From: a virus | Virus record (IMG/VR): IMGVR_UViG_3300047157_000126 | Location: 1-64,000 of that record | Length of the DNA stretch: 64,000 nucleotides | Reading direction: 5' to 3' (one strand) | In this document: positions 1 through 64,000 of the stretch, piece by piece | Layout of the letters: each line of letters starts with the position of its first letter | How positions within the stretch are numbered: the first letter of the stretch is position 1 | Notes under the pieces: model-generated | What the model was told of the DNA's origin: nothing | Seen by the model: only the letters and a program-made list of their open reading frames with translations | Database searches by the model: none | Translations under genes and position numbers: made by a program

Positions 1-1
1 A

Positions 2-70
2 TTCACACCCGCTACAGGAAATGGTGGTACATATGCATATGATATTGTTAACACAGTATTAGTAAAGTGA
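2..70 (+). CDS. 3' end of upstream gene (partial), probably tail-associated
   Basis: Open frame FTPATGNGGTYAYDIVNTVLVK* ends at 70, just before the GGTGA RBS of the next gene. Confidence 0.5.
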   Translation, partial: FTPATGNGGTYAYDIVNTVLVK

Positions 71-97
71 TTGGATAGTGAAAATCATGGTGATTAA

Positions 98-2413
98 ATG
101 GCAGGAACAGAAAAAGATTTTAAGATAAAAAAAGGACTAATAGTAACAGAAGGTATAACCCTCGGTGGACATACTTTCGATGACATTGATATTACTTCGG
201 AGGCTTCTGATGCTGACGACCATTTAATGACGGCTCTTGCAATAAAGAATAGAATTGAGGATTATGGTTATTCCACTACTGCTGGAACTGTTACATCAGT
301 TACAGCCGGAACAGGAATGACTCAAAGCGGAACTAGCACAGTTAATCCAACTTTGACTGTGGGTGCAGGAAATGGTATAACAGTCAACACGAATGATGTC
401 GCAATAACCGCAGCACAAACTACAATTACATCGGTGTTGAACACAGGTTTGGTTATCGGAAGAGATTCAACAGACCAAATTAAGTTCAGTACAGATAATC
501 AAATCATATTCAGGGTTGGTAATGCCGATGGTGTCACATTCAAAGCATCAGGAGAAATAGAAGCGACAAAGTTTGATGGTGCTTTAGAGGGCAACGCTGA
601 TACTGCTAGTGTTGCTAGTAGAGTTGTCGTAGTTGCAAATGACGCTGCTGGTTCATTTGTAAATGAAAATAATCTAATCTTATTCTCACCTGACGGTACT
701 GCTTCTAATGATGGGGGTAATCTTACACCTGAATCTTCTACTGATTTCCATTACAATCCTTCTTCCACTGTGTTGACTGTTCCAAAAATAACAGGTGATG
801 TTACAGGTGATGTAACAGGTACTGCGACTAACGCTACCGCCATTACACTCGGTGGACATTTAATTAATGACGTTGATATAGGAACTGAGTTAGTAGATAC
901 TGACGACCACATAATGTCATCCGGTGCGATTAAGGCTTACGTTGACGCAAATGCAGGTGGTGGTGCTACTGCTCTCAATGGTTTAACAGATGTAATTTCT
1001 AATATTACTAACTTTACAGACAGTATTCTAATTTCTCCTGATGGTGCAGCCCCCCCACATGGAACTTTAAGTAATGCACATTCAAATGTTGGAATTGGAA
1101 AAGATGCTTTATCCGTAGTAGCAAGTGGTTCATCAAATGTCGCACTTGGATTTAATGCAATGAAATCTTTCACTACGGGCTACAAGTCTGTCGCTATTGG
1201 TTATCGTGCAATGGACAGCACAACAGCAGTAGCGCAAGGAGTTGCTATTGGTGCAGATGCGGGAAGAAACATGACCGCTACAAATGCTGTTGTTATTGGT
1301 GCGGTTGCCGGAACTAATCTAACATCCGGTGCAGGTTCAGTATTCATTGGTGAAGGGGCGGGTTATGGGGTTACAACAGAAGCACACAACATTGCGATAG
1401 GCTCTATGGCTTTATCAAGTAGTAATCTTAGTGGTGCAACATACAACATCGGCATAGGAAGTTTCGTTGGATATGATATAACGTCAGGAGACTACAACAT
1501 CGGAATGGGTGCTTTTTCATTAAGGGAGTTGGAGAGTGGTTCTTCAAACTTAATGTTTGGTAAAAATTCAGGGATGAACATTACCACAGGAAATAGAAAT
1601 ATTGGTATTGGAGGTCAGTCTTATGATGGTGCTACATCAGAATCAGATAACATAGCAATCGGATATGATGCTTTAGGTGGTTCAGTAGCAGGTGCAGAAT
1701 ACACAGTAGCAATTGGGAATTACACGCTTGATGCTTTAACATCGGGAGATAACAACACAGCAGTAGGCCATAATTCTGCAACAGCATTAATCGAAGGAAA
1801 TCATAACACGGCAATAGGTTCTTACTCTTACTTTAGAGCAACAGATGGAACATATAATTGTGTTATAGGACAAAACTCAGGTGGAGGTTTAAGGTCGGGT
1901 AGTTATAACATAGCAATGGGCTTTAATACAATGGGTCAAGTGAATAATGACGGAGACTACAACGTAGCAATAGGCACACACTCTATGAATGCCGCAACAG
2001 GTAATGACGTTAATTATAACACAGCAATAGGCACAAGTTCATTACAAAGTATTACATCAGGCGCGAAGAACATAGCATTAGGACAAACTGCCGGAAATAA
2101 TATCACTAGCGGAGATTTTAACGTAGTAATTGGTGCGGCTGATGTAGCAAGTGCAACAGGTGATAGTCAGTTATCAATAAGTTCTGGTGATGGTGGTGTT
2201 ACTTGGATAACAGGTGCTTCAACAGGTGCAGTAGATATTCCCACAGCATTAGAAGTTGGTACAGGTACTCAACCATTACCTGCAAACGGTGTAGTTACAA
2301 TAATTAATGACGATTCAGACACCACTAAAACATTGTTACTTGTGGATAATGAATCAGATGCTACTAATGGCCCTGTTTTAACTTTGTATAGAAATACTGC
2401 TTCCCTCTGCTAA
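98..2413 (+). CDS. Tail fibre/adhesin, N-terminal part (frameshifted relative to 2529..2960)
   Basis: 771 aa, G/T/S/A/N-rich, with many NxAIG/NIGIG beta-roll (YadA-like) repeats; duplicated ITLGGH..DD(H)IM N-terminal motif; stops at LYRNTASLC* while the +1 frame continues. Confidence 0.8.
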   Translation: MAGTEKDFKIKKGLIVTEGITLGGHTFDDIDITSEASDADDHLMTALAIKNRIEDYGYSTTAGTVTSVTAGTGMTQSGTSTVNPTLTVGAGNGITVNTNDVAITAAQTTITSVLNTGLVIGRDSTDQIKFSTDNQIIFRVGNADGVTFKASGEIEATKFDGALEGNADTASVASRVVVVANDAAGSFVNENNLILFSPDGTASNDGGNLTPESSTDFHYNPSSTVLTVPKITGDVTGDVTGTATNATAITLGGHLINDVDIGTELVDTDDHIMSSGAIKAYVDANAGGGATALNGLTDVISNITNFTDSILISPDGAAPPHGTLSNAHSNVGIGKDALSVVASGSSNVALGFNAMKSFTTGYKSVAIGYRAMDSTTAVAQGVAIGADAGRNMTATNAVVIGAVAGTNLTSGAGSVFIGEGAGYGVTTEAHNIAIGSMALSSSNLSGATYNIGIGSFVGYDITSGDYNIGMGAFSLRELESGSSNLMFGKNSGMNITTGNRNIGIGGQSYDGATSESDNIAIGYDALGGSVAGAEYTVAIGNYTLDALTSGDNNTAVGHNSATALIEGNHNTAIGSYSYFRATDGTYNCVIGQNSGGGLRSGSYNIAMGFNTMGQVNNDGDYNVAIGTHSMNAATGNDVNYNTAIGTSSLQSITSGAKNIALGQTAGNNITSGDFNVVIGAADVASATGDSQLSISSGDGGVTWITGASTGAVDIPTALEVGTGTQPLPANGVVTIINDDSDTTKTLLLVDNESDATNGPVLTLYRNTASLC

Positions 2414-2960
2414 TGATATATTAGGTAAAATAGAATTAAATGGTGAAGATAATGCAGGTAATCCTAGAGCATACGGAAGCATAAGACAAGAATCCACAAC
2501 CGTTGGTAATGGTTCACACGATGGTACTATGTTCTTGAATGTCGCTATTAATGGTACACAAACTGATGTAGTATCAGTAGATGGTACAGGCGGTTACGGT
2601 GGTTTAACTCATAATCCTAGCGGAATTAAAACATTAGGTAATGTAGTGGGTGCAACAAGTACTGCTAATAATAACTATATTACATTACTAGCAGTTCCCC
2701 ATGCTAACTTTAAGGCAATCAAAGCATCAGTTCATATTACAGATTCTTCGTCTAATGAAGTGCAGACAATGGATGTGATGTGTCATTATGATGGTTCAGC
2801 CGCTAACTTTACAGAATACGGTATTATTTATGATGGTGCTGCGCCAATAGGAGAAATAGAAGTTGATATTAATAGTAATAATATCCGCATAAGATTTAAG
2901 AATACACAAGGAGCAACAAGAACATTAGCAGGTAGCATACACGCAGTATGCCATCCATGA
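2403..2960 (+). CDS. Tail fibre C-terminal part (+1 frame continuation; ORF track starts it at 2529)
   Basis: Frame is open from 2403: PSANDILGKIELNGEDNAGNPRAYG...MFLNVAING...AVCHP*. Confidence 0.65.
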   Translation, partial: PSANDILGKIELNGEDNAGNPRAYGSIRQESTTVGNGSHDGTMFLNVAINGTQTDVVSVDGTGGYGGLTHNPSGIKTLGNVVGATSTANNNYITLLAVPHANFKAIKASVHITDSSSNEVQTMDVMCHYDGSAANFTEYGIIYDGAAPIGEIEVDINSNNIRIRFKNTQGATRTLAGSIHAVCHP

Positions 2961-2971
2961 GGTGATTAAAT

Positions 2972-3661
2972 ATGGGTAGACAAGCATTCAGAAGAAGAAA
3001 GAGTGATGGAACAGTAGATGATGGAACAGGCGGTGGTGCAAATACAGATGGTGCAGGTTTTAAGTTTCCAACTTCAAATAGAGTTCCAATGATGAATGGT
3101 GCTGCTAGCAATATTACAACTGCCCCAAGCATGAATGCTTATTGGGCTTATGGTAATTTAGTAAGTTTCTTAGAAAATAAAACTTTAGATAAGGCATGGA
3201 TATATATTAATACATTAGCATCCGGTAGTGCGGGAACAGGACTTACTGCCGCACTGTATGAATTAGCAGATAGTGTGTTGACAGATAGTAGTCCTAATGG
3301 AACACTAATTGCTACGGCTACTTGGGCGGCATCAAAGTTTGTTACATCATCGGGTTCAACAGGCTACAATTCAGAAGATTGGACAGTAGCGAGTGGACAA
3401 TCATTAACACTAGATAGTTCAAAATATTATGCTATTCTAACATCTAATTGGGCTAATAATCAAAACTCCGGTAGTACTAATTTTCAAGTTTTAGGGTGGA
3501 CTGGAACAGGAATACCTAACATTACAGGTTCGGGTGGAAACGTAGGTGTTAGTAATGGGTTTGCTATGTGGGTTAATGGTTCAACTTCTCCGGCAACATC
3601 TGTAAGTTTTTCAGGTTCGGGTTCGGGAAACAAAACAGCAGTATGGAGTACATTAACATGA
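2972..3661 (+). CDS. Tail-associated beta-rich structural protein
   Basis: 229 aa S/G/T/N-rich; GAGGTGA RBS; tail-gene context. Confidence 0.55.
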   Translation: MGRQAFRRRKSDGTVDDGTGGGANTDGAGFKFPTSNRVPMMNGAASNITTAPSMNAYWAYGNLVSFLENKTLDKAWIYINTLASGSAGTGLTAALYELADSVLTDSSPNGTLIATATWAASKFVTSSGSTGYNSEDWTVASGQSLTLDSSKYYAILTSNWANNQNSGSTNFQVLGWTGTGIPNITGSGGNVGVSNGFAMWVNGSTSPATSVSFSGSGSGNKTAVWSTLT

Positions 3662-3915
3662 TTAGATTAACACAATTATACAGAACAGAAGATGGTGTAC
3701 CCTATGATGTTTCATGGGAACAGTTTAGAGAATCAAGAAACCTTGCACTTTTAGCAACAGATTTTCATATGTTAACAGATAAATATAATTCTTTAACAGA
3801 AGAAGAACAAAATGCTATTACTACTTTTAGACAATGGTTAAGAGATGCACCAGAAAATTATGAGACAGCAAATGATGCTGTTGATAATTGGCCTCAAACG
3901 GAAAGTTGGTTTTAA
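3658..3915 (+). CDS. Tail fibre assembly chaperone-like protein
   Basis: WEQFRESRNLALLATDF...FRQWLRDAPE...WP matches the R.RN..L..TD..YRQ.LRD.P pattern of phage tail assembly chaperones; start placed at the ATGA overlap. Confidence 0.65.
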   Translation: MIRLTQLYRTEDGVPYDVSWEQFRESRNLALLATDFHMLTDKYNSLTEEEQNAITTFRQWLRDAPENYETANDAVDNWPQTESWF

Positions 3916-3954
3916 GGAATAATTATAAAAAGAAAACAACACGGAGAAATTAAT

Positions 3955-4260
3955 ATGGCACTAAAAATTGAATACGAAACAAACTACGGAATAACTTGTG
4001 ATTATGCTCATTGTGTAATAGTTGATACTAGATGTCACAAAGAAGTAGATGATGAAGGAAATAAAACATTCCCCGTTCAATACAATGGAAAAATATACGC
4101 ATCGGATGATGCCTATGCTGATGGTGCATCTCCTATTGGTGGTTTTAATGGTAATTTTTTAATGAGTGAGTCTACCGCTAAAACTCAATACAATATAATT
4201 AAACAATGCTACATTGACTTAAAGACAAAAGATGGGTTTACAGAAGGCGAAGATTGTTAA
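3955..4260 (+). CDS. Hypothetical phage protein (tail region)
   Basis: 101 aa with GGAG RBS; last gene before the convergent strand switch. Confidence 0.55.
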   Translation: MALKIEYETNYGITCDYAHCVIVDTRCHKEVDDEGNKTFPVQYNGKIYASDDAYADGASPIGGFNGNFLMSESTAKTQYNIIKQCYIDLKTKDGFTEGEDC

Positions 4261-4337
4261 TCCCAATCTTCAAATGATTCTGCCATAAATGCTTGCCACA
4301 TTTTACAAGCACCATTGTGGTGTTTTCTATTTTTCAT
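4257..4337 (-). CDS. Small ORF MKNRKHHNGACKMWQAFMAESFEDWD
   Basis: 26 aa with GGGGG RBS-like upstream; stop overlaps the convergent gene's stop. Confidence 0.35.
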   Translation of the reverse strand: MKNRKHHNGACKMWQAFMAESFEDWD

Positions 4338-4751
4338 TGTAACCCCCCTTTTTTCGCTACCCAAAACCAAAAGTCATTAGAAACAGACCAAAACCATTTA
4401 TCTATTCTGTTTATATTCTCACCTCAGTTTTTAGAGTGTAGAATAAATGTATAAATTGCGTAGTAACAATTGCAAAAAAAATCTTAACTTGAACAATAGC
4501 AGTTTTTATTTCAATGGGTTGTGAGGTAATGCTTTCTAGCATCACCATTTCTAACATAGTGTAAAAAGTAAAGTGCTACTATATTGTCTTTTTTATTACC
4601 CGCATCAGGTATAGGTATTTATTGAGGGTACACCATTGGCGCGAATGAAACTAATTGAGAAAAGAAAACGCCATACTATTTGGAAAATACACAATTGAAG
4701 AGGTTATTTTTTATGGTGTTTAATATAGTAAACCCTCATGTAATCGGAACA

Positions 4752-4937
4752 CTATCTTTTGAATAAACCCTTCGCTTTAAATGCTGTATCTACCCAAATA
4801 TGTTTACATTGTTTACATTCCCATAAATGAATTCTTTTCCCTCTAGTGTCATGGTATCTTGCAGATAATCTTCTAGGTATATGTTTGTACCCACATGCTC
4901 TACATGTGACATTTAGTTTATCCATCAATCTTCCCAT
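4752..4937 (-). CDS. Small Zn-ribbon protein
   Basis: CRAC...WECKQC; start placed at MGRLMDK right after the chaperonin stop. Confidence 0.6.
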   Translation of the reverse strand: MGRLMDKLNVTCRACGYKHIPRRLSARYHDTRGKRIHLWECKQCKHIWVDTAFKAKGLFKR

Positions 4938-4938
4938 A

Positions 4939-6441
4939 TCACTCAACTGGCCTTCGGCTGACAATATCGTCTATTCTTAATATAGATGTCGTTACTTCTG
5001 TTGCCGAAAGCATTGCTTGTTTTATCAATTGCATAGGTTCTATAACATTCTCTTTTTCCATACTATGAATACCACCATTTGTCACATCTGGCCCGAATTC
5101 TAGATTCCCTTGCTGTACAGCGTGTCTCATAGAAAGTACTGTATCAAGTGGGTCATGTCCTGCGTTTTCAGCAATAGTGGCTGGTATAATCTCTAGAGCG
5201 TCAGCATAGGCTTCAATAGCCATTTGCGCTCTACCACCTATAGAAGCGGCATGATTTCTTAGATGTGAGGCCATTGCAACAAAAGAAGAGCCACCACCGT
5301 AAACAATACGATTTACATCTTTTACCATACCAACAACACCTAATGCATCATCAAATCCTCTTTCTACTTCATCAAGTGTGGATTGAGTAGCACCCCTAAG
5401 AATTAGAGTAGATTGGTCTGAAGATTCTGCTCCCTGAATAAATAAATAGTATACGTCATTATGTTTTTGTCTAATTATTTTAGCGTCTGAAGAATCTTCT
5501 AAATCATTTACTGTTTGTGCGACATTTAAGTTTAAAGTATTACTTAGGGCTTTCATCATACTTTCTGGTAATCTTCTTACCACACCTATATTATTTTTCT
5601 TTAGATATGCACAAATATTGTCGTGTACACCATCTCTAACGAATACTATACCTTCATCACCGATACTTTGAACAATCTTTTTTGCTTTATCTAAAAGACT
5701 ATCTTGGTTTCCTTGTTTAAATTGTGAATAAGATTCAGCATCCATTTGAATAGAAATATTTTCTTCAGTCTTTTCATTTTCAAGACCCGTATTAACTAAA
5801 ACTACTTTGGTATTCTTTTTGAAGTCAACATCTAAAACTAGATTCTTACTTAACACCACACCGTTAAAAAGATATGAATCTTCAATACTACCTCCCGGTA
5901 AACTAACAACTCTAACTTTATCTGATTCACCCGCTTTAACTACAGAATCTACACACAACTGACTGACAATATCAGTCGCTGTTTCTAGAGTTTTTCCTGT
6001 TATTGCTGTTTTTGCTATATTTTTTAGAACATCTTCATTTCCCTCAAAAGCAACATCACTTTCAAGATATTTTGAAGCCATTCTTGCTGCTTCATGATAA
6101 CCTCTACAAATTACATTTGGGTGTAGCCCTTTTTTGTACAAACTTTCGCTGTTAGTAAGTAATTGTCCGGCAAGTACTACTGTGGTGGTTGTTCCATCAT
6201 AGCACAGAGATTCTTGGGTCTTGGATATTTCTACCATCATTTTAGCACCCGGATGTGCAACATCTAGTTCTCGTAAAATTGTAGCACCATCATTTGTGAC
6301 TATAACGTTACCAGCACCATCTACCATCATTTTGTCCATACCCATTGGGCCCAGAGTACTCTTACAAGTCTCTACGATGGCTTTTGCTGCGTTTATATTC
6401 AATGCTTGCGCGTTTGCTTTTCTTGTTTCTTGTTTTTCCAT
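4939..6441 (-). CDS. Group II chaperonin (thermosome/TCP-1 family)
   Basis: STLGPMGMDKM, VTNDGATIL, DGTTT, GGG and ILRIDDIV motifs; 500 aa. Confidence 0.97.
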   Translation of the reverse strand: MEKQETRKANAQALNINAAKAIVETCKSTLGPMGMDKMMVDGAGNVIVTNDGATILRELDVAHPGAKMMVEISKTQESLCYDGTTTTVVLAGQLLTNSESLYKKGLHPNVICRGYHEAARMASKYLESDVAFEGNEDVLKNIAKTAITGKTLETATDIVSQLCVDSVVKAGESDKVRVVSLPGGSIEDSYLFNGVVLSKNLVLDVDFKKNTKVVLVNTGLENEKTEENISIQMDAESYSQFKQGNQDSLLDKAKKIVQSIGDEGIVFVRDGVHDNICAYLKKNNIGVVRRLPESMMKALSNTLNLNVAQTVNDLEDSSDAKIIRQKHNDVYYLFIQGAESSDQSTLILRGATQSTLDEVERGFDDALGVVGMVKDVNRIVYGGGSSFVAMASHLRNHAASIGGRAQMAIEAYADALEIIPATIAENAGHDPLDTVLSMRHAVQQGNLEFGPDVTNGGIHSMEKENVIEPMQLIKQAMLSATEVTTSILRIDDIVSRRPVE

Positions 6442-6607
6442 TTTTATTCCTCCTCATTATTTTCTGGAGTAAAAGGCCAATTTACTTCATTCGCTATTCT
6501 ACTCGCCATTCTTTGTATATCTGACAATGCCCCACCTTGTGATATTGCTCGTAACAAAGTATCTATTCCAACTTTTAATTTTATTTCTTCTTCAATTTTC
6601 ATTTTTT

Positions 6608-7219
6608 TCACCATTCTATTTCTATTTCAATCACTTCTCCTGTTTCCAGAGAACGGGATTTGACTATGTTATGTTCTTGCATATGTTTGTACAAATCATA
6701 TGTTAGTTTCGTATCTTTTAAACAATACTCAGCGACTTCTGTGTAACGCCCTTTACCCCACGCTTTAGGCGCTTCTATGCTAGACATAGACTTAAAATTA
6801 TCAATGGTATTTTTTACTAACATATCCAATGTAGTTGTAATTCTACCATGTTTTAAGGAGGATTTTTGAATTATCTTTTTAGTATCAATAATACTGTCTT
6901 GGTTTTTATACATTATATCCCCTGCTGCAAAACAATCTAGTGATTCTTTAATTACAGGTAAGTCAAAATTAAGTATATTGTGACCTAATATTTTTCCACC
7001 TTTCTCTATATGTGCGGTGAGGTGATTACCTATATCTTTAGCATGTAAAGGTAAGATTGTAGCATCTTTAATTGTGACTTCCTTCTTAGTAAATACTGTT
7101 GCATTAGAGCCATCCCAAGTTGCAATAACGCTGGGTTCAAAGAGTGTTCTATTATTCCATCCTCCAATATCATAAGAGTAATTCGCTGTTTCAATATCTA
7201 AAGATAGAATATCTGTCAT
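6608..7219 (-). CDS. DEDD 3'-5' exonuclease (RNase H-like fold)
   Basis: LDIET, GHNILNFD and YCLKD exonuclease motifs I-III. Confidence 0.8.
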   Translation of the reverse strand: MTDILSLDIETANYSYDIGGWNNRTLFEPSVIATWDGSNATVFTKKEVTIKDATILPLHAKDIGNHLTAHIEKGGKILGHNILNFDLPVIKESLDCFAAGDIMYKNQDSIIDTKKIIQKSSLKHGRITTTLDMLVKNTIDNFKSMSSIEAPKAWGKGRYTEVAEYCLKDTKLTYDLYKHMQEHNIVKSRSLETGEVIEIEIEW

Positions 7220-7231
7220 GCTCTCACCAAC

Positions 7232-8650
7232 CTATCTTTGTACAAAAGTTATTCGTTTTTTATCCTTTTTTAATCTAAGGAATACTAACTTTCCAGATTT
7301 TGTGGATTCAAACATGTCTTTAGCATATTTTGTGAAGTGATTCCAAGCGGTACCTCTAGTCACATTTGCTCTATCTTCATAGACTCTTAACATTGCTTCT
7401 TTTCTTACCCAACCATTTCCTCGATTATCATCAAAGTCCATTTTTTCAGTGTTTTGGAATGATAGTGTAAACTTAGTTCTGTATTCAGCAACCTCTGTTT
7501 TCTTAAACCCAACTTCAACTTCGTCCTCTAACCATAGAATTAGATTTCTTGTTAAATCATAAAGAATATCTTTTGCCATATCTACGTGTTCACCTGTGAC
7601 TGTCCATACTCCTTCAATCATAGCCATGTGTGTAGCAAAAATAACTGTGTAATTTTCTACTGCTGGCATAAAAGACGCAACAACCTCACCTATACCGGGG
7701 GCTAAACCGTTTAGTAGGTCATAATAATCATCAATAGCATCATAACAAGCAGCGTAAAATGTTTCATCTGCCTTGAACATTTCATGCATTACACTTTCTA
7801 AAATTAATTCTTGTTCTTCCCTATCCATTCCATCCCACTCAATGAATGTGGTTTCTGACAAATTTAGAACTCTATCTCTAAGATTTTTTTGTAAATTGTT
7901 AAAGTAATCTGTAATTTCTTTGTAGTCTACAGCCATCTTTGGTAATTTTTTGAATGCGCTACTCATTCTTTTAATACTAACATCTTGCCTTTTTGCAGTG
8001 TCCCATTCACCCCAGTAAAGTAAAACTCTCTGGAAAATACCTTTTGTGAGCACGTAATCTTTTACTCCCTTTGGAGGGAAAGTAGTAATCCACATAGAAA
8101 CTAAAGATTCTGCTTCTATTCTTCCAGCCTTTGTATGTTTTACCATTTTATTCCCATGAGTTCCAACAGGGTTACATGCTGATTGGAGATATAGAACAGT
8201 TTCTTGACTGTGTTTGTTAGGGCTTAGGATAATACTACCCTCGTCAAAGTTAAGTCCCTTTCTCCCATTCAACAGTCCCTCTTTCATATCCTTTTGTCTA
8301 TTACCATCTTCGTCTACATATTCTTCCCAACCACCGATTAAAGCAGCGTCAGTCCCAGTAGTGTAATTATCTGTAGGGATTTCTGAATCTTTTGCGACAT
8401 CTCCAATAAATTCCCAAGAAACGGACTTACCAGTACGAGAAGGTTGTACCCAGAAAACGTGAACTCTAGGGTCTAAGTGGCTTGGACCCCAAGGAATCCT
8501 AACATAAGGTACTGCTGCTTGACCATTCAAAAAGAAAAAAGAAAGCATACCCGGAATATCATTATCCATTGATGTTTCTCTAAAATGTTCTATGTACCCT
8601 TTGAATATAGGGTATTTCTTTACCGCTTCATAATCTGCATAATCTCTCAT
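7232..8650 (-). CDS. AAA+ ATPase, probable MCM-like replicative helicase
   Basis: Walker A QPSRTGKS, Walker B LNFDE, TxAALIG and FQR arginine-finger-like motifs; replication context. Confidence 0.6.
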   Translation of the reverse strand: MRDYADYEAVKKYPIFKGYIEHFRETSMDNDIPGMLSFFFLNGQAAVPYVRIPWGPSHLDPRVHVFWVQPSRTGKSVSWEFIGDVAKDSEIPTDNYTTGTDAALIGGWEEYVDEDGNRQKDMKEGLLNGRKGLNFDEGSIILSPNKHSQETVLYLQSACNPVGTHGNKMVKHTKAGRIEAESLVSMWITTFPPKGVKDYVLTKGIFQRVLLYWGEWDTAKRQDVSIKRMSSAFKKLPKMAVDYKEITDYFNNLQKNLRDRVLNLSETTFIEWDGMDREEQELILESVMHEMFKADETFYAACYDAIDDYYDLLNGLAPGIGEVVASFMPAVENYTVIFATHMAMIEGVWTVTGEHVDMAKDILYDLTRNLILWLEDEVEVGFKKTEVAEYRTKFTLSFQNTEKMDFDDNRGNGWVRKEAMLRVYEDRANVTRGTAWNHFTKYAKDMFESTKSGKLVFLRLKKDKKRITFVQR

Positions 8651-8715
8651 AATTTGACCCCTCTAAAGGTCAGTATATAGTCTTATGTGTGATTATGTGT
8701 CTAGACATAAGATTT

Positions 8716-9414
8716 TCACCTCTTTACTTTTCTTTCAACAACCATTGCTTCTTCACTTGTAATGGCTTGAACTATTCTAGACCTAAGCACAGGTCCTAAC
8801 CCTTTTACTTGTTTAAGTGCTTCTGGGTAAGCCATTTCTTCTATACTACCACACTTCTCGAATATTCTATCTATTATTTCTTTTCCAAGACCGGGTATCG
8901 TGGCTAACATATCTTTTCTAATATCATTACTAGCCACTCTTTTGATTGTTCTAGCACCATGTGAACTAGCAGGTTTGTGTAATTTATCATGTAATTTAGT
9001 GATAAAAAGTGCGGCTTCACTTGTATTTGGTGTATAGAAAACTTGACACTCGAAATCTGCCATAACTCTAGCGATAGTACCTGTTAATTCATTTTGAACT
9101 CTACTGTAAGTAATACGCCTTCCGTTTTTCTTTGCAATGGCTACATATTTGTCAATAGTTCCATGAATGACTATGAAAAAACGAACATAGTTTTTATCCA
9201 TGTTTTCTAGTTGTCTCCAGAGATGACCATTATGACTTGATTGGAAGAAATCTGCAATACTTTTTGCTTCTACACACGCTTCTCCAAGAAGATAGTCTCC
9301 TACGACTAATGGTTGTCTCACTACTGTTAAGTGGGCTTTTTCGGCTTTCCTTATAACAGAATCACAAAGTAACCCTCTTTCATTAGAATCTATAATCAAA
9401 TTAGGTTTAGGCAT
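8716..9414 (-). CDS. XPF/ERCC4 structure-specific nuclease with HhH domains
   Basis: IIDSNE, VGDY, VEAKSIAD core; IPGLG and VKGLG HhH motifs. Confidence 0.9.
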   Translation of the reverse strand: MPKPNLIIDSNERGLLCDSVIRKAEKAHLTVVRQPLVVGDYLLGEACVEAKSIADFFQSSHNGHLWRQLENMDKNYVRFFIVIHGTIDKYVAIAKKNGRRITYSRVQNELTGTIARVMADFECQVFYTPNTSEAALFITKLHDKLHKPASSHGARTIKRVASNDIRKDMLATIPGLGKEIIDRIFEKCGSIEEMAYPEALKQVKGLGPVLRSRIVQAITSEEAMVVERKVKR

Positions 9415-9631
9415 TTTCTGACCTCTCCATGTATTTATGTACTTTACAATAATTACTATCTCGGTATTTAATAATTTTACATTTTTGACCTTTAGATGTT
9501 ATACCTATACATTGTTCTTCAATTGGTGGATGTCTAATACAAGAAAAACAAAGATTGGTTGTAGTATTCTTTCTTGCTGTGTGGTTTCTTCTACCAAGTT
9601 TTTCACCACATATTCTACAATTTTTAATCAT
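9407..9631 (-). CDS. Small Zn-finger protein
   Basis: CRIC, CFSC, C-x8-C...YCKVH; ATGA-type overlaps with neighbours. Confidence 0.6.
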   Translation of the reverse strand: MIKNCRICGEKLGRRNHTARKNTTTNLCFSCIRHPPIEEQCIGITSKGQKCKIIKYRDSNYCKVHKYMERSENA

Positions 9632-10737
9632 ATCATCCCTTCCGCAGTACCATCATAAAATTTACACATCCCTGTGCAAAGCCCATCTGATATGATAGTA
9701 CGACACATTCCGGCGTTATATCCGTTATTACCACTACCACCCATCACAATATTTTCTACTTGGAATCTAGTTACATTTTCATCCCAATCAGCCCAACCTT
9801 GTTTAGAAATTACATCTACAATGAAATTAATGTGTTTTTCTTTTTCTTCTAACTTAACTTGGTCTGGAGGAAAAAACCACCTTAGTCTACTAGCGAGATA
9901 AGAAGCGAATTGAAATCTAGCCCTATGAGTAGGATTACCTTCACCCATGGCTGCTTGTGCTAAACAAGGAAGAATTGTTAATCCATCAATAGATAAGTCT
10001 GGAAGATTCACAATTTCAGTTCTCTTGGATTTAAACAACTGCTTTCTTTCTTTTAATTTTAAGACTAAGCCTTTATTTCCGTGTTTTATATAACCAGAAG
10101 ATGGCTCTTGCGATATCGCTTCCAATTCATTATGTGATAAATTATTCAGCATATCAGTATTAACAGGTAATCCCCAGCAACCTCTTTTACTATTATATGA
10201 ATTAGGAATTCTAATCATACCTGCTGTATCGAAAGCCACAGTCGGGTCATTAGATGGTAAGTTTAATTTTTTATGCCAAGAAGAAAGTACAAGTCTACCT
10301 GCATCTTTTATTCTAGTAACGTCTAACCCAGTGGAAGGAGTAAAGGTTTTTTCCAATGTTATCCAAACATGGAATCCTCCACCACTAAACCATATGTAAT
10401 GTAAGATGTCTTCTTCTAAGAGGTGTTTATGTAACCTTTGAACTTGTTCTTGCATAAAATTAAATGGGACTTCAATACCTTTATCATGAAAGTTCTTACA
10501 ATCAAAATCACATACAAAATGCCTAATGATTGGGGTGTTATAATCAACTCTATGGTTTCTTGGTGGGGTTAGTGCTCTGTAACCATAGGATGTAAAATAT
10601 ACATCACCACTACCACTTTTACCTTTCCAATAATTTTCTAATTCATCCCAATTTTTAACCAATCTTCTGTAACCCTTTTTTCCATTAGCGGCCACTTCGA
10701 GAACTTCTCTTGGGAAATCAAGAGTAATAAAACTCAT
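9628..10737 (-). CDS. priS: Archaeo-eukaryotic primase, PriS catalytic domain fused to a PriL-like Fe-S domain
   Basis: CDFD, SGGGFHVW and D...IRIPNS AEP motifs; C-terminal LPCL...H..R...C..C..C. Confidence 0.85.
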   Translation of the reverse strand: MSFITLDFPREVLEVAANGKKGYRRLVKNWDELENYWKGKSGSGDVYFTSYGYRALTPPRNHRVDYNTPIIRHFVCDFDCKNFHDKGIEVPFNFMQEQVQRLHKHLLEEDILHYIWFSGGGFHVWITLEKTFTPSTGLDVTRIKDAGRLVLSSWHKKLNLPSNDPTVAFDTAGMIRIPNSYNSKRGCWGLPVNTDMLNNLSHNELEAISQEPSSGYIKHGNKGLVLKLKERKQLFKSKRTEIVNLPDLSIDGLTILPCLAQAAMGEGNPTHRARFQFASYLASRLRWFFPPDQVKLEEKEKHINFIVDVISKQGWADWDENVTRFQVENIVMGGSGNNGYNAGMCRTIISDGLCTGMCKFYDGTAEGMI

Positions 10738-10748
10738 TCAATCAAACC

Positions 10749-11027
10749 CTATTGTCTAATTTCTTGTAACAATTCTACAACAGTATTACCGAAAGAATCA
10801 TCTATACACTTTCTGTTAAAAGTAACATCAAATGTTTTGAAAGAAGGTATTTTATCTAAACCAGTATCAACATAATCATCTAATGTTGTTTGTGTTGTGG
10901 TTTTTATATTGTAACACGATTCTGAACTTAAATAACCGAAACTTACAGTTATTTGGTCACCATAGTGCTTACCCATTTCTTCAATTATATTCTTTATTAT
11001 TAGTTCTGTTTTTCTCATTTCACTCAT
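10749..11027 (-). CDS. Hypothetical protein
   Basis: Start placed at MSEMRK after a GGAGG RBS; fills the gap between the nuclease and primase. Confidence 0.55.
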   Translation of the reverse strand: MSEMRKTELIIKNIIEEMGKHYGDQITVSFGYLSSESCYNIKTTTQTTLDDYVDTGLDKIPSFKTFDVTFNRKCIDDSFGNTVVELLQEIRQ

Positions 11028-11028
11028 A

Positions 11029-11976
11029 TTATACATCCTCCAGTGTCCATGCGGGGCAAAGGTGCATAAAATCACACCACTGACATTTGAAGTCATTTCG
11101 CTCTGCTGGAAAGTCATTATCTAAATGCGCTTTTACTAATTTTTTCATGCGCTTTTCTATTGTTTTAGTGGCATATGTGGCTTTTCTATCACTAGTTGGT
11201 TCATATTCCCAATTAGCACCATCACCTTTGTTTATACCACCGCCGGGGAATTCCCACCCCCAGTATTGAATAGGTAGAAATTCTTTGTGAGGACTACAAT
11301 TTAACATCATTCTGTAGAATTGCATTTCTGCTCTTAACTTAGTAGCGGTTTTTCCCTTTTTCCACTTTCCGGTTTTCAACTCCATTAGAATAAAACCTTC
11401 TTCGTTTTCAAATATCCTATCAATAAATCCACGCATGTGAATTGGTACTATTATATCATCAACCTCTACATTTCTAGTTGCGTGAACTTCTGCTTCATTT
11501 CCAACAGGAAACCAATCTACACCTTTGGTAATAACTAATCTCTCAAATTGCCAATCTACCCATGTAGATATCTGCTCATCTTCACCGTACAAATAAGGTG
11601 AAGGTGGTTTTGGAATTATGTCATGTGTCATCTGTCTAGCAAGATGTGAGTTATCGTTTTCTATTTCTTCTAATATCTCATCAATATGATTTACTGCTTC
11701 TTTAAAGAAAAACTCTGTCATATCATGGACATTGTTACCTCTGATATGGTGGTCTTTTTCTTCTTGTTGTAACTTCATAATGTTTTGAAAATAATATTGC
11801 TTAGGACAGAAATCGAAAGTCCCCAAACTACTCTTTGTTATTCTCAATTTTTTATCTTCCATTTCTGGAAGCCAAGCATATGTGCTTACAGCATATGATT
11901 CTAATAATTCTTTATGAGGGTAATTAGACTCGTTATTTCGAGCCACCTTATCTTCTCCGTTAGGATTCCATCTCAT
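11029..11976 (-). CDS. Cas4/AddB-like PD-(D/E)XK exonuclease
   Basis: CPKQY, RG..VH, GFIDRI, ELKTG, Q..FY, C-terminal CQWCDF..C Fe-S ligands. Confidence 0.85.
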   Translation of the reverse strand: MRWNPNGEDKVARNNESNYPHKELLESYAVSTYAWLPEMEDKKLRITKSSLGTFDFCPKQYYFQNIMKLQQEEKDHHIRGNNVHDMTEFFFKEAVNHIDEILEEIENDNSHLARQMTHDIIPKPPSPYLYGEDEQISTWVDWQFERLVITKGVDWFPVGNEAEVHATRNVEVDDIIVPIHMRGFIDRIFENEEGFILMELKTGKWKKGKTATKLRAEMQFYRMMLNCSPHKEFLPIQYWGWEFPGGGINKGDGANWEYEPTSDRKATYATKTIEKRMKKLVKAHLDNDFPAERNDFKCQWCDFMHLCPAWTLEDV

Positions 11977-12353
11977 TCTTCTTCCTCCTGTGAAATATAC
12001 TCAACTGATGCATTACAGGAAGAACAATGTAAGTGTGTCACTATACCTTCTTCACCCATCAAATCTTCTTTATCGTGGTCTGCTTGCCAAATCAATTGAC
12101 CTCCACACCACCAGCAAACATCTCTTTTATTTTTGTCCATTATTGATGTGACAATAAGACTACTTTTTTCATGTTTAGATATCAGTTTCTGTAAGTAGAC
12201 TGTCAAATCCATAGCCTCTTCTTGAGCGTGTGTTAACCATTCTGGTATAGTCAAGTCCTCTCTTTCCATAGTAGTACCATATTTGTTTTTCCCAACTTCT
12301 GCTCTTTTCATTATTTTTTTACATACTTCATCTTCTATTTTACTCATCACCAA
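11973..12353 (-). CDS. All-alpha NTP pyrophosphohydrolase (MazG-like) with C-terminal Zn ribbon
   Basis: G..KYGT, EEAMD..VY; CWWC...CSSC. Confidence 0.55.
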   Translation of the reverse strand: MVMSKIEDEVCKKIMKRAEVGKNKYGTTMEREDLTIPEWLTHAQEEAMDLTVYLQKLISKHEKSSLIVTSIMDKNKRDVCWWCGGQLIWQADHDKEDLMGEEGIVTHLHCSSCNASVEYISQEEEE

Positions 12354-14749
12354 TACACCTCCGGCACTGCTATACTAGCATCAACTTTATCTAAATCCCA
12401 TCCTAATGTTTGATAGACAGGCTTGATTTTAGCCATTATGAATTTTTGTACTATTGTTTCATAGTCAACAGAATAATCAGATATCTCATCTGGTTTTCTA
12501 AACGCTATTACATTTGCTTTAATTTCCTTATGGAACTTTACAAAGTGTGACTTTCCTTCTGGTATTTCTTTGATGAATATCCATTGTGCACCATCTCCGG
12601 GTTTAAATGGGTCTATTGTAGTAATGTTTTCATTGTAATTCTTAGCGGCTCTAACTTGCATAGGTATGTTAGATTTATATTCACTAAATGGTCTTTTTAT
12701 TCTTCCGTAAGGGCTTAATTTTTGAACAGGATATTCACCATTTAATACCGCTTTGGTAATTGGTCTAAGAGCATTGGTTACTTCATCTTCTTCTGCACCA
12801 TTACCTACTAGATTGAATAGAACTGATTGGACTTCTTTTGTTATTGGTGCAGCGTTAGCCGCTTTTAGTTCAAAACCTGTTACTTTCATTTTACCCTTAT
12901 CTGATTCAGGATAGGTTTTAATTCCGAAATATCTATTCTTTGTTTGGGCGCTTATCCAATAGTCAAAATACGCCTCTAGTTCCACATCCATGTATGGCAT
13001 ATCTAGTTGCTTTTGTGCCTCTTTTGTTAGATGCTCCGCTAGTGCTTCTGCTTCCTCTAAAGGGACTTGTATAAAGGCTGAATCGGTGTGACCGTACAAC
13101 CCCTTGTAACCTTGCTTTTCACTTTCAGCAAGTAGGAATCTAATACTATCTCTACCCATGTGGGTAATTGTTTTTCCAATATCTAAATCGGACCACATAC
13201 CACCAATCTTACCCATGGAAACCATTCCGTATAGAGCGTTGACTGCAACTTTAGTAGCAGTCTGTAGCATATCGTACCCAAGTTTTTCATCGGGATTTGT
13301 AGCAGCATACATTTTCTTTTTGTATTCTTTTCTTAGAGCAAGCATTTCAGACACAACGCTTGGGAATAACCCTTGTTCTGACTGGTCCCAGTGTGTCCCA
13401 TTACCGGGTGATTTGATATTTTCACCCGGACCATCTCTTTTAGTAGTCCAACATAAGTTTAAACTGAGAATTATATTTGGATATAGAGAAGCGTAATCAA
13501 ATAACCCAACACCTATATGTCTACCAGAAATAGGGTCAGGAATATATGCCGCTTGTAAGTCTTCTCTATTCTGAGCCTTTGAACTAGGTGCTTTCAACTC
13601 GGTCCTACGAGCGATTAAGCCTCTAAAATATCTAGTAACTTTATTTGTACTAGGGAAAGAAACACCACATAGTTTCATCATGGCGACATGAAATTCTACA
13701 GCATGTAGTTTCTCATCTACATCTCTTAACAAAGTGGTATCAACTAAACAATAGTCTACGAAGTCATCAAAATATTCATACCAACCATTGAAAACAGTCA
13801 TACCTTCTATTCTATCTGTAAGTTTTTCACCTAACTCAAGACTTTGTGCTACCCAATTTAATGAGCGACTAGACATCTGTCCTCTACCTGATTTTTGCCA
13901 TATAGACTCAAAACCACTACCAGACATACCTCTAGCGGCACTGTCAAAAACTAGTCTCCCTTTGATGGGTTGAGCAGTTTCTTTGTACCCCGATTCTTTC
14001 TTTGGGACTAATACTTGGTTAATAGGACTCATACGATTCGGGTCTGCTAATCTCCTGTGTAGATGAGGGAAATCTGCCCAATTACCTGCATGAGCGACTA
14101 ATATGTCAGGATTTCTTTCATCCATATAATTAAGGAAACCTTCGTGCATATCGCTTTCATTATCATATAAATGTAGTAAATATCCACCTTCTCTATCTAC
14201 CAGTGTGGTTTTTATTTCCGCTTCGGGTTTCCAAGCAAATACCATAGGGGTTTCATCTTGATTATCAACTACAGCCATGACTGTTGTGAAATCTTCTTTT
14301 GGGTCCCACTCTAAATCGAAATACCATATTCTAGGATTAAAATCAGGAATACCATCGGGGTATTTTTGTATAATATATTGGTCTACAAAACTTAAATCTG
14401 CTTCGTAAGTGTAAGGGTATTCTTCTTTTATATCCCATAAATTACCGGGGTGGTTTACTGTCAACTTGATTAGTGGATAGCCATCTAATCCTACTGCTGT
14501 TTTAGATTTATCAAATTTAGCACCGGGATATCTGCTAACAATTTTATTCATTTGCCACTGTGGTATATCTGCTCTTACCCAACATGAAGGAAATATGTAA
14601 TCATCATCTTCAGAAGTGATTATTCTTTCTTTTAAAACCCCATCTAGACCTCTTGTTCTCTCATAAAGGAACGGTGCCTCATCATTATGTACTAGACCCT
14701 TGTGAGTCTTTAGATACGCACCACTAGGGTAAAAGTAGTCTACTATCAT
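12347..14749 (-). CDS. polB: Family B DNA polymerase
   Basis: FDLEW exonuclease I, DYASLYP motif A, KVAVNALYG motif B, YGHTDS motif C, KNRYFG. Confidence 0.97.
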   Translation of the reverse strand: MIVDYFYPSGAYLKTHKGLVHNDEAPFLYERTRGLDGVLKERIITSEDDDYIFPSCWVRADIPQWQMNKIVSRYPGAKFDKSKTAVGLDGYPLIKLTVNHPGNLWDIKEEYPYTYEADLSFVDQYIIQKYPDGIPDFNPRIWYFDLEWDPKEDFTTVMAVVDNQDETPMVFAWKPEAEIKTTLVDREGGYLLHLYDNESDMHEGFLNYMDERNPDILVAHAGNWADFPHLHRRLADPNRMSPINQVLVPKKESGYKETAQPIKGRLVFDSAARGMSGSGFESIWQKSGRGQMSSRSLNWVAQSLELGEKLTDRIEGMTVFNGWYEYFDDFVDYCLVDTTLLRDVDEKLHAVEFHVAMMKLCGVSFPSTNKVTRYFRGLIARRTELKAPSSKAQNREDLQAAYIPDPISGRHIGVGLFDYASLYPNIILSLNLCWTTKRDGPGENIKSPGNGTHWDQSEQGLFPSVVSEMLALRKEYKKKMYAATNPDEKLGYDMLQTATKVAVNALYGMVSMGKIGGMWSDLDIGKTITHMGRDSIRFLLAESEKQGYKGLYGHTDSAFIQVPLEEAEALAEHLTKEAQKQLDMPYMDVELEAYFDYWISAQTKNRYFGIKTYPESDKGKMKVTGFELKAANAAPITKEVQSVLFNLVGNGAEEDEVTNALRPITKAVLNGEYPVQKLSPYGRIKRPFSEYKSNIPMQVRAAKNYNENITTIDPFKPGDGAQWIFIKEIPEGKSHFVKFHKEIKANVIAFRKPDEISDYSVDYETIVQKFIMAKIKPVYQTLGWDLDKVDASIAVPEVYW

Positions 14750-15507
14750 CAGTTCACCTTCTGATTTATTATTACCAAAAGGGTGTTACTTTGTTCTATG
14801 AATAATGGAAGTTGTTCTCCCATATGGAAAGTAGCCGCTTCATTGTCTAAGAAGTTTATACAGTCACCAAACCAATGTCCGAAATGACTCTCGATATTAC
14901 TGTGAGGACCTTGTGCATTTGTAACCGGAGTGGTAATAAATAATCTTGGTGTGTGCTTTTTACCTAAGTGTATTGAAAATTCCTTTTCTTCAGCATTCAC
15001 GGTTACTTTAGCACCATGCTTACCTGTAATATCATTCATTTTTGAAGCATTTTTTATATCTTTTACAGTAATATCGCCATGAACTTCCAATGGTGTTTTC
15101 TTTCTTGTCCAAGTACTCCACATACTAGCAATGGTTTCATCCAATAATTTGTTTATCATGGGTGTCCTTGAGTGACTAGTAATAATATCAGTAGTAGGTA
15201 ATTGTAGTTTGGTTTTTTCTATACGAAGATACAACGTTTTGCCGCTACCACTTTGTCTAACAATTATTTCTTCACCTTTTATTTTTTTACAAAAAGAAAC
15301 TACTTTCTTCAAATCAGAAATATCTAATTTACCTTCGGTTTTTATTTCACTTGGGTCTACTATCAAAGATTTTCTCAGATAATGTGTAGCAAAACCGATT
15401 TCACCAGTGAGGCGAGAACCCGCGACATCTAATCGCAGGTCCTCTACATCACCGAAAGATGTTAAAAATCTCAAGAACTCAGTTCTTTTTATTTGTATTT
15501 CAGCCAT
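14749..15507 (-). CDS. PCNA-like sliding clamp (divergent)
   Basis: 252 aa, adjacent to polB and near RFC; beta-rich, ends ATFHMGEQLPLFI...LLVII like PCNA C-termini. Confidence 0.55.
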   Translation of the reverse strand: MAEIQIKRTEFLRFLTSFGDVEDLRLDVAGSRLTGEIGFATHYLRKSLIVDPSEIKTEGKLDISDLKKVVSFCKKIKGEEIIVRQSGSGKTLYLRIEKTKLQLPTTDIITSHSRTPMINKLLDETIASMWSTWTRKKTPLEVHGDITVKDIKNASKMNDITGKHGAKVTVNAEEKEFSIHLGKKHTPRLFITTPVTNAQGPHSNIESHFGHWFGDCINFLDNEAATFHMGEQLPLFIEQSNTLLVIINQKVN

Positions 15508-15511
15508 TTAA

Positions 15512-16552
15512 TCACAGGCTTCCATCACTTAATTCAGGTAAACCTATCCATCTAGCAGGTTTACCTGCTTCTGTAACTAGGATTGTTCTTTTCTGGCCCT
15601 GTAAATCCGCATTGGTTTTACTCTTCTCAAAGGTTACACTAAACTCGCTTCTAATTACACCTTTACGTTCATCATCATATGTATCTGTCCTCTCACAGAT
15701 AAGGATTTGATACACATAATTATTGGTAGCCTTCTCACAATCAGGTCGCCATTTCGCTGCCTCTTCATTCTTACCAAAGGAGTAATTAGTCATTCTAAGA
15801 TGTGTTTCCCAAAAGACATTCACACCAGCACTAACCAATCCTCTTGATAGAGCGGTCAGTTGATGGAATCTAGTCTTACGGATAGCCCAATCCCATTGAT
15901 GTCCTACCTTGACGTTCCAGTCAGCCGCTTCGATACCATCAGAGGCTAAATTTAGGTCAATTATTCTCATGTTGTTTATACATATAGAATCCCAAAGGTC
16001 TATTCCAGTCACAATTACACCCCACAATCTATCACCATCGTAGTTTTCTTCTTCTTGTTTACGAGCGATATCTACAGCAAACTGCATTATCTTCATTACT
16101 CTATCATGAGTGGCAGGATAATCGTATGCTGTTCTATCTCCTTTCTGCATAACCCAAGGGTCCCAACATCTAATACTAGTGCTGTTTTTGTAGAATGCTG
16201 CTGCTGAAGCCGCACCCCCACCATCGAAATCTAAAATCCATAAGTCACCAACAACTTCTGTTTCTTTCTTGACTTTATCATAAGCATCTAAAACTATTGC
16301 AGTTTTACCTGTATTCTCATGTCCTGCTACAAGAGCGAACAATGTACTTTTAGGACTCTTCTTATGTAGAGATTGTAGTTCATTTCTCAAATCAGCAAAA
16401 GGGTCATTAGAAGCATCGTATGCTTTTTCTATAAAATTAGACTGACTCTCTTTAGGATTATTACTAGTTTTCTTTTTCTTTTGTTTCAAAGGTGTAAAGG
16501 GTACTGCTTCTTTAGCATCCTTAGCCTCTTTAGCCGCACCAAATCCTGCCAT
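15512..16552 (-). CDS. RecA-superfamily ATPase (RadA/Sak4-like recombinase)
   Basis: AGHENTGKT Walker A, ILDFDGG, VIVTGID, FWETH, FEKSK. Confidence 0.7.
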   Translation of the reverse strand: MAGFGAAKEAKDAKEAVPFTPLKQKKKKTSNNPKESQSNFIEKAYDASNDPFADLRNELQSLHKKSPKSTLFALVAGHENTGKTAIVLDAYDKVKKETEVVGDLWILDFDGGGAASAAAFYKNSTSIRCWDPWVMQKGDRTAYDYPATHDRVMKIMQFAVDIARKQEEENYDGDRLWGVIVTGIDLWDSICINNMRIIDLNLASDGIEAADWNVKVGHQWDWAIRKTRFHQLTALSRGLVSAGVNVFWETHLRMTNYSFGKNEEAAKWRPDCEKATNNYVYQILICERTDTYDDERKGVIRSEFSVTFEKSKTNADLQGQKRTILVTEAGKPARWIGLPELSDGSL

Positions 16553-16803
16553 TATTTTTCCTCCTCGTTACCTGTATCTACACCTGCTTGTGCAAGTTGA
16601 TTCAGTTGGTTTTGTAGATTATTTGTTGCACCAAGAACGTTGTTAGCATAGGCGACTAAAAACTCAATCTGTAGTTTTTGTGCAGCGCTTCTCTTCATTT
16701 CCTCTTTCAAAGCACCATCTAGATTCACGGCGGTCATTCTTAATTTCTCAAATTCTTCTTTCAAAGTCTTGTTTTCTTCTTCTATTTCTTTCTTTGTACT
16801 CAT
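16552..16803 (-). CDS. Small coiled-coil protein
   Basis: Start placed at MSTKKEIEEE after a GAGGTGA RBS; heptad pattern. Confidence 0.6.
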   Translation of the reverse strand: MSTKKEIEEENKTLKEEFEKLRMTAVNLDGALKEEMKRSAAQKLQIEFLVAYANNVLGATNNLQNQLNQLAQAGVDTGNEEEK

Positions 16804-16813
16804 TTTTTTCACC

Positions 16814-18151
16814 TCAGTTAAATTGGTCCTGTCCAGTATTTCCTCCACCGATTCTAGGGCGGATTCTTCTTGGGTCTGCATAGACGCCAAAGACATTTAG
16901 TTTAGCAACTCTTTCATTATCTTTTACAGATACTCCAACTCTTCCAATCACATAGACTGTAGACTTTTCAGCCCACTCTATTTCAGAAGTGTCATCTCTG
17001 GCTACGAAAGGTGATGTTGAATCGTGACAAGCACCACTAACCCAACAACCTACTTCCGCTGCCCTGCCTTCACCGTATTGGCTTTGTAGAGCCACGGATG
17101 TTAAATTGAAAACATAGTTCTTACCACTTTGGTCGTATTGTGTTTCTCTAGCCTCAGTAGATAGCCTATTTACTGTGCCCTTGGTAATAACCACAGGCCC
17201 TGAACGACCCTGTTCACCATTGATTTCAAAAGTTCTGCTTCCAGATTCATAGGCTTCATCTAAATCTTCTAAAGGTACAAAGAAATTATGCATGTCTCTA
17301 CTTGTAAGATATCTTGAAGGGTGTAAGAACTTTCTCTCACTTTCACCAACGAATTTATCTGTATATTCTATCTTTTCACTAAATCCATAACTAGTACCAA
17401 GAATATCTCTGTAAGCCTCTGGTGCATTAGCATTAGGAGGTCTAACGTAGATTTTACAAGGTTCTCCTACTTTGACTTCCATATCAACATCATCACCAGT
17501 GGCATCTACTCTCCACATAAGAATCTCTGACTCGAACTTATTTTCTTCATTACCTAAGAAGAAATAATGCCTTCCCATTAATTCTTTAATCATTGGTCTA
17601 CCAGTGGTTGAACCTAACAAACAAATGTATTGTCCATCTGCTAAGAACCCCATACTTGGTGGGGTATCAACAGGCTCAACAGTCTCTATACTTCCATTAG
17701 AAGTTACTATCTTCCAAAAGTCCCCTTCTTTTTCATAGACTCCTACCTTACCACTATCAATAGCAGCATTTGGGTCCATTGTAAAGTCTCTCGATGCCCT
17801 TCTTACCATGTTAGCCCTACGGTCTCTTTTGTTTCCATCTACTCCTATGAAACAACCAACGAAAGTAGTGCTATTAGAACCACCACTAACTGTCGCTCTT
17901 CTAAGTTGAACATAACACTGTTCAAACCAATCAATCAAAAGGTCTTCATCTTCTTCTTGAGGATTGTCACAGCCGTAGTCTTTCTTTATAGACTCCAAAA
18001 AGAAATCTAAAACTACATCAACTTTTTCATTAGTTCTTTCCGCGTGTTTTTCCACTCTTGTCATTACAGATTCAGGTAAATTACCATTGGCCCTGTTAAA
18101 TCCGGCCACATTCTTTTGCTCTACGTCATCATATTCATATTCATTGTCCAT
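16814..18151 (-). CDS. Putative RPA/SSB-like OB-fold protein
   Basis: Between recombinase and RFC; beta-rich C-terminus (VITKGTV...STVYVIGRV...LNVFGVYA) resembles an OB fold; start placed at MDNEYEY. Confidence 0.45.
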   Translation of the reverse strand: MDNEYEYDDVEQKNVAGFNRANGNLPESVMTRVEKHAERTNEKVDVVLDFFLESIKKDYGCDNPQEEDEDLLIDWFEQCYVQLRRATVSGGSNSTTFVGCFIGVDGNKRDRRANMVRRASRDFTMDPNAAIDSGKVGVYEKEGDFWKIVTSNGSIETVEPVDTPPSMGFLADGQYICLLGSTTGRPMIKELMGRHYFFLGNEENKFESEILMWRVDATGDDVDMEVKVGEPCKIYVRPPNANAPEAYRDILGTSYGFSEKIEYTDKFVGESERKFLHPSRYLTSRDMHNFFVPLEDLDEAYESGSRTFEINGEQGRSGPVVITKGTVNRLSTEARETQYDQSGKNYVFNLTSVALQSQYGEGRAAEVGCWVSGACHDSTSPFVARDDTSEIEWAEKSTVYVIGRVGVSVKDNERVAKLNVFGVYADPRRIRPRIGGGNTGQDQFN

Positions 18152-19131
18152 TAGTTCTTCAACTCCTTTCTTAATTTTGCAATAAAACAATCCATGAATG
18201 CGGCATCACTGTCCGGCCACTCATAAATTGAATTCATCATATCACCGTATACGGCTATTATATCCCATAGTTTGGGGTTACTGTCTGTCACATCAAAGAA
18301 ACTTGATATGTTCTGGTAGAAAGAGCGCATGATAAATATCCTATCTCTACCTTGGTTAATCGCTTTGTGGAATGCAACACGCATTTCCATCCATTCATTA
18401 TCTAGACCAGCAACTGCTGAATCTGATATAACATCTATATCTCTAATTTTTTCAACTAACGCCTTTGGTGTTTTGTTTGTGCTTTCTAACACATTCACAC
18501 AACTTCTCAAATCTCCACCCATTGTGGTCACTAAACGTGGGAAATGCTCTTTCCAGTCTGAAAGTAAATCAAACCCGTTTACGTTACTCATTCCTAATGT
18601 TTCACAAACATTAGTTAAATGGATTGCACCTTCTTCTGCTGTTAGTGGTTTGAATTGATATACACTACATCTACTTCTTATTGCAGTTGTAATTTTATCT
18701 AGATTGTTTGCTGTCATAATAATCAAACAATTACTAGCGTAGTTTTCTATAATTTGTCTAGCAGCATCTTGAGCAGCCTTAGTCAACCCATCTGCTTCAT
18801 CCAAAAGTACTACTCTTCTTTCTGCGCCTATTGGTTTTGTGCTTGCTAATATTTTTAATTCACTTCTGATAAAATCAATACCTCGGTCATCGGAAGCATT
18901 CGACTCCACATAATTAACAGGGTCGTAATAATCTCCTAACACATTCCTAGAGATTATTCTTGCAGCAGTAGTTTTTCCAACTCCCGGTCTACCATGTAGT
19001 AAAATAGCGGCGGGCCATGATTCATTTTTTCTCCATTCTTTTGCATCGTCTATGAAATCCTTCTGTCCTACTATTTTCTCAAGAGTCATAGGTCTAGCAA
19101 TTTCATTCCAGTTACTTTGTGTATATCTCAT
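18151..19131 (-). CDS. rfcS: Replication factor C small subunit (clamp loader)
   Basis: RP.TLEKIVGQ, GRPGVGKTT, NASDDRGID, LLDEAD, AQDA, SRC. Confidence 0.95.
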   Translation of the reverse strand: MRYTQSNWNEIARPMTLEKIVGQKDFIDDAKEWRKNESWPAAILLHGRPGVGKTTAARIISRNVLGDYYDPVNYVESNASDDRGIDFIRSELKILASTKPIGAERRVVLLDEADGLTKAAQDAARQIIENYASNCLIIMTANNLDKITTAIRSRCSVYQFKPLTAEEGAIHLTNVCETLGMSNVNGFDLLSDWKEHFPRLVTTMGGDLRSCVNVLESTNKTPKALVEKIRDIDVISDSAVAGLDNEWMEMRVAFHKAINQGRDRIFIMRSFYQNISSFFDVTDSNPKLWDIIAVYGDMMNSIYEWPDSDAAFMDCFIAKLRKELKN

Positions 19132-19144
19132 TTAATCACCTCGA

Positions 19145-19248
19145 TGTATGAGAAGGAGTAGTGAAGTAACTTGTAGCCCAGCAAGGTTACAAGATAAAGG
19201 ATTTACACACAATGAACGAAAATTTATTTTTTTACTCCTTCTCATACA
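19145..19248 (-). ncRNA. Structured RNA / 5' leader closed by a perfect 16-bp inverted repeat
   Basis: TGTATGAGAAGGAGTA (19145-19160) pairs with TACTCCTTCTCATACA (19233-19248); inner hairpin GTAAC-TTG...CAA-G-GTTAC; lies between a promoter repeat and the rfcS RBS. Confidence 0.55.
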
Positions 19249-19249
19249 A

Positions 19250-19729
19250 TTACCCCTTATTCATTTCTTTATATAGAATCTTATATTCTTGCTCTTTAAG
19301 ACCATCAAAATCTGACATCCATTTTACAGTTTCTTCAAAATCTACTGGTACATGCATACCCATTCTTCTGTTTGTCCTTGTAGGTAAAGGGTTTTCAAAA
19401 ACCCACTCCATCAATTCTATCTTAGGTGCTTGTGAGAAATAGGGAATTAGTTTCGCTTGTTTAAGGAAATGAAACCATTTTTTAATATCAGACTCGCTGT
19501 AATAAAACTGCTTTAGTTCTATTCCTATATTTTCTAATTCCTCTTCTACTTTTTCAAGTAATTCATTTCTAGGATATACAAACAAGGTTTTCCAAGAAAC
19601 CCATTTTCTTAACTTAAAACCACCATCGTATCTATCATCTCTTGATACTCCTGTGTATATATCTAAATCAGCACAAATGAAACCTAAAGTAAAACTCCAA
19701 TCATCCATCATCTTCACCAAACATAACAT
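19250..19729 (-). CDS. Degenerate single-domain LAGLIDADG-like protein
   Basis: FTLGFICADLDIYTGVSRDDRYDGGFKLR resembles the LAGLIDADG helix and following beta strands; true start probably near 19711. Confidence 0.45.
   Translation of the reverse strand: MLCLVKMMDDWSFTLGFICADLDIYTGVSRDDRYDGGFKLRKWVSWKTLFVYPRNELLEKVEEELENIGIELKQFYYSESDIKKWFHFLKQAKLIPYFSQAPKIELMEWVFENPLPTRTNRRMGMHVPVDFEETVKWMSDFDGLKEQEYKILYKEMNKG
19260..19280 (-). promoter_or_regulatory. 21-bp promoter-like repeat, copy 9
   Basis: GATTCTATATAAAGAAATGAA on the minus strand. Confidence 0.75.
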
Positions 19730-21104
19730 CTACAACTTGTAATACATCATTCATCCCTAAGTCATCTCTGACTTCCACAAGCAGGGGGTCTACGATTGTA
19801 AGTGGGCTCTTTATGATAGTGGGAGTTACTACTTCAACCACTATGCAATATTCACTAGATACTTCTTGCCATTGATTTTGTAAAACCATTCCTGTTCTTC
19901 TATTGATTGTGAATAACAATTGTCCTGTTAAATCCCCAAAAGTTTCCATTTCGCCCACTACAACAAAATCATCTATACCATCTAAAGCACAAACTTTGAT
20001 AGAAATACTATCTTCGTTTTTCTTTACGGAATGAATTCTAAACGGTTTTCTCGCTAATGATTTCATCAATGTATAACCACCTTCTTCTGTCGGGTTATAT
20101 GGGTTATTATTAGGGAATCTAATCATATCATCATCGTGGGTTAAACTACCCCAGTGGTCTATTAACACAGGATGGTGGACTATTATTGGTTCATCTGAAA
20201 GAGACTCTTGAAATCGTTTTAATCTTTCATCTAATTTGAGGTGTGCGTATCTTGGATAGATAGCATCATACACATGAAGAGTATCATTTACTGGTACGGT
20301 TTCTAATATCACAGGACCATTAATAGACCACGATAGTTTTGGGGCTATACCTCTTGGAATCAATCTACCACTCCTATCTCTCCATACAAATCTAGAACCA
20401 GTAGGTTCGTTGATTATGTGGAGCATCTTGGTGCTTCCTTTATCTAAAACTCTCTGATAAAAACCACTGTTGTAATTAATAATTTTGTTCTGTCCTTCAG
20501 TAGATATATGAGGGTAAAACCGTCTTGGTGTTAATGCTAAATCTATGTCCTGATACCACAATTCCCCAGCATCTAAACTTAGAGGGTCAGTAAATAACAC
20601 CTCTAGTAATTCGTAGGTCGGTTTTCTTTTAATGTGTCTATTCAATACCTGTGGTGATATCTTATTCCCACTTACTGATAATAAAAATGCAGTTTCAGTC
20701 ATTACTTTCTCACCCATAATGAATCGCCAGAATAATTTTGCTTCTACTTCATCCATAGTATGAGCCGCTTCTAGAATTGAAATAGCACCCTCTGCTACAC
20801 TTTCAGCATACATTATCATTTCATTTACTGAGCGATTTCTAGGAGAGCCTTCGTTGCTCTCTCCTGCTAATGCTTTCCACACTTTTCTTTCACCAAGAAC
20901 ATCCATTACCACATCAATGTAAGTACCAACTTCTTCTGCAAATCTATTTACCAGTGTGGTTTTATTTAAAAGGGGTTTGCTTGGTATGAATAGTTGATAC
21001 AATTCCGTAGCGTCTTTGAAAGAATCCACATCAGAGAACACTTGGTTTTTATTTACACCTAAGATAATATTCTCATGTAATCTAGCAGCATGAGTAAATC
21101 TCAT
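19701..21104 (-). CDS. ATP-dependent DNA ligase-like protein, divergent, possibly inactive
   Basis: Ligase-like N-terminus MRF..AA...E, WRDRSG, VILE, VYDA, ERLKR, and OB-domain end VVEV...P....VRDD; no clear KxDG motif. Confidence 0.55.
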   Translation of the reverse strand: MRFTHAARLHENIILGVNKNQVFSDVDSFKDATELYQLFIPSKPLLNKTTLVNRFAEEVGTYIDVVMDVLGERKVWKALAGESNEGSPRNRSVNEMIMYAESVAEGAISILEAAHTMDEVEAKLFWRFIMGEKVMTETAFLLSVSGNKISPQVLNRHIKRKPTYELLEVLFTDPLSLDAGELWYQDIDLALTPRRFYPHISTEGQNKIINYNSGFYQRVLDKGSTKMLHIINEPTGSRFVWRDRSGRLIPRGIAPKLSWSINGPVILETVPVNDTLHVYDAIYPRYAHLKLDERLKRFQESLSDEPIIVHHPVLIDHWGSLTHDDDMIRFPNNNPYNPTEEGGYTLMKSLARKPFRIHSVKKNEDSISIKVCALDGIDDFVVVGEMETFGDLTGQLLFTINRRTGMVLQNQWQEVSSEYCIVVEVVTPTIIKSPLTIVDPLLVEVRDDLGMNDVLQVVDVMFGEDDG

Positions 21105-21130
21105 GGTATCACCTAAATACGAAGATAGTT

Positions 21131-21442
21131 TTATTCTTGGTGGCTGTTATGCCCTTCTGAATAAGTCTCTTCTTCTTCCCATCCTGCTCTTTTCGCTGCT
21201 TCTCTCTCATCTTCTACATCGTTTACAAAATCTACCAGTCTAGGAATTAATTCTTTCAGTTGTTCTACTGTAAGTCTAACTCCGTGTCTAGTAGGTTGAT
21301 TCTTACCATCTTGGATATTATTTATTCTCAAGTCTAACCAAGTCTTTTGATAGTATTCTATTCTTCTGGCGACTACATCACCTTTCCCATTCATCCATTT
21401 TCCTTCTAAACTAGAAGTTCTCCATAATGTCTCATTACTCAT
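21131..21442 (-). CDS. PC4-family ssDNA-binding protein
   Basis: YQKTWLDLR...QPTRHGVRLTVEQLKEL matches the PC4 (DIR...PTKKGISL) pattern. Confidence 0.8.
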   Translation of the reverse strand: MSNETLWRTSSLEGKWMNGKGDVVARRIEYYQKTWLDLRINNIQDGKNQPTRHGVRLTVEQLKELIPRLVDFVNDVEDEREAAKRAGWEEEETYSEGHNSHQE

Positions 21443-21701
21443 TCAATCACCTCTCTATATACTCTACTTAACCACGCAATTTCTTGTCTGTACCATTTAT
21501 CCCAACAATATTGACATAAACCTTCTATTCTTGCTAATCCTTTAGCCTTCATTTCAGAACCACATTTACCACAGTAACAATAATCACCCATTTAATCACC
21601 TCTCTTATCAAAACAAACTTTACAAATTGGTTTATTACCATACTGGTTTGTCCATATTCTCCCCTTAGTATTACATGAGTAACAAAAATCAATAACGTAA
21701 T

Positions 21702-21884
21702 TCATTTTTTCAAACTCCTGAATCCTATGGGAAGAGGTAATGTTTCTAATGCTCTACCTACCCCTTTTCTTCTGTAACAACCAGCACAGATAGTTTTCCC
21801 TTTTGATTTAGCAGATGCTGAAATTTTTATTTTATGACACTTGATACAAAGAATGCGTGGTGAAGAACTTACAGGTCTAGACAT
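21702..21884 (-). CDS. Small Zn-finger protein
   Basis: CIKC...CAGC; one of several Cys-rich mini-genes at 21.45-21.9 kb. Confidence 0.5.
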   Translation of the reverse strand: MSRPVSSSPRILCIKCHKIKISASAKSKGKTICAGCYRRKGVGRALETLPLPIGFRSLKK

Positions 21885-22601
21885 TTACTCCTCCTCGTCT
21901 GAATTAACAACAAAGCAGTAAGTCCCCCATAACCAAGTTGGTACTTTCCCACCAGTAATTGGACAAGCATCACCGACAAGAACACCAGTCTGGTCTTTTG
22001 CTGCTTGAATCATTTCTCTTCTTGTCATTGCTTGCATAACTCTTTTATCATCTATTTTATACCTCATAAACAATTTATCTCCCGCCATCAAATGATAATC
22101 ATCAGGGTCTACATTGAATGCTTTATCGCAATTTGGACACTCATACAAGTAGCCCCAAATTTCTACTACATCTGTATCTCCGTTTTCCAATAATACTTCT
22201 TCGCTAGATAAAAATCTAGGAGTGAAAGTTTCATGTGGCATTTCTATTAATTTACTACCACACTCACATTTCCATCCATGTGCAATATCTATCTTGTGTT
22301 GTTGTTCTAACATGTAAGCCTCTTCAGGATTAGCGGGAGCATCGAAGAGAACCTCTTCATTTTCAGCCATGTTAATTCCAATAGCCATCATTATAGTAGT
22401 AAAACGGGCGTGGTTTTCTAACACATCGGGATGATTCATCATCTTTGTTAACAACAAAGTATCATCTGACATTTTCTTATATGTTAACCCAGAACCTTCG
22501 GGCGCCCATATAGCACCTATCCCTAATCCACTCATCAAATCTTTAGCCCATTTTTTCATATCATCATTCATTTCAAAACTCATATTAATTCCTCTTTCCA
22601 T
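21885..22601 (-). CDS. Hypothetical protein with Zn ribbon
   Basis: 238 aa; CECG...CPNC. Confidence 0.6.
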   Translation of the reverse strand: MERGINMSFEMNDDMKKWAKDLMSGLGIGAIWAPEGSGLTYKKMSDDTLLLTKMMNHPDVLENHARFTTIMMAIGINMAENEEVLFDAPANPEEAYMLEQQHKIDIAHGWKCECGSKLIEMPHETFTPRFLSSEEVLLENGDTDVVEIWGYLYECPNCDKAFNVDPDDYHLMAGDKLFMRYKIDDKRVMQAMTRREMIQAAKDQTGVLVGDACPITGGKVPTWLWGTYCFVVNSDEEE

Positions 22602-22897
22602 TTTTCATCAACTTTTACAAAGTCGAATGAATTACATTTTGGACAAGGGTAAAGGATGAAACCATCAAAAACCATGACGGTTTCTTTTCCTGTTACTTCT
22701 TCCCCACACATTGTACATGCCTCGATGCACTCCGCCGAAGTACATACCATAAGTAGTCTTTGGAGTTCTCCATTTACTTCTATGTGAATATCTATATCAT
22801 GAATTGGTGCAGTAATACCATCGGGGTATTTCACCTTACCACCTTCTATAAAATTAGAAACAGAAAACTCTATTTTTTCGTATTCATCTTCATTCAT
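22580..22897 (-). CDS. Hypothetical Zn-ribbon protein
   Basis: CTMC...CPKC; AGGTGA RBS. Confidence 0.55.
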   Translation of the reverse strand: MNEDEYEKIEFSVSNFIEGGKVKYPDGITAPIHDIDIHIEVNGELQRLLMVCTSAECIEACTMCGEEVTGKETVMVFDGFILYPCPKCNSFDFVKVDEKWKEELI

Positions 22898-23206
22898 TCA
22901 ATCACCTTTTCTCCACAGAACTCACACCTCTTAGGAATGTTTTGCTTTGTTGTCTTTGTTGCATAACAATGTTTGCATTCAAAAATACGATGACCTAATC
23001 TCGTTGGGGAACGATGGACTTCACGCCATACACTATTCCAAGTTTTATTCATTCAACCACCCCTTCTAATTCTTCAATGTGATTTAGAAGCAAAGAAACG
23101 TACTCTATTAGTTCTAATCTATCCATTTCATCGACTTTTTTAATTGCATCTTGAATTATACTCGTTTTAACCCATGCTGTTGTTGTATTAAACTTCATTT
23201 AATCAC

Positions 23207-23503
23207 CTACGCTCCTATTTCTTGAGAACTCTTTCTTCTTCCTCTCATGGTACTCAACACAATCAAACTAATTGTATGTTCATCTTCCATACCGATGTTG
23301 AAGTTCATGGTTTCGGTAACTGTTTTCGCGTCGCTTTTTGATAAGTTCTCAAGTAAGTCTGATTTTACTGGTCTGAAACCATTTTGGTCTTCAATACACA
23401 TAACTATCCTATATGAATCTCCATCACGTAAAGGATAGTAGACATACCTGTTTCCTTTTTTATGGTTATTTAATTCAATATTATTACTAACATATTTAAT
23501 CAT
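23207..23503 (-). CDS. Hypothetical protein
   Basis: 98 aa with GGTGG RBS, co-oriented. Confidence 0.5.
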   Translation of the reverse strand: MIKYVSNNIELNNHKKGNRYVYYPLRDGDSYRIVMCIEDQNGFRPVKSDLLENLSKSDAKTVTETMNFNIGMEDEHTISLIVLSTMRGRRKSSQEIGA

Positions 23504-23644
23504 TCAACCACCTTACTCTTAATATGAATAGTAGGATAATCACTATTAATATGTAAAATAAAACCAATAGTTCTATTTCCCTCTTCAATATAATAACTAT
23601 TATTATCCGTTTTAAATTGAACCAATTTTAATTCATCACTCATT

Positions 23645-23878
23645 TTATTCAAACCCCATTTGTTCAAACTTTCTTAATAAAAACTCAAAAGACTTCTTAG
23701 CACCATCAAGTTGGTTTTTTCCGGGTTTTCTGAAAGATTGTGTAGACCCATGTATATTATCCCATTTCTCTTTACCCAACCTTTCGGGGAATAATTTCCG
23801 TAAGGTATAATTATCTTCTCTTTCAATACTTTCAATAAAATGAATTAAGTGTCTTTTAGTTAATTTAGTATCACTCAT
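23645..23878 (-). CDS. Hypothetical protein
   Basis: 77 aa, co-oriented. Confidence 0.5.
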   Translation of the reverse strand: MSDTKLTKRHLIHFIESIEREDNYTLRKLFPERLGKEKWDNIHGSTQSFRKPGKNQLDGAKKSFEFLLRKFEQMGFE

Positions 23879-24013
23879 TGAACCACTCTCCCTTTAGGTG
23901 CGACAGTAGAGAAACTTGCAGCCATGCCTATGAAGCAGTTGTTCTCCCAACCCTGTCGCCAGTCGAGAGATGAACTCAAGAAAAGAACTAGGTTAGTAAT
24001 TCTTTCTATCATT

Positions 24014-24601
24014 TCACTCCTCTCCTATCAAATATACATCATTTCCTTGAGTCGTCAAATCTTCTAATTCATCGGGGTCTACTCCAAGATATTTAGCCAT
24101 TGCATTTTTTTTGCTATCTTTATCTAGAATAGGTATCACACTAGACTTTGTTACTAATCTTGCTTCCTCTTCAGTCCACCACCCCATGTCTACACCATGA
24201 AAAGCCGCCATCACATACTCAGATGTTACTAAATCGGTATCTTCATGGAATACTGGTCTAATTGCATCAACCGTGATGTTTCTATTCATAGGGTCTACAT
24301 CTAGTGTTATAACTAAATTCTTTAGTAGAGGAATACCAACTTGGTATTCTTCAGATAAATCCTCCAGTAACATTTGCCATATGAAATAGTCAACCAAATC
24401 AGTTTTTAGTATATCTCTTCTTACAAAAGCCCAAGCGCTGTGTTGAGTAGATGTATCATCTACTAGATTCATTACATTAGCAATAGTCTTTTGTCGTTCA
24501 GATATTCTATTCCAAGTCCTGTCAGGAATTAAAACCCCATCTATTTTTTCTTTCGCTTCCAATATTTTATCATACATTTTTCCATCTTTTATTTCATTCA
24601 T
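24014..24601 (-). CDS. Hypothetical protein, first gene after a promoter repeat
   Basis: 195 aa; GGAGATGA RBS directly downstream of the 24622 repeat. Confidence 0.65.
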   Translation of the reverse strand: MNEIKDGKMYDKILEAKEKIDGVLIPDRTWNRISERQKTIANVMNLVDDTSTQHSAWAFVRRDILKTDLVDYFIWQMLLEDLSEEYQVGIPLLKNLVITLDVDPMNRNITVDAIRPVFHEDTDLVTSEYVMAAFHGVDMGWWTEEEARLVTKSSVIPILDKDSKKNAMAKYLGVDPDELEDLTTQGNDVYLIGEE

Positions 24602-24621
24602 TTTTATTCATCTCCTTCTTT

Positions 24622-24642
24622 TTCATTTCTTTATATAGAATC
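24622..24642 (-). promoter_or_regulatory. 21-bp promoter-like repeat, copy 8
   Basis: GATTCTATATAAAGAAATGAA followed by AAAGAAGGAGATGAA RBS. Confidence 0.8.
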
Positions 24643-24727
24643 TAACTGTTGTATTCATAACCACAAATCCTACACTTAGTTTCTCCTTTTACTCTTGGGT
24701 GCGATGTTTTGCACTTGCTTTTTTTAT

Positions 24728-25009
24728 TCATGCTTCTTCCTTTACTATCTTCTTTATTTCTTTTATGTCTAATCCGTATTCAATATGTTCTTCTGGGATA
24801 TACTTACTCCTTTTCTCTAACATATTAAAAATCACTTTGGTAATATTACTGGCTGCTTTATTGAACCTTTGTTCAGCCACTTTATCTCCATTTGGTATTC
24901 CAATCATCTTTATTTCATTAACAGACTCATGGAAAGTTTGCTCTACTTTTGTAACTAATAACGCCTTTAGTATTTCATACTCAGCGTGTTTTACACTCTT
25001 GAATCTCAT
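24728..25009 (-). CDS. Hypothetical protein
   Basis: 93 aa; GAGGGTGA RBS. Confidence 0.55.
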   Translation of the reverse strand: MRFKSVKHAEYEILKALLVTKVEQTFHESVNEIKMIGIPNGDKVAEQRFNKAASNITKVIFNMLEKRSKYIPEEHIEYGLDIKEIKKIVKEEA

Positions 25010-25674
25010 GCTTTCACCCTCGTTTCTTCTTCAAATCATCAATTGTGTCTCTCATGTTAAGGACATCTAAATGTTCATAAGTATGGAAATCGTCATTTTG
25101 CTTGTTTTGTCTAAACTCTAACTCTCCAATTAAAATATTCAAACCTCTCTTGGAATCTCCGTTCCTACTTTGTTCTTTGTAATAATTATAAGCCCATTCA
25201 ATAAACTGTTCTCTATTCTTGTGATATGAAGACACTTTGAAATCTTCCACATCTTCTAAAATCACTTTAACTCTTTCATCTAGTTCGTTATCTTCCTTTA
25301 ATATACTTTTCCAACTCATTCTACTATCTCTCCTTCTAAGGTTACTTTCTGTTTACAAGAAAAACAAATAGGTATCATCAACTCTCCACCTTGACTATAA
25401 TCGGTGTAAATCCATACTGTTGCGCCACAACATTGAGTGAGATGTATATCTAAACCATTACTCGGTTTATCATCACTCATTCTTGCATCACCCCTGTCCA
25501 ATACACAAGCCACTCTAATTTCTCAATCAACTCATCTTGGTCTATCTCATCTAACTCATACTTAATCCACATCTCTTGGAGATAGTATGCAAGGCTATGT
25601 TTTGAGTTGGATGACATGTTATCCACTTCATACCGTATTTTACCCCTCATGCTTTCACCCTCGTTTCTTCTTCA
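25005..25674. repeat. 29-bp perfect direct repeat at 25005-25033 and 25646-25674
   Basis: CTCATGCTTTCACCCTCGTTTCTTCTTCA twice; on minus it covers stop, RBS and ATG of gene junctions. Confidence 0.85.
25014..25319 (-). CDS. Hypothetical protein
   Basis: 101 aa beginning MSWKSILKE. Confidence 0.55.
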   Translation of the reverse strand: MSWKSILKEDNELDERVKVILEDVEDFKVSSYHKNREQFIEWAYNYYKEQSRNGDSKRGLNILIGELEFRQNKQNDDFHTYEHLDVLNMRDTIDDLKKKRG

Positions 25675-25789
25675 CATACATTACAGTAGGGATGTTCTTC
25701 ACAATCATCTGTAATCTTCATTTCCTGATTCACCCACATCTTAAACTCCAAATCAGTAGAGCCGCAGTGTGTACATTCAAACTTGTATG

Positions 25790-26299
25790 TCATGCCGTCA
25801 CCCCCATCCACCAGTCAGGCGGGCTTGTGTGTCTGTAATGCACACCGCCTTTACTGTCTGCTTTGCTGTGGTAGTAGGCTCTGTACGCTTTGACTGCATC
25901 ATCATCTTTGTATTCATCAGGCATGGCCTGAGCAAATGGTGTAAGGTCACCTTCAGGGATGTATTCTATCCATTCTATCATGTGTATTATTGGCTGCTTA
26001 CATGCATGTTCTTTGAGGAAACGTTGTTCATACTCCCTGCACAAAGCCAAAGCGTGTGTCGCAAGCCATGAGAAGTTAGCACGTGTATCTCCCGCAAAAA
26101 TTGTGCATGGGTGATTTTTGTACCCGCCCTTGTATGGCCGCCCCGCCTTCGTCAACGGCATTCGTTCCTTTGGTGCTCCATGTCTACGCAAGGCTGATGC
26201 CATCATTTGCGCTGACTCAGTGACCATCTTAGGCACTCTAACACAGTCCATTGCTGCTGCTGCTTTTATTGGGTCATTATCTAATACAAATATATTCAT
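25790..26299 (-). CDS. Pyrimidine-dimer DNA glycosylase-related (T4 endonuclease V-like family) protein
   Basis: MNIFVLD.DP..AA, KM..ESAQM, NHPCT, EY..RF..H, FAQAMPDEYK..D.V.AYR.YY. Confidence 0.8.
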   Translation of the reverse strand: MNIFVLDNDPIKAAAAMDCVRVPKMVTESAQMMASALRRHGAPKERMPLTKAGRPYKGGYKNHPCTIFAGDTRANFSWLATHALALCREYEQRFLKEHACKQPIIHMIEWIEYIPEGDLTPFAQAMPDEYKDDDAVKAYRAYYHSKADSKGGVHYRHTSPPDWWMGVTA

Positions 26300-26625
26300 T
26301 CTTCTTCCTCCCTGAACCAACCATCCACTTTTATTTCTTCTTCATCATCTTCTTCATCGTCAAAGTAATCAACATAGTTTTCCGTTCTCCGAAAGGTTAT
26401 TTCTACGGTATCATCACGTGGTATTACACTACTTCCAACATGACCATAACGGTTTTCTCCCATATTCCATAGTCTGTTACCTTCTTTCTCAGCAATACGT
26501 TTTACTTCACTTTCAGTTAATTGTTTGCCGCATGACTGTACTTCCCATTGCTGTACTCTTACACTTTTACTTGTAATTGTGTAAGTGAAAGTTTTTTCCC
26601 ACTCCTCTCTTAAGGCCATCTTCAT
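26296..26625 (-). CDS. Hypothetical protein
   Basis: 109 aa, acidic C-terminus ending EEE*. Confidence 0.55.
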   Translation of the reverse strand: MKMALREEWEKTFTYTITSKSVRVQQWEVQSCGKQLTESEVKRIAEKEGNRLWNMGENRYGHVGSSVIPRDDTVEITFRRTENYVDYFDDEEDDEEEIKVDGWFREEEE

Positions 26626-26825
26626 TCAACCCACCCTAATTTTAAGTCTTCTAGTATTGATTCAAGACACAAAGTATGTTGTTGCGATTCACTACATTTT
26701 CCACATTGTATAGTTACAAGCACATCTTCACCACTATTAATTACCTCAAAATTACCTACATACACATAATCATGTAAACATATATGTTCGTCTAAATATT
26801 CTTGGCCTCTTCCATCTTCGCTCAT
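26622..26825 (-). CDS. Small hypothetical protein
   Basis: MSEDGRG...CLH...CGKC; GGAGG RBS. Confidence 0.5.
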   Translation of the reverse strand: MSEDGRGQEYLDEHICLHDYVYVGNFEVINSGEDVLVTIQCGKCSESQQHTLCLESILEDLKLGWVE

Positions 26826-27159
26826 TCTTCTTCCTCCTTGATTACCCATCCTGTACTAAGAGAATATACCATACCTGCTTCGTGATTTTTCCTACATTCT
26901 TTTATTCCCGTACAAAACGCTTGAACATATCTTTGCCCTCTATCATATCTGATTAATTGGCAATAAGGGCATCTGTAACTACTCATTCTTCTTCCTCCGC
27001 AAAAATGCCTGTTGCTTTCTCATAAGCAGTATAGATGTCGTTGTCAGGATATAGATGTCGATGTGTCTCTTCTAACCAATCAATGTAAGTATGGTCTTCG
27101 TCATGTTGTTGCTGAATCCATTCAAGCGTCTGTCTAGCCTGTTGTATAATACTAGGCAT

Positions 27160-27528
27160 TTATTCTTCCTCCATCATTATACCAGTCATATTATTTTGTG
27201 TTACAAAATCTATTACCATCTTAGCATTAGTATTTTCTGTCAATCCAATCAACGCACCATAAGGTGTATTCAATGATGGTACACCGTGTATCAATATCTT
27301 CCAACTATCATCAGTATATACTGGCTCTGCTTTGATGTAGTATATTCCATTAGTAGAAGCGCTCTTCAATATAGGCTCTTGCTTTGCTAACCATTCTACA
27401 ACACTATCGGGCGCTCTAAGTTTAATGGCAAAACCATAATCTCGATTTATACCAACATCACCTATACCCTGAATATGTATTCTGTTCGTTTCACTTTTCG
27501 TTCTTACTTGTATTCTTCCTTCATTCAT
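27160..27528 (-). CDS. Hypothetical protein, first gene after a promoter repeat
   Basis: 122 aa; GGAGATGA RBS. Confidence 0.6.
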   Translation of the reverse strand: MNEGRIQVRTKSETNRIHIQGIGDVGINRDYGFAIKLRAPDSVVEWLAKQEPILKSASTNGIYYIKAEPVYTDDSWKILIHGVPSLNTPYGALIGLTENTNAKMVIDFVTQNNMTGIMMEEE

Positions 27529-27548
27529 TTTTATTCATCTCCTTCTTT

Positions 27549-27569
27549 TTCATTTCTTTATATAGAATC
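27549..27569 (-). promoter_or_regulatory. 21-bp promoter-like repeat, copy 7
   Basis: GATTCTATATAAAGAAATGAA overlapping the phosphatase stop codon. Confidence 0.8.
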
Positions 27570-28293
27570 CTTCTTCTTCTTCACACAAGAAGCAAAGGTA
27601 TTCTCCCTTGTCACTTATTGACACATAATCATTGCAACCTAAGCAAGTAAAGTAACCCTTACTTTTTTCTTCTTTATCCCATTTTGTTTCCTTGAAATCA
27701 TCAATCCAAAAACCAGCATTGTATTTCGATGCTGATACTGACGGGAATAATGATTCACCCAACGGTAAATCACACATGTCAGCAACATACTGTTGTTGTT
27801 TTTCTGTCTCTACTTCGTGTACACACATTCTCTCTCTTACCCACATGATGAGTTCGGCTGAATCCTTCCATTTCTTTTTATCATCAGGAATCAATAGATG
27901 AGCAAGGATTGCTAACTGTACCCCCGTTCTTCCATGTCCACCAACACATTGACAAGAAATAGTTTTTACATCATTATCATAGATATCCTGTATTAAATTA
28001 TACCAGTCTGTTTTATCAAAACTTGTTGGTATGTTATAGTCAGGCCAATTGATAGGAATTATTACCGTCTCTGTTTTTTCGTATCTGTCTGATGTAACCC
28101 AACCATCAGGTATGTTATGAGGTGCATATCTCAACACCACATCACTAGGCCCAATAGCAAGGTCAGGTTCGGGTGTCATTCTGTACCAACAACCATTCCT
28201 CGATGAACCCCCACCGTAGACTTTTATTCCATCTTCTGTTTCAAACACCAGTATATTACCAGTGTGGCAATTATTTTTACTCATATTGTACAT
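27550..28293 (-). CDS. Cys-dependent protein tyrosine/dual-specificity phosphatase with C-terminal Zn finger
   Basis: WPD loop (INWPDY), CX5R P-loop (CVGGHGRTG), Q-loop-like ETEKQQQY; CLGC...CFLC. Confidence 0.85.
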   Translation of the reverse strand: MYNMSKNNCHTGNILVFETEDGIKVYGGGSSRNGCWYRMTPEPDLAIGPSDVVLRYAPHNIPDGWVTSDRYEKTETVIIPINWPDYNIPTSFDKTDWYNLIQDIYDNDVKTISCQCVGGHGRTGVQLAILAHLLIPDDKKKWKDSAELIMWVRERMCVHEVETEKQQQYVADMCDLPLGESLFPSVSASKYNAGFWIDDFKETKWDKEEKSKGYFTCLGCNDYVSISDKGEYLCFLCEEEEGFYIKK

Positions 28294-30339
28294 TCACTTT
28301 TCCTCCTTCTCAACAAGATATACATCATAATCCTCTTTCTTTTCAGGTTGAGGGGAAGGTATGTCTTTAGCCCAGTTTTCTTCAGACCAGTACATTTCAT
28401 GTTCTTTACAAGTGTGGCAATCAGATTCTCCACATTGAATAAAATCACTACTGTAAATACTTCCGTATTTCCCTTTTGGGTGTCTCCTATGGTCTACAAT
28501 ATTTAGACCGTAAAACAAATCTCTGAGTGAATCAGTTTCAGGCTCTTCAGTTTTATTTTTGTATAGGTTGTTTCTCAACCAAGTTGGTTTTGCTTCAATT
28601 ATTCTTACAGCGTTAGTTAAATCATGATGTTCTACTTTTGTATTGTGCTCTATTTTCTTTTTGTGTCTGATGTATCTGACTATTTCATACAACATAAAAG
28701 CGTCATCTATATTTGCAACACCCGTAGTCCCCATATCAAAAGACCTTTTGTTTGTGAACTTGTTGAAGAAATGACCAGTGTTGTGTTGTGCATTCTCTAA
28801 TTTGTTAATAGCCACTAGTAATGGTGATAACTTGTGATATTGTTGGTCATCATTATCAATCAGAACTTTCTCTAAGATGTTTAACCAAACAGCACACTCT
28901 TTACCAAGGTCACAAGTTTCTGCATATTTCGTACCACCATATGATGATTCCCATCCTACTCTAAAACTAATTCTACAAAAATCTAAAATATCAGCAACTT
29001 GACTCCAATCAAAAGTACCTATCTCTGCTGGAAGATAGTAATGCTTCCTAGTTTCTGTCACCCCGTTATCTGATGAATCCATCACAAACAAGTTATCTTT
29101 TCCAATTACATGATGGAGAAAAACAGAATGGGTAATTGTTGCATTATTTTTCCTACGATTTGCATGTCTCATCTCTCCAACAGATATTGAAAACGTAGCC
29201 TTGACAATCCAAGCAGCAAATATACCAGCAAAGAATGCAACTTCTTTTGGATTCTGTAAAGGTCTTGCCTGAAACTGATGAAAGTATGTAGCCAACCAAC
29301 TGAATTGTTTACAGTAGAACTTGTTACCAAAATCTACACCTTCCATAAACTCAGTAAAATAATCTGCTGGATTGTATGGATTGGGTTTGAAATTACCATC
29401 TTGGTCTTTTACAACCCAACCATTAGCGGGTTCTACCCAACGCTCACCAACTTCTACATTACCCACAATGTAAGGTACTTTAGCACCTCTACAATGTGCT
29501 GCTATGTGAGATAACAATGAGCCATTTGGTTCTGCTACAACGAAACCTTCAGGACATTTTTCAGGAGTTATGTTCTCTTCTAACCACTGCATATTTTCTA
29601 AACCGTTTGCTGTGTATAAATTGTTTACAACAACTACCCCATCAGTAATAAAACCGTTTATGTCTACACCCTTTGGTGGTGGTTCTATCTGAATATGTTC
29701 ACCCGCTTTTCTAACCTGAGTAAAAAATGTTTTACTAACACCATCGAAATCATTTGTGTGATGTAAAATAGGCACATCAATGACAGGTACATCTTTAGTA
29801 AATCGTGTTGAAACTAATTCAATCTCATAATTATCATTGTCATAAACAGCATTGGTGTTACCAAGTCTGTACATTAAATCTTTCACAAATGTGCTGTGTA
29901 AATCTAAAGTAATAGTTTCACCATGCCCTGCTGTGATACCATCTGTCCCTCTTCCAATAATAATGTACCTTTGGCTGGGGGAAAGAACCGCACTAGCATG
30001 AGCATCTAATAATTGTTGTATAACAAAACAACCATCAGGTTCATGTTCACGCATGATTCTCTGCATTTTCCAAGCCTCATTGAGAAAGTTGTGCATGTCA
30101 ATTTTTGTAGAATCTATCACACCGTGTCTAGGTGTAACTGGACAAGTCCTCACAAAAACCTCTCTGTCATTATATCCACTTTTCTTTCTCCATGTTGATA
30201 GAGCATGTGGTAATTCCTCGATAGTACTAACCATTGATGTTGGTGTTTTTCTACCTGCTGTCTGTAAATCCAAAATACCAATAGCCTTTTGACTTCTGAT
30301 ACTACTTTTTCTTATATTATTCCATTCTCTTATTGTCAT
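28294..30339 (-). CDS. PEP-synthase/PPDK-like dikinase (ATP-grasp plus phospho-His swivel domain) with unknown C-terminal domain
   Basis: VFVRT, VIQQLL, GTDGITAG, EIE and FTQVR ATP-grasp-like motifs; GSLLSHIAAHCRGAKVPYIVG matches the PEP-utiliser mobile domain. Confidence 0.7.
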   Translation of the reverse strand: MTIREWNNIRKSSIRSQKAIGILDLQTAGRKTPTSMVSTIEELPHALSTWRKKSGYNDREVFVRTCPVTPRHGVIDSTKIDMHNFLNEAWKMQRIMREHEPDGCFVIQQLLDAHASAVLSPSQRYIIIGRGTDGITAGHGETITLDLHSTFVKDLMYRLGNTNAVYDNDNYEIELVSTRFTKDVPVIDVPILHHTNDFDGVSKTFFTQVRKAGEHIQIEPPPKGVDINGFITDGVVVVNNLYTANGLENMQWLEENITPEKCPEGFVVAEPNGSLLSHIAAHCRGAKVPYIVGNVEVGERWVEPANGWVVKDQDGNFKPNPYNPADYFTEFMEGVDFGNKFYCKQFSWLATYFHQFQARPLQNPKEVAFFAGIFAAWIVKATFSISVGEMRHANRRKNNATITHSVFLHHVIGKDNLFVMDSSDNGVTETRKHYYLPAEIGTFDWSQVADILDFCRISFRVGWESSYGGTKYAETCDLGKECAVWLNILEKVLIDNDDQQYHKLSPLLVAINKLENAQHNTGHFFNKFTNKRSFDMGTTGVANIDDAFMLYEIVRYIRHKKKIEHNTKVEHHDLTNAVRIIEAKPTWLRNNLYKNKTEEPETDSLRDLFYGLNIVDHRRHPKGKYGSIYSSDFIQCGESDCHTCKEHEMYWSEENWAKDIPSPQPEKKEDYDVYLVEKEEK

Positions 30340-30630
30340 TCATAATTCCTCCCACCATTTACCTTCGAAATCTTCCTCTGTCCAACCTTTCCATATCATC
30401 AAAGGCGCTTTAATATCTATCTCGAATGTCTCATCACCCCTTTCAAAAGGCGCATCATCCCAATGTATAGCATGGAATAGTTGTTTTCTTTGTTTATGTA
30501 ACAACTTCAACTCTTCATAAAAGTTCATATTAGTAACTTCTAAAGTGGTAATTCTTTCTCTTAATTCTTCATTCTCTTCTTGTAGTCTTTCAAGCATTGT
30601 TATTGTATCTTCATTTGTTCCTTCTTTCAT
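30340..30630 (-). CDS. Coiled-coil hypothetical protein
   Basis: 96 aa, heptad repeat. Confidence 0.55.
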   Translation of the reverse strand: MKEGTNEDTITMLERLQEENEELRERITTLEVTNMNFYEELKLLHKQRKQLFHAIHWDDAPFERGDETFEIDIKAPLMIWKGWTEEDFEGKWWEEL

Positions 30631-30801
30631 TCACTCTTCCTCCATTGTTGCCGGATATTTACTAAACAGTTCATTCCATAAACTGTGTACGTTATCAGGT
30701 GTCCAATTGTTGCACATAAACTCATCAAACTCACCTATAATTTTCTTGTATCTTTCATATCTAAATGCCATTTCTCTTACTGTTAATTTTTCTTCATTCA
30801 T
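30631..30801 (-). CDS. Small hypothetical protein (56 aa), not in ORF track
   Basis: MNEEKLTVREMAFRYERYK...MEEE*; directly after the promoter repeat and GGAGATGA RBS. Confidence 0.55.
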   Translation of the reverse strand: MNEEKLTVREMAFRYERYKKIIGEFDEFMCNNWTPDNVHSLWNELFSKYPATMEEE

Positions 30802-30821
30802 TTTGGTTCATCTCCTTATTC

Positions 30822-30842
30822 TTCATTTCTTTATATAGAATC
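30822..30842 (-). promoter_or_regulatory. 21-bp promoter-like repeat, copy 6
   Basis: GATTCTATATAAAGAAATGAAGAATAAGGAGATGAA. Confidence 0.8.
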
Positions 30843-32903
30843 TTAGTTTTTCCCTAATAATTCTAACATTTGAGCAGGTATCTCTCCCGCATCAATCATC
30901 TCATTTAGTATAGATGATGCAATACCCTTACGGGCTTCTATGTCCCCACCATCTAATACGCTCTTGGTAACTTCTCTTTTCTCTTCTATCAATCTGTGGA
31001 AGCGCTCATCAATTGTTCCTTTCACTGACAGATATACTGCATGAACTGTTTGTGCATCCTGTCCAATTCTATTGATTCTATCTTCTGCTTGTTCTTCCCA
31101 AGCACTCACCCATTGCCGTTCTACAAACACAACTGTGTCAGCAGCAGTCAATGTCAGACCTTCTTTCGCAGCCATACTACAAATCAAAATATCATACTGA
31201 TTGTCTTGGAATCCATCGGCTATCAGTTGCCTCTTTTTAGTTGGTGTGTCTCCCTTTATTGTGGCTACTCTTAATGAATTAAAACCGTCTTCTAAATTAG
31301 CAATGACATCCTTGTGGTGTGCGAAAATCAGAATTGGTTTTTCATTTTGTGATTTATAATTCAATACCCAATCAACAGTAGGTTTTACTTTCATAAGACC
31401 ACATTCGTGTCTCAAATCTGTAAGCATGTTCAACATGAATCCCGCAGGTAGTGAGCCTCCTCTACTCTTGATAGATTGGTATTCATCAACCCACCTTCTT
31501 TGATTATTCTTGTAGTGGTTGTATTCCTTATCAGTTGGTTTCACAAACAACGGTTGTCTTATCTTGTTAGGTAATTCATCCATAACTTCTTTCTTCAACC
31601 TACGGATTGTAAAGTCTCTAGTTATGTTGTGAAGTTCTTTTTCATTAGAAGACCCTCCTGTATTCCAACCAAAACCATCGTGGTAAGCATCAGCATATCT
31701 CTTTACAAACTTCATCCAACTAGAGAACTGTGCGCTTCTGATTAGATTTAGTGTAGTAAAATACTCCTCTGGTCTATTTGTAATCGCTGTACCACTCAAA
31801 CATATTACCCCTTCGGTTTCTTTTGCTATTTCCAATGTGGCTTTAGTTCTCTTGGTCCTTACATTCTTAAGGTAATGTGATTCATCAATGATTGAAAGAT
31901 TAAAACCAATCTTTTGTAATTGTTCCTTCCTCTTATACATCAAATCATAATTAATAACAACGAAGTCTGCTTCTTCAATATCTCCTTTCCAACCATTTAC
32001 CACAGTGGTTTTACAATTTGGAAGCCATCTTCTAATCTCATTGTACCAATTGTATTTCACTCCAGCAGGACATACAACTAGGACAGGCCATTGCTCTTGA
32101 TGAAGGGCAGCATAACCAATTGCTTGAACTGTTTTCCCAAGGCCCATATCATCACCAATCAAACATCTTCCTCCCGCCAATTCAGCAAATCTTACACCAA
32201 CATATTGAAAGGGAAACAACTCTAAACCGTCAGCAAACATACCATCGAGTCTTTCTTTCATTTCTTTTACAACTTCTTTGTCATCAAGTTCTGGTGCATC
32301 GGAAATAGCAATTCTCTTCGCTAGACCTTCCATCCACTCACTAACTTCAGGAAGTGTTTCAATTGCTTCTTTCAATGGGTCATAGACACCTTCTAGTTGG
32401 GCAACAAGTAAACCTGCTTCAGCAATAGGAATCCTCCAAACTTTCTTCTTTGCATCCCAAGCCCTATTAGGTATATTCTTGACTGTATTTCTAACAGTAT
32501 CACGAAGTTCAACATCAGAAAGCCAAGGCCAATTCAATTCAATTTCACCTTTGACAACTTCTGCTGATACAGTTTTATTACTGTTGTAGTTTTTAACTGG
32601 TATTGAAGAAATCATTGCTGATAATTGACTCACATCAAAGTGTGGCGCAAGAACTTCAATGGCTTTCAGTACAACGTTTTTGTCATATCTGATAGACCAT
32701 TTACCATCGGTGTATTTTAGATTATAATACCCATCAAGTAGTCTCATCTCACTCTTTAGTTCCGCTTGAACGTTAGGTAGGTAAGGCATATCTAACTGTA
32801 TACGTTTACTCGGTATTGGGTATTTTCTATTTGGGTCATCTTTCTTGTACCAATACTCAGTCATGATAGTGGTTTGTAGTATTCCTCGCATCATCTTTAC
32901 CAC
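30843..32903 (-). CDS. SNF2-family (HARP/SMARCAL1-like) helicase
   Basis: DDMGLGKT, DESH, LSGT, GLTLTAAD, QAEDRINRIGQ; HARP-like WDAKKKVWRIP. Confidence 0.92.
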   Translation of the reverse strand: MVKMMRGILQTTIMTEYWYKKDDPNRKYPIPSKRIQLDMPYLPNVQAELKSEMRLLDGYYNLKYTDGKWSIRYDKNVVLKAIEVLAPHFDVSQLSAMISSIPVKNYNSNKTVSAEVVKGEIELNWPWLSDVELRDTVRNTVKNIPNRAWDAKKKVWRIPIAEAGLLVAQLEGVYDPLKEAIETLPEVSEWMEGLAKRIAISDAPELDDKEVVKEMKERLDGMFADGLELFPFQYVGVRFAELAGGRCLIGDDMGLGKTVQAIGYAALHQEQWPVLVVCPAGVKYNWYNEIRRWLPNCKTTVVNGWKGDIEEADFVVINYDLMYKRKEQLQKIGFNLSIIDESHYLKNVRTKRTKATLEIAKETEGVICLSGTAITNRPEEYFTTLNLIRSAQFSSWMKFVKRYADAYHDGFGWNTGGSSNEKELHNITRDFTIRRLKKEVMDELPNKIRQPLFVKPTDKEYNHYKNNQRRWVDEYQSIKSRGGSLPAGFMLNMLTDLRHECGLMKVKPTVDWVLNYKSQNEKPILIFAHHKDVIANLEDGFNSLRVATIKGDTPTKKRQLIADGFQDNQYDILICSMAAKEGLTLTAADTVVFVERQWVSAWEEQAEDRINRIGQDAQTVHAVYLSVKGTIDERFHRLIEEKREVTKSVLDGGDIEARKGIASSILNEMIDAGEIPAQMLELLGKN

Positions 32904-33550
32904 CCATCATCACAACATGAGTTACGACAATCAAGACAGACCATATTCCCACAACAGTCTGCTTCTTCGGCATTTCCAAAACCTTGATTTGGTGCGTCAT
33001 CTGATGCTGCCTCCATTTTGTAATCACCTTCAGTCCCACCACAATTGGTAAATGCTATCTTAATTTCCCACTCAGGAACTTCATAAAAAACGGTATATAT
33101 CTTATAGAAATCTTCCCTAGAAATATTTTGTCTGTGTTCTTCTGGTAATCTGTTACGGTTCTGATATACTTCTCCAGTTAATTTGTTACGGTATTTATCA
33201 GTCAGAAAAGCCTCAATCGCAAACATTCTCTCTTCACTAAACTCGCTATCTGTATTTCTAGTTGCTTCCCAAAAACTAGAAGGGTCTTTTTCCAAGTCTT
33301 GTCCTTCCATACTCTCACACTTCTCAGGAAAGTTAGCCCTTGCTTGCCACGCATACAAGTCTACTCCACCTATCTCACCATAGTCATCGTAAGTATCTAT
33401 GATGTGGTTACCGTCAGGCATGTAGGCTATTGCCTCTCCACCATCTTGTAATCTCTTGTTACAAGAATGACATTCACCTTCATAAGTGTTATATTGAGGG
33501 CTTACTTCTAAGCCACAACCACAATTACACATCCATGCAAAACTACCCAT
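32897..33550 (-). CDS. Hypothetical Cys-containing phage protein
   Basis: MGSFAWMC...YDDYGEIGG...D.PNQGF. Confidence 0.6.
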   Translation of the reverse strand: MGSFAWMCNCGCGLEVSPQYNTYEGECHSCNKRLQDGGEAIAYMPDGNHIIDTYDDYGEIGGVDLYAWQARANFPEKCESMEGQDLEKDPSSFWEATRNTDSEFSEERMFAIEAFLTDKYRNKLTGEVYQNRNRLPEEHRQNISREDFYKIYTVFYEVPEWEIKIAFTNCGGTEGDYKMEAASDDAPNQGFGNAEEADCCGNMVCLDCRNSCCDDGW

Positions 33551-33769
33551 TCACTCATCACCTCTACTGTATTCCAATAGTGCATCACCGTCATCACCAG
33601 CATACTCCATGAGTATTTTGTATGAACAATTTAATTTGTGATACGCTTCTAACGCCTTGTCTTTATCGTCAAACTTTTCAAAGTCATCAAAGACACCCAA
33701 TGGTGGTTCTGTTTTTTCATACCAAATGTGTAATTCATACACAGTTTTTGTTTCACTTAAGTCAATCAT
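33551..33769 (-). CDS. Hypothetical protein
   Basis: 72 aa, translationally coupled. Confidence 0.55.
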   Translation of the reverse strand: MIDLSETKTVYELHIWYEKTEPPLGVFDDFEKFDDKDKALEAYHKLNCSYKILMEYAGDDGDALLEYSRGDE

Positions 33770-34059
33770 TCGTAAATCATCTCCTTGACTTCATCCTCAT
33801 CCTTGTCCAAGTGATACATCACCCAGTGCAATAGAGCAGTGTGGTAGTCCTGCAACTCCTTGTATGCTTCAAGGAGAAGTGGTGCGTCTTGAATCAGATT
33901 CGTGGTAGCATTTGCTCGCTCTGTGTCTGCATTCAGTTGATTGGAATCAGTTACCCAAAACATATCATAGTCACTAGGAACTGCATCATCAGTATTCCAC
34001 AATTCAACTGACGACTCATGGTAAGTATAGTGTCCTTCGTATTTGTCTGTGTCAATCAT
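33766..34059 (-). CDS. Hypothetical protein
   Basis: 97 aa; MIDTD start; A...LIQDAPLLLEA motif common in phage early proteins. Confidence 0.55.
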   Translation of the reverse strand: MIDTDKYEGHYTYHESSVELWNTDDAVPSDYDMFWVTDSNQLNADTERANATTNLIQDAPLLLEAYKELQDYHTALLHWVMYHLDKDEDEVKEMIYE

Positions 34060-35126
34060 TCAAAATCACTCGCTGGTACTAAATATTCTTCAAACACTTC
34101 ACTATCTTCTTCGTCTTTCATTTCCATGAATTGCTCTGCAAGTCTCCAAGCATCTTTCTTACGCCTTGCTAATTCACCAAACAGAACTGACTCTTGTCTC
34201 TTGAGAGACTTCTTACCATCTTTGAGTGTAGTAAATCGGTGGTCAATTGCTTCTGTAATAATATTGTATGCTTGCCAAAGAGTACCGGACATTCTACCAA
34301 CATTGTTGGAAGCCTCGTAAAGTAACTCTTCAACTTCTTTCAGTTTGTTTTCACCACGTGTATGTAATTTACCATCTTCATCTCTCTTTAGTTTGAGAGT
34401 GTCAGCCCAGTAAAGCCTCATGTCCTCTATTTCCATTGGGGTATTTAGCATGTCATCAGCCATCTCGCCCCACTCAAAGAACTCTTGGTTAATCATACCA
34501 AGTGTCTCACGAACTTCATCTACATGGTCAAACATTTTTCCTGTGTGTCTAATGTTGTGTCCAACCCCACCTCTGTTCAAAGCCCAAGTCAAAGTGTTGT
34601 TACAAACCACACGAACTGGAGTTTGTAAAATCTTAACTGCTCCAGTTCCGTCATGTGTATTACTAATTAGAATGAACTGCTGAACTTCATCAACACCGTC
34701 AAGAATAATACTATTCGGCATCTTTGCTAGAATCCATACACGTTCCCCATTACCTAGTGCCCCACACACTTCTATCTTCGCTTCTTGGTTTTGGAATATC
34801 TCATCCATAAGAGCAAAAGCGTCTACATTTTGAAGCGCTGTCCATACTCTACCAACTGCTTTACCTTTGCGAGTTAATGGAATCATGTTACCTTCCAAGT
34901 CATCTCTGAATACACCAAATGTATCAGGTACTCTAACTGGGTTACCTTCTTCATCCATTGCATACAATGGTTCTTTTCGTACTGTCCAATCTAGGTGTGC
35001 CATTTCCAAGGCTTCGACTGAAGTCATCAGACCAGAAGCCTGTTGTCCCAACCCATGCCAAGGAGTATCACCACTCCATGCTGTCATATAATTTCCTGTC
35101 GTCGTTTGTGCTATTTCGTGTGCCAT
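34056..35126 (-). CDS. DUF932-family phage/plasmid protein
   Basis: PWHGLG, LDWTV, QN.DAF, NTHDG, TPVRVVCNNTL, RHTG, GTLWQAYN. Confidence 0.85.
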   Translation of the reverse strand: MAHEIAQTTTGNYMTAWSGDTPWHGLGQQASGLMTSVEALEMAHLDWTVRKEPLYAMDEEGNPVRVPDTFGVFRDDLEGNMIPLTRKGKAVGRVWTALQNVDAFALMDEIFQNQEAKIEVCGALGNGERVWILAKMPNSIILDGVDEVQQFILISNTHDGTGAVKILQTPVRVVCNNTLTWALNRGGVGHNIRHTGKMFDHVDEVRETLGMINQEFFEWGEMADDMLNTPMEIEDMRLYWADTLKLKRDEDGKLHTRGENKLKEVEELLYEASNNVGRMSGTLWQAYNIITEAIDHRFTTLKDGKKSLKRQESVLFGELARRKKDAWRLAEQFMEMKDEEDSEVFEEYLVPASDFE

Positions 35127-35128
35127 AT

Positions 35129-35323
35129 TTATTCATCTCCTGTTGTTTTTATTTTTCCTGTTATTTCATCTAAGTACAGTTTACCAATTGTTGTGGTAAA
35201 AATTGTACCGTTCATCATGTGAATGTCCATTGTTTCGTTATCATAGTTATATGTAAACGCCACAATAGCATCCAAATCCATCGTTGTTATTCCTGTTTTT
35301 GTATTTACTTTTTCATATCTCAT
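35129..35323 (-). CDS. Small hypothetical protein after a promoter repeat
   Basis: 64 aa; GGAGATGA RBS. Confidence 0.55.
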   Translation of the reverse strand: MRYEKVNTKTGITTMDLDAIVAFTYNYDNETMDIHMMNGTIFTTTIGKLYLDEITGKIKTTGDE

Positions 35324-36668
35324 TTTGGCTCATCTCCTTATTCTTCATTTCTTTATATAGAATCTTCATTCTTGGTTCTCCATCAACGGATAGAAGGAGA
35401 AGGAGATACACACCATACTCATAGCCATCTTGGTAGTATTTCCAAAGATACTCACTTCCATCACCTAATTCATCTGCTATAATAGCAGACTGTAAATATT
35501 CATCAGCATGAACCATTCCTTGTTCTATAAGACCATCCTCTACACCGCGTTTGAATGCTTGAATGATGTCCTTTCTACTTTGTATAATTGAGTCAATCAT
35601 TCTTGAGTCAATCATTCTTCTTCCTCCTTTTCATATCCCACAATCTTACTATTCATGTCTATAACCACATCTAACAATGAGATTTTTTTGTCGCTACCTC
35701 TTTCATAATTACCCGACAAAAGGAATAGTTCTCTTCTCGCTTGTTCGAGGTCAATATTTACGCTGTCACTACCGTAAATAATCACATTCTTTAGTGCTTT
35801 AATGTAACCATTATACCACTCTATCTGTTCTTTCTCTGTTAGTTCCTTCCACCATGTAGGTTTAGGGCCGGGTTCATATGCATAACTCATTCTTCCATCT
35901 CCTCTTCGGTTTTGAAAACAAGTTGAACTGTTTTATCTGTTTCTTTAATGTCTAAATATTTGTCTGCTATAATGTAACCTTCACCATAGAAATGGTCTGG
36001 TATGTAATTGAAAACCCAAGAGTACGGTAGTCTAGCACCTTGAGCACGGCTCAAGTAATCATTACCATGGTGTTGTTCAATCATTTGTACAAACTTATCT
36101 TCAGCAAAGAAAGCATTCTTCACTACATCGTATTCAATCTTATCATCTATATCTTGTAGTCGCCCAACTAAATCTCTAGTTTTCAACGCTGCCTGTCTTG
36201 CAATAAACTCTCTTGTTGTTTCGTTAGCAACATTGCTACTCCATCCAGTATCGGCCATTTTCTGCACAAACTCTTCAGAAATCTTCCAACCAACTTCGTT
36301 GAAACGCAGGGTTGCTTCCTTTACTGAAATAAAACGGGAGTAGTTTTTATTTGCTATTCTGCCTACACCACTAGCCATTGAAACCACTGCTACATTCCAA
36401 CTGTGTATCTGTTGCCATTCATCTTCTGTCCATTCATCTTTATTTTTTACTGTTATATTCAAACTCATTCTTCTTCATCTCCATAATTTTCTTTCATCCA
36501 TGCCGCCTCAAGTTTCCGCAACCGCTTGACTTCTGCGAGCAGGTCATTCAATCCCTTTTTCTGTTCGCTCCAATCATCGCCGTATTGCTCATTATTTTCT
36601 AAGAACGCTACTACTTCCCCTACTACATGCCAATTGAGAAACTTATCGTGGCTGTCTGTGTCAATCAT
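35313..36668 (-). CDS. Four coupled small hypothetical genes (35313-35615, 35612-35890, 35887-36468, 36465-36668)
   Basis: ATGA overlaps, EEE* ends, GGAGG/GGAGATG RBSs. Confidence 0.55.
35344..35364 (-). promoter_or_regulatory. 21-bp promoter-like repeat, copy 5
   Basis: GATTCTATATAAAGAAATGAAGAATAAGGAGATGA. Confidence 0.8.
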
Positions 36669-36940
36669 TCCTCTTCCACCTCTTCAATTTCTACGTGTTC
36701 AGCATTGAATAAAGCGTCGTTGTATGGCTTCCCAAACAATTCATGTGTTACCCATAGTTGTTCTTCAAGTTCTTCAGCGTCTTCTGCCAAACACGTTATC
36801 GTTCCTTCGTATGTTACTCTTACCTCATATGTTTTTTCTTTCATTCTTCTTCCTCCTGTGTTCTGTTTGTTTTGTTTTCATTCATTCTTCGTGCTTTATA
36901 TTTCATATTATATCTCGCTTTTCTTGCTGCATTTTGTCTT

Positions 36941-37458
36941 TTATTCGGCATAGCCTTCACCTCTCTCTTCTTCATCTAAATAATACATAGCATACTCTGG
37001 GTACTCTCTCAGTATCTCAACAACAGTATCGTGGTTGGAATTATATTCTTCACCATCAGTATATCTCGCTGTAAAATACGCCCGTATTATTGTGTCCATT
37101 TCATCATTAGTCATCATTTCTGCATCTCTCATTCTTCTTCATCTCCTTCGTTAAAGTACCAACTAAAGTTGGTTTGTCTTTTTTTACTCTTACCTAATGC
37201 CTGTAAGTGGTGTAAAACCGAAGCAATTCTTTCAAACTCTTTAGCAAGACACGCAATCCTCATACCTCTTGTGTGTTGGTGGTAACTACTATTTTGGTAT
37301 GTATCAGTATTCCAAGTAGCGCTGAGTAATTCAATTAACTCATTTTTCTTATCCATATGTGCTATTTGAGCCATTAATAATAATTCATCATAATCCATTT
37401 GCATTCTGTTTCCATCTATGTAATTTCCTTTTCTTTCAATCATTTTTCTTTCATTCAT
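36941..37458 (-). CDS. Two coupled small hypothetical genes (36941-37132, 37129-37458)
   Basis: Follow the promoter repeat at 37479; ATGA overlap. Confidence 0.55.
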
Positions 37459-37478
37459 CTTAATTCATCTCCTTATTC

Positions 37479-37499
37479 TTCATTTCTTTATATAGAATC
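37479..37499 (-). promoter_or_regulatory. 21-bp promoter-like repeat, copy 4
   Basis: GATTCTATATAAAGAAATGAAGAATAAGGAGATGAATTAAGATG. Confidence 0.8.
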
Positions 37500-37706
37500 T
37501 TAGTTCTTAAGACCCCGTTGGTATTAATTCATTTATATAATGTACTCGACAGTATATAAATAAAGCAATCAAATATCATGTATTACCACCATAATCTTTC
37601 ACTATCATCTTTCTACCACTCATACCAAAGCGGTAGTTATCATGTGTAGCATTCGCTATCTAGGTTCAGTCATTCCTCTGTTCAACATCCCATCGTCGCG
37701 CTCCAT

Positions 37707-38261
37707 TTAGCACCACGACCCCCACAAGTATATTCCCTTCTTAGTCTCTATCTTGGTATAGTTATACATTTGGTCGCGAGCATAATGTTCCCAATTAACG
37801 TAACCAACAAGTGGGTTATCATCAGTAGCAATACCAATATCATGTGCTTCGTTCATAAAGTAATCTTTGAGTTCAAACTCATACTCACATGCATAGAATA
37901 AGTTTTCTTTGACGTGTTCAACATTGTCTGACATTTCTTGAGTAGTGCTGTAGTTATTTTTACAGGCTATTAGTATAGCATCTCTGTCATCATCACCATC
38001 TAAGTATTCAAAGAGAGAATACAAGTGTTGTATGTCTGGGTTCTCTCCTAAGTTAATACCATCGTAGTCTTGAATATGACATTCATCATGGTGTTCGTGG
38101 GTGCAACCTGCAAGTTTACAAAGTCCACGACCTGTGTGTATGACACCATCTTCATCTACTAGTTGTTCATATGAAATCCACTTGAATACTAAACGACCTT
38201 CCGCATAACATCCAAGGCATCCCATTGCTATATTTTTATCACTATTTATTTGTTCATTCAT
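37707..38261 (-). CDS. ardA: ArdA-like anti-restriction (DNA-mimic) protein
   Basis: Y.EG.L..KW, E.HIQDYDG..LGE, YVNWEHYARD; highly acidic 184 aa. Confidence 0.7.
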   Translation of the reverse strand: MNEQINSDKNIAMGCLGCYAEGRLVFKWISYEQLVDEDGVIHTGRGLCKLAGCTHEHHDECHIQDYDGINLGENPDIQHLYSLFEYLDGDDDRDAILIACKNNYSTTQEMSDNVEHVKENLFYACEYEFELKDYFMNEAHDIGIATDDNPLVGYVNWEHYARDQMYNYTKIETKKGIYLWGSWC

Positions 38262-38444
38262 TTAACATCCCTCCGGTACAAAATCAAAACCATGGTCCAT
38301 CAGTAAGTAACTAGCATATGCAAGCATGTCGGCATAGTAATAAGAACCATCCTCCATGTTTATTACCACTCTAATAGTTTCATGCTCTTCATCATGCCAT
38401 GCTTCTATGTTTTTTATTTCTGTTAATTTATCTGTCATCTTAAT

Positions 38445-38648
38445 TCATCTCCTGTACCTTAGTTCTGCATAACTTTTCCATAGTATGTTGTACTGTTTTC
38501 TCATACTTTTTACTTCTCCAAACAGTATGTTGTAATTCCTTAAACTTGTTCGCACCACTTCATCTATGTCCGTTTCATCTACTTCAATCAAACTGTGTAA
38601 TTCCTCTAACATATCTCTTTCTAGTTCTTTCCAATTTTGTTTGTTCAT
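38445..38648 (-). CDS. Small hypothetical protein
   Basis: 67 aa; GGGGG RBS. Confidence 0.5.
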   Translation of the reverse strand: MNKQNWKELERDMLEELHSLIEVDETDIDEVVRTSLRNYNILFGEVKSMRKQYNILWKSYAELRYRR

Positions 38649-38849
38649 CTTAATTTTCCCCCCGTCTAATCTGGCTAAAAGTTAAGCCATATATTTCCTC
38701 AATAATATCAGTAGGAATCATTACATACGGTGCATTCCTTTCAGCATCGCATGTAATTTTACCATACCCATATATGTCATCTGCATTCTTTCTTATAAAA
38801 TCCAATAATAATTCATTTCCTTTGTTCATCTTAATTCATCTCCTTGTTA

Positions 38850-38870
38850 TTCATTTCTTTATATAGAATC
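38850..38870 (-). promoter_or_regulatory. 21-bp promoter-like repeat, copy 3
   Basis: GATTCTATATAAAGAAATGAATAACAAGGAGATGAATTAAGATG. Confidence 0.8.
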
Positions 38871-38874
38871 TCTT

Positions 38875-39372
38875 TCAGTTCTCCCACACAGTTCCATACC
38901 AACTACTACCATGCTCAAAGTAACAGTCATGCTTTGCTAGTAACGCCTGTATCTTTTGTTCGTATTCCCAATGAGTTTTGGAATCCATGTATGCTAAGTC
39001 ACCATCTGTTGAAAGCCTGTCGTAAAAGAAACCACCGTCGTATATAATTCTAAACAGACCACCATTATCTGGCGCACCAAAGACATCACACCCACCAATT
39101 TCACAAAAAGAAGTTGTAGGTTCATTCGCTTCTTCAAGAGTCACAGGTTCTAGTCCTTCACTAGCAAATGTATTGTTGAGCAATACTAAACTATCTTTGT
39201 CATACTCACCGTATATTGTCCTCTCTCTTATGTGAAACATATCATCAAAGAGTTCTCTAAGTTCTAAGGCAATCTTTCGAGCCTTACCACTTAGCATATA
39301 TACGTTCATTTCTGCGGGCCATTCTTCGTTTGTTATTTCTGTCTTCATTTTTCTCATTCCTTTGTTATTCAT
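38875..39372 (-). CDS. Hypothetical early protein
   Basis: Acidic ORF flanked by two promoter repeats; true start probably MKTEIT near 39348. Confidence 0.6.
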   Translation of the reverse strand: MNNKGMRKMKTEITNEEWPAEMNVYMLSGKARKIALELRELFDDMFHIRERTIYGEYDKDSLVLLNNTFASEGLEPVTLEEANEPTTSFCEIGGCDVFGAPDNGGLFRIIYDGGFFYDRLSTDGDLAYMDSKTHWEYEQKIQALLAKHDCYFEHGSSWYGTVWEN

Positions 39373-39388
39373 TTCTTTATATAGAATC
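39368..39388 (-). promoter_or_regulatory. 21-bp promoter-like repeat, copy 2
   Basis: GATTCTATATAAAGAAATGAA; partial extra copy ATATAAAGAAA just upstream (~39393-39403). Confidence 0.8.
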
Positions 39389-39752
39389 TTAGTTTCTTTA
39401 TATGTGAGTGTGGATTTTGTGCTTTGTACGATTATTAATATGGACTTTAGACATATGTGTCATGTTTCATCTAGTTCTCTATGTATATATTATAATATAT
39501 ATGTATAAGTAAGTAATAATAAAGATAAGTAAGTGTACTTGTATAGTGTCTATACTAATCATCGGATTGATAGGATATGAGAGAGCATTCCCTCATGTAT
39601 GTATATGTGTATAGTAGATAGCCCTACCAAGACATACCCCCGACATAACACCGAGGCTGTTTTCTTTATGTACTGAAACCTATCAGGTAGGACAGCACGC
39701 TGTCTAGGGTAGGATTAGGGGTGAACTTTTGCGCTAATCAAAAGTTGGATAT

Positions 39753-39790
39753 AAAAAAAGGCCACCCCCCATTTAGAGGGGTGGGTTTTT
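39753..39790 (-). terminator. GC hairpin followed by oligo-T
   Basis: CCACCCC/GGGGTGG stem followed by T7 on minus, just after the 39797 stop. Confidence 0.65.
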
Positions 39791-39796
39791 GGTTAT

Positions 39797-39985
39797 TCAT
39801 TCCGCTATTACCGGCATCCATGGGTGACCGGAATCAGTAGCGCAATCTCTGCAATAGAAATCTATTATCTCTAGTCTCTCTGCGTGCCAGAGTATGGCAG
39901 CGTCAGCAACTTGAACTTTACATTCAGGGCAGTTTTCTATTTGTATTGCGGGCATTCTTAATATTTGGTTTTCCATATTTTTCAA
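39797..39985 (-). CDS. Small Zn-ribbon protein
   Basis: CPEC...CRDC; start probably MENQ after a GGAG RBS. Confidence 0.55.
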   Translation of the reverse strand: MKNMENQILRMPAIQIENCPECKVQVADAAILWHAERLEIIDFYCRDCATDSGHPWMPVIAE

Positions 39986-39990
39986 CTCCT

Positions 39991-40027
39991 GTTGGATAGA
40001 AGGGGGAGGCCGAAGCCCCGTCCCAAC
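39991..40027 (-). other. Intergenic hairpin with cUUCGg tetraloop
   Basis: Minus strand GTTGGGACGGGGC-TTCG-GCCTCCCCC...CCAAC immediately after the 40028 stop. Confidence 0.6.
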
Positions 40028-40771
40028 TTATTCGACAACTCCTTGTTCTTGTAGAGCGGCAAAAATCTCGTTTATCTTTGCTTTCAATTGTATGTTCTCA
40101 AGTCTCAAGTTTTCAACTGCTTTGTCTTTAGCAATCAGTTTTGCTGACTTTGCTTGACCTTTTACAGTCTTAACAGACTTGGAAGTTTTCTTTCCATTGC
40201 GTACAGTTTTCTTAACTTTCTTTGTAGTAACTCCATCTTGAGTTCCTTGCCAGACATATTTGCTGTATACTTTAGCAATCGCTTCTTGTCTTGGTGGGCC
40301 TTTTAGTCCATCGAAAGCCTTATGCCAATCACCATTTTCTTTTCTTGCATATGCTTTCATTGCTGCTTTCTTGGTTGTGAAAGGGACTGTAATTCCTTCA
40401 GCCCACCAAGCCACACCATCAGCAGCCTTGACATTTGCTGCTTTCTGAGTCATCAATTTCTTTACTGCTTTACATGCTGCTTGAAGTGGCTTAGCATTAT
40501 CAAGAGCAGTTGCTCTTTTAGCATCAGACTTACGACCTTCAATTGTATAAATCCTGTCAACCATTGCTCTTATTTCTGTGCGGCTAAAGTCAATATTATT
40601 ATTATCAAATGACTTGCGTCCTACTCTAATAGTTACTCTCTGCAAAGTTTCAGGGTTCAAAGGTATAGCGCAACGGGTTGCTTTACTTCGTAAGAAGGTA
40701 GCACATCTTGCTGCTATTTCTTTATTGCTTATTGTTTGCGGGGCATCATTGTTTGGTTTGTTTGTTTTCAT
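40028..40771 (-). CDS. Lys/Ala-rich basic protein with C-terminal coiled coil; first gene of the leftward arm
   Basis: 247 aa; GAGG RBS; downstream of promoter copy 1. Confidence 0.7.
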   Translation of the reverse strand: MKTNKPNNDAPQTISNKEIAARCATFLRSKATRCAIPLNPETLQRVTIRVGRKSFDNNNIDFSRTEIRAMVDRIYTIEGRKSDAKRATALDNAKPLQAACKAVKKLMTQKAANVKAADGVAWWAEGITVPFTTKKAAMKAYARKENGDWHKAFDGLKGPPRQEAIAKVYSKYVWQGTQDGVTTKKVKKTVRNGKKTSKSVKTVKGQAKSAKLIAKDKAVENLRLENIQLKAKINEIFAALQEQGVVE

Positions 40772-40795
40772 TCTTAAAACCTCGACAATATGTTC

Positions 40796-40816
40796 TTCGT
40801 TTCTTTATATAGAATC
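40796..40816 (-). promoter_or_regulatory. 21-bp promoter-like repeat, copy 1 (one mismatch)
   Basis: GATTCTATATAAAGAAACGAA. Confidence 0.75.
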
Positions 40817-41108
40817 TCTGTTTTTTGGCTGGAATCAAATCTTTTCTTCTCTTCTATTCCTGTATTATCCTAGATGTAAATACAATAGCGCATAGCGCTG
40901 CAACTCTATAAGAAGGTAGCAAAATGCTACCCATATGGATGGGAGGGTCAAGGAGGCGTAGTGGCTTGGTAACGTTTTGTGTTAAACACATTGGTGTTGG
41001 TACACATACTACCGCATTGGTGTGGTCTGGTGGGGGTAGGGCGTGGTGCATAAACGCTGTACTGCGCCCCTGTTTGTACCTACGCACCCACCCCCACATA
41101 CGTTAGGA

Positions 41109-41232
41109 TTAGCGGGGCTTTAGCGGGGACTTTAGCGCCAAACCCTACCCCCCAAAACAGCCCAGAAACCGCTTTAGCGCACCCCATTAGCGCACCTTAG
41201 CCGGAGGCATTACATTAGCGCAACCTTTAGCG
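41109..41232 (+). repeat. Cluster of TTAGCG hexamers in a GC-rich non-coding strand-switch region
   Basis: TTAGCG at 41109, 41120, 41132, 41174, 41187, 41215, 41227 plus variants; followed by A/T tracts to ~41332. Confidence 0.75.
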
Positions 41233-41359
41233 CCTTCTTTAGTCCCACACAGCGCTCGACAAAATTTTCCATAGAATGGCTTTTTTTGGGTTTTAGGGGG
41301 TACGCCTCAAAAAAAATTTTAGAAAAAATTTCATAACATAAACCACCCTCCCACTTATC

Positions 41360-41866
41360 GTGTCTGCATTCAACAAAGCATGGTCTGTTCTCAAAATGAC
41401 CGAAATGCCGATGGGAGGAGATGTACCGCCACAAGAGTCTTATTCCCACAAAGATTTGGATGCTGAGGCACTCATAGATTTCTTAATCCAAAATCTGGGA
41501 ATGGATTATCAAGAGGCGAAAACCCTTGTTACACACCACAAAACCAAGGAAATGGGTGAAAAATCTCGTAAAAAGCCTCCGAAAGACAATGGTGGTGATA
41601 TGTCCATGTCCCCTATGATGCCTATGGCTAAGGCAATGGATTTTCTCAAGGGTCGTGGGGATTTTAGAATGCGGAATGTGAAAAAGCCGCAAGTTCAAAC
41701 AAGAACTCCTGCTGATGTAAATCAGATGGATTACAATGAACTAACGCCAGATGAACAATTAGAAAGGCGCAGAAACAAAGTTAATTCTTATGAATCTGAA
41801 TACGCTAGAAAAAATCGAGAAGAAAAAGAAAGGCTTGCTCGTGAAATGGGAGAGGGTCAACAATGA
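41360..41866 (+). CDS. AWxxLK-tag protein
   Basis: GTG start; MSAFNKAWSVLK and internal MAKAMDFLKG. Confidence 0.7.
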   Translation: MSAFNKAWSVLKMTEMPMGGDVPPQESYSHKDLDAEALIDFLIQNLGMDYQEAKTLVTHHKTKEMGEKSRKKPPKDNGGDMSMSPMMPMAKAMDFLKGRGDFRMRNVKKPQVQTRTPADVNQMDYNELTPDEQLERRRNKVNSYESEYARKNREEKERLAREMGEGQQ

Positions 41867-41907
41867 CAGCGTTTGAAACAGCATGGCCTCTTTTAAAAGC
41901 CTACTAA
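41863..41907 (+). CDS. Tag-only 14-aa ORF MTAFETAWPLLKAY
   Basis: ATGA overlap with the previous stop, GGAGAGG RBS; only the shared motif. Confidence 0.55.
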   Translation: MTAFETAWPLLKAY

Positions 41908-41940
41908 AATAAGATAAAATAAACAAGGACATTGATTAAA

Positions 41941-42396
41941 ATGACAGCATTTGAAGCAGCATGGGATATATTAAAAAGCAATACACTAGAAAAACAATCA
42001 TATCATCCAGCAATTCATGGTTTGATGAATAGAAAAAGACTTGCTGATGCTTTTAATGTTGATATGGATGAAGATTTTGAAGGTCAACATTACGGTTCAG
42101 TTGAAGAGCCTTATACAATGTATGATGATGAAGTACCAACTATGCCTAATTACGAAGATGTAAAACACTTAGCAAATAAACCCTCATATTTCCAACCTAG
42201 TGATTTTGTAGATGAAGCACAAGGTATGGGTTATGAGCCGAAAGGTGCTAGTGGGCCTAATTCACTTAGAGCCGCAGAACAATCAGGTGAATTAAAAAGA
42301 CAATCTAGAGGTTTAGCGACTAGAGATGCGGAAGCAAGAAGAAGGCAAGGAGATTTTAGAAATTATCCTAAGTTTGATTACGGGGCAAATATTTAA
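41941..42396 (+). CDS. AWxxLK-tag protein, acidic
   Basis: MTAFEAAWDILKS. Confidence 0.7.
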   Translation: MTAFEAAWDILKSNTLEKQSYHPAIHGLMNRKRLADAFNVDMDEDFEGQHYGSVEEPYTMYDDEVPTMPNYEDVKHLANKPSYFQPSDFVDEAQGMGYEPKGASGPNSLRAAEQSGELKRQSRGLATRDAEARRRQGDFRNYPKFDYGANI

Positions 42397-42605
42397 TGAC
42401 AGCATTCAATGAAGCGTGGGATTTTCTCAAAGCAGACCCCATTGATATGCACGAATATCCCCCCGGTTCAGGTAATTTTATGTCTTTACAAGACATGATA
42501 ATGGCTAGAAACGCAGATGCTCGCAAAAATATGCAAAATATGACTCCAAAACCTAGACCAACAGGAGGTAACACGTATGACAAAAGACCTTCAGGTTGGC
42601 AATAG
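42396..42605 (+). CDS. AWxxLK-tag small protein
   Basis: MTAFNEAWDFLKA. Confidence 0.65.
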   Translation: MTAFNEAWDFLKADPIDMHEYPPGSGNFMSLQDMIMARNADARKNMQNMTPKPRPTGGNTYDKRPSGWQ

Positions 42606-43107
42606 ACCCTTCGACCAAGCGTGGATTGTACTCAAAGCGCCAATTTATGAGACACCAATATCTAATATTAATTTTCTAACTGGGAATCGAGAAGATTATG
42701 ATAATAATGAAGAGATTTTTGGTGGAATGTACCCCGAAGATAAAAGAAGAGACCACATACAGCAAATGACACCTAACGAGTATCTTAGTCGAACGCCCAA
42801 AACTTCACACCCTAATCTTGGAGGATGGTTTGAAGAAAAAATAAAACAGGCTATTGAAAATAATCAAAAATTAAGATTAGGTATGCCATGGGTTCAATAT
42901 GACCCAAACATTACAGACCCGAAAGACCGTGATTATAGACTAAACTCACATGATGGAAGAAATAGAATGGCCGCTATGCAAAAACTTGGGCATGGAGATA
43001 CTGAGTTTCCTGTAAGAGTTACACACTGGCCCCCTAAAAGGCAATTAACAATGCGAGAACAATTAGAAGAAGCAAAAAGAAGAGTAAAGGGTGGGGGGTT
43101 TTTATGA
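42577..43107 (+). CDS. AWxxLK-tag protein with ParB/Srx-like domain
   Basis: PFDQAWIVLKAPIYE; MTPNEYL...MPWV...HDGRNRMAAMQKLG...FPV. Confidence 0.65.
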   Translation: MTKDLQVGNRPFDQAWIVLKAPIYETPISNINFLTGNREDYDNNEEIFGGMYPEDKRRDHIQQMTPNEYLSRTPKTSHPNLGGWFEEKIKQAIENNQKLRLGMPWVQYDPNITDPKDRDYRLNSHDGRNRMAAMQKLGHGDTEFPVRVTHWPPKRQLTMREQLEEAKRRVKGGGFL

Positions 43108-43841
43108 ATCCCTTCGACCAAGCATGGCTCTTACTCAAGGAAGAAGAGGTTAGATATCATCCACAAGATGAACCTATGAGTGTTGAAGATATGGAATCAT
43201 ATTATGATGTAACTGAACTTGGACAAATCGCAGGTGAAAAACCGATGGCAGGGGATATATCAACGGGCGACACAAGAGAAGATAGAAAGAAACAAACAAA
43301 GGTTTTTGGACAAACATTTCGTGGTAAGCCTACATTCAATCTGATGCCTTTGGCTGGTGAAAACCGGGCTATGGTGAATCCAAATGCTGAAATCTTTAGG
43401 CGTAGTGAGATGAACCCCTTAGACCAAGCATGGGCTTTGCTCAAGAATGATGACGATGAGTTCAAACAAGCGGCTTACGGAACTTGGTATGAAGATGACT
43501 GGGCAGATAAAATGCCGGAGGATTTCGACTTTGATGCTTTTGATGCTGAAGATTATGATGAGGAGATACATAGAGAATATCCGACTGGACAAGTAGGTTA
43601 TAATCCGGGTATGAAGGATTTGCGGAGGTCGCAATACAATCCTTGGGAAAGTTCCGAAGAGAATGAGAAGCGATTTAATGATTTGATAAATAATCCTACC
43701 CGCAACCCTATTATTATTGTGAGAGATAAAAACGGAGAAGAGCACATTATCTCCGGTCATCATAGGATGGCGGCAAACATTGAAGCCGGAAGGCCACATC
43801 TCCCCGCTTTAGTTTTGAATATGATGAGGAATCAACAATGA
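43104..43841 (+). CDS. Double-tag protein with C-terminal ParB/Srx-like domain
   Basis: MNPFDQAWLLLK and internal MNPLDQAWALLK (43410); NPIIIV...IISGHHRMAA...G...LPA. Confidence 0.75.
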   Translation: MNPFDQAWLLLKEEEVRYHPQDEPMSVEDMESYYDVTELGQIAGEKPMAGDISTGDTREDRKKQTKVFGQTFRGKPTFNLMPLAGENRAMVNPNAEIFRRSEMNPLDQAWALLKNDDDEFKQAAYGTWYEDDWADKMPEDFDFDAFDAEDYDEEIHREYPTGQVGYNPGMKDLRRSQYNPWESSEENEKRFNDLINNPTRNPIIIVRDKNGEEHIISGHHRMAANIEAGRPHLPALVLNMMRNQQ

Positions 43842-44770
43842 ACCCCTTCGACCAAGCATGGTCTCTGCTGAAGGCTCCGATTTATGAAGCACCTTCCACA
43901 TTTGAAGAAGGTGATTGGCCTAATTATTCTGATTCACTAGGGCAAGATGATAGATTTACAATGTTGCCTAACCTAGAAGAAATGGGAAAACCGTACATGT
44001 GGGAATCTGAAGATGGTAATGCAAGGGGCACAATATATCCTGATGATTTTAGAAACTCGATAAAAATAGATAATTTTGAATTAAATAGTGATGTTAAAGG
44101 TCAAGGTAAAGCAAGAAAATATCTTGAAGATTTTATTGAAGAAGGTCAAGATTATTTTATTGATAATGATGGTTTTCTTCTTGACGGAGTACATGTTACA
44201 AATGTAGAACATGGTGCGACGGGTTTTTGGGATAAAATGGTTGATGCGGGTGTGATTGATGGAGCACATTCAACAGGCTACATTAGAACTAATATCGCTG
44301 GTGATGAACATTACACTCACGCTTATGACGATAAAAAGCAACCTTGGTCACATGAATTAAATCCTGAATACGCTGAATATCATGGTTTACCAACAGATGC
44401 TATTTATGACCAATTCGTAGAAAAAGCGTATGAATATCACGGAACCGTAGATTTACCTAGCGTTTTACAACACGGAATAAGAGGTGGAAGTCCTAAAACT
44501 CGTTCAAAACGTTATGTGCCAGAATCTCTAAGAGCAGCAGATTTAGTGAATTATACAACTACAGACCCAGAAGCGGCACTAAGATTTGCACAAGAAAGGG
44601 CAAGAAGAACAAAGCAAGACCCTTCAAAAGTAGGAGTTGTGCGAATGAAAACAGCAGATTTACCTGAATATGTAGAGCATCAAGAGCCAGATTATGGTGA
44701 TTTACAAGGTGGTATGAGTAGAGTTCGTCAAGGTTCAATACCCCCAGAAGTATTACAGCAGTGGTCTTAA
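43838..44770 (+). CDS. AWxxLK-tag protein: GNAT-like plus ADP-ribosyltransferase-like domains
   Basis: MNPFDQAWSLLKA; VKGQGKA and ATGFWDKM (GNAT); YHGT...VLQHGI...YTTTDPEAALRFA...IPPE (Tpt1/KptA-like ART fold). Confidence 0.65.
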   Translation: MNPFDQAWSLLKAPIYEAPSTFEEGDWPNYSDSLGQDDRFTMLPNLEEMGKPYMWESEDGNARGTIYPDDFRNSIKIDNFELNSDVKGQGKARKYLEDFIEEGQDYFIDNDGFLLDGVHVTNVEHGATGFWDKMVDAGVIDGAHSTGYIRTNIAGDEHYTHAYDDKKQPWSHELNPEYAEYHGLPTDAIYDQFVEKAYEYHGTVDLPSVLQHGIRGGSPKTRSKRYVPESLRAADLVNYTTTDPEAALRFAQERARRTKQDPSKVGVVRMKTADLPEYVEHQEPDYGDLQGGMSRVRQGSIPPEVLQQWS

Positions 44771-44932
44771 TACAAATATACCTACTATTATCAGCCCTAC
44801 CATAAGTGAAATAACTGATTTTCGAATTGTTTTGCGTATTTGTCCCCGTAAAAGGTCATTAAAAGCCTCATGAACCATGTAAAACGCGACTACGACGGGT
44901 TTATTTATAAAGCATACCTGCGATTACTACTG

Positions 44933-45124
44933 ATGAGTACCACTCCTGAACCTTTTACTGAGGCTTGGCAAGTGCTAAAAGCGTACCCGCCGGAATCAAA
45001 TTTTACTGTTGAAGAAAAACAAATTGTTATGTCAACAATTTTGAAGATGATGATGAGTGGTAATACTCGTCTAGAAGAGGAGGCTGGATTGCTTTTCCAG
45101 CGATATGCTAATTTACGACAGTGA
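44933..45124 (+). CDS. AWxxLK-tag small protein
   Basis: MSTTPEPFTEAWQVLKAY; TTTATAAA box ~25 nt upstream. Confidence 0.6.
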   Translation: MSTTPEPFTEAWQVLKAYPPESNFTVEEKQIVMSTILKMMMSGNTRLEEEAGLLFQRYANLRQ

Positions 45125-45137
45125 GTTCGCACACCCC

Positions 45138-46058
45138 ATGAGTGACCCAGTAACAATTTATGAAGTGGGTCCAAGAGACGGTTTACAGTCTATTTCTAAA
45201 GAAGTTCCTACTGAGCAAAAAGCGTATTTAATTGATATGTTAATTGCAGCGGGATTGGATAAAATAGAAGTTGGAAGTTTTGTGAATCCCGCTTTGGTAC
45301 CTCAAATGAAAGATACCGCACTGGTTTTAAAGGGAATAAATCAAGAAGATAATCAAATTTCAGCATTAGTCCCAAACGCAAAAGGTTTAGAATTAGCAAA
45401 AGAAGCGGGTGTGAATCTCTTCAATATCTATCTTTCACCTTCTCCAGAGTTCAATACCCGCAATTTAGGTACTCCAAGTATTGATAGAATACTAGAAAGA
45501 TATGAAGTTGCTCTAGAGGAGGTTTTTCCTGAACAAGTGAGGTTATACATTTCTTGTGCTTTTGGTTCCGCTTTCGATGATTATGATGAGTCTCTTTTTA
45601 TTCAAATCTTAAAATGGGGGGCTGAAAACTCTTCCACAATAGTTTTAGCAGACACTACAGGAATAGCAACTCCAAAAGAAATTACCACCGTGGTAAAAAT
45701 TGCCCGCGAAATTATGCCAAATTTAGCCATTCACCTTCACAAGCCTAGTAGTAGGAAGGTTGAATTTTCGCATTTACTGGATGCTGCCTACTTATCCGGT
45801 ATTAGGGAGTTCGATACTTCTTTGGGTGGTTTAGGTGGTTGTCCTTTTGTTCCGGGTAGTTTTGGTAATTTACCAACTCGGTATTTAATTGACTGGGCTT
45901 CGGATTACGGAATTGAAATTGAACAATCTGTAGATATTGCAAAATTAGAGGCTGCTGAAATGTACCTAAAAGGAATTGTTAATATTCCGATGGCTGAAAG
46001 AGCCTATATTTATGTTTCAGGAAAACTGAGTGGTATTCGTAGAAGCCTTATCTCTTAA
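45138..46058 (+). CDS. hmgL: Hydroxymethylglutaryl-CoA lyase (DRE-TIM metallolyase)
   Basis: EVGPRDGLQ, SFVNP..VPQM.D, LADTTG, HLH, GLGGCPF.PG..GN. Confidence 0.9.
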   Translation: MSDPVTIYEVGPRDGLQSISKEVPTEQKAYLIDMLIAAGLDKIEVGSFVNPALVPQMKDTALVLKGINQEDNQISALVPNAKGLELAKEAGVNLFNIYLSPSPEFNTRNLGTPSIDRILERYEVALEEVFPEQVRLYISCAFGSAFDDYDESLFIQILKWGAENSSTIVLADTTGIATPKEITTVVKIAREIMPNLAIHLHKPSSRKVEFSHLLDAAYLSGIREFDTSLGGLGGCPFVPGSFGNLPTRYLIDWASDYGIEIEQSVDIAKLEAAEMYLKGIVNIPMAERAYIYVSGKLSGIRRSLIS

Positions 46059-46403
46059 CATCTGACGAGTTTCAGCCGCTAACTGTCCGTACCTTTCATC
46101 TTTTTCTGTCAATTTGGTTTTTTGATTGCCAATTTCTCCTGACATTCTCCCTAACCCGAAAGACGGTACCCCAAATGTCGCTCCGGTTTTTGCTGCGCCT
46201 GAAACCCCAACTTTACCTGCTCCTGATGCAATTGATGGCACACTACTAGCGGCAGTTGTTGTCATAGCACCTCCACCAATTGTTCTTGCTGCGCCACCTG
46301 CTACGTGTTTTCCACCTTGTCCAAGAACCATAGGAATAAATCTACTTCCTGCTGCCGCAACAAAAGGTATAGCAGGTGCAGCCTTGACTAGAACATAGCC
46401 CAT
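46017..46403 (-). CDS. Gly/Ala-rich protein, opposite strand to its neighbours
   Basis: MGYVLVKAAP...; GGGTGG RBS. Confidence 0.55.
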   Translation of the reverse strand: MGYVLVKAAPAIPFVAAAGSRFIPMVLGQGGKHVAGGAARTIGGGAMTTTAASSVPSIASGAGKVGVSGAAKTGATFGVPSFGLGRMSGEIGNQKTKLTEKDERYGQLAAETRQMLRDKASTNTTQFS

Positions 46404-46457
46404 TGAAACCACCCAATCAGCGAAATGGTAAAAGTGTTCTGCTTGTCTCGAATACTG

Positions 46458-46693
46458 TGATTGAACCAGCCGACATCATAGATGACCTCTTAAAAGGTCA
46501 ATTCGGATATGCTGGTAAAAGTTACATTTCTGACCGACCAAAAAAGCAAGCAAAGGCTAAAGTTCAACGATTAGCCCGGAAGGTTAAAACCCGAAAAACC
46601 AAAGCGAAGTACGCAAGACAGGTATCGCGAGGAGTACAAAGACCAAAAATGCGTAAACAAACTGGTTTAGTTAGAGTATCAAGGAGTAGATAA
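46458..46693 (+). CDS. Small highly basic protein
   Basis: DDLLKG then a K/R-rich segment; GTG start inferred. Confidence 0.5.
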
Positions 46694-46694
46694 A

Positions 46695-46988
46695 ATGGAC
46701 GCATTTGAAATGTCATGGAACTTATTAAGAAAAGCATGGTATGATTCTGTAGATGATAGACATAGAGAGCAACCTTTTGATAGAAATGATGATTTTGCAC
46801 CTTTTACAACTAGAGCAGAAAAAATGGCCGCTGCGAGGTTACACTCACAAGCAATGCGCCAAGATAATGAGCCAACAGGTACACCGCTAGATGATTATGA
46901 TGAAGTTCCACAAGATGAATTTGCTAATATGTCTAAAGATAAATTAGTGGCTATGGTTAGAAGAATGATGCAAGAAAAGGAGATGTAA
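46695..46988 (+). CDS. Tag-variant protein
   Basis: MDAFEMSWNLLRKAW. Confidence 0.65.
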   Translation: MDAFEMSWNLLRKAWYDSVDDRHREQPFDRNDDFAPFTTRAEKMAAARLHSQAMRQDNEPTGTPLDDYDEVPQDEFANMSKDKLVAMVRRMMQEKEM

Positions 46989-46990
46989 GT

Positions 46991-47326
46991 ATGCGTGAAG
47001 AAAAAATGGACGGAAAAAAGAAAAAGAAAGGAATGAGTTTAGTAATTGCTGTTACTCCACCTTCTCCTAAATCACCACAAGACACAGCGACACCCGAAGC
47101 AATGAAAAAAGCCTTTGAGTTTTTGAAAGATTACAACCAAATGGGAGTTGGTGCTGGTGCTGCTCAAGGAATGAATCTACAGGCTATACGTCAAAAAGTT
47201 CACGAAATGGACGCAAGAGCGCAACAAATGATGGCTACTGACCCACACGGTGCTTCACAAATGCGAGCAGAAGCGGATTATTTAGCAAACCAACTTCAAG
47301 AAATGATGAATGCTCGAAGACAATGA
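46991..47326 (+). CDS. Hypothetical protein with internal tag variant
   Basis: AMKKAFEFLKD. Confidence 0.6.
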   Translation: MREEKMDGKKKKKGMSLVIAVTPPSPKSPQDTATPEAMKKAFEFLKDYNQMGVGAGAAQGMNLQAIRQKVHEMDARAQQMMATDPHGASQMRAEADYLANQLQEMMNARRQ

Positions 47327-47335
47327 GGGGGTTAC

Positions 47336-48223
47336 ATGTTTTCCGATATAATGGTGAATTATATCTTAAAAGATGAAAATACCCTTTTAGAGCCTCCAGA
47401 AGTAAATACTTCAAAATTACCACCAGAGTTTTTTGCAGGGCACGCTTCTGAAAGATTGAGTGACCCTCTTCGTATGCATGATGAAAATGAAAGTGCAGAA
47501 GTAAAAACTAGAACTATACAAGGTTTAGTTGATGCTGGAATTATGGGACCTTTAGGTAATTATACAAAAGATGCACCTAGACATGTAGCAGTTAGAACAC
47601 ATTTTCTAGATTCTTTTAGAAATCCCATTGGGGTTAATGAAAAAGGACAACGACATTCAACTGGTAATACTATTGTAAGTATTGTAAGACCTCATAAAAA
47701 ACATAGAACCCCTCAAGTAAAAACTGTAATGCTTAGAGGTAATCATCAAAAATTTGGAAGAGGTGCTGGTCCGGGTACGATGAATGTAGACCAAGTTATA
47801 GACGCCTCACCTGAAAAAATAAATACAAATAATCCGCAAGTCGCAATAAGAAGAGCGAGAAAAGCAAAAAAGAAAAAAGCAGCAAGAGTAAGAATCCTAC
47901 CACCTGTACTACCCGGTCCGGGTTCAACTAGACCATTGGTTAAAAAAATGGTTCTAATTAAAGCACCAAAAAGAAAAATGTCTGAAGCGGCCAGACAACA
48001 TAAGTTGGCCTATGATAAAAAATACGAGTCTAGTCCTGAAAGAGTGAAATATCGAGTAGATTTGAATCGTGAGCGTAGACGCAGGGGTATTTATGGTTCG
48101 AATAATAAAAAAGATATTAGTCATACTCAAGGTGGAAAGTTTACTTTAGAAAACCAAAGTAGTAATAGGGCTAGGCATTTTAAAAATCGAGGCACACTTC
48201 GCAAGGTTAAGGTGAAGAAATGA
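47336..48223 (+). CDS. Basic protein with C-terminal HNH-like module
   Basis: YR.DLNR.RR...KDISH......LENQSSNRAR resembles small phage HNH-like proteins; preceded by VLIKA. Confidence 0.5.
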   Translation: MFSDIMVNYILKDENTLLEPPEVNTSKLPPEFFAGHASERLSDPLRMHDENESAEVKTRTIQGLVDAGIMGPLGNYTKDAPRHVAVRTHFLDSFRNPIGVNEKGQRHSTGNTIVSIVRPHKKHRTPQVKTVMLRGNHQKFGRGAGPGTMNVDQVIDASPEKINTNNPQVAIRRARKAKKKKAARVRILPPVLPGPGSTRPLVKKMVLIKAPKRKMSEAARQHKLAYDKKYESSPERVKYRVDLNRERRRRGIYGSNNKKDISHTQGGKFTLENQSSNRARHFKNRGTLRKVKVKK

Positions 48224-48390
48224 ATAGTTGCGATTGTGGTCATTGTGTGGGTATGGACACTGTTTGGAAGAAACTCTGTCCTGAAGGAAAAGCGGCAGCA
48301 AAAAGAAAGTTCAAAGTTTATCCATCCGCTTATGCTAATGGGTGGGCTGTACAATATTGTCGTGGTAAGTTTAGGGGGAAGAAAAAATGA
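48220..48390 (+). CDS. Small basic protein (DUF5872-like), not in ORF track
   Basis: MNSCDCGHC...AKRKFKVYPSAYANGWAVQYC; ATGA overlaps at both ends. Confidence 0.65.
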   Translation: MNSCDCGHCVGMDTVWKKLCPEGKAAAKRKFKVYPSAYANGWAVQYCRGKFRGKKK

Positions 48391-48548
48391 AACTTAAGAA
48401 AGATAAATGTTGTTGCGGTGGTACTAAAAAAACACCTTGTGTTTGTATGATTGAGGGTAATCAATGTTCAGTATCTTCTCCTAAGTGTCCTTGTTATGCT
48501 TTGATAGACAAGCAAAAGAACATTAAGAAAATGGTAGGCATTCTATGA
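48387..48548 (+). CDS. Small Cys-rich protein (53 aa), not in ORF track
   Basis: MKLKKDKCCCGGTKKTPCVCMIEGNQCSVSSPKCPCY...; ATGA overlaps at both ends. Confidence 0.6.
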   Translation: MKLKKDKCCCGGTKKTPCVCMIEGNQCSVSSPKCPCYALIDKQKNIKKMVGIL

Positions 48549-49261
48549 CACGATGTACCTGTCATGATGTACTCATTGTAAAAAACTTAAACCGTTGGTT
48601 TAAGGAAAAATGGGTAGATGTGTCACGTACTAAAGACGGAAAGCACCCACCGTGTGGTAGAAGCAAGGGAAAACTTTCAGGTAAAGGTTATCCTAAATGC
48701 AGACCTTCAATCAAAGTTTCAAGTAAAACACCTAAAACATCAGTTTCTATGTCATCAGGTGAGAAACAAGCAGCGACAAAAAGAAAACGTGCGAAAAAGC
48801 AAGGTGTGGATGGAAAACCAACAATAGTTAAGACAGACTACGCTATGCGAAGCAACATGAGTGCTTTTGATGCAGCGTGGAGTGTGTTGAAATCAAATAC
48901 TCTTCCTATTAGACCTAAAGTTATGCAATACGCAACCGACCAAAAGAAAACCATGAGATTAGAGCAGCCGGGTGGTGTCGCTCGAAGTGCTAGAAGAAAA
49001 CTAATGGATGAAACTCAGGCTAGAAAAAATGATAAATTTACAGATGAACCCGACATAATGAATCAGGAAGGGGATGTTCAAACTGAGTCATATGGACTGT
49101 CCCGACATGAATTGGAGGATTTACACGATGCGAGAATGACTCACGAACCTGTTTATCGTAATATGTTTTGGAACACTTTAATGAATAGGAAAGAATACGA
49201 GGCAGGTGATTTGGGACACTTTAATGAATATGATAGATTATATGAACGTGATTATGAATGA
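48545..49261 (+). CDS. DUF5872-like basic domain fused to an AWxxLK-tag module
   Basis: LNRWFKEKWVDV...CGRS...YPKCRP; internal MSAFDAAWSVLKS at 48857. Confidence 0.7.
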   Translation: MTRCTCHDVLIVKNLNRWFKEKWVDVSRTKDGKHPPCGRSKGKLSGKGYPKCRPSIKVSSKTPKTSVSMSSGEKQAATKRKRAKKQGVDGKPTIVKTDYAMRSNMSAFDAAWSVLKSNTLPIRPKVMQYATDQKKTMRLEQPGGVARSARRKLMDETQARKNDKFTDEPDIMNQEGDVQTESYGLSRHELEDLHDARMTHEPVYRNMFWNTLMNRKEYEAGDLGHFNEYDRLYERDYE

Positions 49262-49614
49262 GTTGGTTTGACACATGCGACTGTTGTACACCGATGCAAC
49301 AAGCGTCAGCAGCATTGTTAGATTCTGTTTTTGAGAAAGCAAAAAAGAAATCAAAACCATTTCACGGTTACAATCCAAACAGACATAGTAGAAGCGGTGG
49401 ACTAAATGCAAAAGGTCGAGCCAAAGCAAAAAGAGAAACAGGTGCAAACCTGAAAAGACCAGTTACTAAAAAACCAAGTTCACTAAAACCCGGTAGTAAA
49501 GCAGCAAACAGAAGAAAGTCTTTCTGTGCAAGAATGGGTGGAAGTAAAGGACCGACTAGTAAAGGCGGAAAACTAACACCGAAGGGCGCAGCGCTCAAAC
49601 GGTGGAACTGTTAA
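49258..49614 (+). CDS. Small basic protein (DUF6321-like)
   Basis: GGLNAKGR...NLKRPV...RRKSFCARM...ALKRWNC. Confidence 0.7.
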   Translation: MSWFDTCDCCTPMQQASAALLDSVFEKAKKKSKPFHGYNPNRHSRSGGLNAKGRAKAKRETGANLKRPVTKKPSSLKPGSKAANRRKSFCARMGGSKGPTSKGGKLTPKGAALKRWNC

Positions 49615-49617
49615 TCT

Positions 49618-49701
49618 CATTTGTCTTATTATTAATATAGACTCTATACATATATATTAATTATTATATATATACTAATAATAAGATAAATAAGACAAAT
49701 G
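49618..49701. repeat. AT-rich inverted repeat
   Basis: CATTTGTCTTATT (49618-49630) pairs with AATAAGACAAATG (49689-49701) around a TA-rich core. Confidence 0.7.
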
Positions 49702-49773
49702 GATAAAAACCTCGGATTTTTACTCAGAAGGGTTTAAGGTGACCCCATCCGTGGCCTTTCACAAGGTGTGTAT

Positions 49774-50433
49774 ATGTCTGATACAACAGATTCCGAAATT
49801 AGATTGATGGGATTAATAATAAGTCAGTCTGCATTGATTGGGGTTGCAGTTGCTATTTTTGATTCAAAATTATGGCTAGTGAATGACGAAACATGGATGA
49901 ATGGGCTAAATTACTCAATGGGCGCTTTCGCCTTACAAGGTTTAGCATATTATCTATTCAAAATGTTCTTTGAAAGAAATCTTAGAGAACGTGCTAGGAT
50001 GACCGAGTTTCAAAGACAACATCAATCTAGGTTCAGGAATATGCAAGTTAACTTTGACCAAAGAAGGTCTGATATGGAATTAAGAAGACAAGAAATGGAA
50101 TTAGAAAAAGAATTAAGATGGATGCATGAGAATCCTGATAAGGTTATGTCACCACCTTCATTTTTAACAGAAAATAGAGATGTTAATAATATGGCTAATT
50201 TAGGATTAGATTATCATTCTACTTTTAATCCCGGCATTCCTACACACAATACTAATATACAACAACCATTAGGTTTAGGAGTCGAATCCGCTAATATGAG
50301 AGAAATTTATCAAATGACTGATTCTATGGTAAAAGATTTACCAACTCCTCCTAAAGATGGAAAGCCAACTCAAAACGCATCTGGCATGAGGTTAAAAAAG
50401 GATGGAACACCTGACCTTAGATATAAGAGTTGA
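49774..50433 (+). CDS. Membrane protein (2 TM) with coiled coil and C-terminal KKDGTPDLRY motif
   Basis: Two hydrophobic segments at the N-terminus, R/E/Q coiled coil. Confidence 0.65.
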   Translation: MSDTTDSEIRLMGLIISQSALIGVAVAIFDSKLWLVNDETWMNGLNYSMGAFALQGLAYYLFKMFFERNLRERARMTEFQRQHQSRFRNMQVNFDQRRSDMELRRQEMELEKELRWMHENPDKVMSPPSFLTENRDVNNMANLGLDYHSTFNPGIPTHNTNIQQPLGLGVESANMREIYQMTDSMVKDLPTPPKDGKPTQNASGMRLKKDGTPDLRYKS

Positions 50434-50438
50434 ACTAG

Positions 50439-50696
50439 ATGGGTAAGATATTCAAAACTCCAAAAGATGATTCAGTAGAAGAAACGCTTAGAGCCATGCA
50501 TTTGGCTAATACAGTTGATAACGTATATGAATGGGGATATGGTTGGATTAGAACTGTTGTGGTAGCAGTTGCTTCGGTTTTTATTATTAGTGCTCTTGAA
50601 GCGAATAGTGACTTTTCTTTATGGGAATCAACAGTAGAATGGGGTTATCAGCAAATAGCAGATTTTGGCTCTTGGTTAACAAATAAATTTAGTTGA
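50439..50696 (+). CDS. Small membrane protein
   Basis: TVVVAVASVFIISAL transmembrane segment. Confidence 0.65.
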   Translation: MGKIFKTPKDDSVEETLRAMHLANTVDNVYEWGYGWIRTVVVAVASVFIISALEANSDFSLWESTVEWGYQQIADFGSWLTNKFS

Positions 50697-50706
50697 TTTA
50701 AGGTAG

Positions 50707-51429
50707 GTGATTACTTTGAGTATGACTGGTAGTGTTTTAGTAGGCGCTGCGCTATGGGGTCAAAATATTTACAATGCTTGGCGCCCACGTAGTGTTGGTA
50801 TTTATGGAACAGCAATGGTAGGAAAAACCACTTTGGATTCTTATATGACAACACCGGGAGAGATGTATGATATCCCTATTGATGAAAGAACTGAACATTA
50901 TAAAATATTAACAAGATATATTTTACCTAAATCGACTAAAAAAAGAGTATCTTGGAAGGGTGAAAAGCGAGTTGTGAACTCTGCTGATATAGGTGGACAA
51001 GAAAGATATTGGAATCTTTGGATAGAAGATATGGTATATCGACAAGCGGAAGCGATAATCTATATGTTCGATGAAAGGGCTTTGAAGGGTGGTGCTGAAG
51101 GTATGGAGCAAGTTGCAGGATTCAAATATTTATGTGATGTTTTAATTTCTCGTAATTATCGTTATAGAAGCATAAAAAGTAGAATAAAAGGTAGAAAATA
51201 TTCACCTAAACTGATAATGTTAGTCGCAAACAAAGCAGATAGATTTTTTGATGACAACGCCGCTTTACTTTGGCAACAAGGTAGAATAGGAGAACATAAG
51301 GTATTTGACCCCTTTAGAGATGATTTAATTCGTTTACAAAAATCAGGAATCAGAACAAAAAGAAGTTTTATGGCTACTAGGATAGGATGGAATGTTGAAA
51401 TTACAATGTTAGATTTATTAACAATGTAG
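50707..51429 (+). CDS. Ras-superfamily (Arf-like) small GTPase
   Basis: G1 GTAMVGKTT, G2-like RT, G3 DIGGQ, G4 NKAD; hydrophobic N-terminus. Confidence 0.85.
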   Translation: MITLSMTGSVLVGAALWGQNIYNAWRPRSVGIYGTAMVGKTTLDSYMTTPGEMYDIPIDERTEHYKILTRYILPKSTKKRVSWKGEKRVVNSADIGGQERYWNLWIEDMVYRQAEAIIYMFDERALKGGAEGMEQVAGFKYLCDVLISRNYRYRSIKSRIKGRKYSPKLIMLVANKADRFFDDNAALLWQQGRIGEHKVFDPFRDDLIRLQKSGIRTKRSFMATRIGWNVEITMLDLLTM

Positions 51430-51491
51430 TGTGTACCTTTCAAGTGACCTCATCAGTAACCTTTTTGATATGGGTGGTGGTGCGCCAACTA

Positions 51492-51677
51492 ATGGCAAGA
51501 GTGAATAATGAGACCACTCTTGTGTCAACTGGAGGAGGCTCTAATAGTCTAAGAACAACTGTTCCGATGTGGATAATTGAACAATTTAAACTTACAGCAG
51601 GAGAAAAACTAAGTTGGAAGTTTGATGTTAATGAAGATGGAGAATTGTGTGTAAAGGTGACTCCTCAACAGAAGTGA
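51492..51677 (+). CDS. AbrB/MazE-like DNA-binding protein
   Basis: SLRTTVPMWIIEQFKLTAGEKLSW; GGTGG RBS. Confidence 0.75.
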   Translation: MARVNNETTLVSTGGGSNSLRTTVPMWIIEQFKLTAGEKLSWKFDVNEDGELCVKVTPQQK

Positions 51678-51681
51678 TAAT

Positions 51682-52635
51682 ATGGTATCTAATTATATCC
51701 CCGGTTATAATAATCAACAACAAATTAATTCTTTAGGTCATTCTAACGAAACAGCATTAATGGCTCTTGCGGCACAAGGTAATCCTCAATTAAATAGAGC
51801 AGTTTTAATGGAACAAGCCGCCGCTCAACGTTCTATGCAAGAAATGGCTTCTCAAAAAAACCTAGAAGTCCCTAAAGTTAATTTTTATCCATCAACTCAT
51901 GGTAATTCTAGAAAAGCCAGAAAACAAGATATACGTCAAGCGTATAAATTATTAAGGCCAGCAAAAAGAAGTCTAATTTCTCCAGCAAGACTTTTTGGTA
52001 GTAAATATAGGTACAATAAGCAATCACATGTTTGTGTGGTAGATGGTTGTGATTGTAAAGAATTAATTCAATACGATAATCTTTACGAGAAAATATGTGA
52101 CGATGAAACTGGTAGAAGTCTCTGGGATATGTATTGGCAAAATCCAGTTACTGGACAGGCTGAAGCGTTTTTAGCGATGGATAAAGTAACTAGTGGTAGA
52201 AAAATGAGGGGTACTTATTGTCCTGAACATTTACATTTATTTCACCTTCTTTGTAAATGGGAAACTGAAGAAGAAAGAGAATATGAAATGAATCCTAATC
52301 GTTTACGTGATAAAGTAAAACAAGGTGTTTCTATTGTTACTGTTCCTGTTAGTGTAATGCAAAAAAATGATGCAGATACACCTTTGATGTTATCGAAGTA
52401 TGAGCCTTTTTTTGAATTGTTAGAAAAAGACGCTAGAGCCTATGAAGGAATAAATATCACTCATTATAAAAACCCAGAAACAGGAATAAACGATATTACT
52501 ACAGTAACATTTGATTTGCGAATATTCCAAAAAGAATTGTTGGAAATAAATCAACCAACACCTGCTTTTCAACAAATTATTAATCAGCAACCTAATAACA
52601 CGTCCCCCATACCGAATACACAAGGGGTGAATTAG
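51682..52635 (+). CDS. Hypothetical protein with Cys/His cluster
   Basis: 317 aa; CVVDGC...YCPEH; Q/N-rich ends. Confidence 0.6.
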   Translation: MVSNYIPGYNNQQQINSLGHSNETALMALAAQGNPQLNRAVLMEQAAAQRSMQEMASQKNLEVPKVNFYPSTHGNSRKARKQDIRQAYKLLRPAKRSLISPARLFGSKYRYNKQSHVCVVDGCDCKELIQYDNLYEKICDDETGRSLWDMYWQNPVTGQAEAFLAMDKVTSGRKMRGTYCPEHLHLFHLLCKWETEEEREYEMNPNRLRDKVKQGVSIVTVPVSVMQKNDADTPLMLSKYEPFFELLEKDARAYEGINITHYKNPETGINDITTVTFDLRIFQKELLEINQPTPAFQQIINQQPNNTSPIPNTQGVN

Positions 52636-52637
52636 TT

Positions 52638-53285
52638 ATGGTAGGAATATTTGGAAATCCACATCAAACTCCACAATCCACATCTTCTCTCAATTTATCA
52701 CAAACTGGGGCACCGTTTGGTCAACAACATCAGCAACAATTCGGTTTTGGACAACAACCAGTAGCACAGGGTTTTGTAGCGGGGCTTGGAATGCAAGACC
52801 AATATAATCAATTTAATCAATTTGCTCAACAACCTGTAGCCCCTCCTTCTGAAACAGAGATTTTGATGGCTATGCTTGAAACATTAAATCCTGTTGAAAA
52901 GTTTATTGTAAGCGCACAAATGCCTGTTATGATTGAAATGTTATCTAATATTTCTACATTCTCTTTCCTAAATGTATTAAAAAATGCTAAATTTAAACTA
53001 GACGAGGAAACTGGTACTCTTAGTTTAGACGTTACAACTCTTCCTTCTGATTTACAAACATTATCTGCTGAAAATATTGTCGCTCAATTAAGTAATTTAC
53101 AAAACCAATCAACAGCAATTATTCAACAAGCAGAGATGAGAAGACAACAAGTTTTGGCTATGTCACAACAATCTATGTTGCAGGGCGCGTTAGGTGCGGC
53201 GCTTGAAAATCCCGGTATGATGGAAAACGTTGGTAATGCTGTTGGTAGTACTGCTCGTAGTTTATTATTCGGAGGTAGAGCATAA
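52638..53285 (+). CDS. Gln/Phe/Gly-rich hypothetical protein
   Basis: 215 aa; FGQQ low-complexity N-terminus. Confidence 0.6.
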   Translation: MVGIFGNPHQTPQSTSSLNLSQTGAPFGQQHQQQFGFGQQPVAQGFVAGLGMQDQYNQFNQFAQQPVAPPSETEILMAMLETLNPVEKFIVSAQMPVMIEMLSNISTFSFLNVLKNAKFKLDEETGTLSLDVTTLPSDLQTLSAENIVAQLSNLQNQSTAIIQQAEMRRQQVLAMSQQSMLQGALGAALENPGMMENVGNAVGSTARSLLFGGRA

Positions 53286-53530
53286 TGATGTCAGGAATAC
53301 CAAACCCAATTAATCAAATGAATGAAATGGCATTAGGAATGTGGAGTCCACAACGCAGTGTAATAATTGATATGATAATGGTTCAATTAATTTCTTTGAT
53401 TGTGATGATGGTAGCAGTTTTATTATTTAGAGGTGGAGACTTATCAACTAACGAGGCTACATTTTTCGTCTTTGGATTATTCTCTTCGCTTGTGTTTTTA
53501 AGTGCGGTTTACGCAAGAATAACACAATAG
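53285..53530 (+). CDS. Small 2-TM membrane protein (holin-like topology)
   Basis: Two hydrophobic helices in 81 aa. Confidence 0.6.
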   Translation: MMSGIPNPINQMNEMALGMWSPQRSVIIDMIMVQLISLIVMMVAVLLFRGGDLSTNEATFFVFGLFSSLVFLSAVYARITQ

Positions 53531-53571
53531 TGGTAATAATATTGAATAACAAGGTTATCATACGATAATCA

Positions 53572-54258
53572 ATGGACGAAGAGGCGCGTATTACAAAACG
53601 CTCTTGTTCCTTTTGTCAACATCCAGATAGAGATGGACTCGAAGATGATTTACTTGCGGGTAATATAACTCCTAAACAAATGGACCAAGAGATGGGTTGG
53701 CGAGCGAATACTTCTGATAGACATTTTAGAAATCATATGGGAGAATACCACATGGGTGCTAATCCTAGATGTGTTATTTGCTCCCATGATGACAGGTCTG
53801 CTTTTGAGGCTAGATTTTTTACTGATGGGTCAGAATCGGAGGCTATTGCTCAGGAATTAGATATTGCTGAGAATACTGTGTATCATCACATGAAGCACCA
53901 CTTTCAACCGTTGGTTAAGAAATCAGCAGCAGTTGAGGTCGCAATTACAGTTGGTCAAGAACTTGGAATACTTAGAAACAATGTCGAAAAACTAAATGAT
54001 AAACTTTCAGAATTACTTTCTGAGGGTAGTGTTCATGAAGATGGTTTTGTTAGAGATGCTGTATCATTACATAAAGAAGTAAGAGAATCAATAAAAGACT
54101 TAGTAAAATTCAATGATACTTGGGGCAGTGATACTACAGAGACTACTGTAAATCAAACAATAAATATTTTAAAAGTAGAATTAGCCAAGGAATCTCCTGA
54201 ATCTTGGAAGAGAATTAAATCTCAATTAATCGAATCTGCTGGAGGAGATATAGCGTGA
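53572..54258 (+). CDS. Duplicated CxxCxH/HTH protein, candidate terminase small subunit
   Basis: Two repeats CSFCQHPDR...HFRNH and CVICSHDDR...HMKHH, then a coiled coil; upstream of terL. Confidence 0.45.
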   Translation: MDEEARITKRSCSFCQHPDRDGLEDDLLAGNITPKQMDQEMGWRANTSDRHFRNHMGEYHMGANPRCVICSHDDRSAFEARFFTDGSESEAIAQELDIAENTVYHHMKHHFQPLVKKSAAVEVAITVGQELGILRNNVEKLNDKLSELLSEGSVHEDGFVRDAVSLHKEVRESIKDLVKFNDTWGSDTTETTVNQTINILKVELAKESPESWKRIKSQLIESAGGDIA

Positions 54259-54653
54259 TTATAATTGATGAGTTATTTGTTTCATCACATCCCGGTTACA
54301 GACTATTACATGATAACATAATCATTGATGAAAAAAGACTACCTGTGTTTTTAGATTATATTTCTTTAGTGTTCCAAAAGTTTAACTTTTATGTTGAAAA
54401 AGAGAATCTACAATTAGTTTTTGGTAGTGCTATTTTAGAAGTGATTAGGTATCTAAAAACTCTTTGTGAATCTGATGAACCTGAAATTGTTTTTGATACA
54501 AGAAGTAAGTTAAGAGAGATTTTACCAAGAATAAGAGGTGAATTAAAATTAATGGGAAGTTGTTTTCTTGACCCACCTAGCATCCAACAGTTCTATGAAG
54601 ACATAGCCTCTGCGTTACAGCGCTCTAGTGAGTATCTTATGGGGGATTATTGA
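54255..54653 (+). CDS. Hypothetical protein
   Basis: 132 aa, GTGA overlap, GGAGG RBS. Confidence 0.55.
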   Translation: MIIIDELFVSSHPGYRLLHDNIIIDEKRLPVFLDYISLVFQKFNFYVEKENLQLVFGSAILEVIRYLKTLCESDEPEIVFDTRSKLREILPRIRGELKLMGSCFLDPPSIQQFYEDIASALQRSSEYLMGDY

Positions 54654-55885
54654 TGACTGAAGGTATGATGGGTAGAGGTTCTGATACCAGAATGTACGCT
54701 CCTCGTTCAGAATCGTCTATTATGTTCAGAAATAATGACGGAGATGGAAGTTATAATCCCGGTGACCCTCGTTATGAAGATATGGAAAAAGAGAAGAAAA
54801 GAAAAGAAAAGGAGAAACACGATAAAAAACTTCGTAGAAGAAAACATATCAAAGTGAAACCGGGTATTTTAAGAAATGTTGGGGACGAAGAAGAAGATGA
54901 AGAAAGAGAAGATGACTCCGACAAATATGATGCAGACAGAGAGACTCACTTACAAACAGGTGCTGCGGGTAATTTTGGCTTTTTATCTAGTTTAGCAGGT
55001 GGAGCAAAAGGCCCCGGCGTTGGTAGAGGTGAACTAATTTCTACTGGCGAACCTATGGCTGCTGCTTGGTCTGAATTAAGGAAAGCAAAAACTAAGAAAC
55101 AGAGAGAAAAACAAAGTAAAAAAGAGTCTAGAAAAAAAGGTCGTCCAAGCACTGGTGAGTTCAAAAAACCAAAAGGTGGCTATTCCCCTAAGTCTGCAAC
55201 ATCTAGAAGAGCAAAAGCACTGTCAAGAAGTTTAGGTGGTTCTAAGAAAACTGGGTTAGGTAGAGCACACTTGGCAGTTGAGATGTCTCACCGTGGGCTG
55301 AAAACAAAACAACCTATGAGATTAGAAGACCCTAGAAAATATGCAAGTTTTATGGCAAGACAAGGTTCTATGGCACAACAAGGCCAAGTAAGAACCCCAG
55401 CATCACCTACACCAGCATCAGTAGTTGGCTTTTCAGGAAGAGTACCTAAACCTAAACTAAAACCAATGAGACCTCCACCAATTCAACCACCAAGAATCGC
55501 TGGTGCTCCACATTTGGCTATGGGTGGTGGGGCTTCTGGTATGCCAGCACCCCCACCACCAATGCCTGTTATGACAAGTGAAGATGTGTTTATTGGCTCA
55601 GAATTACAAAAAAGAAGAGGTGGTTTTGATTGGGCTACCGTACAAGAATTAAGACAATTACTCAATAGAACTAGAAGAATCCTTAGAGAAAAAGAAAGTA
55701 AGAAGAAAGGATATGGAAATGCTGATACAAGTGGTGCTGGGAGTAATCTACCAAAACACCCTAGTAATGCCCCTAAATCTACAAATAGAAATGAAGGGGC
55801 TACAGAAGACGCAAAGACAGACCCTCGCCACTTCGGAATTGATACAGTCGGTCATGATGTTGGGCGAGGGGGCGCGACACCATGA
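54650..55885 (+). CDS. Low-complexity charged/Pro-rich protein with internal tag variant
   Basis: EPMAAAWSELRKA at ~55049-55087; K-rich and P-rich tracts. Confidence 0.65.
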   Translation: MMTEGMMGRGSDTRMYAPRSESSIMFRNNDGDGSYNPGDPRYEDMEKEKKRKEKEKHDKKLRRRKHIKVKPGILRNVGDEEEDEEREDDSDKYDADRETHLQTGAAGNFGFLSSLAGGAKGPGVGRGELISTGEPMAAAWSELRKAKTKKQREKQSKKESRKKGRPSTGEFKKPKGGYSPKSATSRRAKALSRSLGGSKKTGLGRAHLAVEMSHRGLKTKQPMRLEDPRKYASFMARQGSMAQQGQVRTPASPTPASVVGFSGRVPKPKLKPMRPPPIQPPRIAGAPHLAMGGGASGMPAPPPPMPVMTSEDVFIGSELQKRRGGFDWATVQELRQLLNRTRRILREKESKKKGYGNADTSGAGSNLPKHPSNAPKSTNRNEGATEDAKTDPRHFGIDTVGHDVGRGGATP

Positions 55886-58122
55886 GAGTTGTAGTTGATT
55901 TTTCTAAACCAAAATTAATTTTCAAAGGTGATGGGAATCACGGCTTCCATCCTGTTACTGGAGAAAGTTACTACTTAGGAAATCATCCTGAATATATAAT
56001 GCATGGTAACCATGATGATTCTCACCCTCAAGGTTTTGATAGACCAATGTTTTCTCATTATGGAGATAAAGATGAAGGTACTAAAGGTCAGTGGGGTACT
56101 GGTGAATATGGTGAAAAAGTTTGGAGAGATGAATTTGGTGTTGACCATATGCATGGTATTGATGGTTTAATTAGAAAAGTAGGTTTTAAATTAAAACAAG
56201 CGGGGTCTAAAAAAGACCCTAGAGAAGTTGTTCAAGAAGCCATTCAAAGATACAACGATGAGAAAACTAAGAGAGGAGACGATAATCATACTTTACCACA
56301 TGTAGAATCACATGAATGGCGAAAACTTAAGTTGATGGATTATCAATCTGGAAAAAATAAAGATGAAACTTTAGGAATGAAAATTAGAGGTTCCCATGGT
56401 AGTGAGGAAGCAGGGACAGATAGACACAATCAGTTCGGTACTGTATTTTCAAATAGTAAAGCACACGGTATACTTGGTAGATTTGGTGAAACATACTCAA
56501 TACCAATGGCTCATTTCATTAAAGATATTTTAGTAGAAGACGGTATTCAATTAGGAAAATATGAAGAGGGTATTACTCATCATAATATATCAGTTGATGA
56601 TTTAGCGATTAATTCCAATAATGGGAAGCCTGTTGCTGGTCGTAAAAAAGGAATTTTGGGAGACCAGTTAGGTCCAGAAGGTCAACTATCTGATAAGTTT
56701 CTACAAAGAATGGGCCAAGAAAAATTAGGACAAACAGTTGGTGATATTCATTCTTGGGAGATGATGCGTCATTTACCTGATGTAATGTATTCTACAGGTA
56801 AATCGGGTAGAAATGCTGGGATAGACAAGTTAGCACAAACACTTCTAGAATTAGACCCTAAGAAAATACCACCCGAAGTTTTGAATGAGCCGTTCTTTGC
56901 TGATGCTGGTGGAACTTTTACTCTAGGGCAAGTTATTTCAGATGCAACATTAGCCAATGCAGCAGTTAGAAAATTAAATGAAACACCTGCTGCTTTACAT
57001 CTTCTTATGGGAGACCCAAAACAAGGAATAGCGGGTCAAGTGGTAAACGCATTAAGAGAAAATGTCAATACCCCTGAAGATGCTATGGAGTATAATGATT
57101 TTAGAACCCATATAAGCGCTGGTAAACTAAAGACTAGATATCAATTAGATAGAAGGAAAAAGAGTCACGGCGTTGCTGCCGATTTATACGCCTTTGCAAA
57201 TTTAATGGGTGAATCTGAACAGGGTGGCGGTATTAGTGCTATGAGAGATTTAGATTTTGAACATTCTCAACCTTTACATCCTGATGTAGAAGGGCAAAGA
57301 AGAATGACTGAACAAGTTGCTAGACTCTTATCACATCATCATGGACATACACCAGATAGACCGATTTTATCAGCAGAAGAAATGCCTTCTCGTGCTGTTG
57401 GTTCTAGACTTAGTTCGGGTATTTCTAATCAGGAATTTGGACCACACATTTTAGATAATTATATTCATACAACAAGTCCATCAGTAACTGGTCGAGAATT
57501 CTCAAATACCAATGCTAGTTTTACACCATCAAGTGATAATTCTACAGAAACAAGAACTGCTACAATTAATCCGGCAGCGAGGAAAAAAGTAGCAGTACAA
57601 GAAAGAGCACCTACTCTTGACACTTCTCCTACAATGGCTGATGCGAGACAGGCTTTCCAATATGCTACACCTGAACAAGTACAAAGAGTATATGCAGCCA
57701 GACAGCCTCCGACCCAATATATGGGTGGGGGCCAAAGAACTCCAGATTTCTCTTCTCCTGAAGCGCAAGAGCGTCTTGCAAGATTCCAATCATCTGTTTC
57801 TGACTTAGGACAAGGCAGATTACCACTTACATTCAAAGCAGAAGATACTTCTGTAGAAGATAGACTAATCAAAGCAATGGAGAATCTACAGATTAGAGAT
57901 GCTAGGCTTGATGATAGTGTTCGTAAATTATTACCACAGCAGAAGTTAAGTATCTATAGTGAAGATGATATATCATATATGGCTAGTAAAACTCAAATCA
58001 CAAAAACCGATGTAAAAGCAATTTTACTTTCTAAGGGTGATTGGAACAGAATATCTAAAACATTCAAAATAGACGAAAGTATCATCAAAGCCGTTAAAGT
58101 GGCATTTATGGAGGGATTGTAA
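55882..58122 (+). CDS. Large hypothetical protein, possibly virion-internal
   Basis: 746 aa; LIFKG, LTFKA and LIKA sites flank domains. Confidence 0.6.
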   Translation: MRVVVDFSKPKLIFKGDGNHGFHPVTGESYYLGNHPEYIMHGNHDDSHPQGFDRPMFSHYGDKDEGTKGQWGTGEYGEKVWRDEFGVDHMHGIDGLIRKVGFKLKQAGSKKDPREVVQEAIQRYNDEKTKRGDDNHTLPHVESHEWRKLKLMDYQSGKNKDETLGMKIRGSHGSEEAGTDRHNQFGTVFSNSKAHGILGRFGETYSIPMAHFIKDILVEDGIQLGKYEEGITHHNISVDDLAINSNNGKPVAGRKKGILGDQLGPEGQLSDKFLQRMGQEKLGQTVGDIHSWEMMRHLPDVMYSTGKSGRNAGIDKLAQTLLELDPKKIPPEVLNEPFFADAGGTFTLGQVISDATLANAAVRKLNETPAALHLLMGDPKQGIAGQVVNALRENVNTPEDAMEYNDFRTHISAGKLKTRYQLDRRKKSHGVAADLYAFANLMGESEQGGGISAMRDLDFEHSQPLHPDVEGQRRMTEQVARLLSHHHGHTPDRPILSAEEMPSRAVGSRLSSGISNQEFGPHILDNYIHTTSPSVTGREFSNTNASFTPSSDNSTETRTATINPAARKKVAVQERAPTLDTSPTMADARQAFQYATPEQVQRVYAARQPPTQYMGGGQRTPDFSSPEAQERLARFQSSVSDLGQGRLPLTFKAEDTSVEDRLIKAMENLQIRDARLDDSVRKLLPQQKLSIYSEDDISYMASKTQITKTDVKAILLSKGDWNRISKTFKIDESIIKAVKVAFMEGL

Positions 58123-58190
58123 TCGGTAAAGTTCTGATTCTTAAACAAGGGGGAGCAGCACCAGCAGCAGCAGCCCCTTCCGGTGCTAAT

Positions 58191-58946
58191 ATGTCAAATC
58201 TTTTTGGCTCTTATCTAGGACAAGTATATGGAGATAGATATACTAGAGATAAAAGAAAAGAGATAGACCCTATAGCAACTGCCGCAGAAAAGAAAAGATT
58301 TGATAGAACACAAAGAAATTTAGATAGATTGGCTGTAGGCGCTGGCGCATTATCTGCCGCCCATAATTTTACTAGAAATTTAACAGAGGGTAAATTTAGA
58401 CCGATTTCCGCTTTAGGTTCTGGACAAGCCGCTTACCAAGGTATAAAAGGAACTTTAAATCCTCTTGCTGCTGGAATTGATGATTTTAGAATTAAAAGAA
58501 GAATTAGAAGTACACTGTCACCGCGCTCAGGTTCTGCTACTGCTTCAAAAACATATGTAGAACCAGCAACAGAATATGCGGGAGTAGACCCTGCTATGAT
58601 TAGTGAACGGAGACAAATCAACCCAATAAGAACTCCTTCTTCAGAAGAGCAAAGTTTAGTAGGTGTGTCACCACAACAAAGGGTATTTACACAAAGAGTT
58701 GCAGGTGGGCCTGTAAAAGTTAAACCAAAAGCAGAACCTTCTCCTGAACGTAAAATGACGGAAGAGCAAGTAAAAGTGCTGGCTTCTAATGTTGCCCCTC
58801 CTACTGCTCAATCTAATCTTAATCAGTTTACAGAAAGAGATATGGTGAAAGTCATAAATCAAGATGATGCTGAAGACGCAAGAGAAGAAAAAAGATTGAA
58901 TGCTAAAAACTTAGACGGTTCTCAACAAATACAAGGGAATGTGTGA
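58191..58946 (+). CDS. Hypothetical protein
   Basis: 251 aa; frame is open upstream through ATC at 58122 (IGKVLILKQGG). Confidence 0.6.
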   Translation: MSNLFGSYLGQVYGDRYTRDKRKEIDPIATAAEKKRFDRTQRNLDRLAVGAGALSAAHNFTRNLTEGKFRPISALGSGQAAYQGIKGTLNPLAAGIDDFRIKRRIRSTLSPRSGSATASKTYVEPATEYAGVDPAMISERRQINPIRTPSSEEQSLVGVSPQQRVFTQRVAGGPVKVKPKAEPSPERKMTEEQVKVLASNVAPPTAQSNLNQFTERDMVKVINQDDAEDAREEKRLNAKNLDGSQQIQGNV

Positions 58947-60442
58947 TATTCATGATTGACGATAAAGGTCAAGACATGCAAGATTTCATCAAACAGATGG
59001 ATAGAGAAATGAGTAAAAAATCATTTCAGTATTTTTTTACTGAGATTTTAAAATTTGATTTAAATTGGCATCACGAACAATGGGAGAAGGGTCTTGCTGG
59101 AAGTAGATATTATTGTGTAAAAGCGTCAAGAGACCACGGAAAATCTGTTTTCTTTATGAGTTATGCATTATGGTTAGCAGCATTTAATCCTAATACCCAC
59201 ATTATGATTTTCTCACACTCTTTAGAACAGACTCTTGAGCATATGAGATTTATTAGAAATAACATAGATATGGCAGATTGTTTAAGAGATTTAAAACCTC
59301 AAGGAAAACCTTGGGCTAAATCATATTTCGAGTTTACAAATGGTAGTCGTCTTATGGCTAAGTCAGTTGGTGGTGCTACTCGTGGTTTCCACCCTGACGT
59401 TGTTGTTTGCGACGATATTCTTTGGGGAACTAGTGCTGGTGAATTAGCCAGAACTGCTGATTGGTTTTATGGTGTTTTGTTACCAGTTCTTCACCACAGT
59501 TCTCGTTTGATGATGGTTGGTACACCATTTAGTTACAACGATTTGTATGCGGAATTAGAAAAGAAAGATACCTTTACTGTAGAAACATATCCCGCGATAA
59601 ATCAAGAAGGTGAAGCATTATGGCCCGCTAGATGGAATCTTGAAGCGTTAGATGAAAGACGACTTTCTATGCCAGCAATACAGTTTTCTCGTGAATATCT
59701 ATGTGAACCTATTCACGATGTTGCTAGTATGTTTCCTAATGATATACTAGAAAAAGCCAGAGACCCTGAACTTGTTTTAATTCCGAGAGCAGATACCGCT
59801 TACAATGAGGAGGGTGAGCCTGATGGGATTTACGGGCAACATTTCTTTGGTTGGGACCCTGCGATTTCTTCTGATAAAAACGCTGACTTTACAGCGATGT
59901 TAGGTCTTAGAATAAAACCAGAAAATGACGGTATCAAAGAAATTGTGCATGTAGTACATCAAAAAGGTATGTCTAGTATGGCGCAAAAAAGACAAATTAT
60001 TGCTATAAATAACAAGTTTATGCCAGAGTTGATAGAATTAGAAGGTAATAATTTCCAGCGTATGTTGGCGACTGAACTAAAAGAAATGGCATCTGATATT
60101 CCGGTTAAGACTTTCATGACAACGAAACAAAAGAAGGAGACTATATTCATGTCGTTATTATTGGCATTTGAGCAAGGCCAAATAAAAACGCCTTATGGTA
60201 ATGAAGAATCTCGTAAGTTTACTCATACTCTTGAACAAGAATTAAACAGATTTGGTATGCAGAAAAATGGTAGACTAGAATCTGTGGGTGTTCATGACGA
60301 CTTAGCAATGGGTTTGGCTCTTGCTAATTTTGCAACTAAAGAGTTCAAAGGTAGTGTTGTGCTTCTTGATGATATTTTACCCGGCTTTGATGATTGGCAC
60401 GCAGGTAGAAAACATCGCAATAGTGGTTGGATGATACCATAG
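58943..60442 (+). CDS. terL: Terminase large subunit
   Basis: ASRDHGKS Walker A, VVCDD Walker B, VGTP, FSREYLCEP, GWDPA..DFTA, ELEGN, HDDLAM. Confidence 0.95.
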   Translation: MIFMIDDKGQDMQDFIKQMDREMSKKSFQYFFTEILKFDLNWHHEQWEKGLAGSRYYCVKASRDHGKSVFFMSYALWLAAFNPNTHIMIFSHSLEQTLEHMRFIRNNIDMADCLRDLKPQGKPWAKSYFEFTNGSRLMAKSVGGATRGFHPDVVVCDDILWGTSAGELARTADWFYGVLLPVLHHSSRLMMVGTPFSYNDLYAELEKKDTFTVETYPAINQEGEALWPARWNLEALDERRLSMPAIQFSREYLCEPIHDVASMFPNDILEKARDPELVLIPRADTAYNEEGEPDGIYGQHFFGWDPAISSDKNADFTAMLGLRIKPENDGIKEIVHVVHQKGMSSMAQKRQIIAINNKFMPELIELEGNNFQRMLATELKEMASDIPVKTFMTTKQKKETIFMSLLLAFEQGQIKTPYGNEESRKFTHTLEQELNRFGMQKNGRLESVGVHDDLAMGLALANFATKEFKGSVVLLDDILPGFDDWHAGRKHRNSGWMIP

Positions 60443-60572
60443 AGTTGAAAAAGGAAATAAGATACGAAGGAGAGTGATGTGGATGAATACAACATACATG
60501 GATAGTGAAAATGAGAATACCACTTTTTGGTGGTCATTAAGTAAATAAAGGTCATTCGAGGGGTCAAAGAAT

Positions 60573-61796
60573 ATGTGGGCGAGCGCTTTTTTGGAAGACT
60601 CTTTTTTTGTTAAAGCGGAAAGCAACGAAGAAGTTGTTGAGGTCACTCAAGTGAAAAAATTTTTTTCTAATACTGGCGAAGGTTGGTTTGAAAGTCATCT
60701 AGGTGTTACAGCGAATGAGTTCGTTTCTAGACTTAGAAAAATGCGAAGGAAAAACAAAAATGTTAAGCATGAAATAGATGACATAATTCAAGATGTCAGA
60801 GCATTAAAAAAATTAGAAGTTGAAAGCACATTATCACAAATACCTTGGGCTAATGAAAGATATGATACACTTAGAGGATTAGGGCTTTCAGATAGAGATT
60901 TAAAATCACTTAGAAGATTTTCAGATTCAAGAAAAACTGGTTTAATTAATGCTTGTCAATTATGGGAACAAGCAGATACTTCTCTCAAGACTCTCGATAG
61001 TTTTGAAGATGTATGGGGGCAACATGAAAATCAAACATGGGCTAATGCTATGCAAAATAAAAAAGATGCAAGAAAAATGTGGAAAACAAGTTTACATCAA
61101 ATAGATAAATTAAACTCAAAAGATAGGGAAACTATAGAAAAAGCCAGTTTGGTTTTAACAGAGAGAGGACCTATGAGTAGTAGAGCCATATTTGAACATC
61201 TAAGTGAAAACAATGTTGTACACAAAAGTATGACCAGTAACAAGTTATCAAAATTAATTTCTATGTATGGGGAAGAACTAGACATTACTGCTGGTGCTTC
61301 TAGAGGGACTTTTGTAAAGATGGATAAAAATGGTTTAATTCTAAAAGACCCTTTTGCTTACGCAGCGGGCTTTTTAGACGCTGACGGCTACATCACAATT
61401 ACAGGTAGGGGTGAAGCAAGAGCAGGTTTTGTCGCTACTGGTGATAGAGGTAGAGCACACTGTGAACAATTACACAAAACTTTAGAATGTGGGGTTTTAC
61501 AATTAGACCAAAAAGTCCACAAAAACTCCACTAGAAGTCAACATAGATTACAATTTTATTCAAAAGGTGATGTAGAAAAACTACTAAAAATGATTTTACC
61601 ACATTTACAAATGAAAGATACCCAAGCAAAGGCTGTCTTGCAATATCTCCAAGAGGAAGACCCTCTTCGTAAGACCGAGTTGTTGCGTGTGGTTAGATAC
61701 AATAATTGGAAAGACGACACTCAAAAAGCAGAAAACTTACTATCTCAATGGGAATGCTCCGTAGACGATATTAGTAAATGGTCGGAGGGAATATAA
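60573..61796 (+). CDS. LAGLIDADG endonuclease domain fused to a helical/HTH N-terminal region
   Basis: YAAGFLDADGYI...ILPHLQMK..QA; between terL and portal. Confidence 0.8.
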   Translation: MWASAFLEDSFFVKAESNEEVVEVTQVKKFFSNTGEGWFESHLGVTANEFVSRLRKMRRKNKNVKHEIDDIIQDVRALKKLEVESTLSQIPWANERYDTLRGLGLSDRDLKSLRRFSDSRKTGLINACQLWEQADTSLKTLDSFEDVWGQHENQTWANAMQNKKDARKMWKTSLHQIDKLNSKDRETIEKASLVLTERGPMSSRAIFEHLSENNVVHKSMTSNKLSKLISMYGEELDITAGASRGTFVKMDKNGLILKDPFAYAAGFLDADGYITITGRGEARAGFVATGDRGRAHCEQLHKTLECGVLQLDQKVHKNSTRSQHRLQFYSKGDVEKLLKMILPHLQMKDTQAKAVLQYLQEEDPLRKTELLRVVRYNNWKDDTQKAENLLSQWECSVDDISKWSEGI

Positions 61797-63529
61797 TGGC
61801 TGATGATGATAGTAGAGTTTCTAGATTTATCAGTGCTCTTTCTAGCCCTTTCAAAAGAAGGACTACACCACAACCTCAAATGCCAATGTTGACTACTGGT
61901 ATTCAAGAACCAGTATTAGCACAAGGAATCACACTTCCTGCTCTTTATGCTGTATCTCGTGAAAATTTAATTCTTAGGACGGTTTTAGCAAAATTAAAAC
62001 AAGAGATATTCCGAAGGGGGTATTACTTTGAAAAGAAGTTTGAAACTAAATGTGTAGACTGTGGTGAAGAATATCAACATTCAGTGGATATGTGCAAAGC
62101 CTGTGGGGGTGAAGTAAGGACTCCTGATGTAGATGAGGCTGTATATCCACGTTGGTTATTAAAACAAGAGAACTCTATGGAACAATCTTTTATGCACATT
62201 TTACAAGAAGTAGAAGATGATTTGAATATAGTCGATGATGCTTTCTTAATTTTAGTTAAAGAGTACTTTGTAGACCCAGATACTGGAGAAATACAATTTT
62301 ACAGAGTAAAAGAAATCATAAGAGGTGACCCTATCTTTATGAGAATAGTAGCAGATAAGAGAGGAGTAAGAGGTGGTAGATACAAAGTTTGTGCTATTCA
62401 CAGAGACCAAATTAATTATCCCGGTCAAGATGATGCGTGTCAGGTGTGTGGTTCAAAAATGGAAGATGCACATTATATCAATATGGCTGGTTCTGGAAAA
62501 AATCAATACTATCTTAAGGGAGAAGTTATACACATTTCAAAATATAATCCTAGTAAATTGTATGGAAAATCTCCAGTTAACACTATGTGGAGACAAGCAA
62601 TGTCTCTAACCGCTATGGATAATTACATCTACACCGCTTATCAGAAAAGAAGAATACCAAAAGGAATTATTTCTGTAACTACAGATAATCTAGAATCTAT
62701 GAAATCTTTCTGGAAGTCTGTTGACGAAAAAATGGAAAGAGACCCTCACTATGTTCCTAAAGTGGGTATTGAGAGTTCCACTGGAAGAGGGGGTGTGAAT
62801 TGGGTTAAATTCATGGACACTCTTGAGGAAATGCAGTATATGGCTGTAAGAGACGAAATAAGAAATCGTATAGCAGCATACTTTGGTGTATCATCAGTAT
62901 TTATGATAGATAATGGTAAGTCTGGTGGTTTGAATAATGAGGGTATGCAAATACTAGTAACTAATCGAGCAGTTGAGTTTGGGCAAAAAGTGTATACTGA
63001 AGTTTTATTCCCAAGAATGTTAAGAGAAATGAATGTACATGATTGGAAACTTGCTCTTTATCCTAATGAAGAAGAAGATGAAATCACAAGATTAAGAAGA
63101 GATGAGATGGAAGCAAATCTTGCTCAAAGAATGATGATGTTAGGTTACCAACCTGAATTGTTGGAAGAAGGAAAAAGAGATATTAGGTTTGTCTATAAAA
63201 AATTAGAAACAGGTCAACAACCCGGTGGAGCACCTCCTCCGGGTGGAGCACCTCCTCCGGGTGGAGCACCTCCTGCTGGTGGAGCACCTCCTGCTGGTGT
63301 TCCTCCGGGTGTAATGCAACAAGTAGGAAGAGGTATGCCTCCGGGTGTTGTTAATCCGGGTGGAGAAGGTGTTGGTTTGAGAAATAGAGGACCCGCTAGA
63401 CCTGAACAAAGAGTTTCAGGAGGTGCTGGCTCTCCTTTTTCTAATGTACAACAAAGAGGCCCACAACAAAGACCTGTTGAAAGAGCACAAAGAGGTGTTT
63501 CTGAGGCAAATCGCCCTCGTGGAGCATAA
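61796..63529 (+). CDS. Portal protein with Zn-ribbon insertions and a Pro/Gly-rich tail
   Basis: DLNIVDDAFL, EVIH...LYGKSP, PKGII, RIAAYFGV; CxxC pairs; follows terL. Confidence 0.85.
   Translation: MADDDSRVSRFISALSSPFKRRTTPQPQMPMLTTGIQEPVLAQGITLPALYAVSRENLILRTVLAKLKQEIFRRGYYFEKKFETKCVDCGEEYQHSVDMCKACGGEVRTPDVDEAVYPRWLLKQENSMEQSFMHILQEVEDDLNIVDDAFLILVKEYFVDPDTGEIQFYRVKEIIRGDPIFMRIVADKRGVRGGRYKVCAIHRDQINYPGQDDACQVCGSKMEDAHYINMAGSGKNQYYLKGEVIHISKYNPSKLYGKSPVNTMWRQAMSLTAMDNYIYTAYQKRRIPKGIISVTTDNLESMKSFWKSVDEKMERDPHYVPKVGIESSTGRGGVNWVKFMDTLEEMQYMAVRDEIRNRIAAYFGVSSVFMIDNGKSGGLNNEGMQILVTNRAVEFGQKVYTEVLFPRMLREMNVHDWKLALYPNEEEDEITRLRRDEMEANLAQRMMMLGYQPELLEEGKRDIRFVYKKLETGQQPGGAPPPGGAPPPGGAPPAGGAPPAGVPPGVMQQVGRGMPPGVVNPGGEGVGLRNRGPARPEQRVSGGAGSPFSNVQQRGPQQRPVERAQRGVSEANRPRGA
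63224..63295 (+). repeat. 18-bp tandem repeat x4 encoding GGAPP(P/A)
   Basis: GGTGGAGCACCTCCT(CCG/GCT) x4 in the portal C-terminus. Confidence 0.9.
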
Positions 63530-63560
63530 GAGTAATTAAACAGGTATATCTACGGAGCGA

Positions 63561-63920
63561 GTGAGTAACATGAACCTAACCAAGATGGACTCCTTTGCAA
63601 GAAAGATGAATTTACACGCGAAAGCCTTTTCCGAGGCTCTAGATTTAGGAGATGCTGAGTTAGCAAAATCTCATCTTCAAGAGGTTTTGAAAGTTAGTAA
63701 TTTCTTAAATGATGACTTACATTATGCTATACAAAAATCTGCTGAAGAAAAACATGTTAATGATTTTGCTAACGGAGTTCCTGTAATGAAGTTTAATGAA
63801 AGGGGTACAAACTTTGACACCTCTCAAAGAGATAGAGTTCTCAAAGGTACAGTTATTCCTGCAAGAACTAATTATCAAATGAGAAAGCACTCCGGTACTT
63901 TCGGTGGATGGCAAAAGTAG
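63561..63920 (+). CDS. Hypothetical head-module protein
   Basis: 119 aa, GTG start; AIQKS site. Confidence 0.6.
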   Translation: MSNMNLTKMDSFARKMNLHAKAFSEALDLGDAELAKSHLQEVLKVSNFLNDDLHYAIQKSAEEKHVNDFANGVPVMKFNERGTNFDTSQRDRVLKGTVIPARTNYQMRKHSGTFGGWQK

Positions 63921-63929
63921 GTGCGTTAA

Positions 63930-64000
63930 ATGTCAGAAGAAACCACTGAAGAGCGATTGGTTAATGCTCTTATTACGAAAATGGAATCTATGGAATCTGA
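63930..64000 (+). CDS. Start of next gene (partial)
   Basis: MSEETTEERLVNALITKMESMES, runs off the window. Confidence 0.55.
   Translation, partial: MSEETTEERLVNALITKMESMES

Follow-up and report, generated by a model that had tools for sequence, protein, structure and literature searches.

The question raised by this locus is why a near-identical 21-bp element recurs along one arm of a viral genome, always in one orientation and mostly just ahead of a gene. The surface ocean is rich in Poseidoniales (Marine Group II) and their magroviruses, neither of which has been cultured, and the words 'promoter' and 'TATA' are absent from a set of magrovirus papers. The stretch analysed here, referred to as the window, comprises 64,000 nucleotides of a record of 81,728 bases (completeness ~75%). 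Profile matches identified thermosome, PolB, RFC, ERCC4 and SNF2 genes, and this complement places the record among the group A magroviruses, which infect archaea; the available text of PMC5434244 assigns thermosome and SNF2 to this group.

The window was searched for GATTCTATATAAAGAAATGAA, allowing up to three mismatches. Nine copies were found, eight of them exact and one, at 40796, with a single mismatch (T>C at motif position 18), and all nine lay on the minus strand, in exact agreement with the positions and the single orientation given in the first-pass annotation. No match to the 21-mer arose in 100 dinucleotide-preserving shuffles of the window, and the whole record contained no forward and nine reverse matches, with none for a reversed control. 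Spacing between copies ranged from 518 to 5,362 nt. The centre of every copy was formed by the 8-bp TATATAAA, a TATA box. Sequence identity ended sharply at the 5' edge of the 21-mer, while on the 3' side it continued in degraded form for ~30 nt, across the RBS and the first codons (ATGAATGAA in four copies), confirming that identity reaches beyond the TATA box.

The copies, numbered here along the minus strand, divide the arm into cassettes. Copy 1 (40796-40816; TATA box 40804-40811) heads a 247-aa gene (40028-40771) and is followed by CGAGGT and an ATG at +33, counted from the box. This first cassette is closed by a terminator-like hairpin on the minus strand (39753-39784), consisting of a 9-bp stem with seven G-C pairs and then T7 (z = -2.09). 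Copy 2 (39368-39388; TATA box 39376-39383), with ~370 nt of non-coding DNA upstream, heads a 157-aa gene (38875-39348) through AAAGGAATGAG and an ATG at +28. In six of the nine, copies 3 to 8, AAGGAGATGA is followed by an ATG 29 nt past the TATA box, bearing out the proposal that an RBS and an ATG follow most copies. Copy 3 (38850-38870; TATA box 38858-38865; ATG 38829) begins a cassette that extends to ArdA (37707-38261), followed by copy 4 (37479-37499; TATA box 37487-37494; ATG 37458). The cassette of copy 5 (35344-35364; TATA box 35352-35359; ATG 35323) contains DUF932 (34056-35126) and the SNF2 helicase (30843-32903), whose stop codon abuts copy 6 (30822-30842; TATA box 30830-30837; ATG 30801). 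Copy 6 in turn heads a 681-aa protein and a tyrosine-phosphatase-like protein (27550-30339). The TGA stop of the upstream ORF lies inside copy 7 (27549-27569; TATA box 27557-27564; ATG 27528), and copy 8 (24622-24642; TATA box 24630-24637; ATG 24601) heads a 5.3-kb run of mostly small ORFs. Copy 9 (19260-19280; TATA box 19268-19275) heads the replication block, with RFC (18151-19131) and PolB (12347-14749), which continues to the thermosome gene (4939-6441). Copies 3, 5, 6, 7 and 9 abut or overlap the end of an upstream ORF of at least 40 aa, and the other four begin 37, 85, 207 and 408 nt past such an end; the placement of the element at or just after the preceding stop codon thus held for five of nine.

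Relatives were then compared for the parts of the element that are retained. Among 23 relative loci anchored on SNF2, 12 carried a repeat of their own with a common core, TA(T/C)(A/T)TAAA(G/C), and in each case the repeat lay on the same strand as SNF2. Flanking the box, the 5 nt upstream and the 8 nt downstream were identical in all copies of a genome and different among lineages. Seven flank types were found, the upstream flank being GATTC in this genome and GTTGA, TTAG, AATGA, TGAC, TTCAG or AATTCA in the six further types from relatives. The GTTGA type gave 52 exact matches in 13 IMG/VR contigs, and its flank was at least 90% constant over 60 distinct contexts. Over 14 flank positions, paralogues within a genome were 0.70-0.87 identical, while TTAG and GTTGA orthologues compared with each other reached 0.59-0.61. 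The earlier suggestion of an extra recognition site was therefore sound in its factual part, the flanks being invariant per genome and switching in concert between lineages. Five relative records, of which four are 90-100% complete, held 59 copies, all 59 on one strand and within an arm of 21-36 kb, and the reversed control gave none; in the three largest records the copies were limited to 33-36 kb of ~105 kb. In the GTTGA and TTAG lineages, cassettes such as those of SNF2 and the 681-aa protein were preceded by syntenic copies, and the closest relative (G302, 96-97% identical) kept both copies within the overlap in place (24622 and 19260). These flanks offer a simple marker with which to classify group A genomes and seek matching host factors.

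Start-codon positions were examined in 80 non-redundant contexts. On the sense side, ATG peaked at +19 (11 contexts), +21/22 (21) and +28/29 (24) past the box, whereas the antisense side of the same contexts mostly held 0-3 ATG per position and no peak at any of these distances. In 11 contexts lacking a Shine-Dalgarno sequence, drawn from four flank types, the ATG stood at +21 or +22, a spacing that fits archaeal TATA-to-start geometry and leaderless mRNAs. With the core present in seven lineage versions, always on the gene strand, confined to one arm and at fixed sense-side distances from ATG, comparison supports well the proposal that the element is a promoter. We consider it likely, on this comparative evidence, that each 21-mer is a promoter of the early-to-middle arm and that the host's archaeal RNA polymerase, together with TBP and TFB, transcribes from it.

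According to this promoter model, TATATAAA would be bound as a TATA box via host TBP/TFB, and transcription would start ~21-22 nt past its last A on the minus strand. The predicted start falls 13-14 nt below each motif start in window coordinates (~37465-37466 for copy 4) and, in this genome, 6-8 nt before the ATG, so that transcripts from a copy's own promoter would have very short leaders. In the many relative copies with ATG exactly at +21/22, leaderless mRNAs would result. The strong AAGGAGATGA RBS, 13-22 nt past the box, may serve mainly transcripts that read through from an upstream promoter, because there are almost no terminators between cassettes. Sense-strand runs of at least seven T occur in the minus arm only at 39759 and 4481, and contigs from RNA libraries (four runs; assembled contigs, which may contain DNA) span copies 30822, 38850 and 39368; both observations fit read-through past internal promoters. 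The most probable role of the flanks is to give an almost symmetric TATA box its direction and strength, and they may additionally bind a regulator; their uniformity could stem from selection, from copying between sites, or from both. The description of the promoter as 'early' is plausible in the sense of early to middle: the arm encodes an ArdA anti-restriction homologue and many small ORFs, while the last copy heads the RFC-PolB block. The repeat family thus provides a testable promoter model in which the box is followed 21-22 nt later by a predicted start and transcripts have very short leaders or none. It would split the non-structural arm into operons and set a motif-driven early-middle programme against a motif-free late arm.

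Certain features sit less easily with this model. In this genome the RBS has its GGAG at +15 to +18, upstream of the predicted start, and mRNAs from a copy's own promoter would therefore lack it, which counts against the model; a start closer to the box would remove the oddity. The archaeal BRE has a purine-rich consensus, RNWAAW. As the first-pass annotation had remarked, no purine-rich BRE directly precedes the box, where GATTC is found, nor do the relatives' flanks supply one. In the model's favour, the same 12-mer core occurs on the opposite strand at the expected TATA-box place before thermosome genes at six cellular Thermoplasmatota loci. The gene-strand box TATATAAA is the reverse of the TTTATATA orientation at those genes, which have an AGAAAT BRE, and some antisense firing is therefore possible. 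Across 401 Thermoplasmatota genomes the 12-mer was not enriched (matches in 100, at most four per genome, with a similar result for the reversed control); it is no common promoter in those 401 genomes, among which Poseidoniales, the presumed host group, may be missing.

The most similar known system is that of the intergenic repeat promoters of halovirus HF2 and other haloferacalesviruses (Russ, Pfeiffer and Dyall-Smith 2021, PMC8707807). According to the available text of that study, nine of nine HF2 intergenic repeats have promoter activity, the TATA box lies at -26, and class I is the type that serves early-middle genes. As described there, HF2 resembles the magrovirus in being a tailed archaeal virus whose conserved repeat lies only between genes, contains a TATA box and serves the early-middle arm; conservation exceeds the need of a basal promoter, transcription reads through over long distances, and the sequence and position of the repeat are conserved among relatives. 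HF2 has no RNA polymerase of its own, and searches of the magrovirus record, which is ~75% complete, found none. In the present record, too, the repeat was intergenic only, absent elsewhere and on the strand of the downstream genes. The two systems differ in length and layout: the class I repeat is described as spanning 58 bp, with the start region among its three conserved blocks, whereas the invariant magrovirus unit has 21 bp and stops ~14 nt short of the predicted start. HF2 is also described as having a second repeat class for late genes, while a search of the late arm of this record for a repeated motif found none. Flank switching around a constant core is a magrovirus feature not described for HF2 in the available text of PMC8707807. 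Activity and start sites were measured in HF2, whereas those of the magrovirus are inferred from sequence. In the portion available of PMC3950731, which cites Sencilo et al. (2013), the haloarchaeal virus HGTV-1 has a conserved motif with a TATA-like box and an inverted repeat before most left-arm ORFs, a motif likened to PeSLs for transcription and shuffling. HGTV-1 and the magrovirus, both archaeal tailed viruses, thus share a conserved motif with a TATA-like box ahead of the ORFs of one arm, although the HGTV-1 motif includes an inverted repeat and the magrovirus motif has no significant fold. Most likely, then, the repeat-promoter layout proven in haloviruses, and already known from these salt-lake relatives, extends to marine archaeal tailed viruses.

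It is also possible, however, that the copies are alike mainly through recent spread and homogenisation by recombination between copies, and that the repeats are joints for the gain, loss and movement of cassettes in the manner of the PeSLs of T4-type phages. Both proposals are compatible with promoter function, and we hold them only tentatively. In six copies of this genome the similarity carries on for ~30 nt beyond the 21-mer, taking in the RBS and first codons, which is hard to explain by factor binding. In several pairs of relative loci, homology was lost on one side exactly at the motif: identity was 79% upstream versus 57% downstream in L012/L015 (4509/4628), 81% versus 39% in L012/L029 (4509/12184), and 23% versus 83% in L014/L029 (9423/9435), against a random-window baseline with a mean of 38% and a maximum of 63%. 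In distant pairs, gene junctions with a motif were broken more often than others (6/6 versus 7/17, p = 0.017; 6/7 versus 1/7, p = 0.015), these p values not being independent since the pairs have common ancestry. In three lineages DUF932 stood behind a promoter copy at differing places along the arm, and in L020 and L022 the SNF2 cassette and the 681-aa/phosphatase cassette occurred in inverted order. On the other hand, none of the three indels that separate this genome from G302 lay at a copy, and junction breaks in that pair were 0/2 at motifs versus 5/36 elsewhere; there was likewise no enrichment in L012/L015 (3/5 versus 9/15) or L013/L016 (3/8 versus 4/7). Furthermore, an island of conservation by itself ends BLAST matches, and 21 bp of identity is short for homologous recombination. 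When breakpoints among relatives were checked at the repeats, as the first-pass annotation had advised, its recombination-boundary proposal therefore received mixed support: in distant pairs breaks were enriched and cassettes had moved, and in close pairs there was no enrichment.

The comparison with PeSLs (promoter-early stem-loops) holds by analogy only. In the available text of Arbiol et al. (2010, PMC2839356) and Comeau et al. (2014, PMC4122927), a PeSL combines a sigma-70-like promoter with a terminator stem-loop. As described, PeSLs and the magrovirus motif are both short conserved regulatory repeats heading small, variable, mostly unknown genes, and in both systems some gene replacements and cassette moves end at repeats. 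The magrovirus, however, has an archaeal TATA box instead of a sigma-70-like promoter, and its closest pair shows no indel at a repeat. With no sigma-70 promoter, stem-loop or terminator at the element, it is not a PeSL.

A further explanation, again compatible with promoter function, is that the lineage-specific flanks form a site for a virus-encoded factor or for one host TFB paralogue, so that each magrovirus lineage would own a promoter class switched on or off as a block, in the way that T7-group phages use polymerases of their own and that has been conjectured for the HF2 repeats. We regard this as rather unlikely. The invariance of 21 of 21 positions in eight of nine copies, the concerted change of flanks between lineages and the constancy of the GTTGA flank point towards it, as does the size of the 21-mer, which is about that of a TBP-TFB footprint. 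Near-identical ~20-bp promoters for the phage polymerase are repeated in each genome of the T7-group phages and differ between related viruses. The magrovirus shares such repeated near-identical units of ~20 bp that differ in related viruses; unlike in the T7 group, no viral RNA polymerase was found (by a search whose control was silent) and the core is a general TATA box common to all lineages. When the record was searched in six frames, no TFIIB, TBP or single-subunit RNA polymerase family was found; for the last, PF00940 gave no match in a record ~75% complete, with a control that was also silent in every genome. Pfam scans of 50 window ORFs (45 in the minus arm), 10 of which were also scanned against PHROGs, found no TFIIB, TBP or polymerase family and no clear DNA-binding regulator. 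Four large ORFs (681, 467, 458 and 472 aa) had no match at Pfam E <= 0.001 or PHROGs E <= 0.01. Virus factors binding the HF2 repeats were proposed by the HF2 authors but, in the available text of the same study, the repeats are active in the absence of viral proteins, and activity was not lowered by mutations in conserved segments other than the TATA box and start region (PMC8707807). That the flanks are a lineage-private code, with all early-middle promoters re-tuned in concert to one initiation or regulatory factor, whether a viral protein that escaped recognition or a specific TFB of the virus's own Poseidoniales host, we judge unlikely. If true, flank type would report, and perhaps restrict, the host or factor used, and the system would be an archaeal counterpart of the co-evolution of promoter and polymerase in the T7 group.

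It is very unlikely that the motif is instead an RNA-level signal in long polycistronic transcripts, serving either as a processing site or as an A-rich translation enhancer without structure before the RBS. The motif does always lie just 5' of the RBS, in an arm nearly without terminators, and three copies are read through by RNA-library contigs; in haloviruses, according to the available text of PMC8707807, long transcripts are later cut smaller. But the part conserved in all lineages is the TATA-box sequence and not the RBS side; the distance from box to RBS varies from +11 to +31, while the ATG is never credibly nearer than +19 to +22; and contexts without an RBS hold the fixed +21/22 spacing. 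RNA folding at the motif was no better than in shuffles in three contexts (z = -0.25, -0.74 and -1.05) and an Rfam search of the motif gave no match, which favours a role at the DNA level.

Least credible of all is a bacterial-style promoter with a -10 element only, like the T4 late sequence TATAAATA, starting ~7 nt past the box and placing every RBS inside the transcript: the position of each RBS at +11 or later is compatible with it, and the conserved bases just past the box could be an initial transcribed sequence, but the replication and chaperonin genes are archaeal in type, no conserved -35 element is present, sigma-70-like sites are not enriched (70 versus 68 +/- 7.4 expected) and none among those listed coincides with a motif copy, neither the Pfam and PHROGs scans of ORFs nor the six-frame search found a sigma or polymerase gene, and the fixed 14-15-nt leader without an RBS in 11 contexts would have no rationale.

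Between copy 9 and RFC lies a putative hairpin leader on the minus strand (19145-19248). The hairpin has an outer stem of 16 bp and a predicted energy of -34 kcal/mol (z = -2.65; 1 of 200 shuffles as good); its 5' arm starts 20 nt past the copy 9 TATA box, and its 3' arm stops 4 nt short of the RFC RBS. An alternative reading of this stretch is an ORF of 37 codons whose ATG stands at +23 (19245).

A pattern search with GATTCTATATAAAGAAATGAA, allowing up to 3 mismatches, returned nine matches in the window, all on the minus strand. Eight are exact (starting at 39368, 38850, 37479, 35344, 30822, 27549, 24622 and 19260) and the ninth, at 40796, carries a single change, in exact agreement with the number, orientation and positions listed by the first-pass annotation. 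There were no matches in 100 shuffles of the window, and a search of the whole record (81,728 bases; 75% complete by CheckV estimate) recovered the same nine copies only, with none in the reversed control. A degenerate regular expression for the core additionally marked window positions 39672, 30500 and 10433, which are chance matches. When the copies were aligned with 60-nt flanks, identity started abruptly at the first G of the 21-mer, while on its 3' side a weaker identity extended through AAGGAGATGA and the start codon. The claim that most copies are followed by a ribosome binding site (RBS) and an ATG holds for six of the nine, in which the RBS AAGGAGATGA is present and the ATG lies at +29, positions being counted in nt on the gene side from the final A of TATATAAA. 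The other three deviate: at copy 39368 the RBS is weaker and the ATG stands at +28, at copy 40796 the ATG stands at +33, and copy 19260 is followed by a hairpin. Placement of most copies at or just after the preceding stop codon was likewise borne out in part, with five of nine touching or overlapping the stop codon of the upstream ORF and the remaining four trailing it by 37-408 nt.

Elsewhere in IMG/VR the exact 21-mer was found in one contig only, where it occurs twice: the closest relative G302, which is 96-97% identical to window 26233-3918 and retains both copies located in the overlap. We collected 23 related loci using the SNF2 protein as query, and in 12 of these a TATA-like core lay inside the most repeated 12-mers, always on the SNF2 strand; these family counts leave out L019, L023 and L021, whose repeated words, ATGATTGACACA (coding) and TTTAAGAACCAA, are without the core. 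Seven motif types were distinguished: GATTC-TATATAAA-GAAATGAA in the window virus, and AATTCA-TACTTAAA-GGAGCAA, GTTGA-TATATAAA-GCARCA, TTAG-TATATAAA-GCAGCA, AATGA-TATATAAA-CCAA, TGAC-TATTTAAA-CTG and TTCAG-TATTTAAA-GAAACA in relatives. The GTTGA type gave 52 exact matches in 13 contigs. Across five records, four of them 90-100% complete, 59 of 59 matches at up to 1 mismatch fell on one strand (reversed control, 0), and in the three largest records the matches were limited to 33-36 kb of approximately 105 kb. From these one-strand, one-arm copies in relatives with their own versions, we infer that the repeat is a clade-wide feature of one genome arm and no peculiarity of a single contig. Two of the loci left out of the counts (L019 15573-16586; L023 13652-15143) carry five tandem small genes, each starting ATGATTGACACAGACAAATA (M I D T D K Y ...); in both relatives their products make up one family of small paralogous proteins.

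The flanks were nearly invariant within a genome, and between lineages all copies differed together. Paralogue identity over 14 flank positions was 0.84 in L012, 0.87 in L029 and 0.70 in L013; orthologous copies compared between L013 and L012/L029 reached 0.59-0.61, no better than non-orthologous pairs (0.57). Even the single-base difference between GCAACA and GCAGCA followed the genome, not the position. As read from these alignments, the pattern is one of concerted evolution, and this concerted switching confirms the invariance behind the 'extra recognition site' of the first-pass annotation, the site itself being putative. Either selection to fit one reader or copying between sites could produce such concerted flanks, and the two could act together. 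An argument for copying is that, in the window genome, similarity extends over the RBS and as far as the third codon. As for a viral reader, TFIIB, TBP and T7-type polymerase families gave no match in six frames of the record, the polymerase result being weak in that its control was silent everywhere. Pfam searches of 50 window ORFs (45 from the minus arm), with PHROGs run on 10 of these, revealed no such family and no clear DNA-binding regulator, and four large ORFs (681, 467, 458 and 472 aa) had no match at E<=0.001 in Pfam or E<=0.01 in PHROGs.

Common to all lineages was an 8-bp AT box, the surrounding sequence differing throughout. To profile start codons around it, 156 motif instances were reduced, by similarity of the 45 nt downstream, to 80 non-redundant contexts for a model-free profile in which every ATG was counted by its distance from the box (instances <90 nt from a locus end excluded), or to 83 contexts for RBS-aware picking of start codons (<12 nt excluded). 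ATG counts peaked on the gene side at +19 (11 contexts), +21/22 (7 + 14) and +28/29 (15 + 9); on the opposite side they were mostly 0-3 per position, with no peak at +19, +21/22 or +28/29. The +19 class (GAGAGATG, L020 and L022 types) can be read either as a start codon or as belonging to an RBS. In the RBS-aware set, eleven contexts without any Shine-Dalgarno sequence, spanning four flank types, had their ATG at +21 or +22. A fixed TATA-to-ATG distance of 21-22 nt without an RBS matches the requirement of leaderless archaeal mRNAs, and in the halovirus HF2 the TATA box is reported to begin at -26 from measured start sites (PMC8707807). This geometry is the strongest argument for reading the element as a putative promoter, and supports leaderless or short-leader mRNAs with a predicted start at +21/22. 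Together with the shared AT box and the one-strand copies, the gene-side ATG peaks make the earlier promoter inference well founded, with its geometry now refined to +21/22; the motif is a real, clade-wide family of predicted promoter repeats in group A magroviruses. At the RNA level, no fold at the motif exceeded shuffles in three contexts (z -0.25, -0.74 and -1.05), and Rfam gave 0 matches over 19000-41500.

In the window genome, a start at +21/22 has the consequence that GGAG of the conserved RBS (+15 to +18) falls upstream of the transcript, and that an mRNA made from its own promoter would have a leader of only 6-8 nt. We favour the explanation that the RBS would serve read-through transcripts, such as the long ones documented for HF2 (PMC8707807). 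In the whole arm, sense-strand T runs of at least 7 occur only at 4481 and at 39759, where a G+C-rich hairpin of 9 bp precedes the run and marks the end of the first cassette; copies 30822, 38850 and 39368 are bridged by RNA-library contigs. Four assembled-contig RNA runs over 21001-41000 gave patchy fragments, most at least 99% identical to the window; coverage was close to nil in 27004-27670 and 37009-37675, the intervals containing copies 27549 and 37479. The second way out, and the main internal weakness of the model, is that transcription starts nearer the box than +21/22. The hairpin at copy 19260 (16-bp outer stem, -34 kcal/mol, z -2.65) agrees with the +21/22 start: it begins at +20, stops 4 nt short of the RFC gene's RBS, and would form the 5'-terminal part of the replication-block mRNA. 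An alternative reading of this stretch is an ORF of 37 codons whose ATG lies at +23. A bacterial-style -10 box, with a start approximately 7 nt after the box, offers no reason for the fixed +21/22 spacing, comes with no conserved -35 element, and finds no enrichment of sigma-70-like sites (70 versus 68 +/- 7.4 expected). Between the hairpin and T7 run (39753-39784) and copy 39368 lies a non-coding stretch of about 370 nt with unusual composition (39389-39760). Within it are an additional TACATAAAG at ~39672 and a further hairpin at 39638-39656, and it has no match in Rfam.

Cellular sequences bear on the orientation of the element. The 12-mer TTCTATATAAAG is not enriched in the phylum of locus L035, matching in 100 of 401 genomes with at most 4 matches each, similar to the reversed control. 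Scanning with the thermosome identified 3 loci in genome contigs, none of them labelled Poseidoniales, and a search of 301 genomes of one phylum identified 30. Six matches of the 12-mer lie directly before thermosome genes (L110-L115; genomes G056, G132, G157, G042 and G242), so such sequence does occupy cellular promoters of that phylum. The gene strand there reads AGAAAT-C-TTTATATA-GAA; an RBS of the GGAGGTGA type is present in four of six, and the ATG follows the box by 26-37 nt in five and by 61 nt in the sixth. Upstream CTTTATATAGAA is found in all six, with an AGAAAT/GAGAAAA-type BRE (the element upstream of a TATA box) ahead in four, and the whole has the look of a chaperonin promoter conserved within part of the phylum. 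Among the upstream regions of 11 of the 30 loci, boxes resembling CTTAAGAG/CTTATGA were also noted ~60-70 nt upstream. The cellular thermosome box is oriented opposite to the viral box and comes with a purine-rich BRE, to which the viral flanks bear no resemblance. Given the near symmetry of the box, promoter direction may be set by the invariant flanks of the viral motif. Some antisense activity of the viral motif is conceivable; such activity has been measured for HF2 class II repeats (PMC8707807).

The repeat had also been proposed as a recombination boundary, with gene-content breaks between relatives expected at its copies. Three indels or replacements separate the window from G302 (25037-25645, 22908-23869 and an insertion near 11985); none of them falls at a copy, and junctions at the motif were broken in 0 of 2 cases versus 5 of 36 elsewhere. 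Other pairs gave 3 of 5 motif junctions versus 9 of 15 others (L012/L015) and 3 of 8 versus 4 of 7 (L013/L016), so that in none of these three pairs were motif junctions broken more often than others, whereas in more distant pairs they were broken more often (L029/L012, 6 of 6 versus 7 of 17; L013/L029, 6 of 7 versus 1 of 7). L018 was left out, being identical to L012. Several copies divide a homologous side from one at background identity. In protein-family maps DUF932 is found behind a motif copy at three separate places in the arm, two lineages have the SNF2 cassette and the 681-aa/phosphatase cassette in reversed order, and the 681-aa/phosphatase pair stands directly after a copy in eight of ten maps; in the window genome two small ORFs intervene, and the partial locus L014 lacks the pair. 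Given the non-independence of the pairs, and since local conservation is by itself enough to end a BLAST match, we regard the boundary idea as partly supported: gene order indicates that repeat-headed cassettes do move over long times, while neither the G302 events nor the close-pair junctions gave evidence of the repeat as a preferred site of recent exchange.

The nearest precedent is HF2, whose intergenic repeats fall into two classes; all nine tested are reported to have promoter activity, with start sites mapped, and class I repeats, conserved among relatives, serve early-middle genes (PMC8707807). The authors of that study suggest that virus factors bind the repeats, although the promoters function without viral proteins (PMC8707807). 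HGTV-1 carries a conserved TATA-plus-inverted-repeat motif before left-arm ORFs, likened to the promoter-early stem-loops (PeSLs) of T4-type phages (PMC3950731). PeSLs are described as terminator stem-loops coupled to sigma-70-like promoters. Neither component is present in the magrovirus element, and the PeSL likeness drawn by the first-pass annotation is an analogy that fails on these defining features. As putative promoters, the magrovirus repeats belong to a known class, the repeat promoters of archaeal tailed viruses. A literature search on archaeal virus promoters returned no paper on magroviruses, and 'promoter' and 'TATA' are absent from the main texts of the magrovirus papers examined. 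For viruses of an abundant archaeal group that is uncultured, the repeat family provides the first testable model of transcription.

The minus arm, from ~41100 down to 4400, encodes family B DNA polymerase, SNF2 helicase, DUF932, a thermosome-type chaperonin, an RFC-like clamp loader, PD-(D/E)XK and ERCC4 nucleases, a pyrimidine-dimer glycosylase, an ArdA anti-restriction homologue (37707-38261, E 7e-12), a weak tyrosine-phosphatase match (27550-28293) and a PC4-like single-strand-binding domain protein (21131-21442, 25.9 bits against a cut-off of 25). A thermosome subunit and SNF2 helicase have been assigned to group A magroviruses (Philosof et al. 2017, PMC5434244). The ICTV profile equates clade A with Apasviridae of Poseidoniales and describes replication and morphogenesis modules in opposite orientations; the window arms, diverging at ~41100-41360, have this arrangement. 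Following an inference of the literature, the host is taken to be an archaeon. No tRNAs were found, megablast of 19000-41000 against a phage collection gave no match, and the 247-aa protein of the first cassette had no usable match in a protein atlas. The best match to the viral thermosome in the genome collection (52% identical) lies on a 9.6-kb contig labelled as a Parvibaculum MAG and possibly a piece of magrovirus or archaeal DNA binned in error.

Seven CGCTAA copies (as GCGCTAA(A)G) cluster within 124 nt between the arms (41109-41232, minus strand), of 21 in the whole window, and may be iterons of an origin or regulator binding sites. In the late arm no repeated promoter-like word was found; genes that follow gaps (window 60573 and 3955; record 70285) have their own AT boxes, TAAATAAA, TTATAAAA and TATAAATA, ending 24-25 nt before the ATG, that at record 70285 without an RBS. 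Upstream of the 472-aa gene (7232-8650), within 8651-8715 on the minus strand, there is a TATATACT box with 21 nt between its end and the ATG (+22), a candidate for an internal promoter within the replication block.

Follow-up and report, generated by a model that had tools for sequence, protein, structure and literature searches.

A 12-residue peptide with the consensus M-x-[AP]-F-[DEN]-x-[AS]-W-x-[LVFI]-L-K is shared by about a dozen unrelated small proteins of a magrovirus-like ocean archaeal virus, and we give slightly better than an even chance to the reading that it is a portable head-loading tag, analogous but not homologous to the capsid targeting sequence (CTS) of T4. The window analyzed here is the first 64,000 bp of an 81,728-bp contig, and the virus has genes for an HK97-type capsid protein, an S78 prohead protease, PolB and a thermosome. 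The tags form the opening block of the late-strand arm. The structural module begins downstream on the same strand with the large terminase subunit (58943-60442, +; Pfam Terminase_6C and Terminase_6N), followed by the portal protein (61778-63529, +; Pfam Phage_portal) and the start of a 112-aa protein (63930-64000, +), which runs to contig position 64268. The protease-scaffold fusion (contig 70285-71655; Pfam Peptidase_S78) and the capsid protein (contig 71674-72804) lie beyond the window. No internal promoters are seen in the tag cluster, and a promoter-like element with nine copies in the opposite arm has none in the tag-bearing arm. Contigs from RNA libraries span only portions of the cluster and could hold DNA. 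Just downstream of the tags, a cluster at 49768-53530 includes a candidate small GTPase, the Roc match of which is weak (E 4.4e-4) and below the Pfam cut-off.

The strict pattern [FL]xxAWxxLK occurs ten times in the contig, always on the + strand and between 41.36 and 48.9 kb; 100 mononucleotide shuffles average 0.04 occurrences and never give more than one. A looser pattern is found 17 times, against a shuffle mean of 3.53 and a maximum of 8. The ten close matches given in the preliminary description are confirmed, with F codons at 41369, 41872, 41950, 42405, 42610, 43113, 43419, 43847, 44954 and 48866, all on the + strand. Tag 1 (M/V-SAFNKAWSVLK; 41360-41395, 19.0 bits with the tag HMM) begins at the GTG start of a 168-aa ORF (41360-41866), tag 3 (MTAFEAAWDILK; 41941-41976, 17.1 bits) opens a 151-aa cargo ORF (41941-42396) that is absent from genome G001, tag 4 (MTAFNEAWDFLK; 42396-42431, 19.8 bits) opens a 69-aa ORF (42396-42605), and tag 8 (MNPFDQAWSLLK; 43838-43873, 24.5 bits) opens a 310-aa ORF (43838-44770). 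The reported tag positions hold, with the correction that two tags start inside their ORFs: tag 5 (NRPFDQAWIVLK; 42601-42636, 22.6 bits) lies eight codons past the ATG at 42577 in a 176-aa ORF (42577-43107), and tag 9 (PEPFTEAWQVLK; 44945-44980, 17.8 bits) lies four codons past the ATG at 44933 in a 63-aa ORF.

Three further sites of the list need comment. The copy at 41863 is a 14-codon mini-ORF (41863-41907), an "empty cassette" in which the tag alone is followed by AY and a stop and the ATG overlaps the stop of the preceding ORF. Tag 7 (MNPLDQAWALLK; 43410-43445) is internal to the 245-aa two-cassette ORF (43104-43841) that tag 6 opens (MNPFDQAWLLLK; 43104-43139, 22.9 bits), with 124 codons open upstream and the ParB-like part behind it. 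Tag 10 (MSAFDAAWSVLK; 48857-48892) is internal to the ORF at 48545-49261, after a DUF5872 part and with 110 codons open upstream, and this layout is identical in G001. Among the variants, which are likewise on the + strand, MDAFEMSWNLLR followed by K (46695-46730) opens a 97-aa ORF (46695-46988), is recognized by the tag HMM at 15.8 bits and is conserved in G001 and L050. Two internal variants also stand, MMPMAKAMDFLK (41615-41650, within ORF 41360-41866, a site also present in G001) and PEAMKKAFEFLK (47093-47128, in ORF 46991-47326), as members of a P-M-x-x-A-[FYM]-x-x-L-K subclass that is found in relatives too; at the L032 counterpart of the latter, matched by eye, a canonical tag is followed by a sequence like NYNQMGV in a longer open frame. 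The variant proposed near 55055 (GEPMAAAWSELRK; 55046-55084, in the 411-aa ORF 54650-55885) is doubtful, as it fits the loose pattern only and scores below 6 bits; the one hint in its favor comes from G004, where a 635-codon open frame situated between the tag cluster and the terminase gene contains an internal tag with a GEPM prefix.

The tag recurs in relatives, on at least 73 cargo clusters, and no tag is found in the halovirus HVTV-1, the capsid protein of which is 33% identical. Among IMG/VR loci picked by DNA pattern, 46 of 50 carry at least one tag and 33 of 50 carry at least two, and at a threshold of 14 bits, the 2.04 Mb searched yield 144 non-redundant tags, the scores falling into two clear peaks. 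The capsid-protein family of this virus is present in 14 of the 15 tag-bearing contigs tested, the exception being a record rated 51% complete. Across 185,579 species genomes there is a single match, to a 106-kb contig of a single-cell Poseidoniales genome. This contig contains the capsid gene and at least 18 tags; besides this viral contig, no tag of the same form is found in these cellular genomes. No description of the tag was found in the papers searched. Six genomes together have 47 tags that reach 14 bits, every one of them on the structural-gene strand and upstream of the terminase gene. Additionally, some tagged genes are inside the head module in several relatives: a tagged gene with varying cargo lies 2.8-3.3 kb past the capsid-gene start in 14 of 80 capsid-gene loci, and two tagged genes come after the portal gene in the Poseidoniales contig.

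The conserved F, A, L and K residues are spelled by synonymous codons (TTC/TTT, GCA/GCG/GCT, five Leu codons in the window and AAA/AAG), and codon use at conserved residues is free across genomes (53 tags), which indicates that selection acts on the peptide. A DNA regulatory element behind the conservation is rejected on the basis of this variation and of the upstream DNA, which is not conserved. Conservation ends abruptly at K12, and F4, A7 and W8 are conserved as strongly as K12. In 120 of the 144 tags, the start codon is located exactly at tag position 1; 13 internal tags have at least 50 codons open upstream, and six of these 13 are without a start codon at tag position 1. Such internal tags are consistent with multi-cassette proteins that are processed, and they do not suit a feature of translation starts.

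The earlier suggestion of a swappable set is supported by mosaic breakpoints. Collinear blocks shared by G000 and G001, two genomes with structural proteins that are 94-100% identical (five of six at 99-100%), end or begin at 41877 (a block end inside the tag of the 41863 mini-ORF), 42394 (a start before tag 4), 42635 (an end in tag 5) and 43838 (a start at tag 8), all of which are in or at tags. At 42406 and 48867, both inside tags, the loose ends of contigs from RNA libraries diverge, and in family D5, a 44-nt stretch of four window tags has 66-80% identity to that of a fifth. These features, together with the empty cassette at 41863, would suit a tag that is mainly a recombination joint, that is, a shared 36-base cassette boundary for accessory-gene exchange with a peptide of little function. 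We consider this very unlikely, because a pure DNA joint has no need to be in frame, to sit at codon 1 or to keep its Trp and Lys invariant, because synonymous codons are free at the conserved residues and because the amino-acid conservation persists in lineages with diverged DNA. Recombination at the tags is best seen as a consequence.

The cargo is unrelated from tag to tag, as previously claimed, with 144 cargos falling into 73 BLAST clusters. Among the cargo are HD phosphohydrolase, GNAT-like and ParB-like domains, zinc ribbons and basic proteins; the cargo as a whole is hydrophilic, in many cases acidic, and mostly without a recognizable toxin domain. Two of the original assignments are narrower than described: only the C-terminal part of the product of 43104-43841 is ParB-like (PHROG E 8e-5, residues 200-240), and the GNAT assignment comes from one or two of 129 tagged proteins in Pfam and from weak fold matches.

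The tripeptide [LIVFM][LIVFM]K, with which the tag ends, is avoided in the cargo. It occurs 19 times after the tag in 129 sequences against 41.2 expected (z -3.6). The sequences in these avoidance statistics are related, and the shuffles take no account of secondary structure, so that the z-scores are overstated. With one representative per cargo cluster, 12 occurrences are found against 22.2 expected, and 5 of 1000 shuffles are as low; six of these 12 are internal tag-like sites. The Arg version is not avoided in the cargo (ratio 1.03-1.12), opposite-strand proteins do not avoid the Lys version (1.03), and the mature capsid protein has ratios of 0.66 for the Lys version and 0.96 for the Arg version. 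In same-strand untagged proteins, the Lys tripeptide is enriched (1.31), which could mean genuine processing sites or no more than the composition of helices. A Lys motif ends at residues 8-20 in 49 of 362 late-strand untagged ORFs, versus 16 of 378 on the other strand (Fisher p 7e-6), and the terminase, a protein that is not expected in proheads, also has such an N-terminal motif.

The hydrophobic-hydrophobic-Lys ending of the tag is also found at the N-arm border of the capsid protein and at both ends of the protease domain. Of 123 capsid-protein homologues, 90 have K and 15 have R at position 34, and 90 have L, I, F or V at position 32; the K34 site follows an indel-rich variable linker and precedes the conserved A-D-x-P of the core. 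In the protease, K18 and K170 are invariant (55 of 55), every one of the variable leaders has a hydrophobic-hydrophobic-K ending with G, A, S or Q as the next residue, and the junction G-I-N-P-E-A-T-F-x-I-L-K is present in 48 of 54. In the lineage of the Poseidoniales contig, the residue before the tag Lys is relaxed (V, I, A, T, S or M), but the capsid and protease sites of this virus remain LLK and ILK, and thus the tags and the head-protein sites do not co-vary.

The cut after the Lys that was originally proposed receives indirect support from these borders (105 of 123 for K or R in the capsid protein; 55 of 55 in the protease) and from the Lys-only avoidance in cargo and capsid protein. 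The HK97 protease is reported to cut after Lys. The S78 prohead proteases of tailed phages are enclosed in procapsids and act there, so cutting by this enzyme would imply a location inside the head. This established location argues against a tag that is only a propeptide or degron, keeping proteins inactive or marking them for timed removal by a Lys-specific viral or host protease with no head loading or delivery. Both the Lys motif in common with the protease's own borders and its avoidance in the cargo would fit any such protease, but a bare cleavage site needs the last three residues only, yet F4, A7 and W8 are conserved like K12, and tagged genes lie within the head gene module in several relatives; we regard this explanation as quite unlikely. 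A separate idea, that the tag copies the scaffold tail, is weak for this group. The protease-scaffold fusion and its 112-aa neighbor have a common conserved C-terminal M-S-W-[DE]-E-[VI]-H (in the window's 112-aa protein, 63930-64268, M-S-W-[DE]-[ED]-I-H, which matches the tail of the fusion), and this scaffold W motif varies by lineage (M-S-W-D-E-V-H versus G-W-x-A-x-E-D-L-A), whereas the tag is constant.

With the F-x-x-x-W-x-x-L spacing, the hydrophobic residues of a short helix fall on one face, and the predicted structure of the tag 8 protein contains a helix at residues 3-9, followed by low confidence to approximately residue 45. Such a single-face short helix is typical of many helical docking motifs. 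The tag may therefore dock to a common non-capsid partner, a host hub or a viral protein such as the virus-encoded thermosome, and gather accessory proteins with no packaging; its internal positions and the thermosome encoded by every tag-bearing genome examined are consistent with this possibility, which we nevertheless consider unlikely. It does not account for a Lys that never varies and past which conservation breaks off, for the recurrence of this Lys motif at the capsid protein and protease borders, or for the avoidance of Lys but not Arg tripeptides in the cargo and mature capsid protein. Additionally, no SWIB/MDM2-like or other obvious receptor domain is present among the 25 of 26 Pfam families listed for the 77 other ORFs of the contig, and the tag is not found in cellular genomes besides the viral contig. 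An N-terminal amphipathic helix could also bind membranes or direct export, taking the proteins to the envelope or outside the cell. A basic n-region and a hydrophobic stretch are defining parts of Sec, Tat and class III signals; the tag, with only about nine helical residues that include Asp and Gln, has neither a basic n-region nor a 7-15-residue hydrophobic stretch and thus lacks these parts, its net charge is approximately zero, and the cargo is hydrophilic and often acidic, all of which make an export role extremely improbable.

[quoted passage not shown] As in the T4 system described there, a short N-terminal peptide (about 10-20 residues in T4) is present on unrelated proteins and ends at the cleavage motif, here a presumed one, of the head protease, which also processes the capsid protein and scaffold. 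The differences are that the CTS has no sequence similarity to the tag, that the protease here is of the HK97-type S78 family (Pfam Peptidase_S78) and not gp21, that the host is archaeal, and that ten to eighteen cassettes per genome and more than 70 cargo clusters in the sample are found here, with internal tags in multi-cassette proteins; loading and cutting are candidate functions here. The presumed cut is after Lys, whereas in T4 it is after Glu. The internal-protein loci of T4 are polymorphic.

Other systems resemble the tag in part. The HK97 maturation protease reportedly has a C-terminal capsid-targeting segment, and it likewise represents a terminal peptide that directs a protein into an HK97-fold procapsid; the tag differs in being N-terminal and distinct from the scaffold tail. 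Encapsulin shells have the HK97 fold and bind cargo-loading peptides on the inner shell face, and microcompartment encapsulation peptides are amphipathic helices on unrelated enzymes. Both are short terminal peptides that bind the inner face of a protein shell, but those shells are without a genome, the peptides are not removed by a protease, and the encapsulin peptides are mostly C-terminal. Polymorphic toxin and effector systems, such as phage MuF-linked toxins, combine a constant N-terminal trafficking part with variable C-terminal domains, and the likeness extends to the quick exchange of cargo and to recombination at the constant part; here, the address is 12 residues and not a domain, and most cargo has no recognizable toxin domain. 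The head proteins of SPN3US have N-terminal propeptides that are cut at one common motif, according to PMC7411985, although these are long (111-130 residues) and not one shared sequence. By likeness to HK97 and SPN3US, the M-S-W-[DE]-E-[VI]-H tail of the protease-scaffold and the 112-aa protein could play a targeting role here.

Ten to eighteen cargo species per genome are many for one head, which counts against head loading. If the tag does load the head, the F-x-x-x-W-x-x-L face would make a short amphipathic helix by which the protein docks within the procapsid during assembly, and the S78 prohead protease of the virus would then cut the hydrophobic-hydrophobic-Lys end of the tag, using the same motif that would trim the capsid protein N-arm and free the protease domain from its leader and scaffold part. 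Docking into the procapsid, presence in the virion and injection are candidate steps suggested by gene position, strand and analogy. As the first 36 bases of every cassette are nearly identical, the tags would double as recombination joints, and the cargo set that the virus may deliver would thus turn over fast.

The window covers the first 64 kb of a viral contig of 81,728 bp. The strict motif [FL]xxAWxxLK occurs in 10 copies in a six-frame translation of this contig, all on the + strand from 41369 to 48866; in 100 shuffles of the contig it occurs at a mean of 0.04 and at most once per shuffle. The copies use different codons at the conserved residues (TTC/TTT, GCA/GCG/GCT, several Leu codons and AAA/AAG), every synonymous codon is used at these residues among 53 tags from six genomes, and the DNA 5' of the tag is unrelated from copy to copy, which indicates that the tag is conserved as a peptide. 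The preliminary description, which proposed a cargo-loading and processing tag, had named conservation in DNA rather than in protein as the rival to that proposal; the synonymous codons and the unrelated upstream DNA rule out such a DNA-level element.

Counted over 105 sequences, the consensus of the 12-residue tag is M-[TNS]-[PA]-F-[DEN]-x-[AS]-W-x-[LVFI]-L-K, in which D5 and Q6 are over-represented owing to the search pattern used. Conservation stops at K12, which is followed by A, M, S or E, with Pro enriched at position 14. Sec, Tat and class III signal peptides consist of a basic n-region and then a hydrophobic core of 7-15 residues, whereas the per-position residue counts of the tag give D, E or N at position 5, Q, E, R or K at position 6, and no hydrophobic run; that the tag is a membrane or export signal is scarcely credible. 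The mini-ORF at 41863, of 14 codons, consists of a tag and lacks a cargo (the protein part that follows the tag), and two complete tags are present both in P0280, a protein from the homology search, and in ORF 43104-43841.

A back-translated pattern for F-D-Q-A-W-x-x-L-K matches at least 50 loci in IMG/VR. Among the 50 loci listed, a looser protein pattern finds at least one tag in 46 and at least two in 33; the remaining listed loci have no tag (4) or one tag (13), some clearly by chance. The scores of an HMM trained on 96 distinct tags are two-peaked over 2.04 Mb, with 144 non-redundant tags at or above the threshold of 14 bits. A start codon lies exactly at position 1 in 120 of these 144; one tag is at a contig edge, and in most of the 23 without a start codon at this position a Met precedes the tag by a few residues. 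An open frame of 50 codons or more extends upstream of 13 of the 144 tags, 6 of which have no start codon at position 1.

Five whole relatives, with capsid proteins 64-100% identical, were compared, and 47 HMM matches of at least 14 bits are found over six genomes, with 6 to 10 in each. All of these tags share the structural-gene strand, with PolB or the thermosome on the other strand. The preliminary description had proposed such a scan for both magroviruses and haloviruses; the magrovirus side is borne out by these matches, and the halovirus side is negative for HVTV-1, which contains no match to a loose tag DNA pattern. An all-against-all comparison of its N-termini likewise reveals no recurrent motif, while the same script recovers the tag in this contig. 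The absence of the tag from HVTV-1 rules out the halovirus as a precedent and means that halovirus virion data are not transferable to the tagged proteins.

The tag DNA pattern has a single match among 185,579 species genomes, in a 106-kb contig of a Candidatus Poseidoniales single-cell genome that encodes a thermosome and a capsid protein 63-65% identical. This contig (L079, contig 2 of G006; 106,262 bp) is a whole magrovirus-like genome inside the single-cell assembly, which links the virus group to its host. It contains at least 18 tags, in which the residue before the Lys is relaxed, and two tagged genes lie directly 3' of its portal gene. This capsid-protein family is present in 14 of the 15 tag-bearing contigs tested, the exception being a record rated 51% complete.

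The capsid protein of the present virus shares 33% identity with its counterparts in HVTV-1 and HCTV-1, a kinship by which magroviruses are characterised in PMC5434244. PolB (Pfam DNA_pol_B), an SNF2 helicase and a thermosome (Pfam Cpn60_TCP1, 4939-6441 on the minus arm, E 3e-127) are encoded on the arm opposite the tags. By its capsid kinship, its own PolB module and its thermosome, the virus is a magrovirus, a tailed virus of Poseidoniales. Other ORFs of the contig, with positions not assigned singly, match ArdA antirestriction, DUF932, ERCC4 and PD-(D/E)XK nuclease domains.

The main tag cluster lies upstream of the gene for the large terminase (58943-60442, Pfam), and the + arm also encodes the portal (61778-63529, Pfam) and, beyond the window, a fusion of an S78 prohead protease with a long scaffold-like part (contig 70285-71655; Pfam Peptidase_S78, HK97 type, E 3.7e-10) and an SU10/HK97-type capsid protein (contig 71674-72804). 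Five 18-bp repeats at the end of the portal gene (63203-63310) encode P-G-G-A-P-P units. Of 80 loci with the capsid gene at their centre, 14 have a tagged gene 2.8-3.3 kb after the start of the capsid gene, and the cargo of the tagged gene varies by locus and matches none of the structural proteins of the contig.

On the minus strand of the replication arm (19222-40825; families D1 and D2), a TTTATATA box is part of a promoter-like element, 60-80 nt long, that occurs in 8-9 copies, all in one orientation. The element is absent from the tag-bearing + arm, and no repeated element that would represent a shared late promoter is found in the few intergenic gaps of that arm. The divergent intergenic region between the arms (40826-41359) is G+C-rich and contains about 8 TTAGCG(C) copies within about 140 bases (41100-41240), a possible origin or regulatory array. 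Contigs from four RNA runs of three studies (RNA on record for two, a guess for the other two) overlap parts of 41.5-57.5 kb in small shares only and carry no information on level, strand or timing.

BLAST sorts the 144 cargos of 30 residues or more into 73 clusters. Pfam searches of 129 tagged proteins identify DUF6321 in 3, HD_4 in 2, a double zinc ribbon in 2 and GNAT in 1-2. Further matches in PHROGs are phosphohydrolase and ParB-like, and most families are without an assigned function. The predicted fold of a 310-aa tagged protein (mean pLDDT 54) has no Foldseek match in the PDB at E <= 0.001; the best weak rows, a KptA/Tpt1 entry (E 0.018) and GNAT enzymes, are leads only. For a 176-aa tagged protein, nothing is found below E 0.06 among solved structures. 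At 49258-49614 and 47336-48223 lie very basic proteins (DUF6321-like; C-terminal H-K-L-x-Y-D-x-K-Y module). They follow canonical or internal tags in relatives and degenerate Lys-ended sites here, and as possible DNA-binding proteins they may enter the particle together with the genome.

The Lys triplet at the end of the tag, [LIVFM][LIVFM]K, is a putative cut site of the S78 prohead protease and recurs on head proteins. The N-terminus of the capsid protein reads G-S-E-L-L-K and then A/S-D in 80 of 80 close homologues. In 123 homologues at 31-91% identity, the residue at position 34 is K in 90 cases and R in 15, 90 homologues have L, I, F or V at position 32, gaps predominate at positions 19-29, and the Lys site precedes A-D-x-P-h-L-T-T. 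The variable protease leader (about 10-25 residues) has hydrophobic-hydrophobic-K at its end in every case, and the next residue is G, A, S or Q. In 48 of 54 sequences, G-I-N-P-E-A-T-F-x-I-L-K closes the protease domain, with conservation falling beyond; K18 and K170 are invariant (55/55). The protease junction E-A-T-F-R-I-L-K and the tag D-Q-A-W-S-L-L-K are alike at five to six of eight places. The residue before the Lys does not co-vary between tags and head-protein sites, which argues against a role of the tag in head loading, as does the weakness of its likeness to the scaffold tail. The tag as a copy of that tail is itself rejected, as the likeness is partial and Trp-centred and there is no co-variation between lineages.

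A Lys motif ending at residues 8-20 is present in 49 of 362 untagged late-strand ORFs, compared with 16 of 378 on the other strand (Fisher p 7e-6), and the late-strand ORFs concerned include a 746-aa protein and giant proteins adjoining the head genes, as well as the terminase. Large untagged late-strand proteins (55882-58122, 60573-61796 and contig 64778-70261) have short variable leaders with the Lys motif at residues 12-18 and, judged by this sequence feature, may be further head-protease substrates; the terminase (58943) also has an N-terminal site. The 112-aa protein encoded after the portal (63930-contig 64268) and the protease-scaffold share the C-terminal sequence M-[SDT]-W-[DSE]-[ED]-[VI]-H-x-[LM]-A, a candidate capsid-binding tail that is kept in nearly all relatives of the group and is replaced by G-W-x-A-x-E-D-L-A in the more distant lineage (G002 and G006).

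When the Lys triplet is counted against within-protein shuffles, it is depleted in the cargo after the tag, with 19 seen and 41.2 expected in 129 sequences (z -3.6). The counts are 254 versus 247 expected in opposite-strand ORFs of at least 150 residues and 390 versus 299 in untagged same-strand ORFs. When each cargo cluster is represented once (69 sequences), 12 are seen versus 22.2 expected, a count as low being reached in 5 of 1000 shuffles, and the R, D, Q and N versions of the triplet and the reversed K-h-h give ratios of 1.12-1.45. The mature part of the capsid protein has 82 versus 124 (ratio 0.66), with 0.96 for the Arg version. These effect sizes are rough, as the sets include spurious ORFs and related sequences and the shuffles ignore structure; the difference between the Lys and Arg versions is the most secure result. 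Six of the 12 sites remaining in the cargo are internal tag-like motifs, P-M-[DE]-I-A-[FY]-x-L-L-K and relatives, which occur on the late strand in 4 of 7 genomes scanned and always lie deep within long frames. An untagged HMGL-like (pyruvate carboxyltransferase-type) gene within the tag cluster (45105-46058) does not avoid the triplet (3 seen versus 1.5 expected). A cut after the Lys seems somewhat more likely than the loading itself. That the tag is a propeptide or degron without delivery is quite unlikely.

The structural proteins of the contig and of its near-identical relative G001 are 94-100% identical, five of six at 99-100%; despite this, the tag cluster of the pair is a mosaic. The edges of the shared blocks, at 41877, 42394, 42635 and 43838, each lie in or at the edge of a tag, and the cargo differs between them. 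These edges bear on the reading of the tag as a recombination joint in its main function, which is very improbable.

The simplest account of the tag, and probably the correct one, is a head-loading tag with a protease site, which would act like the T4 capsid targeting sequence. In both cases, a short N-terminal peptide is found on otherwise unrelated proteins of one virus. In the present virus, the hydrophobic-hydrophobic-Lys sequence, a putative cleavage motif, recurs at the end of the tag, at the border of the capsid N-arm and at both borders of the protease domain. The tag has no known likeness to the T4 targeting sequence itself, and the protease belongs to Pfam Peptidase_S78 (HK97 type) and is not a homologue of T4 gp21; the tag system is therefore an analogue rather than a T4-type member. 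The targeting sequence of T4 offers a precedent in passages of PMC7411985, which do not mention the present tag.

Encapsulin cargo-loading peptides bind a pocket on the inner face of an HK97-fold shell protein. A complex prediction with the capsid protein, the protease-scaffold and residues 1-40 of a tagged protein as chains scores 0.00 in both runs, which speaks neither for nor against such binding by the tag. Alternatively, the tag could be a docking motif for another hub, which is unlikely; no SWIB/MDM2-like or similar receptor domain is among the 25 of 26 Pfam families listed for 77 further ORFs.

In a broader form of the head-loading reading, which we hold as a tentative possibility, magroviruses would run a polymorphic effector delivery, in which a 12-residue address, serving also as protease site and recombination joint, would load ten to eighteen proteins per genome for delivery into Poseidoniales cells with the DNA. 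The cargo would then consist of interchangeable enzymes and DNA-binding proteins loaded into the head.

The tag is not described in the main text of the magrovirus papers searched or in the archaeal capsid-targeting literature searched. The present analysis contributes a test of Lys-triplet avoidance, controlled with the Arg version and with opposite-strand proteins, and an excess of N-terminal Lys motifs among late-strand proteins. It further contributes the subclass of internal tags, a map of the breakpoints and the negative halovirus control. Magroviruses are uncultured and among the most abundant viruses of ocean archaea, and most of their genes have no known function; relatives of the capsid gene are encoded by at least 598 IMG/VR stretches, and the protein search returns 1950 proteins. 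An address common to roughly every tenth gene would class unknown magrovirus genes as delivered with the particle, would predict the specificity of the head protease, and would account for the fastest turnover in the tag-bearing part of the genome. If this holds, archaeal viruses would have their first described cargo-loading code, and the tag would offer a ready-made, simple means of filling HK97-type or HK97-fold shells with proteins and an insight into how these viruses disarm their hosts as they enter.

Follow-up and report, generated by a model that had tools for sequence, protein, structure and literature searches.

A virus-restricted small GTPase in a conserved cassette of membrane proteins encoded by tailed archaeal viruses

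What role does a Ras-superfamily small GTPase play among membrane proteins in a tailed archaeal virus? The question is raised by an IMG/VR virus record of 81,728 bases, in which the 64-kb stretch analyzed here (the window) carries seven open reading frames, A to G, all located on the plus strand, at the positions originally annotated, and separated by 5, 10, -1, 4, 2, and -1 bases. Assignment of the locus to a tailed archaeal virus was confirmed by the chaperonin, PolB, SNF2, TerL, and portal genes that a Pfam scan detected in the window. Among full-length PolB matches, the closest named ones were haloarchaeal tailed viruses; the host of the cassette-bearing virus belongs to the abundant ocean archaea. 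A TATA-like box (TTTAAGGTGAC; 49733..49743, plus strand) lies approximately 30 to 40 nt 5' of gene A and could serve the cassette as an archaeal promoter. The pattern TTTA[AT]N2-3TGAC was present in 26 of 70 unique upstream sequences, versus a mean of 0.1 in shuffles, a count that measures conservation rather than independent recurrence since the 70 sequences are mutually related. Contigs covering A/B, D/E, E, and E/F were found in one metatranscriptomic library, which is compatible with transcription of the cassette but is no proof of it, as contaminating DNA may be an alternative source.

The order A-B-GTPase-(AbrB)-E-F-G was colinear in 80/80 related IMG/VR loci, with A, B, C (the GTPase gene), E, F, and G present in every locus and D in 70 of them. 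In a second set of 39 loci, selected by TerL alone and offering at least 9.5 kb of upstream sequence, B, C, E, F, and G were detected in 39/39, A in 37/39, and D in 31/39. The initial annotation had placed the GTPase in a cluster with membrane proteins and had called for an analysis of the conservation of this cluster across magroviruses; both sets of loci indicate that the block is conserved. Median identity over the 80 loci was 45 to 65% for A, B, E, F, and G and 72% for the GTPase, which is the best conserved of the cassette genes and comes close to TerL (75%). The GTPase belongs to the core genes of the lineage and is passed on together with two or three small membrane proteins (A, B, and G), a CCCH protein (E), and a Gln-rich protein (F) in a single compact, colinear unit.

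Comparisons by hhalign revealed homology of C, E, and F between groups; these three genes recur in three further divergent groups (groups 2 to 4) in other neighborhoods. Between group 4 and group 1, to which the window belongs, A, B, C, E, F, and G are all homologous. The cassette is located 7.7 to 9.7 kb upstream of TerL in group 1, within a run of same-strand genes that includes TerL and portal; it adjoins the chaperonin gene in group 2, lies between the major capsid protein and tail tube genes in group 3, and adjoins a glycosyltransferase-like gene in group 4, with recombinase-like genes downstream (named by eye from N-terminal sequences). It keeps its inner order while its genomic location shifts. 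The location in group 3, inside the head-tail structural module, would fit a morphogenetic role just as well as the membrane role considered below.

Gene C (50707..51429, plus strand) encodes a protein of 240 residues that its motifs, AF2 model, and structure search predict to be a divergent, guanine-nucleotide-binding small GTPase of the Ras superfamily. The P-loop residues G34, G39, K40, and T41, the G3 residues D94, G96, and G97, the G4 motif NKAD (positions 175 to 178), and a G5-like MATR (positions 222 to 225) were invariant in 20 relatives sharing 68 to 80% identity. The G1 motif GxxxxGK[ST] was present in all unique sequences of groups 1 (n = 71), 2 (n = 2), and 3 (n = 54); NKAD was found in 71/71 unique group 1 sequences and NK[YHF]D in 54/54 unique group 3 sequences. 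DxGGQ and DxGGH are the switch II motifs of the Arf and Sar1 families, respectively. The window protein has DIGGQ at G3, and the residue following GG was Q in 55, E in 12, H in 1, and D in 1 of the 71 unique group 1 sequences (not found in 2), Q in 30/54 and E in 24/54 in group 3, and H in 2/2 in group 2. The Q of DxGGQ is common in the family, not fixed, and the Q/E/H variation at this catalytic position may result in switch kinetics that differ between lineages. The N terminus forms a putatively amphipathic helix in the AF2 model (residues 3 to 25), with a moderate hydrophobic moment (0.36 in the window, 0.36 to 0.44 over three groups); its best 19-mer Kyte-Doolittle score of 1.2 is below the transmembrane threshold of 1.6, and the helix is hydrophobic yet below this threshold in all three groups measured (groups 1 to 3). 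Intact G1, G3, and G4 motifs and a hydrophobic N terminus, as described on first inspection, were thus verified. Relative to cellular proteins of approximately 180 residues, the window GTPase contains insertions of approximately 50 and 20 residues, as read from the alignment and the model.

The affinity of this protein to the Arf family, also proposed initially, received partial support, being favored by structure and not by profile comparison. The AF2 model (pLDDT 90.3, pTM 0.86) retrieved at least 500 Foldseek matches at an E-value of <1e-3, and all 50 of those listed were Ras-superfamily or G-alpha GTPases. The modeled fold most closely resembles those of Arf, Sar1, and SRbeta, the best matches by VIA Z being Arf6 (17.4 and 17.1), Sar1 (17.0), and SRbeta (16.2, with further values of 15.0 and 14.2), ahead of the best Rab (14.4) by about 3 Z units. 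At the sequence level, the window GTPase was below every Pfam cutoff (Roc, 20.9 versus 27; Ras, 15.9 versus 21.6; Gtr1_RagA, 12 versus 22) and had no match to the Arf family PF00025 at an E-value of ≤1. Six of 27 family members matched PF00025 at an E-value of ≤0.1, and the only one above the cutoff was P0203 (36.2 versus 22.3), which was also the only one of 10 divergent members scanned with Pfam to pass any cutoff. Matches to PF01926, the family annotating the archaeal GTPase ArvA, were weak and limited to 7/27 members (best E-value, 4.8e-4). Likewise, hhalign displayed no preference for Arf, with scores of 68 and 76 between the viral family and the Arf-like and Ras-like proteins of Asgard archaea, respectively, far below the score of 175 between these two Asgard families. 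In a tree whose references were 15 proteins from one Asgard metagenome-assembled genome (MAG), the viral clade was placed outside the Ras-like clade (support 95/90), joined via P0203. The term Arf-like is favored by the fold and by the presence of an N-terminal helix, and disfavored by Pfam, hhalign, and the variable Q of DxGGQ.

A profile search of 1.84 billion protein representatives retrieved only 83 relatives of the GTPase at an E-value of ≤1e-3, nearly all of them viral or metagenomic. No ordinary cellular Arf or Ras was among these 83 relatives, and the weakest match alone reached any Pfam cutoff. That match, P0203, is the most distant (profile E-value, 3.6e-4), a singleton on a 1.7-kb contig that carries the JGI name SRP receptor beta, passes the Pfam SRPRB and Arf cutoffs, and groups with the viral clade in the tree (support 97/94). 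A search of 185,579 species genomes found only three loci, on 8- to 16-kb contigs of unrelated Asgard, Maricaulis, and Parvibaculum MAGs; these look like cases of mis-binning.

The partners of the GTPase have few recognizable relatives, since A, B, E, F, and G had no match in Pfam, PHROG, or PADLOC. Gene A (49768/49774..50433, plus strand) encodes a membrane protein with a long charged helical region (46% charged residues between positions 69 and 125). The initial annotation credited it with two transmembrane segments; one of them is clear by hydropathy (residues 13 to 31; Kyte-Doolittle score, 2.2), but the second, near residue 50, is weak (1.06). Gene A was linked by hhalign to groups 2 (E-value, 6.4e-9) and 4 (1e-11), the comparison with group 3 being not significant. 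Gene B (50439..50696, plus strand; 85 residues) has a single transmembrane segment at residues 35 to 53, and gene G (53285..53530, plus strand; 81 residues) has two, at residues 30 to 48 and 58 to 76, as had been predicted for both. Gene B has a weak link to group 4 (4.6e-5) and none to group 2 or 3; for gene G, groups 4 and 1 were aligned with an E-value of 3.5e-7.

Gene D (51429..51677, plus strand, with a likely start at 51492) encodes a putative small DNA-binding protein of the SpoVT/AbrB/MazE type (PF04014) and is confined to group 1, being absent in groups 2 to 4. Its description as AbrB-like is backed by matches to PF04014 at an E-value of ≤0.01 for 7 of the 9 members scanned, although the window copy scored 19.0 bits, under the cutoff of 24.7, and only one member, L023 (25.2), exceeded it. 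Gene E (51682..52635, plus strand; 317 residues) had no Pfam, PHROG, or PDB sequence match. It contains cysteines at positions 118, 123, 125, 139, 180, and 191 and a Cys/Cys...Cys/His core of the CCCH type, which presumably binds zinc. In 22 sequences from three groups, C118, G122, G172, T178, Y179, and C180 were invariant and H183 was conserved in at least 90%, in agreement with the Cys/His protein announced for this position. Alignments by hhalign linked its versions in groups 1 and 2 (E-value, 1.8e-39), 2 and 3 (5.7e-9), 1 and 3 (3.9e-5), and 4 and 1 (1.9e-31). Gene F (52638..53285, plus strand) encodes a Gln/Gly/Met-rich protein with a conserved central domain (approximately residues 70 to 185), homologous between groups 2 and 3 (2.7e-10), 4 and 1 (7.3e-8), and 1 and 3 (2.3e-4). 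It was first noted as FG/Q-rich, and its Gln content of 13.5%, with 17 Q and 7 F in the first 70 residues, matches this description. There was no Atlas lead for E and F.

Searches for known functions were negative. No lysis-related Pfam family was detected among 29 window proteins scanned (9 from the cassette region and 20 others), in keeping with the initial annotation, which had recognized no lysis genes in the window, and neither a holin family nor a wall- or envelope-degrading enzyme was found among the 9 cassette-region proteins (Pfam, PHROG) or the 20 further window proteins. PADLOC returned 0/10 proteins at an E-value of ≤0.01, with no defense or antidefense family. OapB (PF09846) and OapC (PF09845) gave nothing at an E-value of ≤1 in the whole 81.7-kb record, the Haloferax volcanii control being positive for both. 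No homology of cassette proteins to lysis or membrane remodeling proteins was found in the databases searched. We found no paper describing the cassette or reporting a small GTPase in magroviruses or in any other tailed virus of prokaryotes, in keeping with the early remark that Ras-superfamily GTPases are unusual in head-tail viruses.

As read from the sequence, the cassette is most likely a GTP-switched, membrane-acting late module, possibly for egress. The main reading, to which we assign a probability of roughly 0.4, is that this membrane cassette, specific to the virus and self-contained, is organized around a GTP switch and acts late to reshape or break the cytoplasmic membrane, most likely for virion release. 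GTP binding would free the N-terminal helix for insertion into the host membrane, as in Arf and Sar1; A and B would anchor or activate the GTPase at the membrane, and E and F could be an effector, a GTPase-activating protein, or an assembling partner. The cassette would be expressed with the late genes, to judge only from gene position, and by reshaping or breaking the cytoplasmic membrane it would release progeny virions from a host devoid of a peptidoglycan wall. A more specific version, which we put forward tentatively, is an egress machine of tailed archaeal viruses in which a Sar1/Arf-like GTPase made by the virus, recruited by the membrane proteins of the cassette, would join a zinc protein and a Gln-rich protein capable of self-association to vesiculate or tear the host membrane, with GTP setting the timing.

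Alternatively, the function of the GTPase and its partners might be virion morphogenesis rather than release: they would organize or monitor head-tail or tail assembly, possibly on the membrane. This is unlikely in our estimation, even though the group 3 cassette lies between the major capsid protein gene and the tail tube and tape-measure genes, the group 1 cassette shares its strand block with TerL and portal, and conservation is near that of TerL (72% versus 75%). Head-tail assembly factors would not be expected to involve two or three membrane proteins and a membrane-seeking helix, no similarity to PHROG structural families was found, and the cassette also occurs beside chaperonin or recombinase-like genes with no recognizable structural genes within 10 kb. 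Somewhat more doubtful is a takeover of the host surface, in which the cassette would alter the membrane or envelope for superinfection exclusion, receptor shedding as vesicles, or a change in transport, and not for lysis. The association of membrane proteins with a switch GTPase is consistent with such a function, as is the vesicle shedding driven by ArvA-type GTPases in archaea, according to PMC10927574. However, exclusion genes are usually variable accessory genes, whereas this cassette is core (39/39) and strongly conserved, and it matched no defense or antidefense family.

An SRbeta-like targeting device that would help to insert or sort the membrane proteins encoded by the virus appears improbable. 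SRbeta was among the best structural matches (Z of 16.2, 15.0, and 14.2), and P0203, with its SRPRB and Arf matches, its JGI name, and its position in the viral clade, points in that direction; yet P0203 occurs only once, on a 1.7-kb contig, its profile E-value is no better than 3.6e-4, Pfam detected no SRalpha/SRX-like or SRP component in the cassette, and the N terminus of the GTPase is not a transmembrane anchor by hydropathy. We give hardly any credence to the GTPase being a sporadic, recently captured host gene functionally unrelated to its neighbors. Some members bear the JGI name GTPase SAR1 family protein, but the 80/80 and 39/39 linkage, the lack of cellular relatives at an E-value of ≤1e-3 except marginal singletons, the apparent mis-binning of the three genome loci on short contigs, and the closeness of the Asgard Arf-like and Ras-like proteins to each other (175) rather than to the viral family (68 and 76) argue against such a capture. 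The initial annotation had named beforehand, as the outcome that would speak against its proposal, a host acquisition unlinked to the transmembrane genes; this is contradicted by the same linkage and by the mostly viral or metagenomic relatives.

According to a review (PMC10791045), in the egress of tailed archaeal viruses "the main players ... are still completely uncharacterized." A core, virus-only GTPase tied to membrane proteins is a concrete, clonable candidate for the exit of these viruses. If the egress machine exists, it would represent a lysis principle unrelated to holin-endolysin systems or to the pyramids of Sulfolobus viruses, and an independent viral invention, in the archaeal world, of coat-like membrane remodeling by a GTPase. 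A rare Ras-superfamily switch in a prokaryotic virus therefore bears on the extent of GTPase-driven membrane remodeling outside eukaryotes.

The lysis cassette of phage lambda lies upstream of the terminase genes, and we know of no holin system that includes a small GTPase, nor did the literature searched yield one. Like holin-type cassettes of phages, whose general traits were taken for this comparison from PMC10791045, the viral cassette encodes small, charged-tail membrane proteins (A, B, and G) in a presumably late block, upstream of the terminase in group 1, but neither an endolysin nor a match to a holin family was found among the cassette-region proteins. The operon ArvA-ArvB-ArvC (OapABC) of Euryarchaeota is genetically required for the formation of membrane vesicles, and ArvA, which has an N-terminal amphipathic helix, is encoded beside two further proteins, one of the zinc type and the other small (PMC10927574); ArvA is likewise described as an archaeal small GTPase driving vesicle formation in PMC10791045. 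Both systems associate a small GTPase of the archaeal world, with an N-terminal helix, with a zinc-type protein. The viral cassette differs by the absence of OapB and OapC matches, E and F having no such Pfam match, and ArvABC, in the available part of its description (PMC10927574), has no transmembrane partners resembling A, B, and G.

With Arf, Sar1, and SRbeta, the viral GTPase shares the fold (Z of 17.4, 17.0, and 16.2) and the G1, G3, and G4 motifs. Its G3 is of the DxGG type, followed in many but not all relatives by the Q or H seen in Arf and Sar1, and an N-terminal helix precedes strand 1. It differs by reaching no Pfam cutoff, by its insertions, by the replacement of Q by E (12/71 and 24/54), and by its restriction to viruses; unlike SRbeta, it has no N-terminal transmembrane anchor (1.2 versus 1.6), and its neighbors have no SRX- or longin-type Pfam match. 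MglA/MglB pairs similarly combine a small GTPase of the prokaryotic world with a conserved neighbor, a potential regulator, but the Pfam scan revealed no Roadblock/LC7 match among the cassette neighbors. The Rab of mimivirus (PDB 5xc5) is also a virus-encoded small GTPase of the same fold (Z of 14.3). The Rab and Ras genes of giant eukaryotic viruses are close copies of host Rabs, whereas the GTPase of the cassette belongs to a deep, virus-only family in a tailed archaeal virus.

The cassette comprises seven plus-strand open reading frames (A to G, positions 49768-53530) separated by -1 to 10 bases. Gene C (50707-51429) encodes the GTPase (240 aa). Upstream of it, protein A (221 aa) combines one clear transmembrane (TM) segment, one weak hydrophobic segment, and a helical stretch in which 46% of the residues are charged, and protein B (85 aa) has one TM segment. 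Downstream lie D, of the SpoVT/AbrB type, the Cys/His protein E (317 aa), the Gln-rich protein F (215 aa), and G (81 aa), which has two TM segments. Alignment of E with its relatives revealed that C118, G122, G172, T178, Y179, and C180 are present in all 22 sequences and H183 in at least 90%, with a second Cys located 3 to 5 residues past the first conserved one. Together, these residues make up a CCCH arrangement of the kind found at zinc sites. E had no match in Pfam, PHROGs, the PDB sequences, or the ESM Atlas, and its profile retrieved chance-level matches alone from the PDB sequences (E = 0.83 to 1.2). According to the alignment, F consists of a conserved central domain flanked by low-complexity ends rich in Gln, Gly, and Met; it matched nothing in Pfam, PHROG, PADLOC, or the ESM Atlas. 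Comparison of nine proteins of the cassette region with PHROGs gave no match below an E value of 0.01, and comparison of ten proteins with the PADLOC models gave none. Prediction of a complex between the GTPase and residues 60 to 300 of E, in the presence of GTP and Mg, scored 0.01, against a mark of 0.32, which argues neither for nor against binding.

Protein C belongs to the Ras superfamily and is a GTP-binding switch. The P-loop, a TTPGEM motif after helix 1, D94, G96, G97, NKAD, and a G5-like MATR motif are invariant in 20 relatives displaying 68 to 80% identity, and more distant members have the canonical SA[KR] at G5. An AlphaFold model based on this 20-sequence depth (pLDDT 61.8; Foldseek matches with TM scores of 0.3 to 0.45) was discarded and replaced by a second model obtained from a deeper alignment (27 sequences, down to 24% identity; pLDDT 90.3, pTM 0.86). 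At E < 1e-3, Foldseek matched the second model to 500 or more PDB chains, and all of the 50 matches listed were Ras-superfamily or G-alpha GTPases. The predicted fold is thus certainly that of a small GTPase. The first 25 residues are helical in the model and hydrophobic, though below TM strength, in keeping with the hydrophobic N terminus reported in the initial annotation; the hydrophobic moment of this helix is moderate in groups 1 to 3, group 1 being the window cassette and its close relatives and groups 2 to 4 divergent cassettes found elsewhere.

The assignment to the Arf family, also proposed in the initial annotation, was favored by structure but not by sequence. A structure search independent of Foldseek ranked Arf6 (Z = 17.4 and 17.1), Sar1 (17.0), SRbeta (16.2), an Asgard Rag-like GTPase (15.6), Arl2 (15.5), and G-alpha (15.3) ahead of the first Rab (14.4), so that the model leans, with moderate confidence, to Arf/Sar/SRbeta. 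Sequence comparison did not decide between subfamilies. The GTPase of the window fell under every Pfam cutoff, and its matches to the PDB were at chance level both for the sequence (Arl6, E = 0.77) and for the profile (E = 0.22 to 0.73, including 8oun_A). Among 27 family members, 17 weakly matched Roc and 6 Arf, and the sole member above any cutoff was the marginal profile-search relative P0203 (Arf, 36.2 bits; SRPRB, 26.2 bits), a singleton on a 1.7-kb contig that carries the JGI name SRP receptor beta. Other members bear the JGI label "GTPase SAR1 family protein." Fifteen small GTPases from a single Asgard MAG, of which 8 were Arf-like and 7 Ras-like (10 scanned with Pfam), served as cellular references. 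The hhalign comparison of the viral profile with these references gave 68 for the Arf-like and 76 for the Ras-like set, versus 175 for the two cellular sets with each other. In an IQ-TREE phylogeny, the viral GTPases formed one clade (94/88) joining the profile-search relative P0202 and then P0203 (97/94); this clade was separate from that of the Ras-like proteins (95/90). The backbone of the Arf-like part was unresolved, and the reference set is narrow. The Gln following DxGG (window residue 98) is also variable, with Q in 55, E in 12, and H and D in 1 each of the group 1 sequences (n = 71), Q in 30 and E in 24 of those of group 3 (n = 54), and H in both sequences of group 2. Recurrent exchange of Q and E at this catalytic position is unusual for a small GTPase.

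Conservation of the cluster was examined by tblastn with the window proteins in the best 80 of 105 IMG/VR relatives of the GTPase. A, B, C, E, F, G, and the downstream genes H, J, and K were detected in 80/80 loci, D in 70, I in 52, and the large terminase gene (TerL) in 77, and the gene order A-B-C-(D)-E-F-G-H-(I)-J-K-TerL never varied. Since these loci had been selected by the GTPase, the linkage test was repeated from the terminase. Among the best 80 of 184 terminase relatives, 39 had at least 9.5 kb of DNA upstream of TerL, and all 39 contained the GTPase gene together with B, E, F, G, H, J, and K (A in 37, D in 31, and I in 26), the GTPase gene being located 7.7 to 9.7 kb upstream of TerL. 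The remaining 41 loci had shorter upstream DNA, and the GTPase gene was found in three of them with 8.6 to 9.2 kb. The conservation of the cluster across relatives, which the initial annotation had left to be checked, therefore holds in loci chosen by the terminase. The median identity of the GTPase (72%) is the highest of the cassette and compares with 75% for TerL and 45 to 65% for A, B, E, F, and G. The membrane proteins, the CCCH protein, and the Gln-rich protein are the partners with which the GTPase is locked into one cassette.

The GTPase is specific to viruses and core to this virus lineage. A word-indexed search returned 427 relatives, the 120 listed being 69 to 98% identical and about 238 aa long, and a profile search of 1.84 billion representatives returned 83 matches at E <= 1e-3, among which there was no ordinary cellular Arf or Ras. 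Relatives resembling the profile matches P0129 and P0159 were absent from the IMG/VR search results, and tblastn of the window GTPase against INPHARED gave no match. In 185,579 species (one genome each), three loci were detected, on magrovirus-like contigs of 8 to 16 kb in MAGs labeled Promethearchaeati (Asgard), Maricaulis, and Parvibaculum; these are probably mis-binned viral DNA, a binning artifact in public genomes. The small number of profile matches, none of them an ordinary cellular Arf or Ras, and the constant linkage to the neighboring genes speak against a stray host gene, and a sporadic acquisition unlinked to the TM genes is contradicted by the presence of A, B, and G with the GTPase in 80/80 loci.

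The GTPases of groups 2 to 4 are 29 to 36% identical to that of the window. In group 3 (140 IMG/VR relatives, 80 kept), genes for a prohead protease and the major capsid protein come first, followed by two small genes and then by those for a 2-TM protein and a small hydrophobic protein; next are the GTPase, E-like, and F-like genes and, after further genes, those for the tail tube and the tape measure. In the four group 2 loci, the chaperonin gene is followed in turn by a small gene, the genes for a 1-TM protein and for a small protein, and the GTPase, E-like, and F-like genes. In the 11 metagenome loci of group 4, genes for a 2-TM protein and a small protein come first; an extra gene (250 aa) separates them from the GTPase, E-like, and F-like genes, and a second 2-TM protein is encoded last. 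A glycosyltransferase-like gene is located upstream and recombinase-like genes downstream (all named by eye from N-terminal sequences). Pairwise hhalign comparisons confirmed, at the level of sequence profiles, the homology across groups of C (E = 1.9e-29 to 1.5e-46), E (E1-E2, 1.8e-39; E4-E1, 1.9e-31; E2-E3, 5.7e-9; E1-E3, 3.9e-5), F (F2-F3, 2.7e-10; F4-F1, 7.3e-8; F1-F3, 2.3e-4), A (A1-A2, 6.4e-9; A4-A1, 1e-11), and G (G4-G1, 3.5e-7). The link was weak for B (B4-B1, 4.6e-5), the group 3 counterparts of A and B are positional analogues only, and D is an addition of group 1. Since the inner gene order is constant and the neighborhood variable, the ensemble behaves as a self-contained functional cassette. 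Group 2 (loci L081-L084) and group 4 (L269 and L278) cassettes lie near chaperonin and/or serine-recombinase-like genes, and no recognizable structural gene was found within 10 kb of them. These loci recall the "group D" elements of Philosof et al. 2017, in which no morphogenetic block was detected.

The record holding the window (81,728 bases, linear, about 75% complete according to its IMG/VR class) combines a minus-strand replication arm with a second, plus-strand arm. On the former, a Cpn60/TCP-1 chaperonin is encoded at 4939-6441, a family-B DNA polymerase at 12347-14749, and an SNF2 helicase at 30843-32903; the latter ends with the large terminase (58943-60442) and the portal (61778-63529). 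Philosof et al. 2017 (PMC5434244) ascribe to group A magroviruses a set made up of an unsplit PolB, an SNF2 helicase, and a chaperonin, and by this gene set the virus would belong to that group. In comparison with named phage records, the polymerase had its best full-length matches in tailed viruses of haloarchaea (22 to 24% identity). The replication arm also encodes a DUF932 protein (34056-35126, E = 8.1e-46) and the plus-strand arm an HMGL-like protein of the HMG-CoA lyase family (45105-46058, PF00682, E = 1.2e-18). Small, very basic proteins (20 to 24% K+R), partly Cys-rich and including a DUF5872 protein (48545-49261), are encoded directly upstream of the cassette (47336-49614); the position and order of their genes differ among loci L001-L080, some having them downstream of TerL. 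The cassette is followed by a gene (53572-54258) for a 228-aa protein with Cys pairs and an HTH_20/GerE helix-turn-helix just under the cutoffs, found in 80/80 loci with a median identity of 67%, a conservation equal to that of gene E. The Pfam search of the window for lysis enzymes covered 29 proteins, none of which matched a lysis-related family. For Adrikavirales, holin-like genes have been proposed (PMC11706807).

A TATA-like box (TTTAAGGTGAC, 49733-49743) is located upstream of A. The pattern occurs in 26 of 70 unique upstream sequences versus 0.1 in shuffles, a recurrence that indicates conservation only, since these sequences are related. One metatranscriptomic library (X15 and X16 counted as one, since the contigs and depths of X16 are nearly those of X15 and the data are probably the same) yielded contigs on 49855-50593, 51503-51764, 51808-52212, and 52392-52817 with 0 to 17 differences, DNA carryover being possible; stretches without cover carry no meaning. 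A virome run covered nearly all of the examined stretch with 0 to 2 differences. Because the mapped runs all consist of contigs, they define neither transcript ends nor expression levels. The oligo-dT RNA run X19 had a contig depth of about 1,000-fold at 54265-54915, over the low-complexity Lys/Glu-rich start of the open reading frame at 54650-55885, most likely by cross-mapping of unrelated transcripts.

Together, these results would fit a mechanism in which C acts at the membrane via its N-terminal helix and the cassette, expressed late, remodels or breaks the host membrane. We tentatively favor such a late, membrane-acting cassette serving egress, progeny release being its most likely purpose, with a probability of about 0.4. 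The position of the cassette in group 3 speaks for a role in morphogenesis instead, an explanation that we consider unlikely but worth retaining. Takeover of the host surface, or exclusion, is improbable, and targeting of the SRbeta type is very improbable.

No paper was found that combines "magrovirus" and "GTPase," wider searches retrieved no description of the cassette GTPase, and the main texts of the magrovirus papers examined and of the archaeal Caudoviricetes survey make no mention of GTPase, Ras, or Arf bearing on this gene, which their supplementary tables may list. The nearest functional analogue that we can name is the vesiculation operon ArvABC (OapABC) of Euryarchaeota (PMC10927574). 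Since the OapB and OapC models (PF09846 and PF09845) matched nothing in the whole virus record at E <= 1, the likeness is one of architecture rather than of demonstrable homology: as described in part of that source, the operon combines a GTPase bearing an amphipathic helix with ArvB and the zinc-ribbon protein ArvC.
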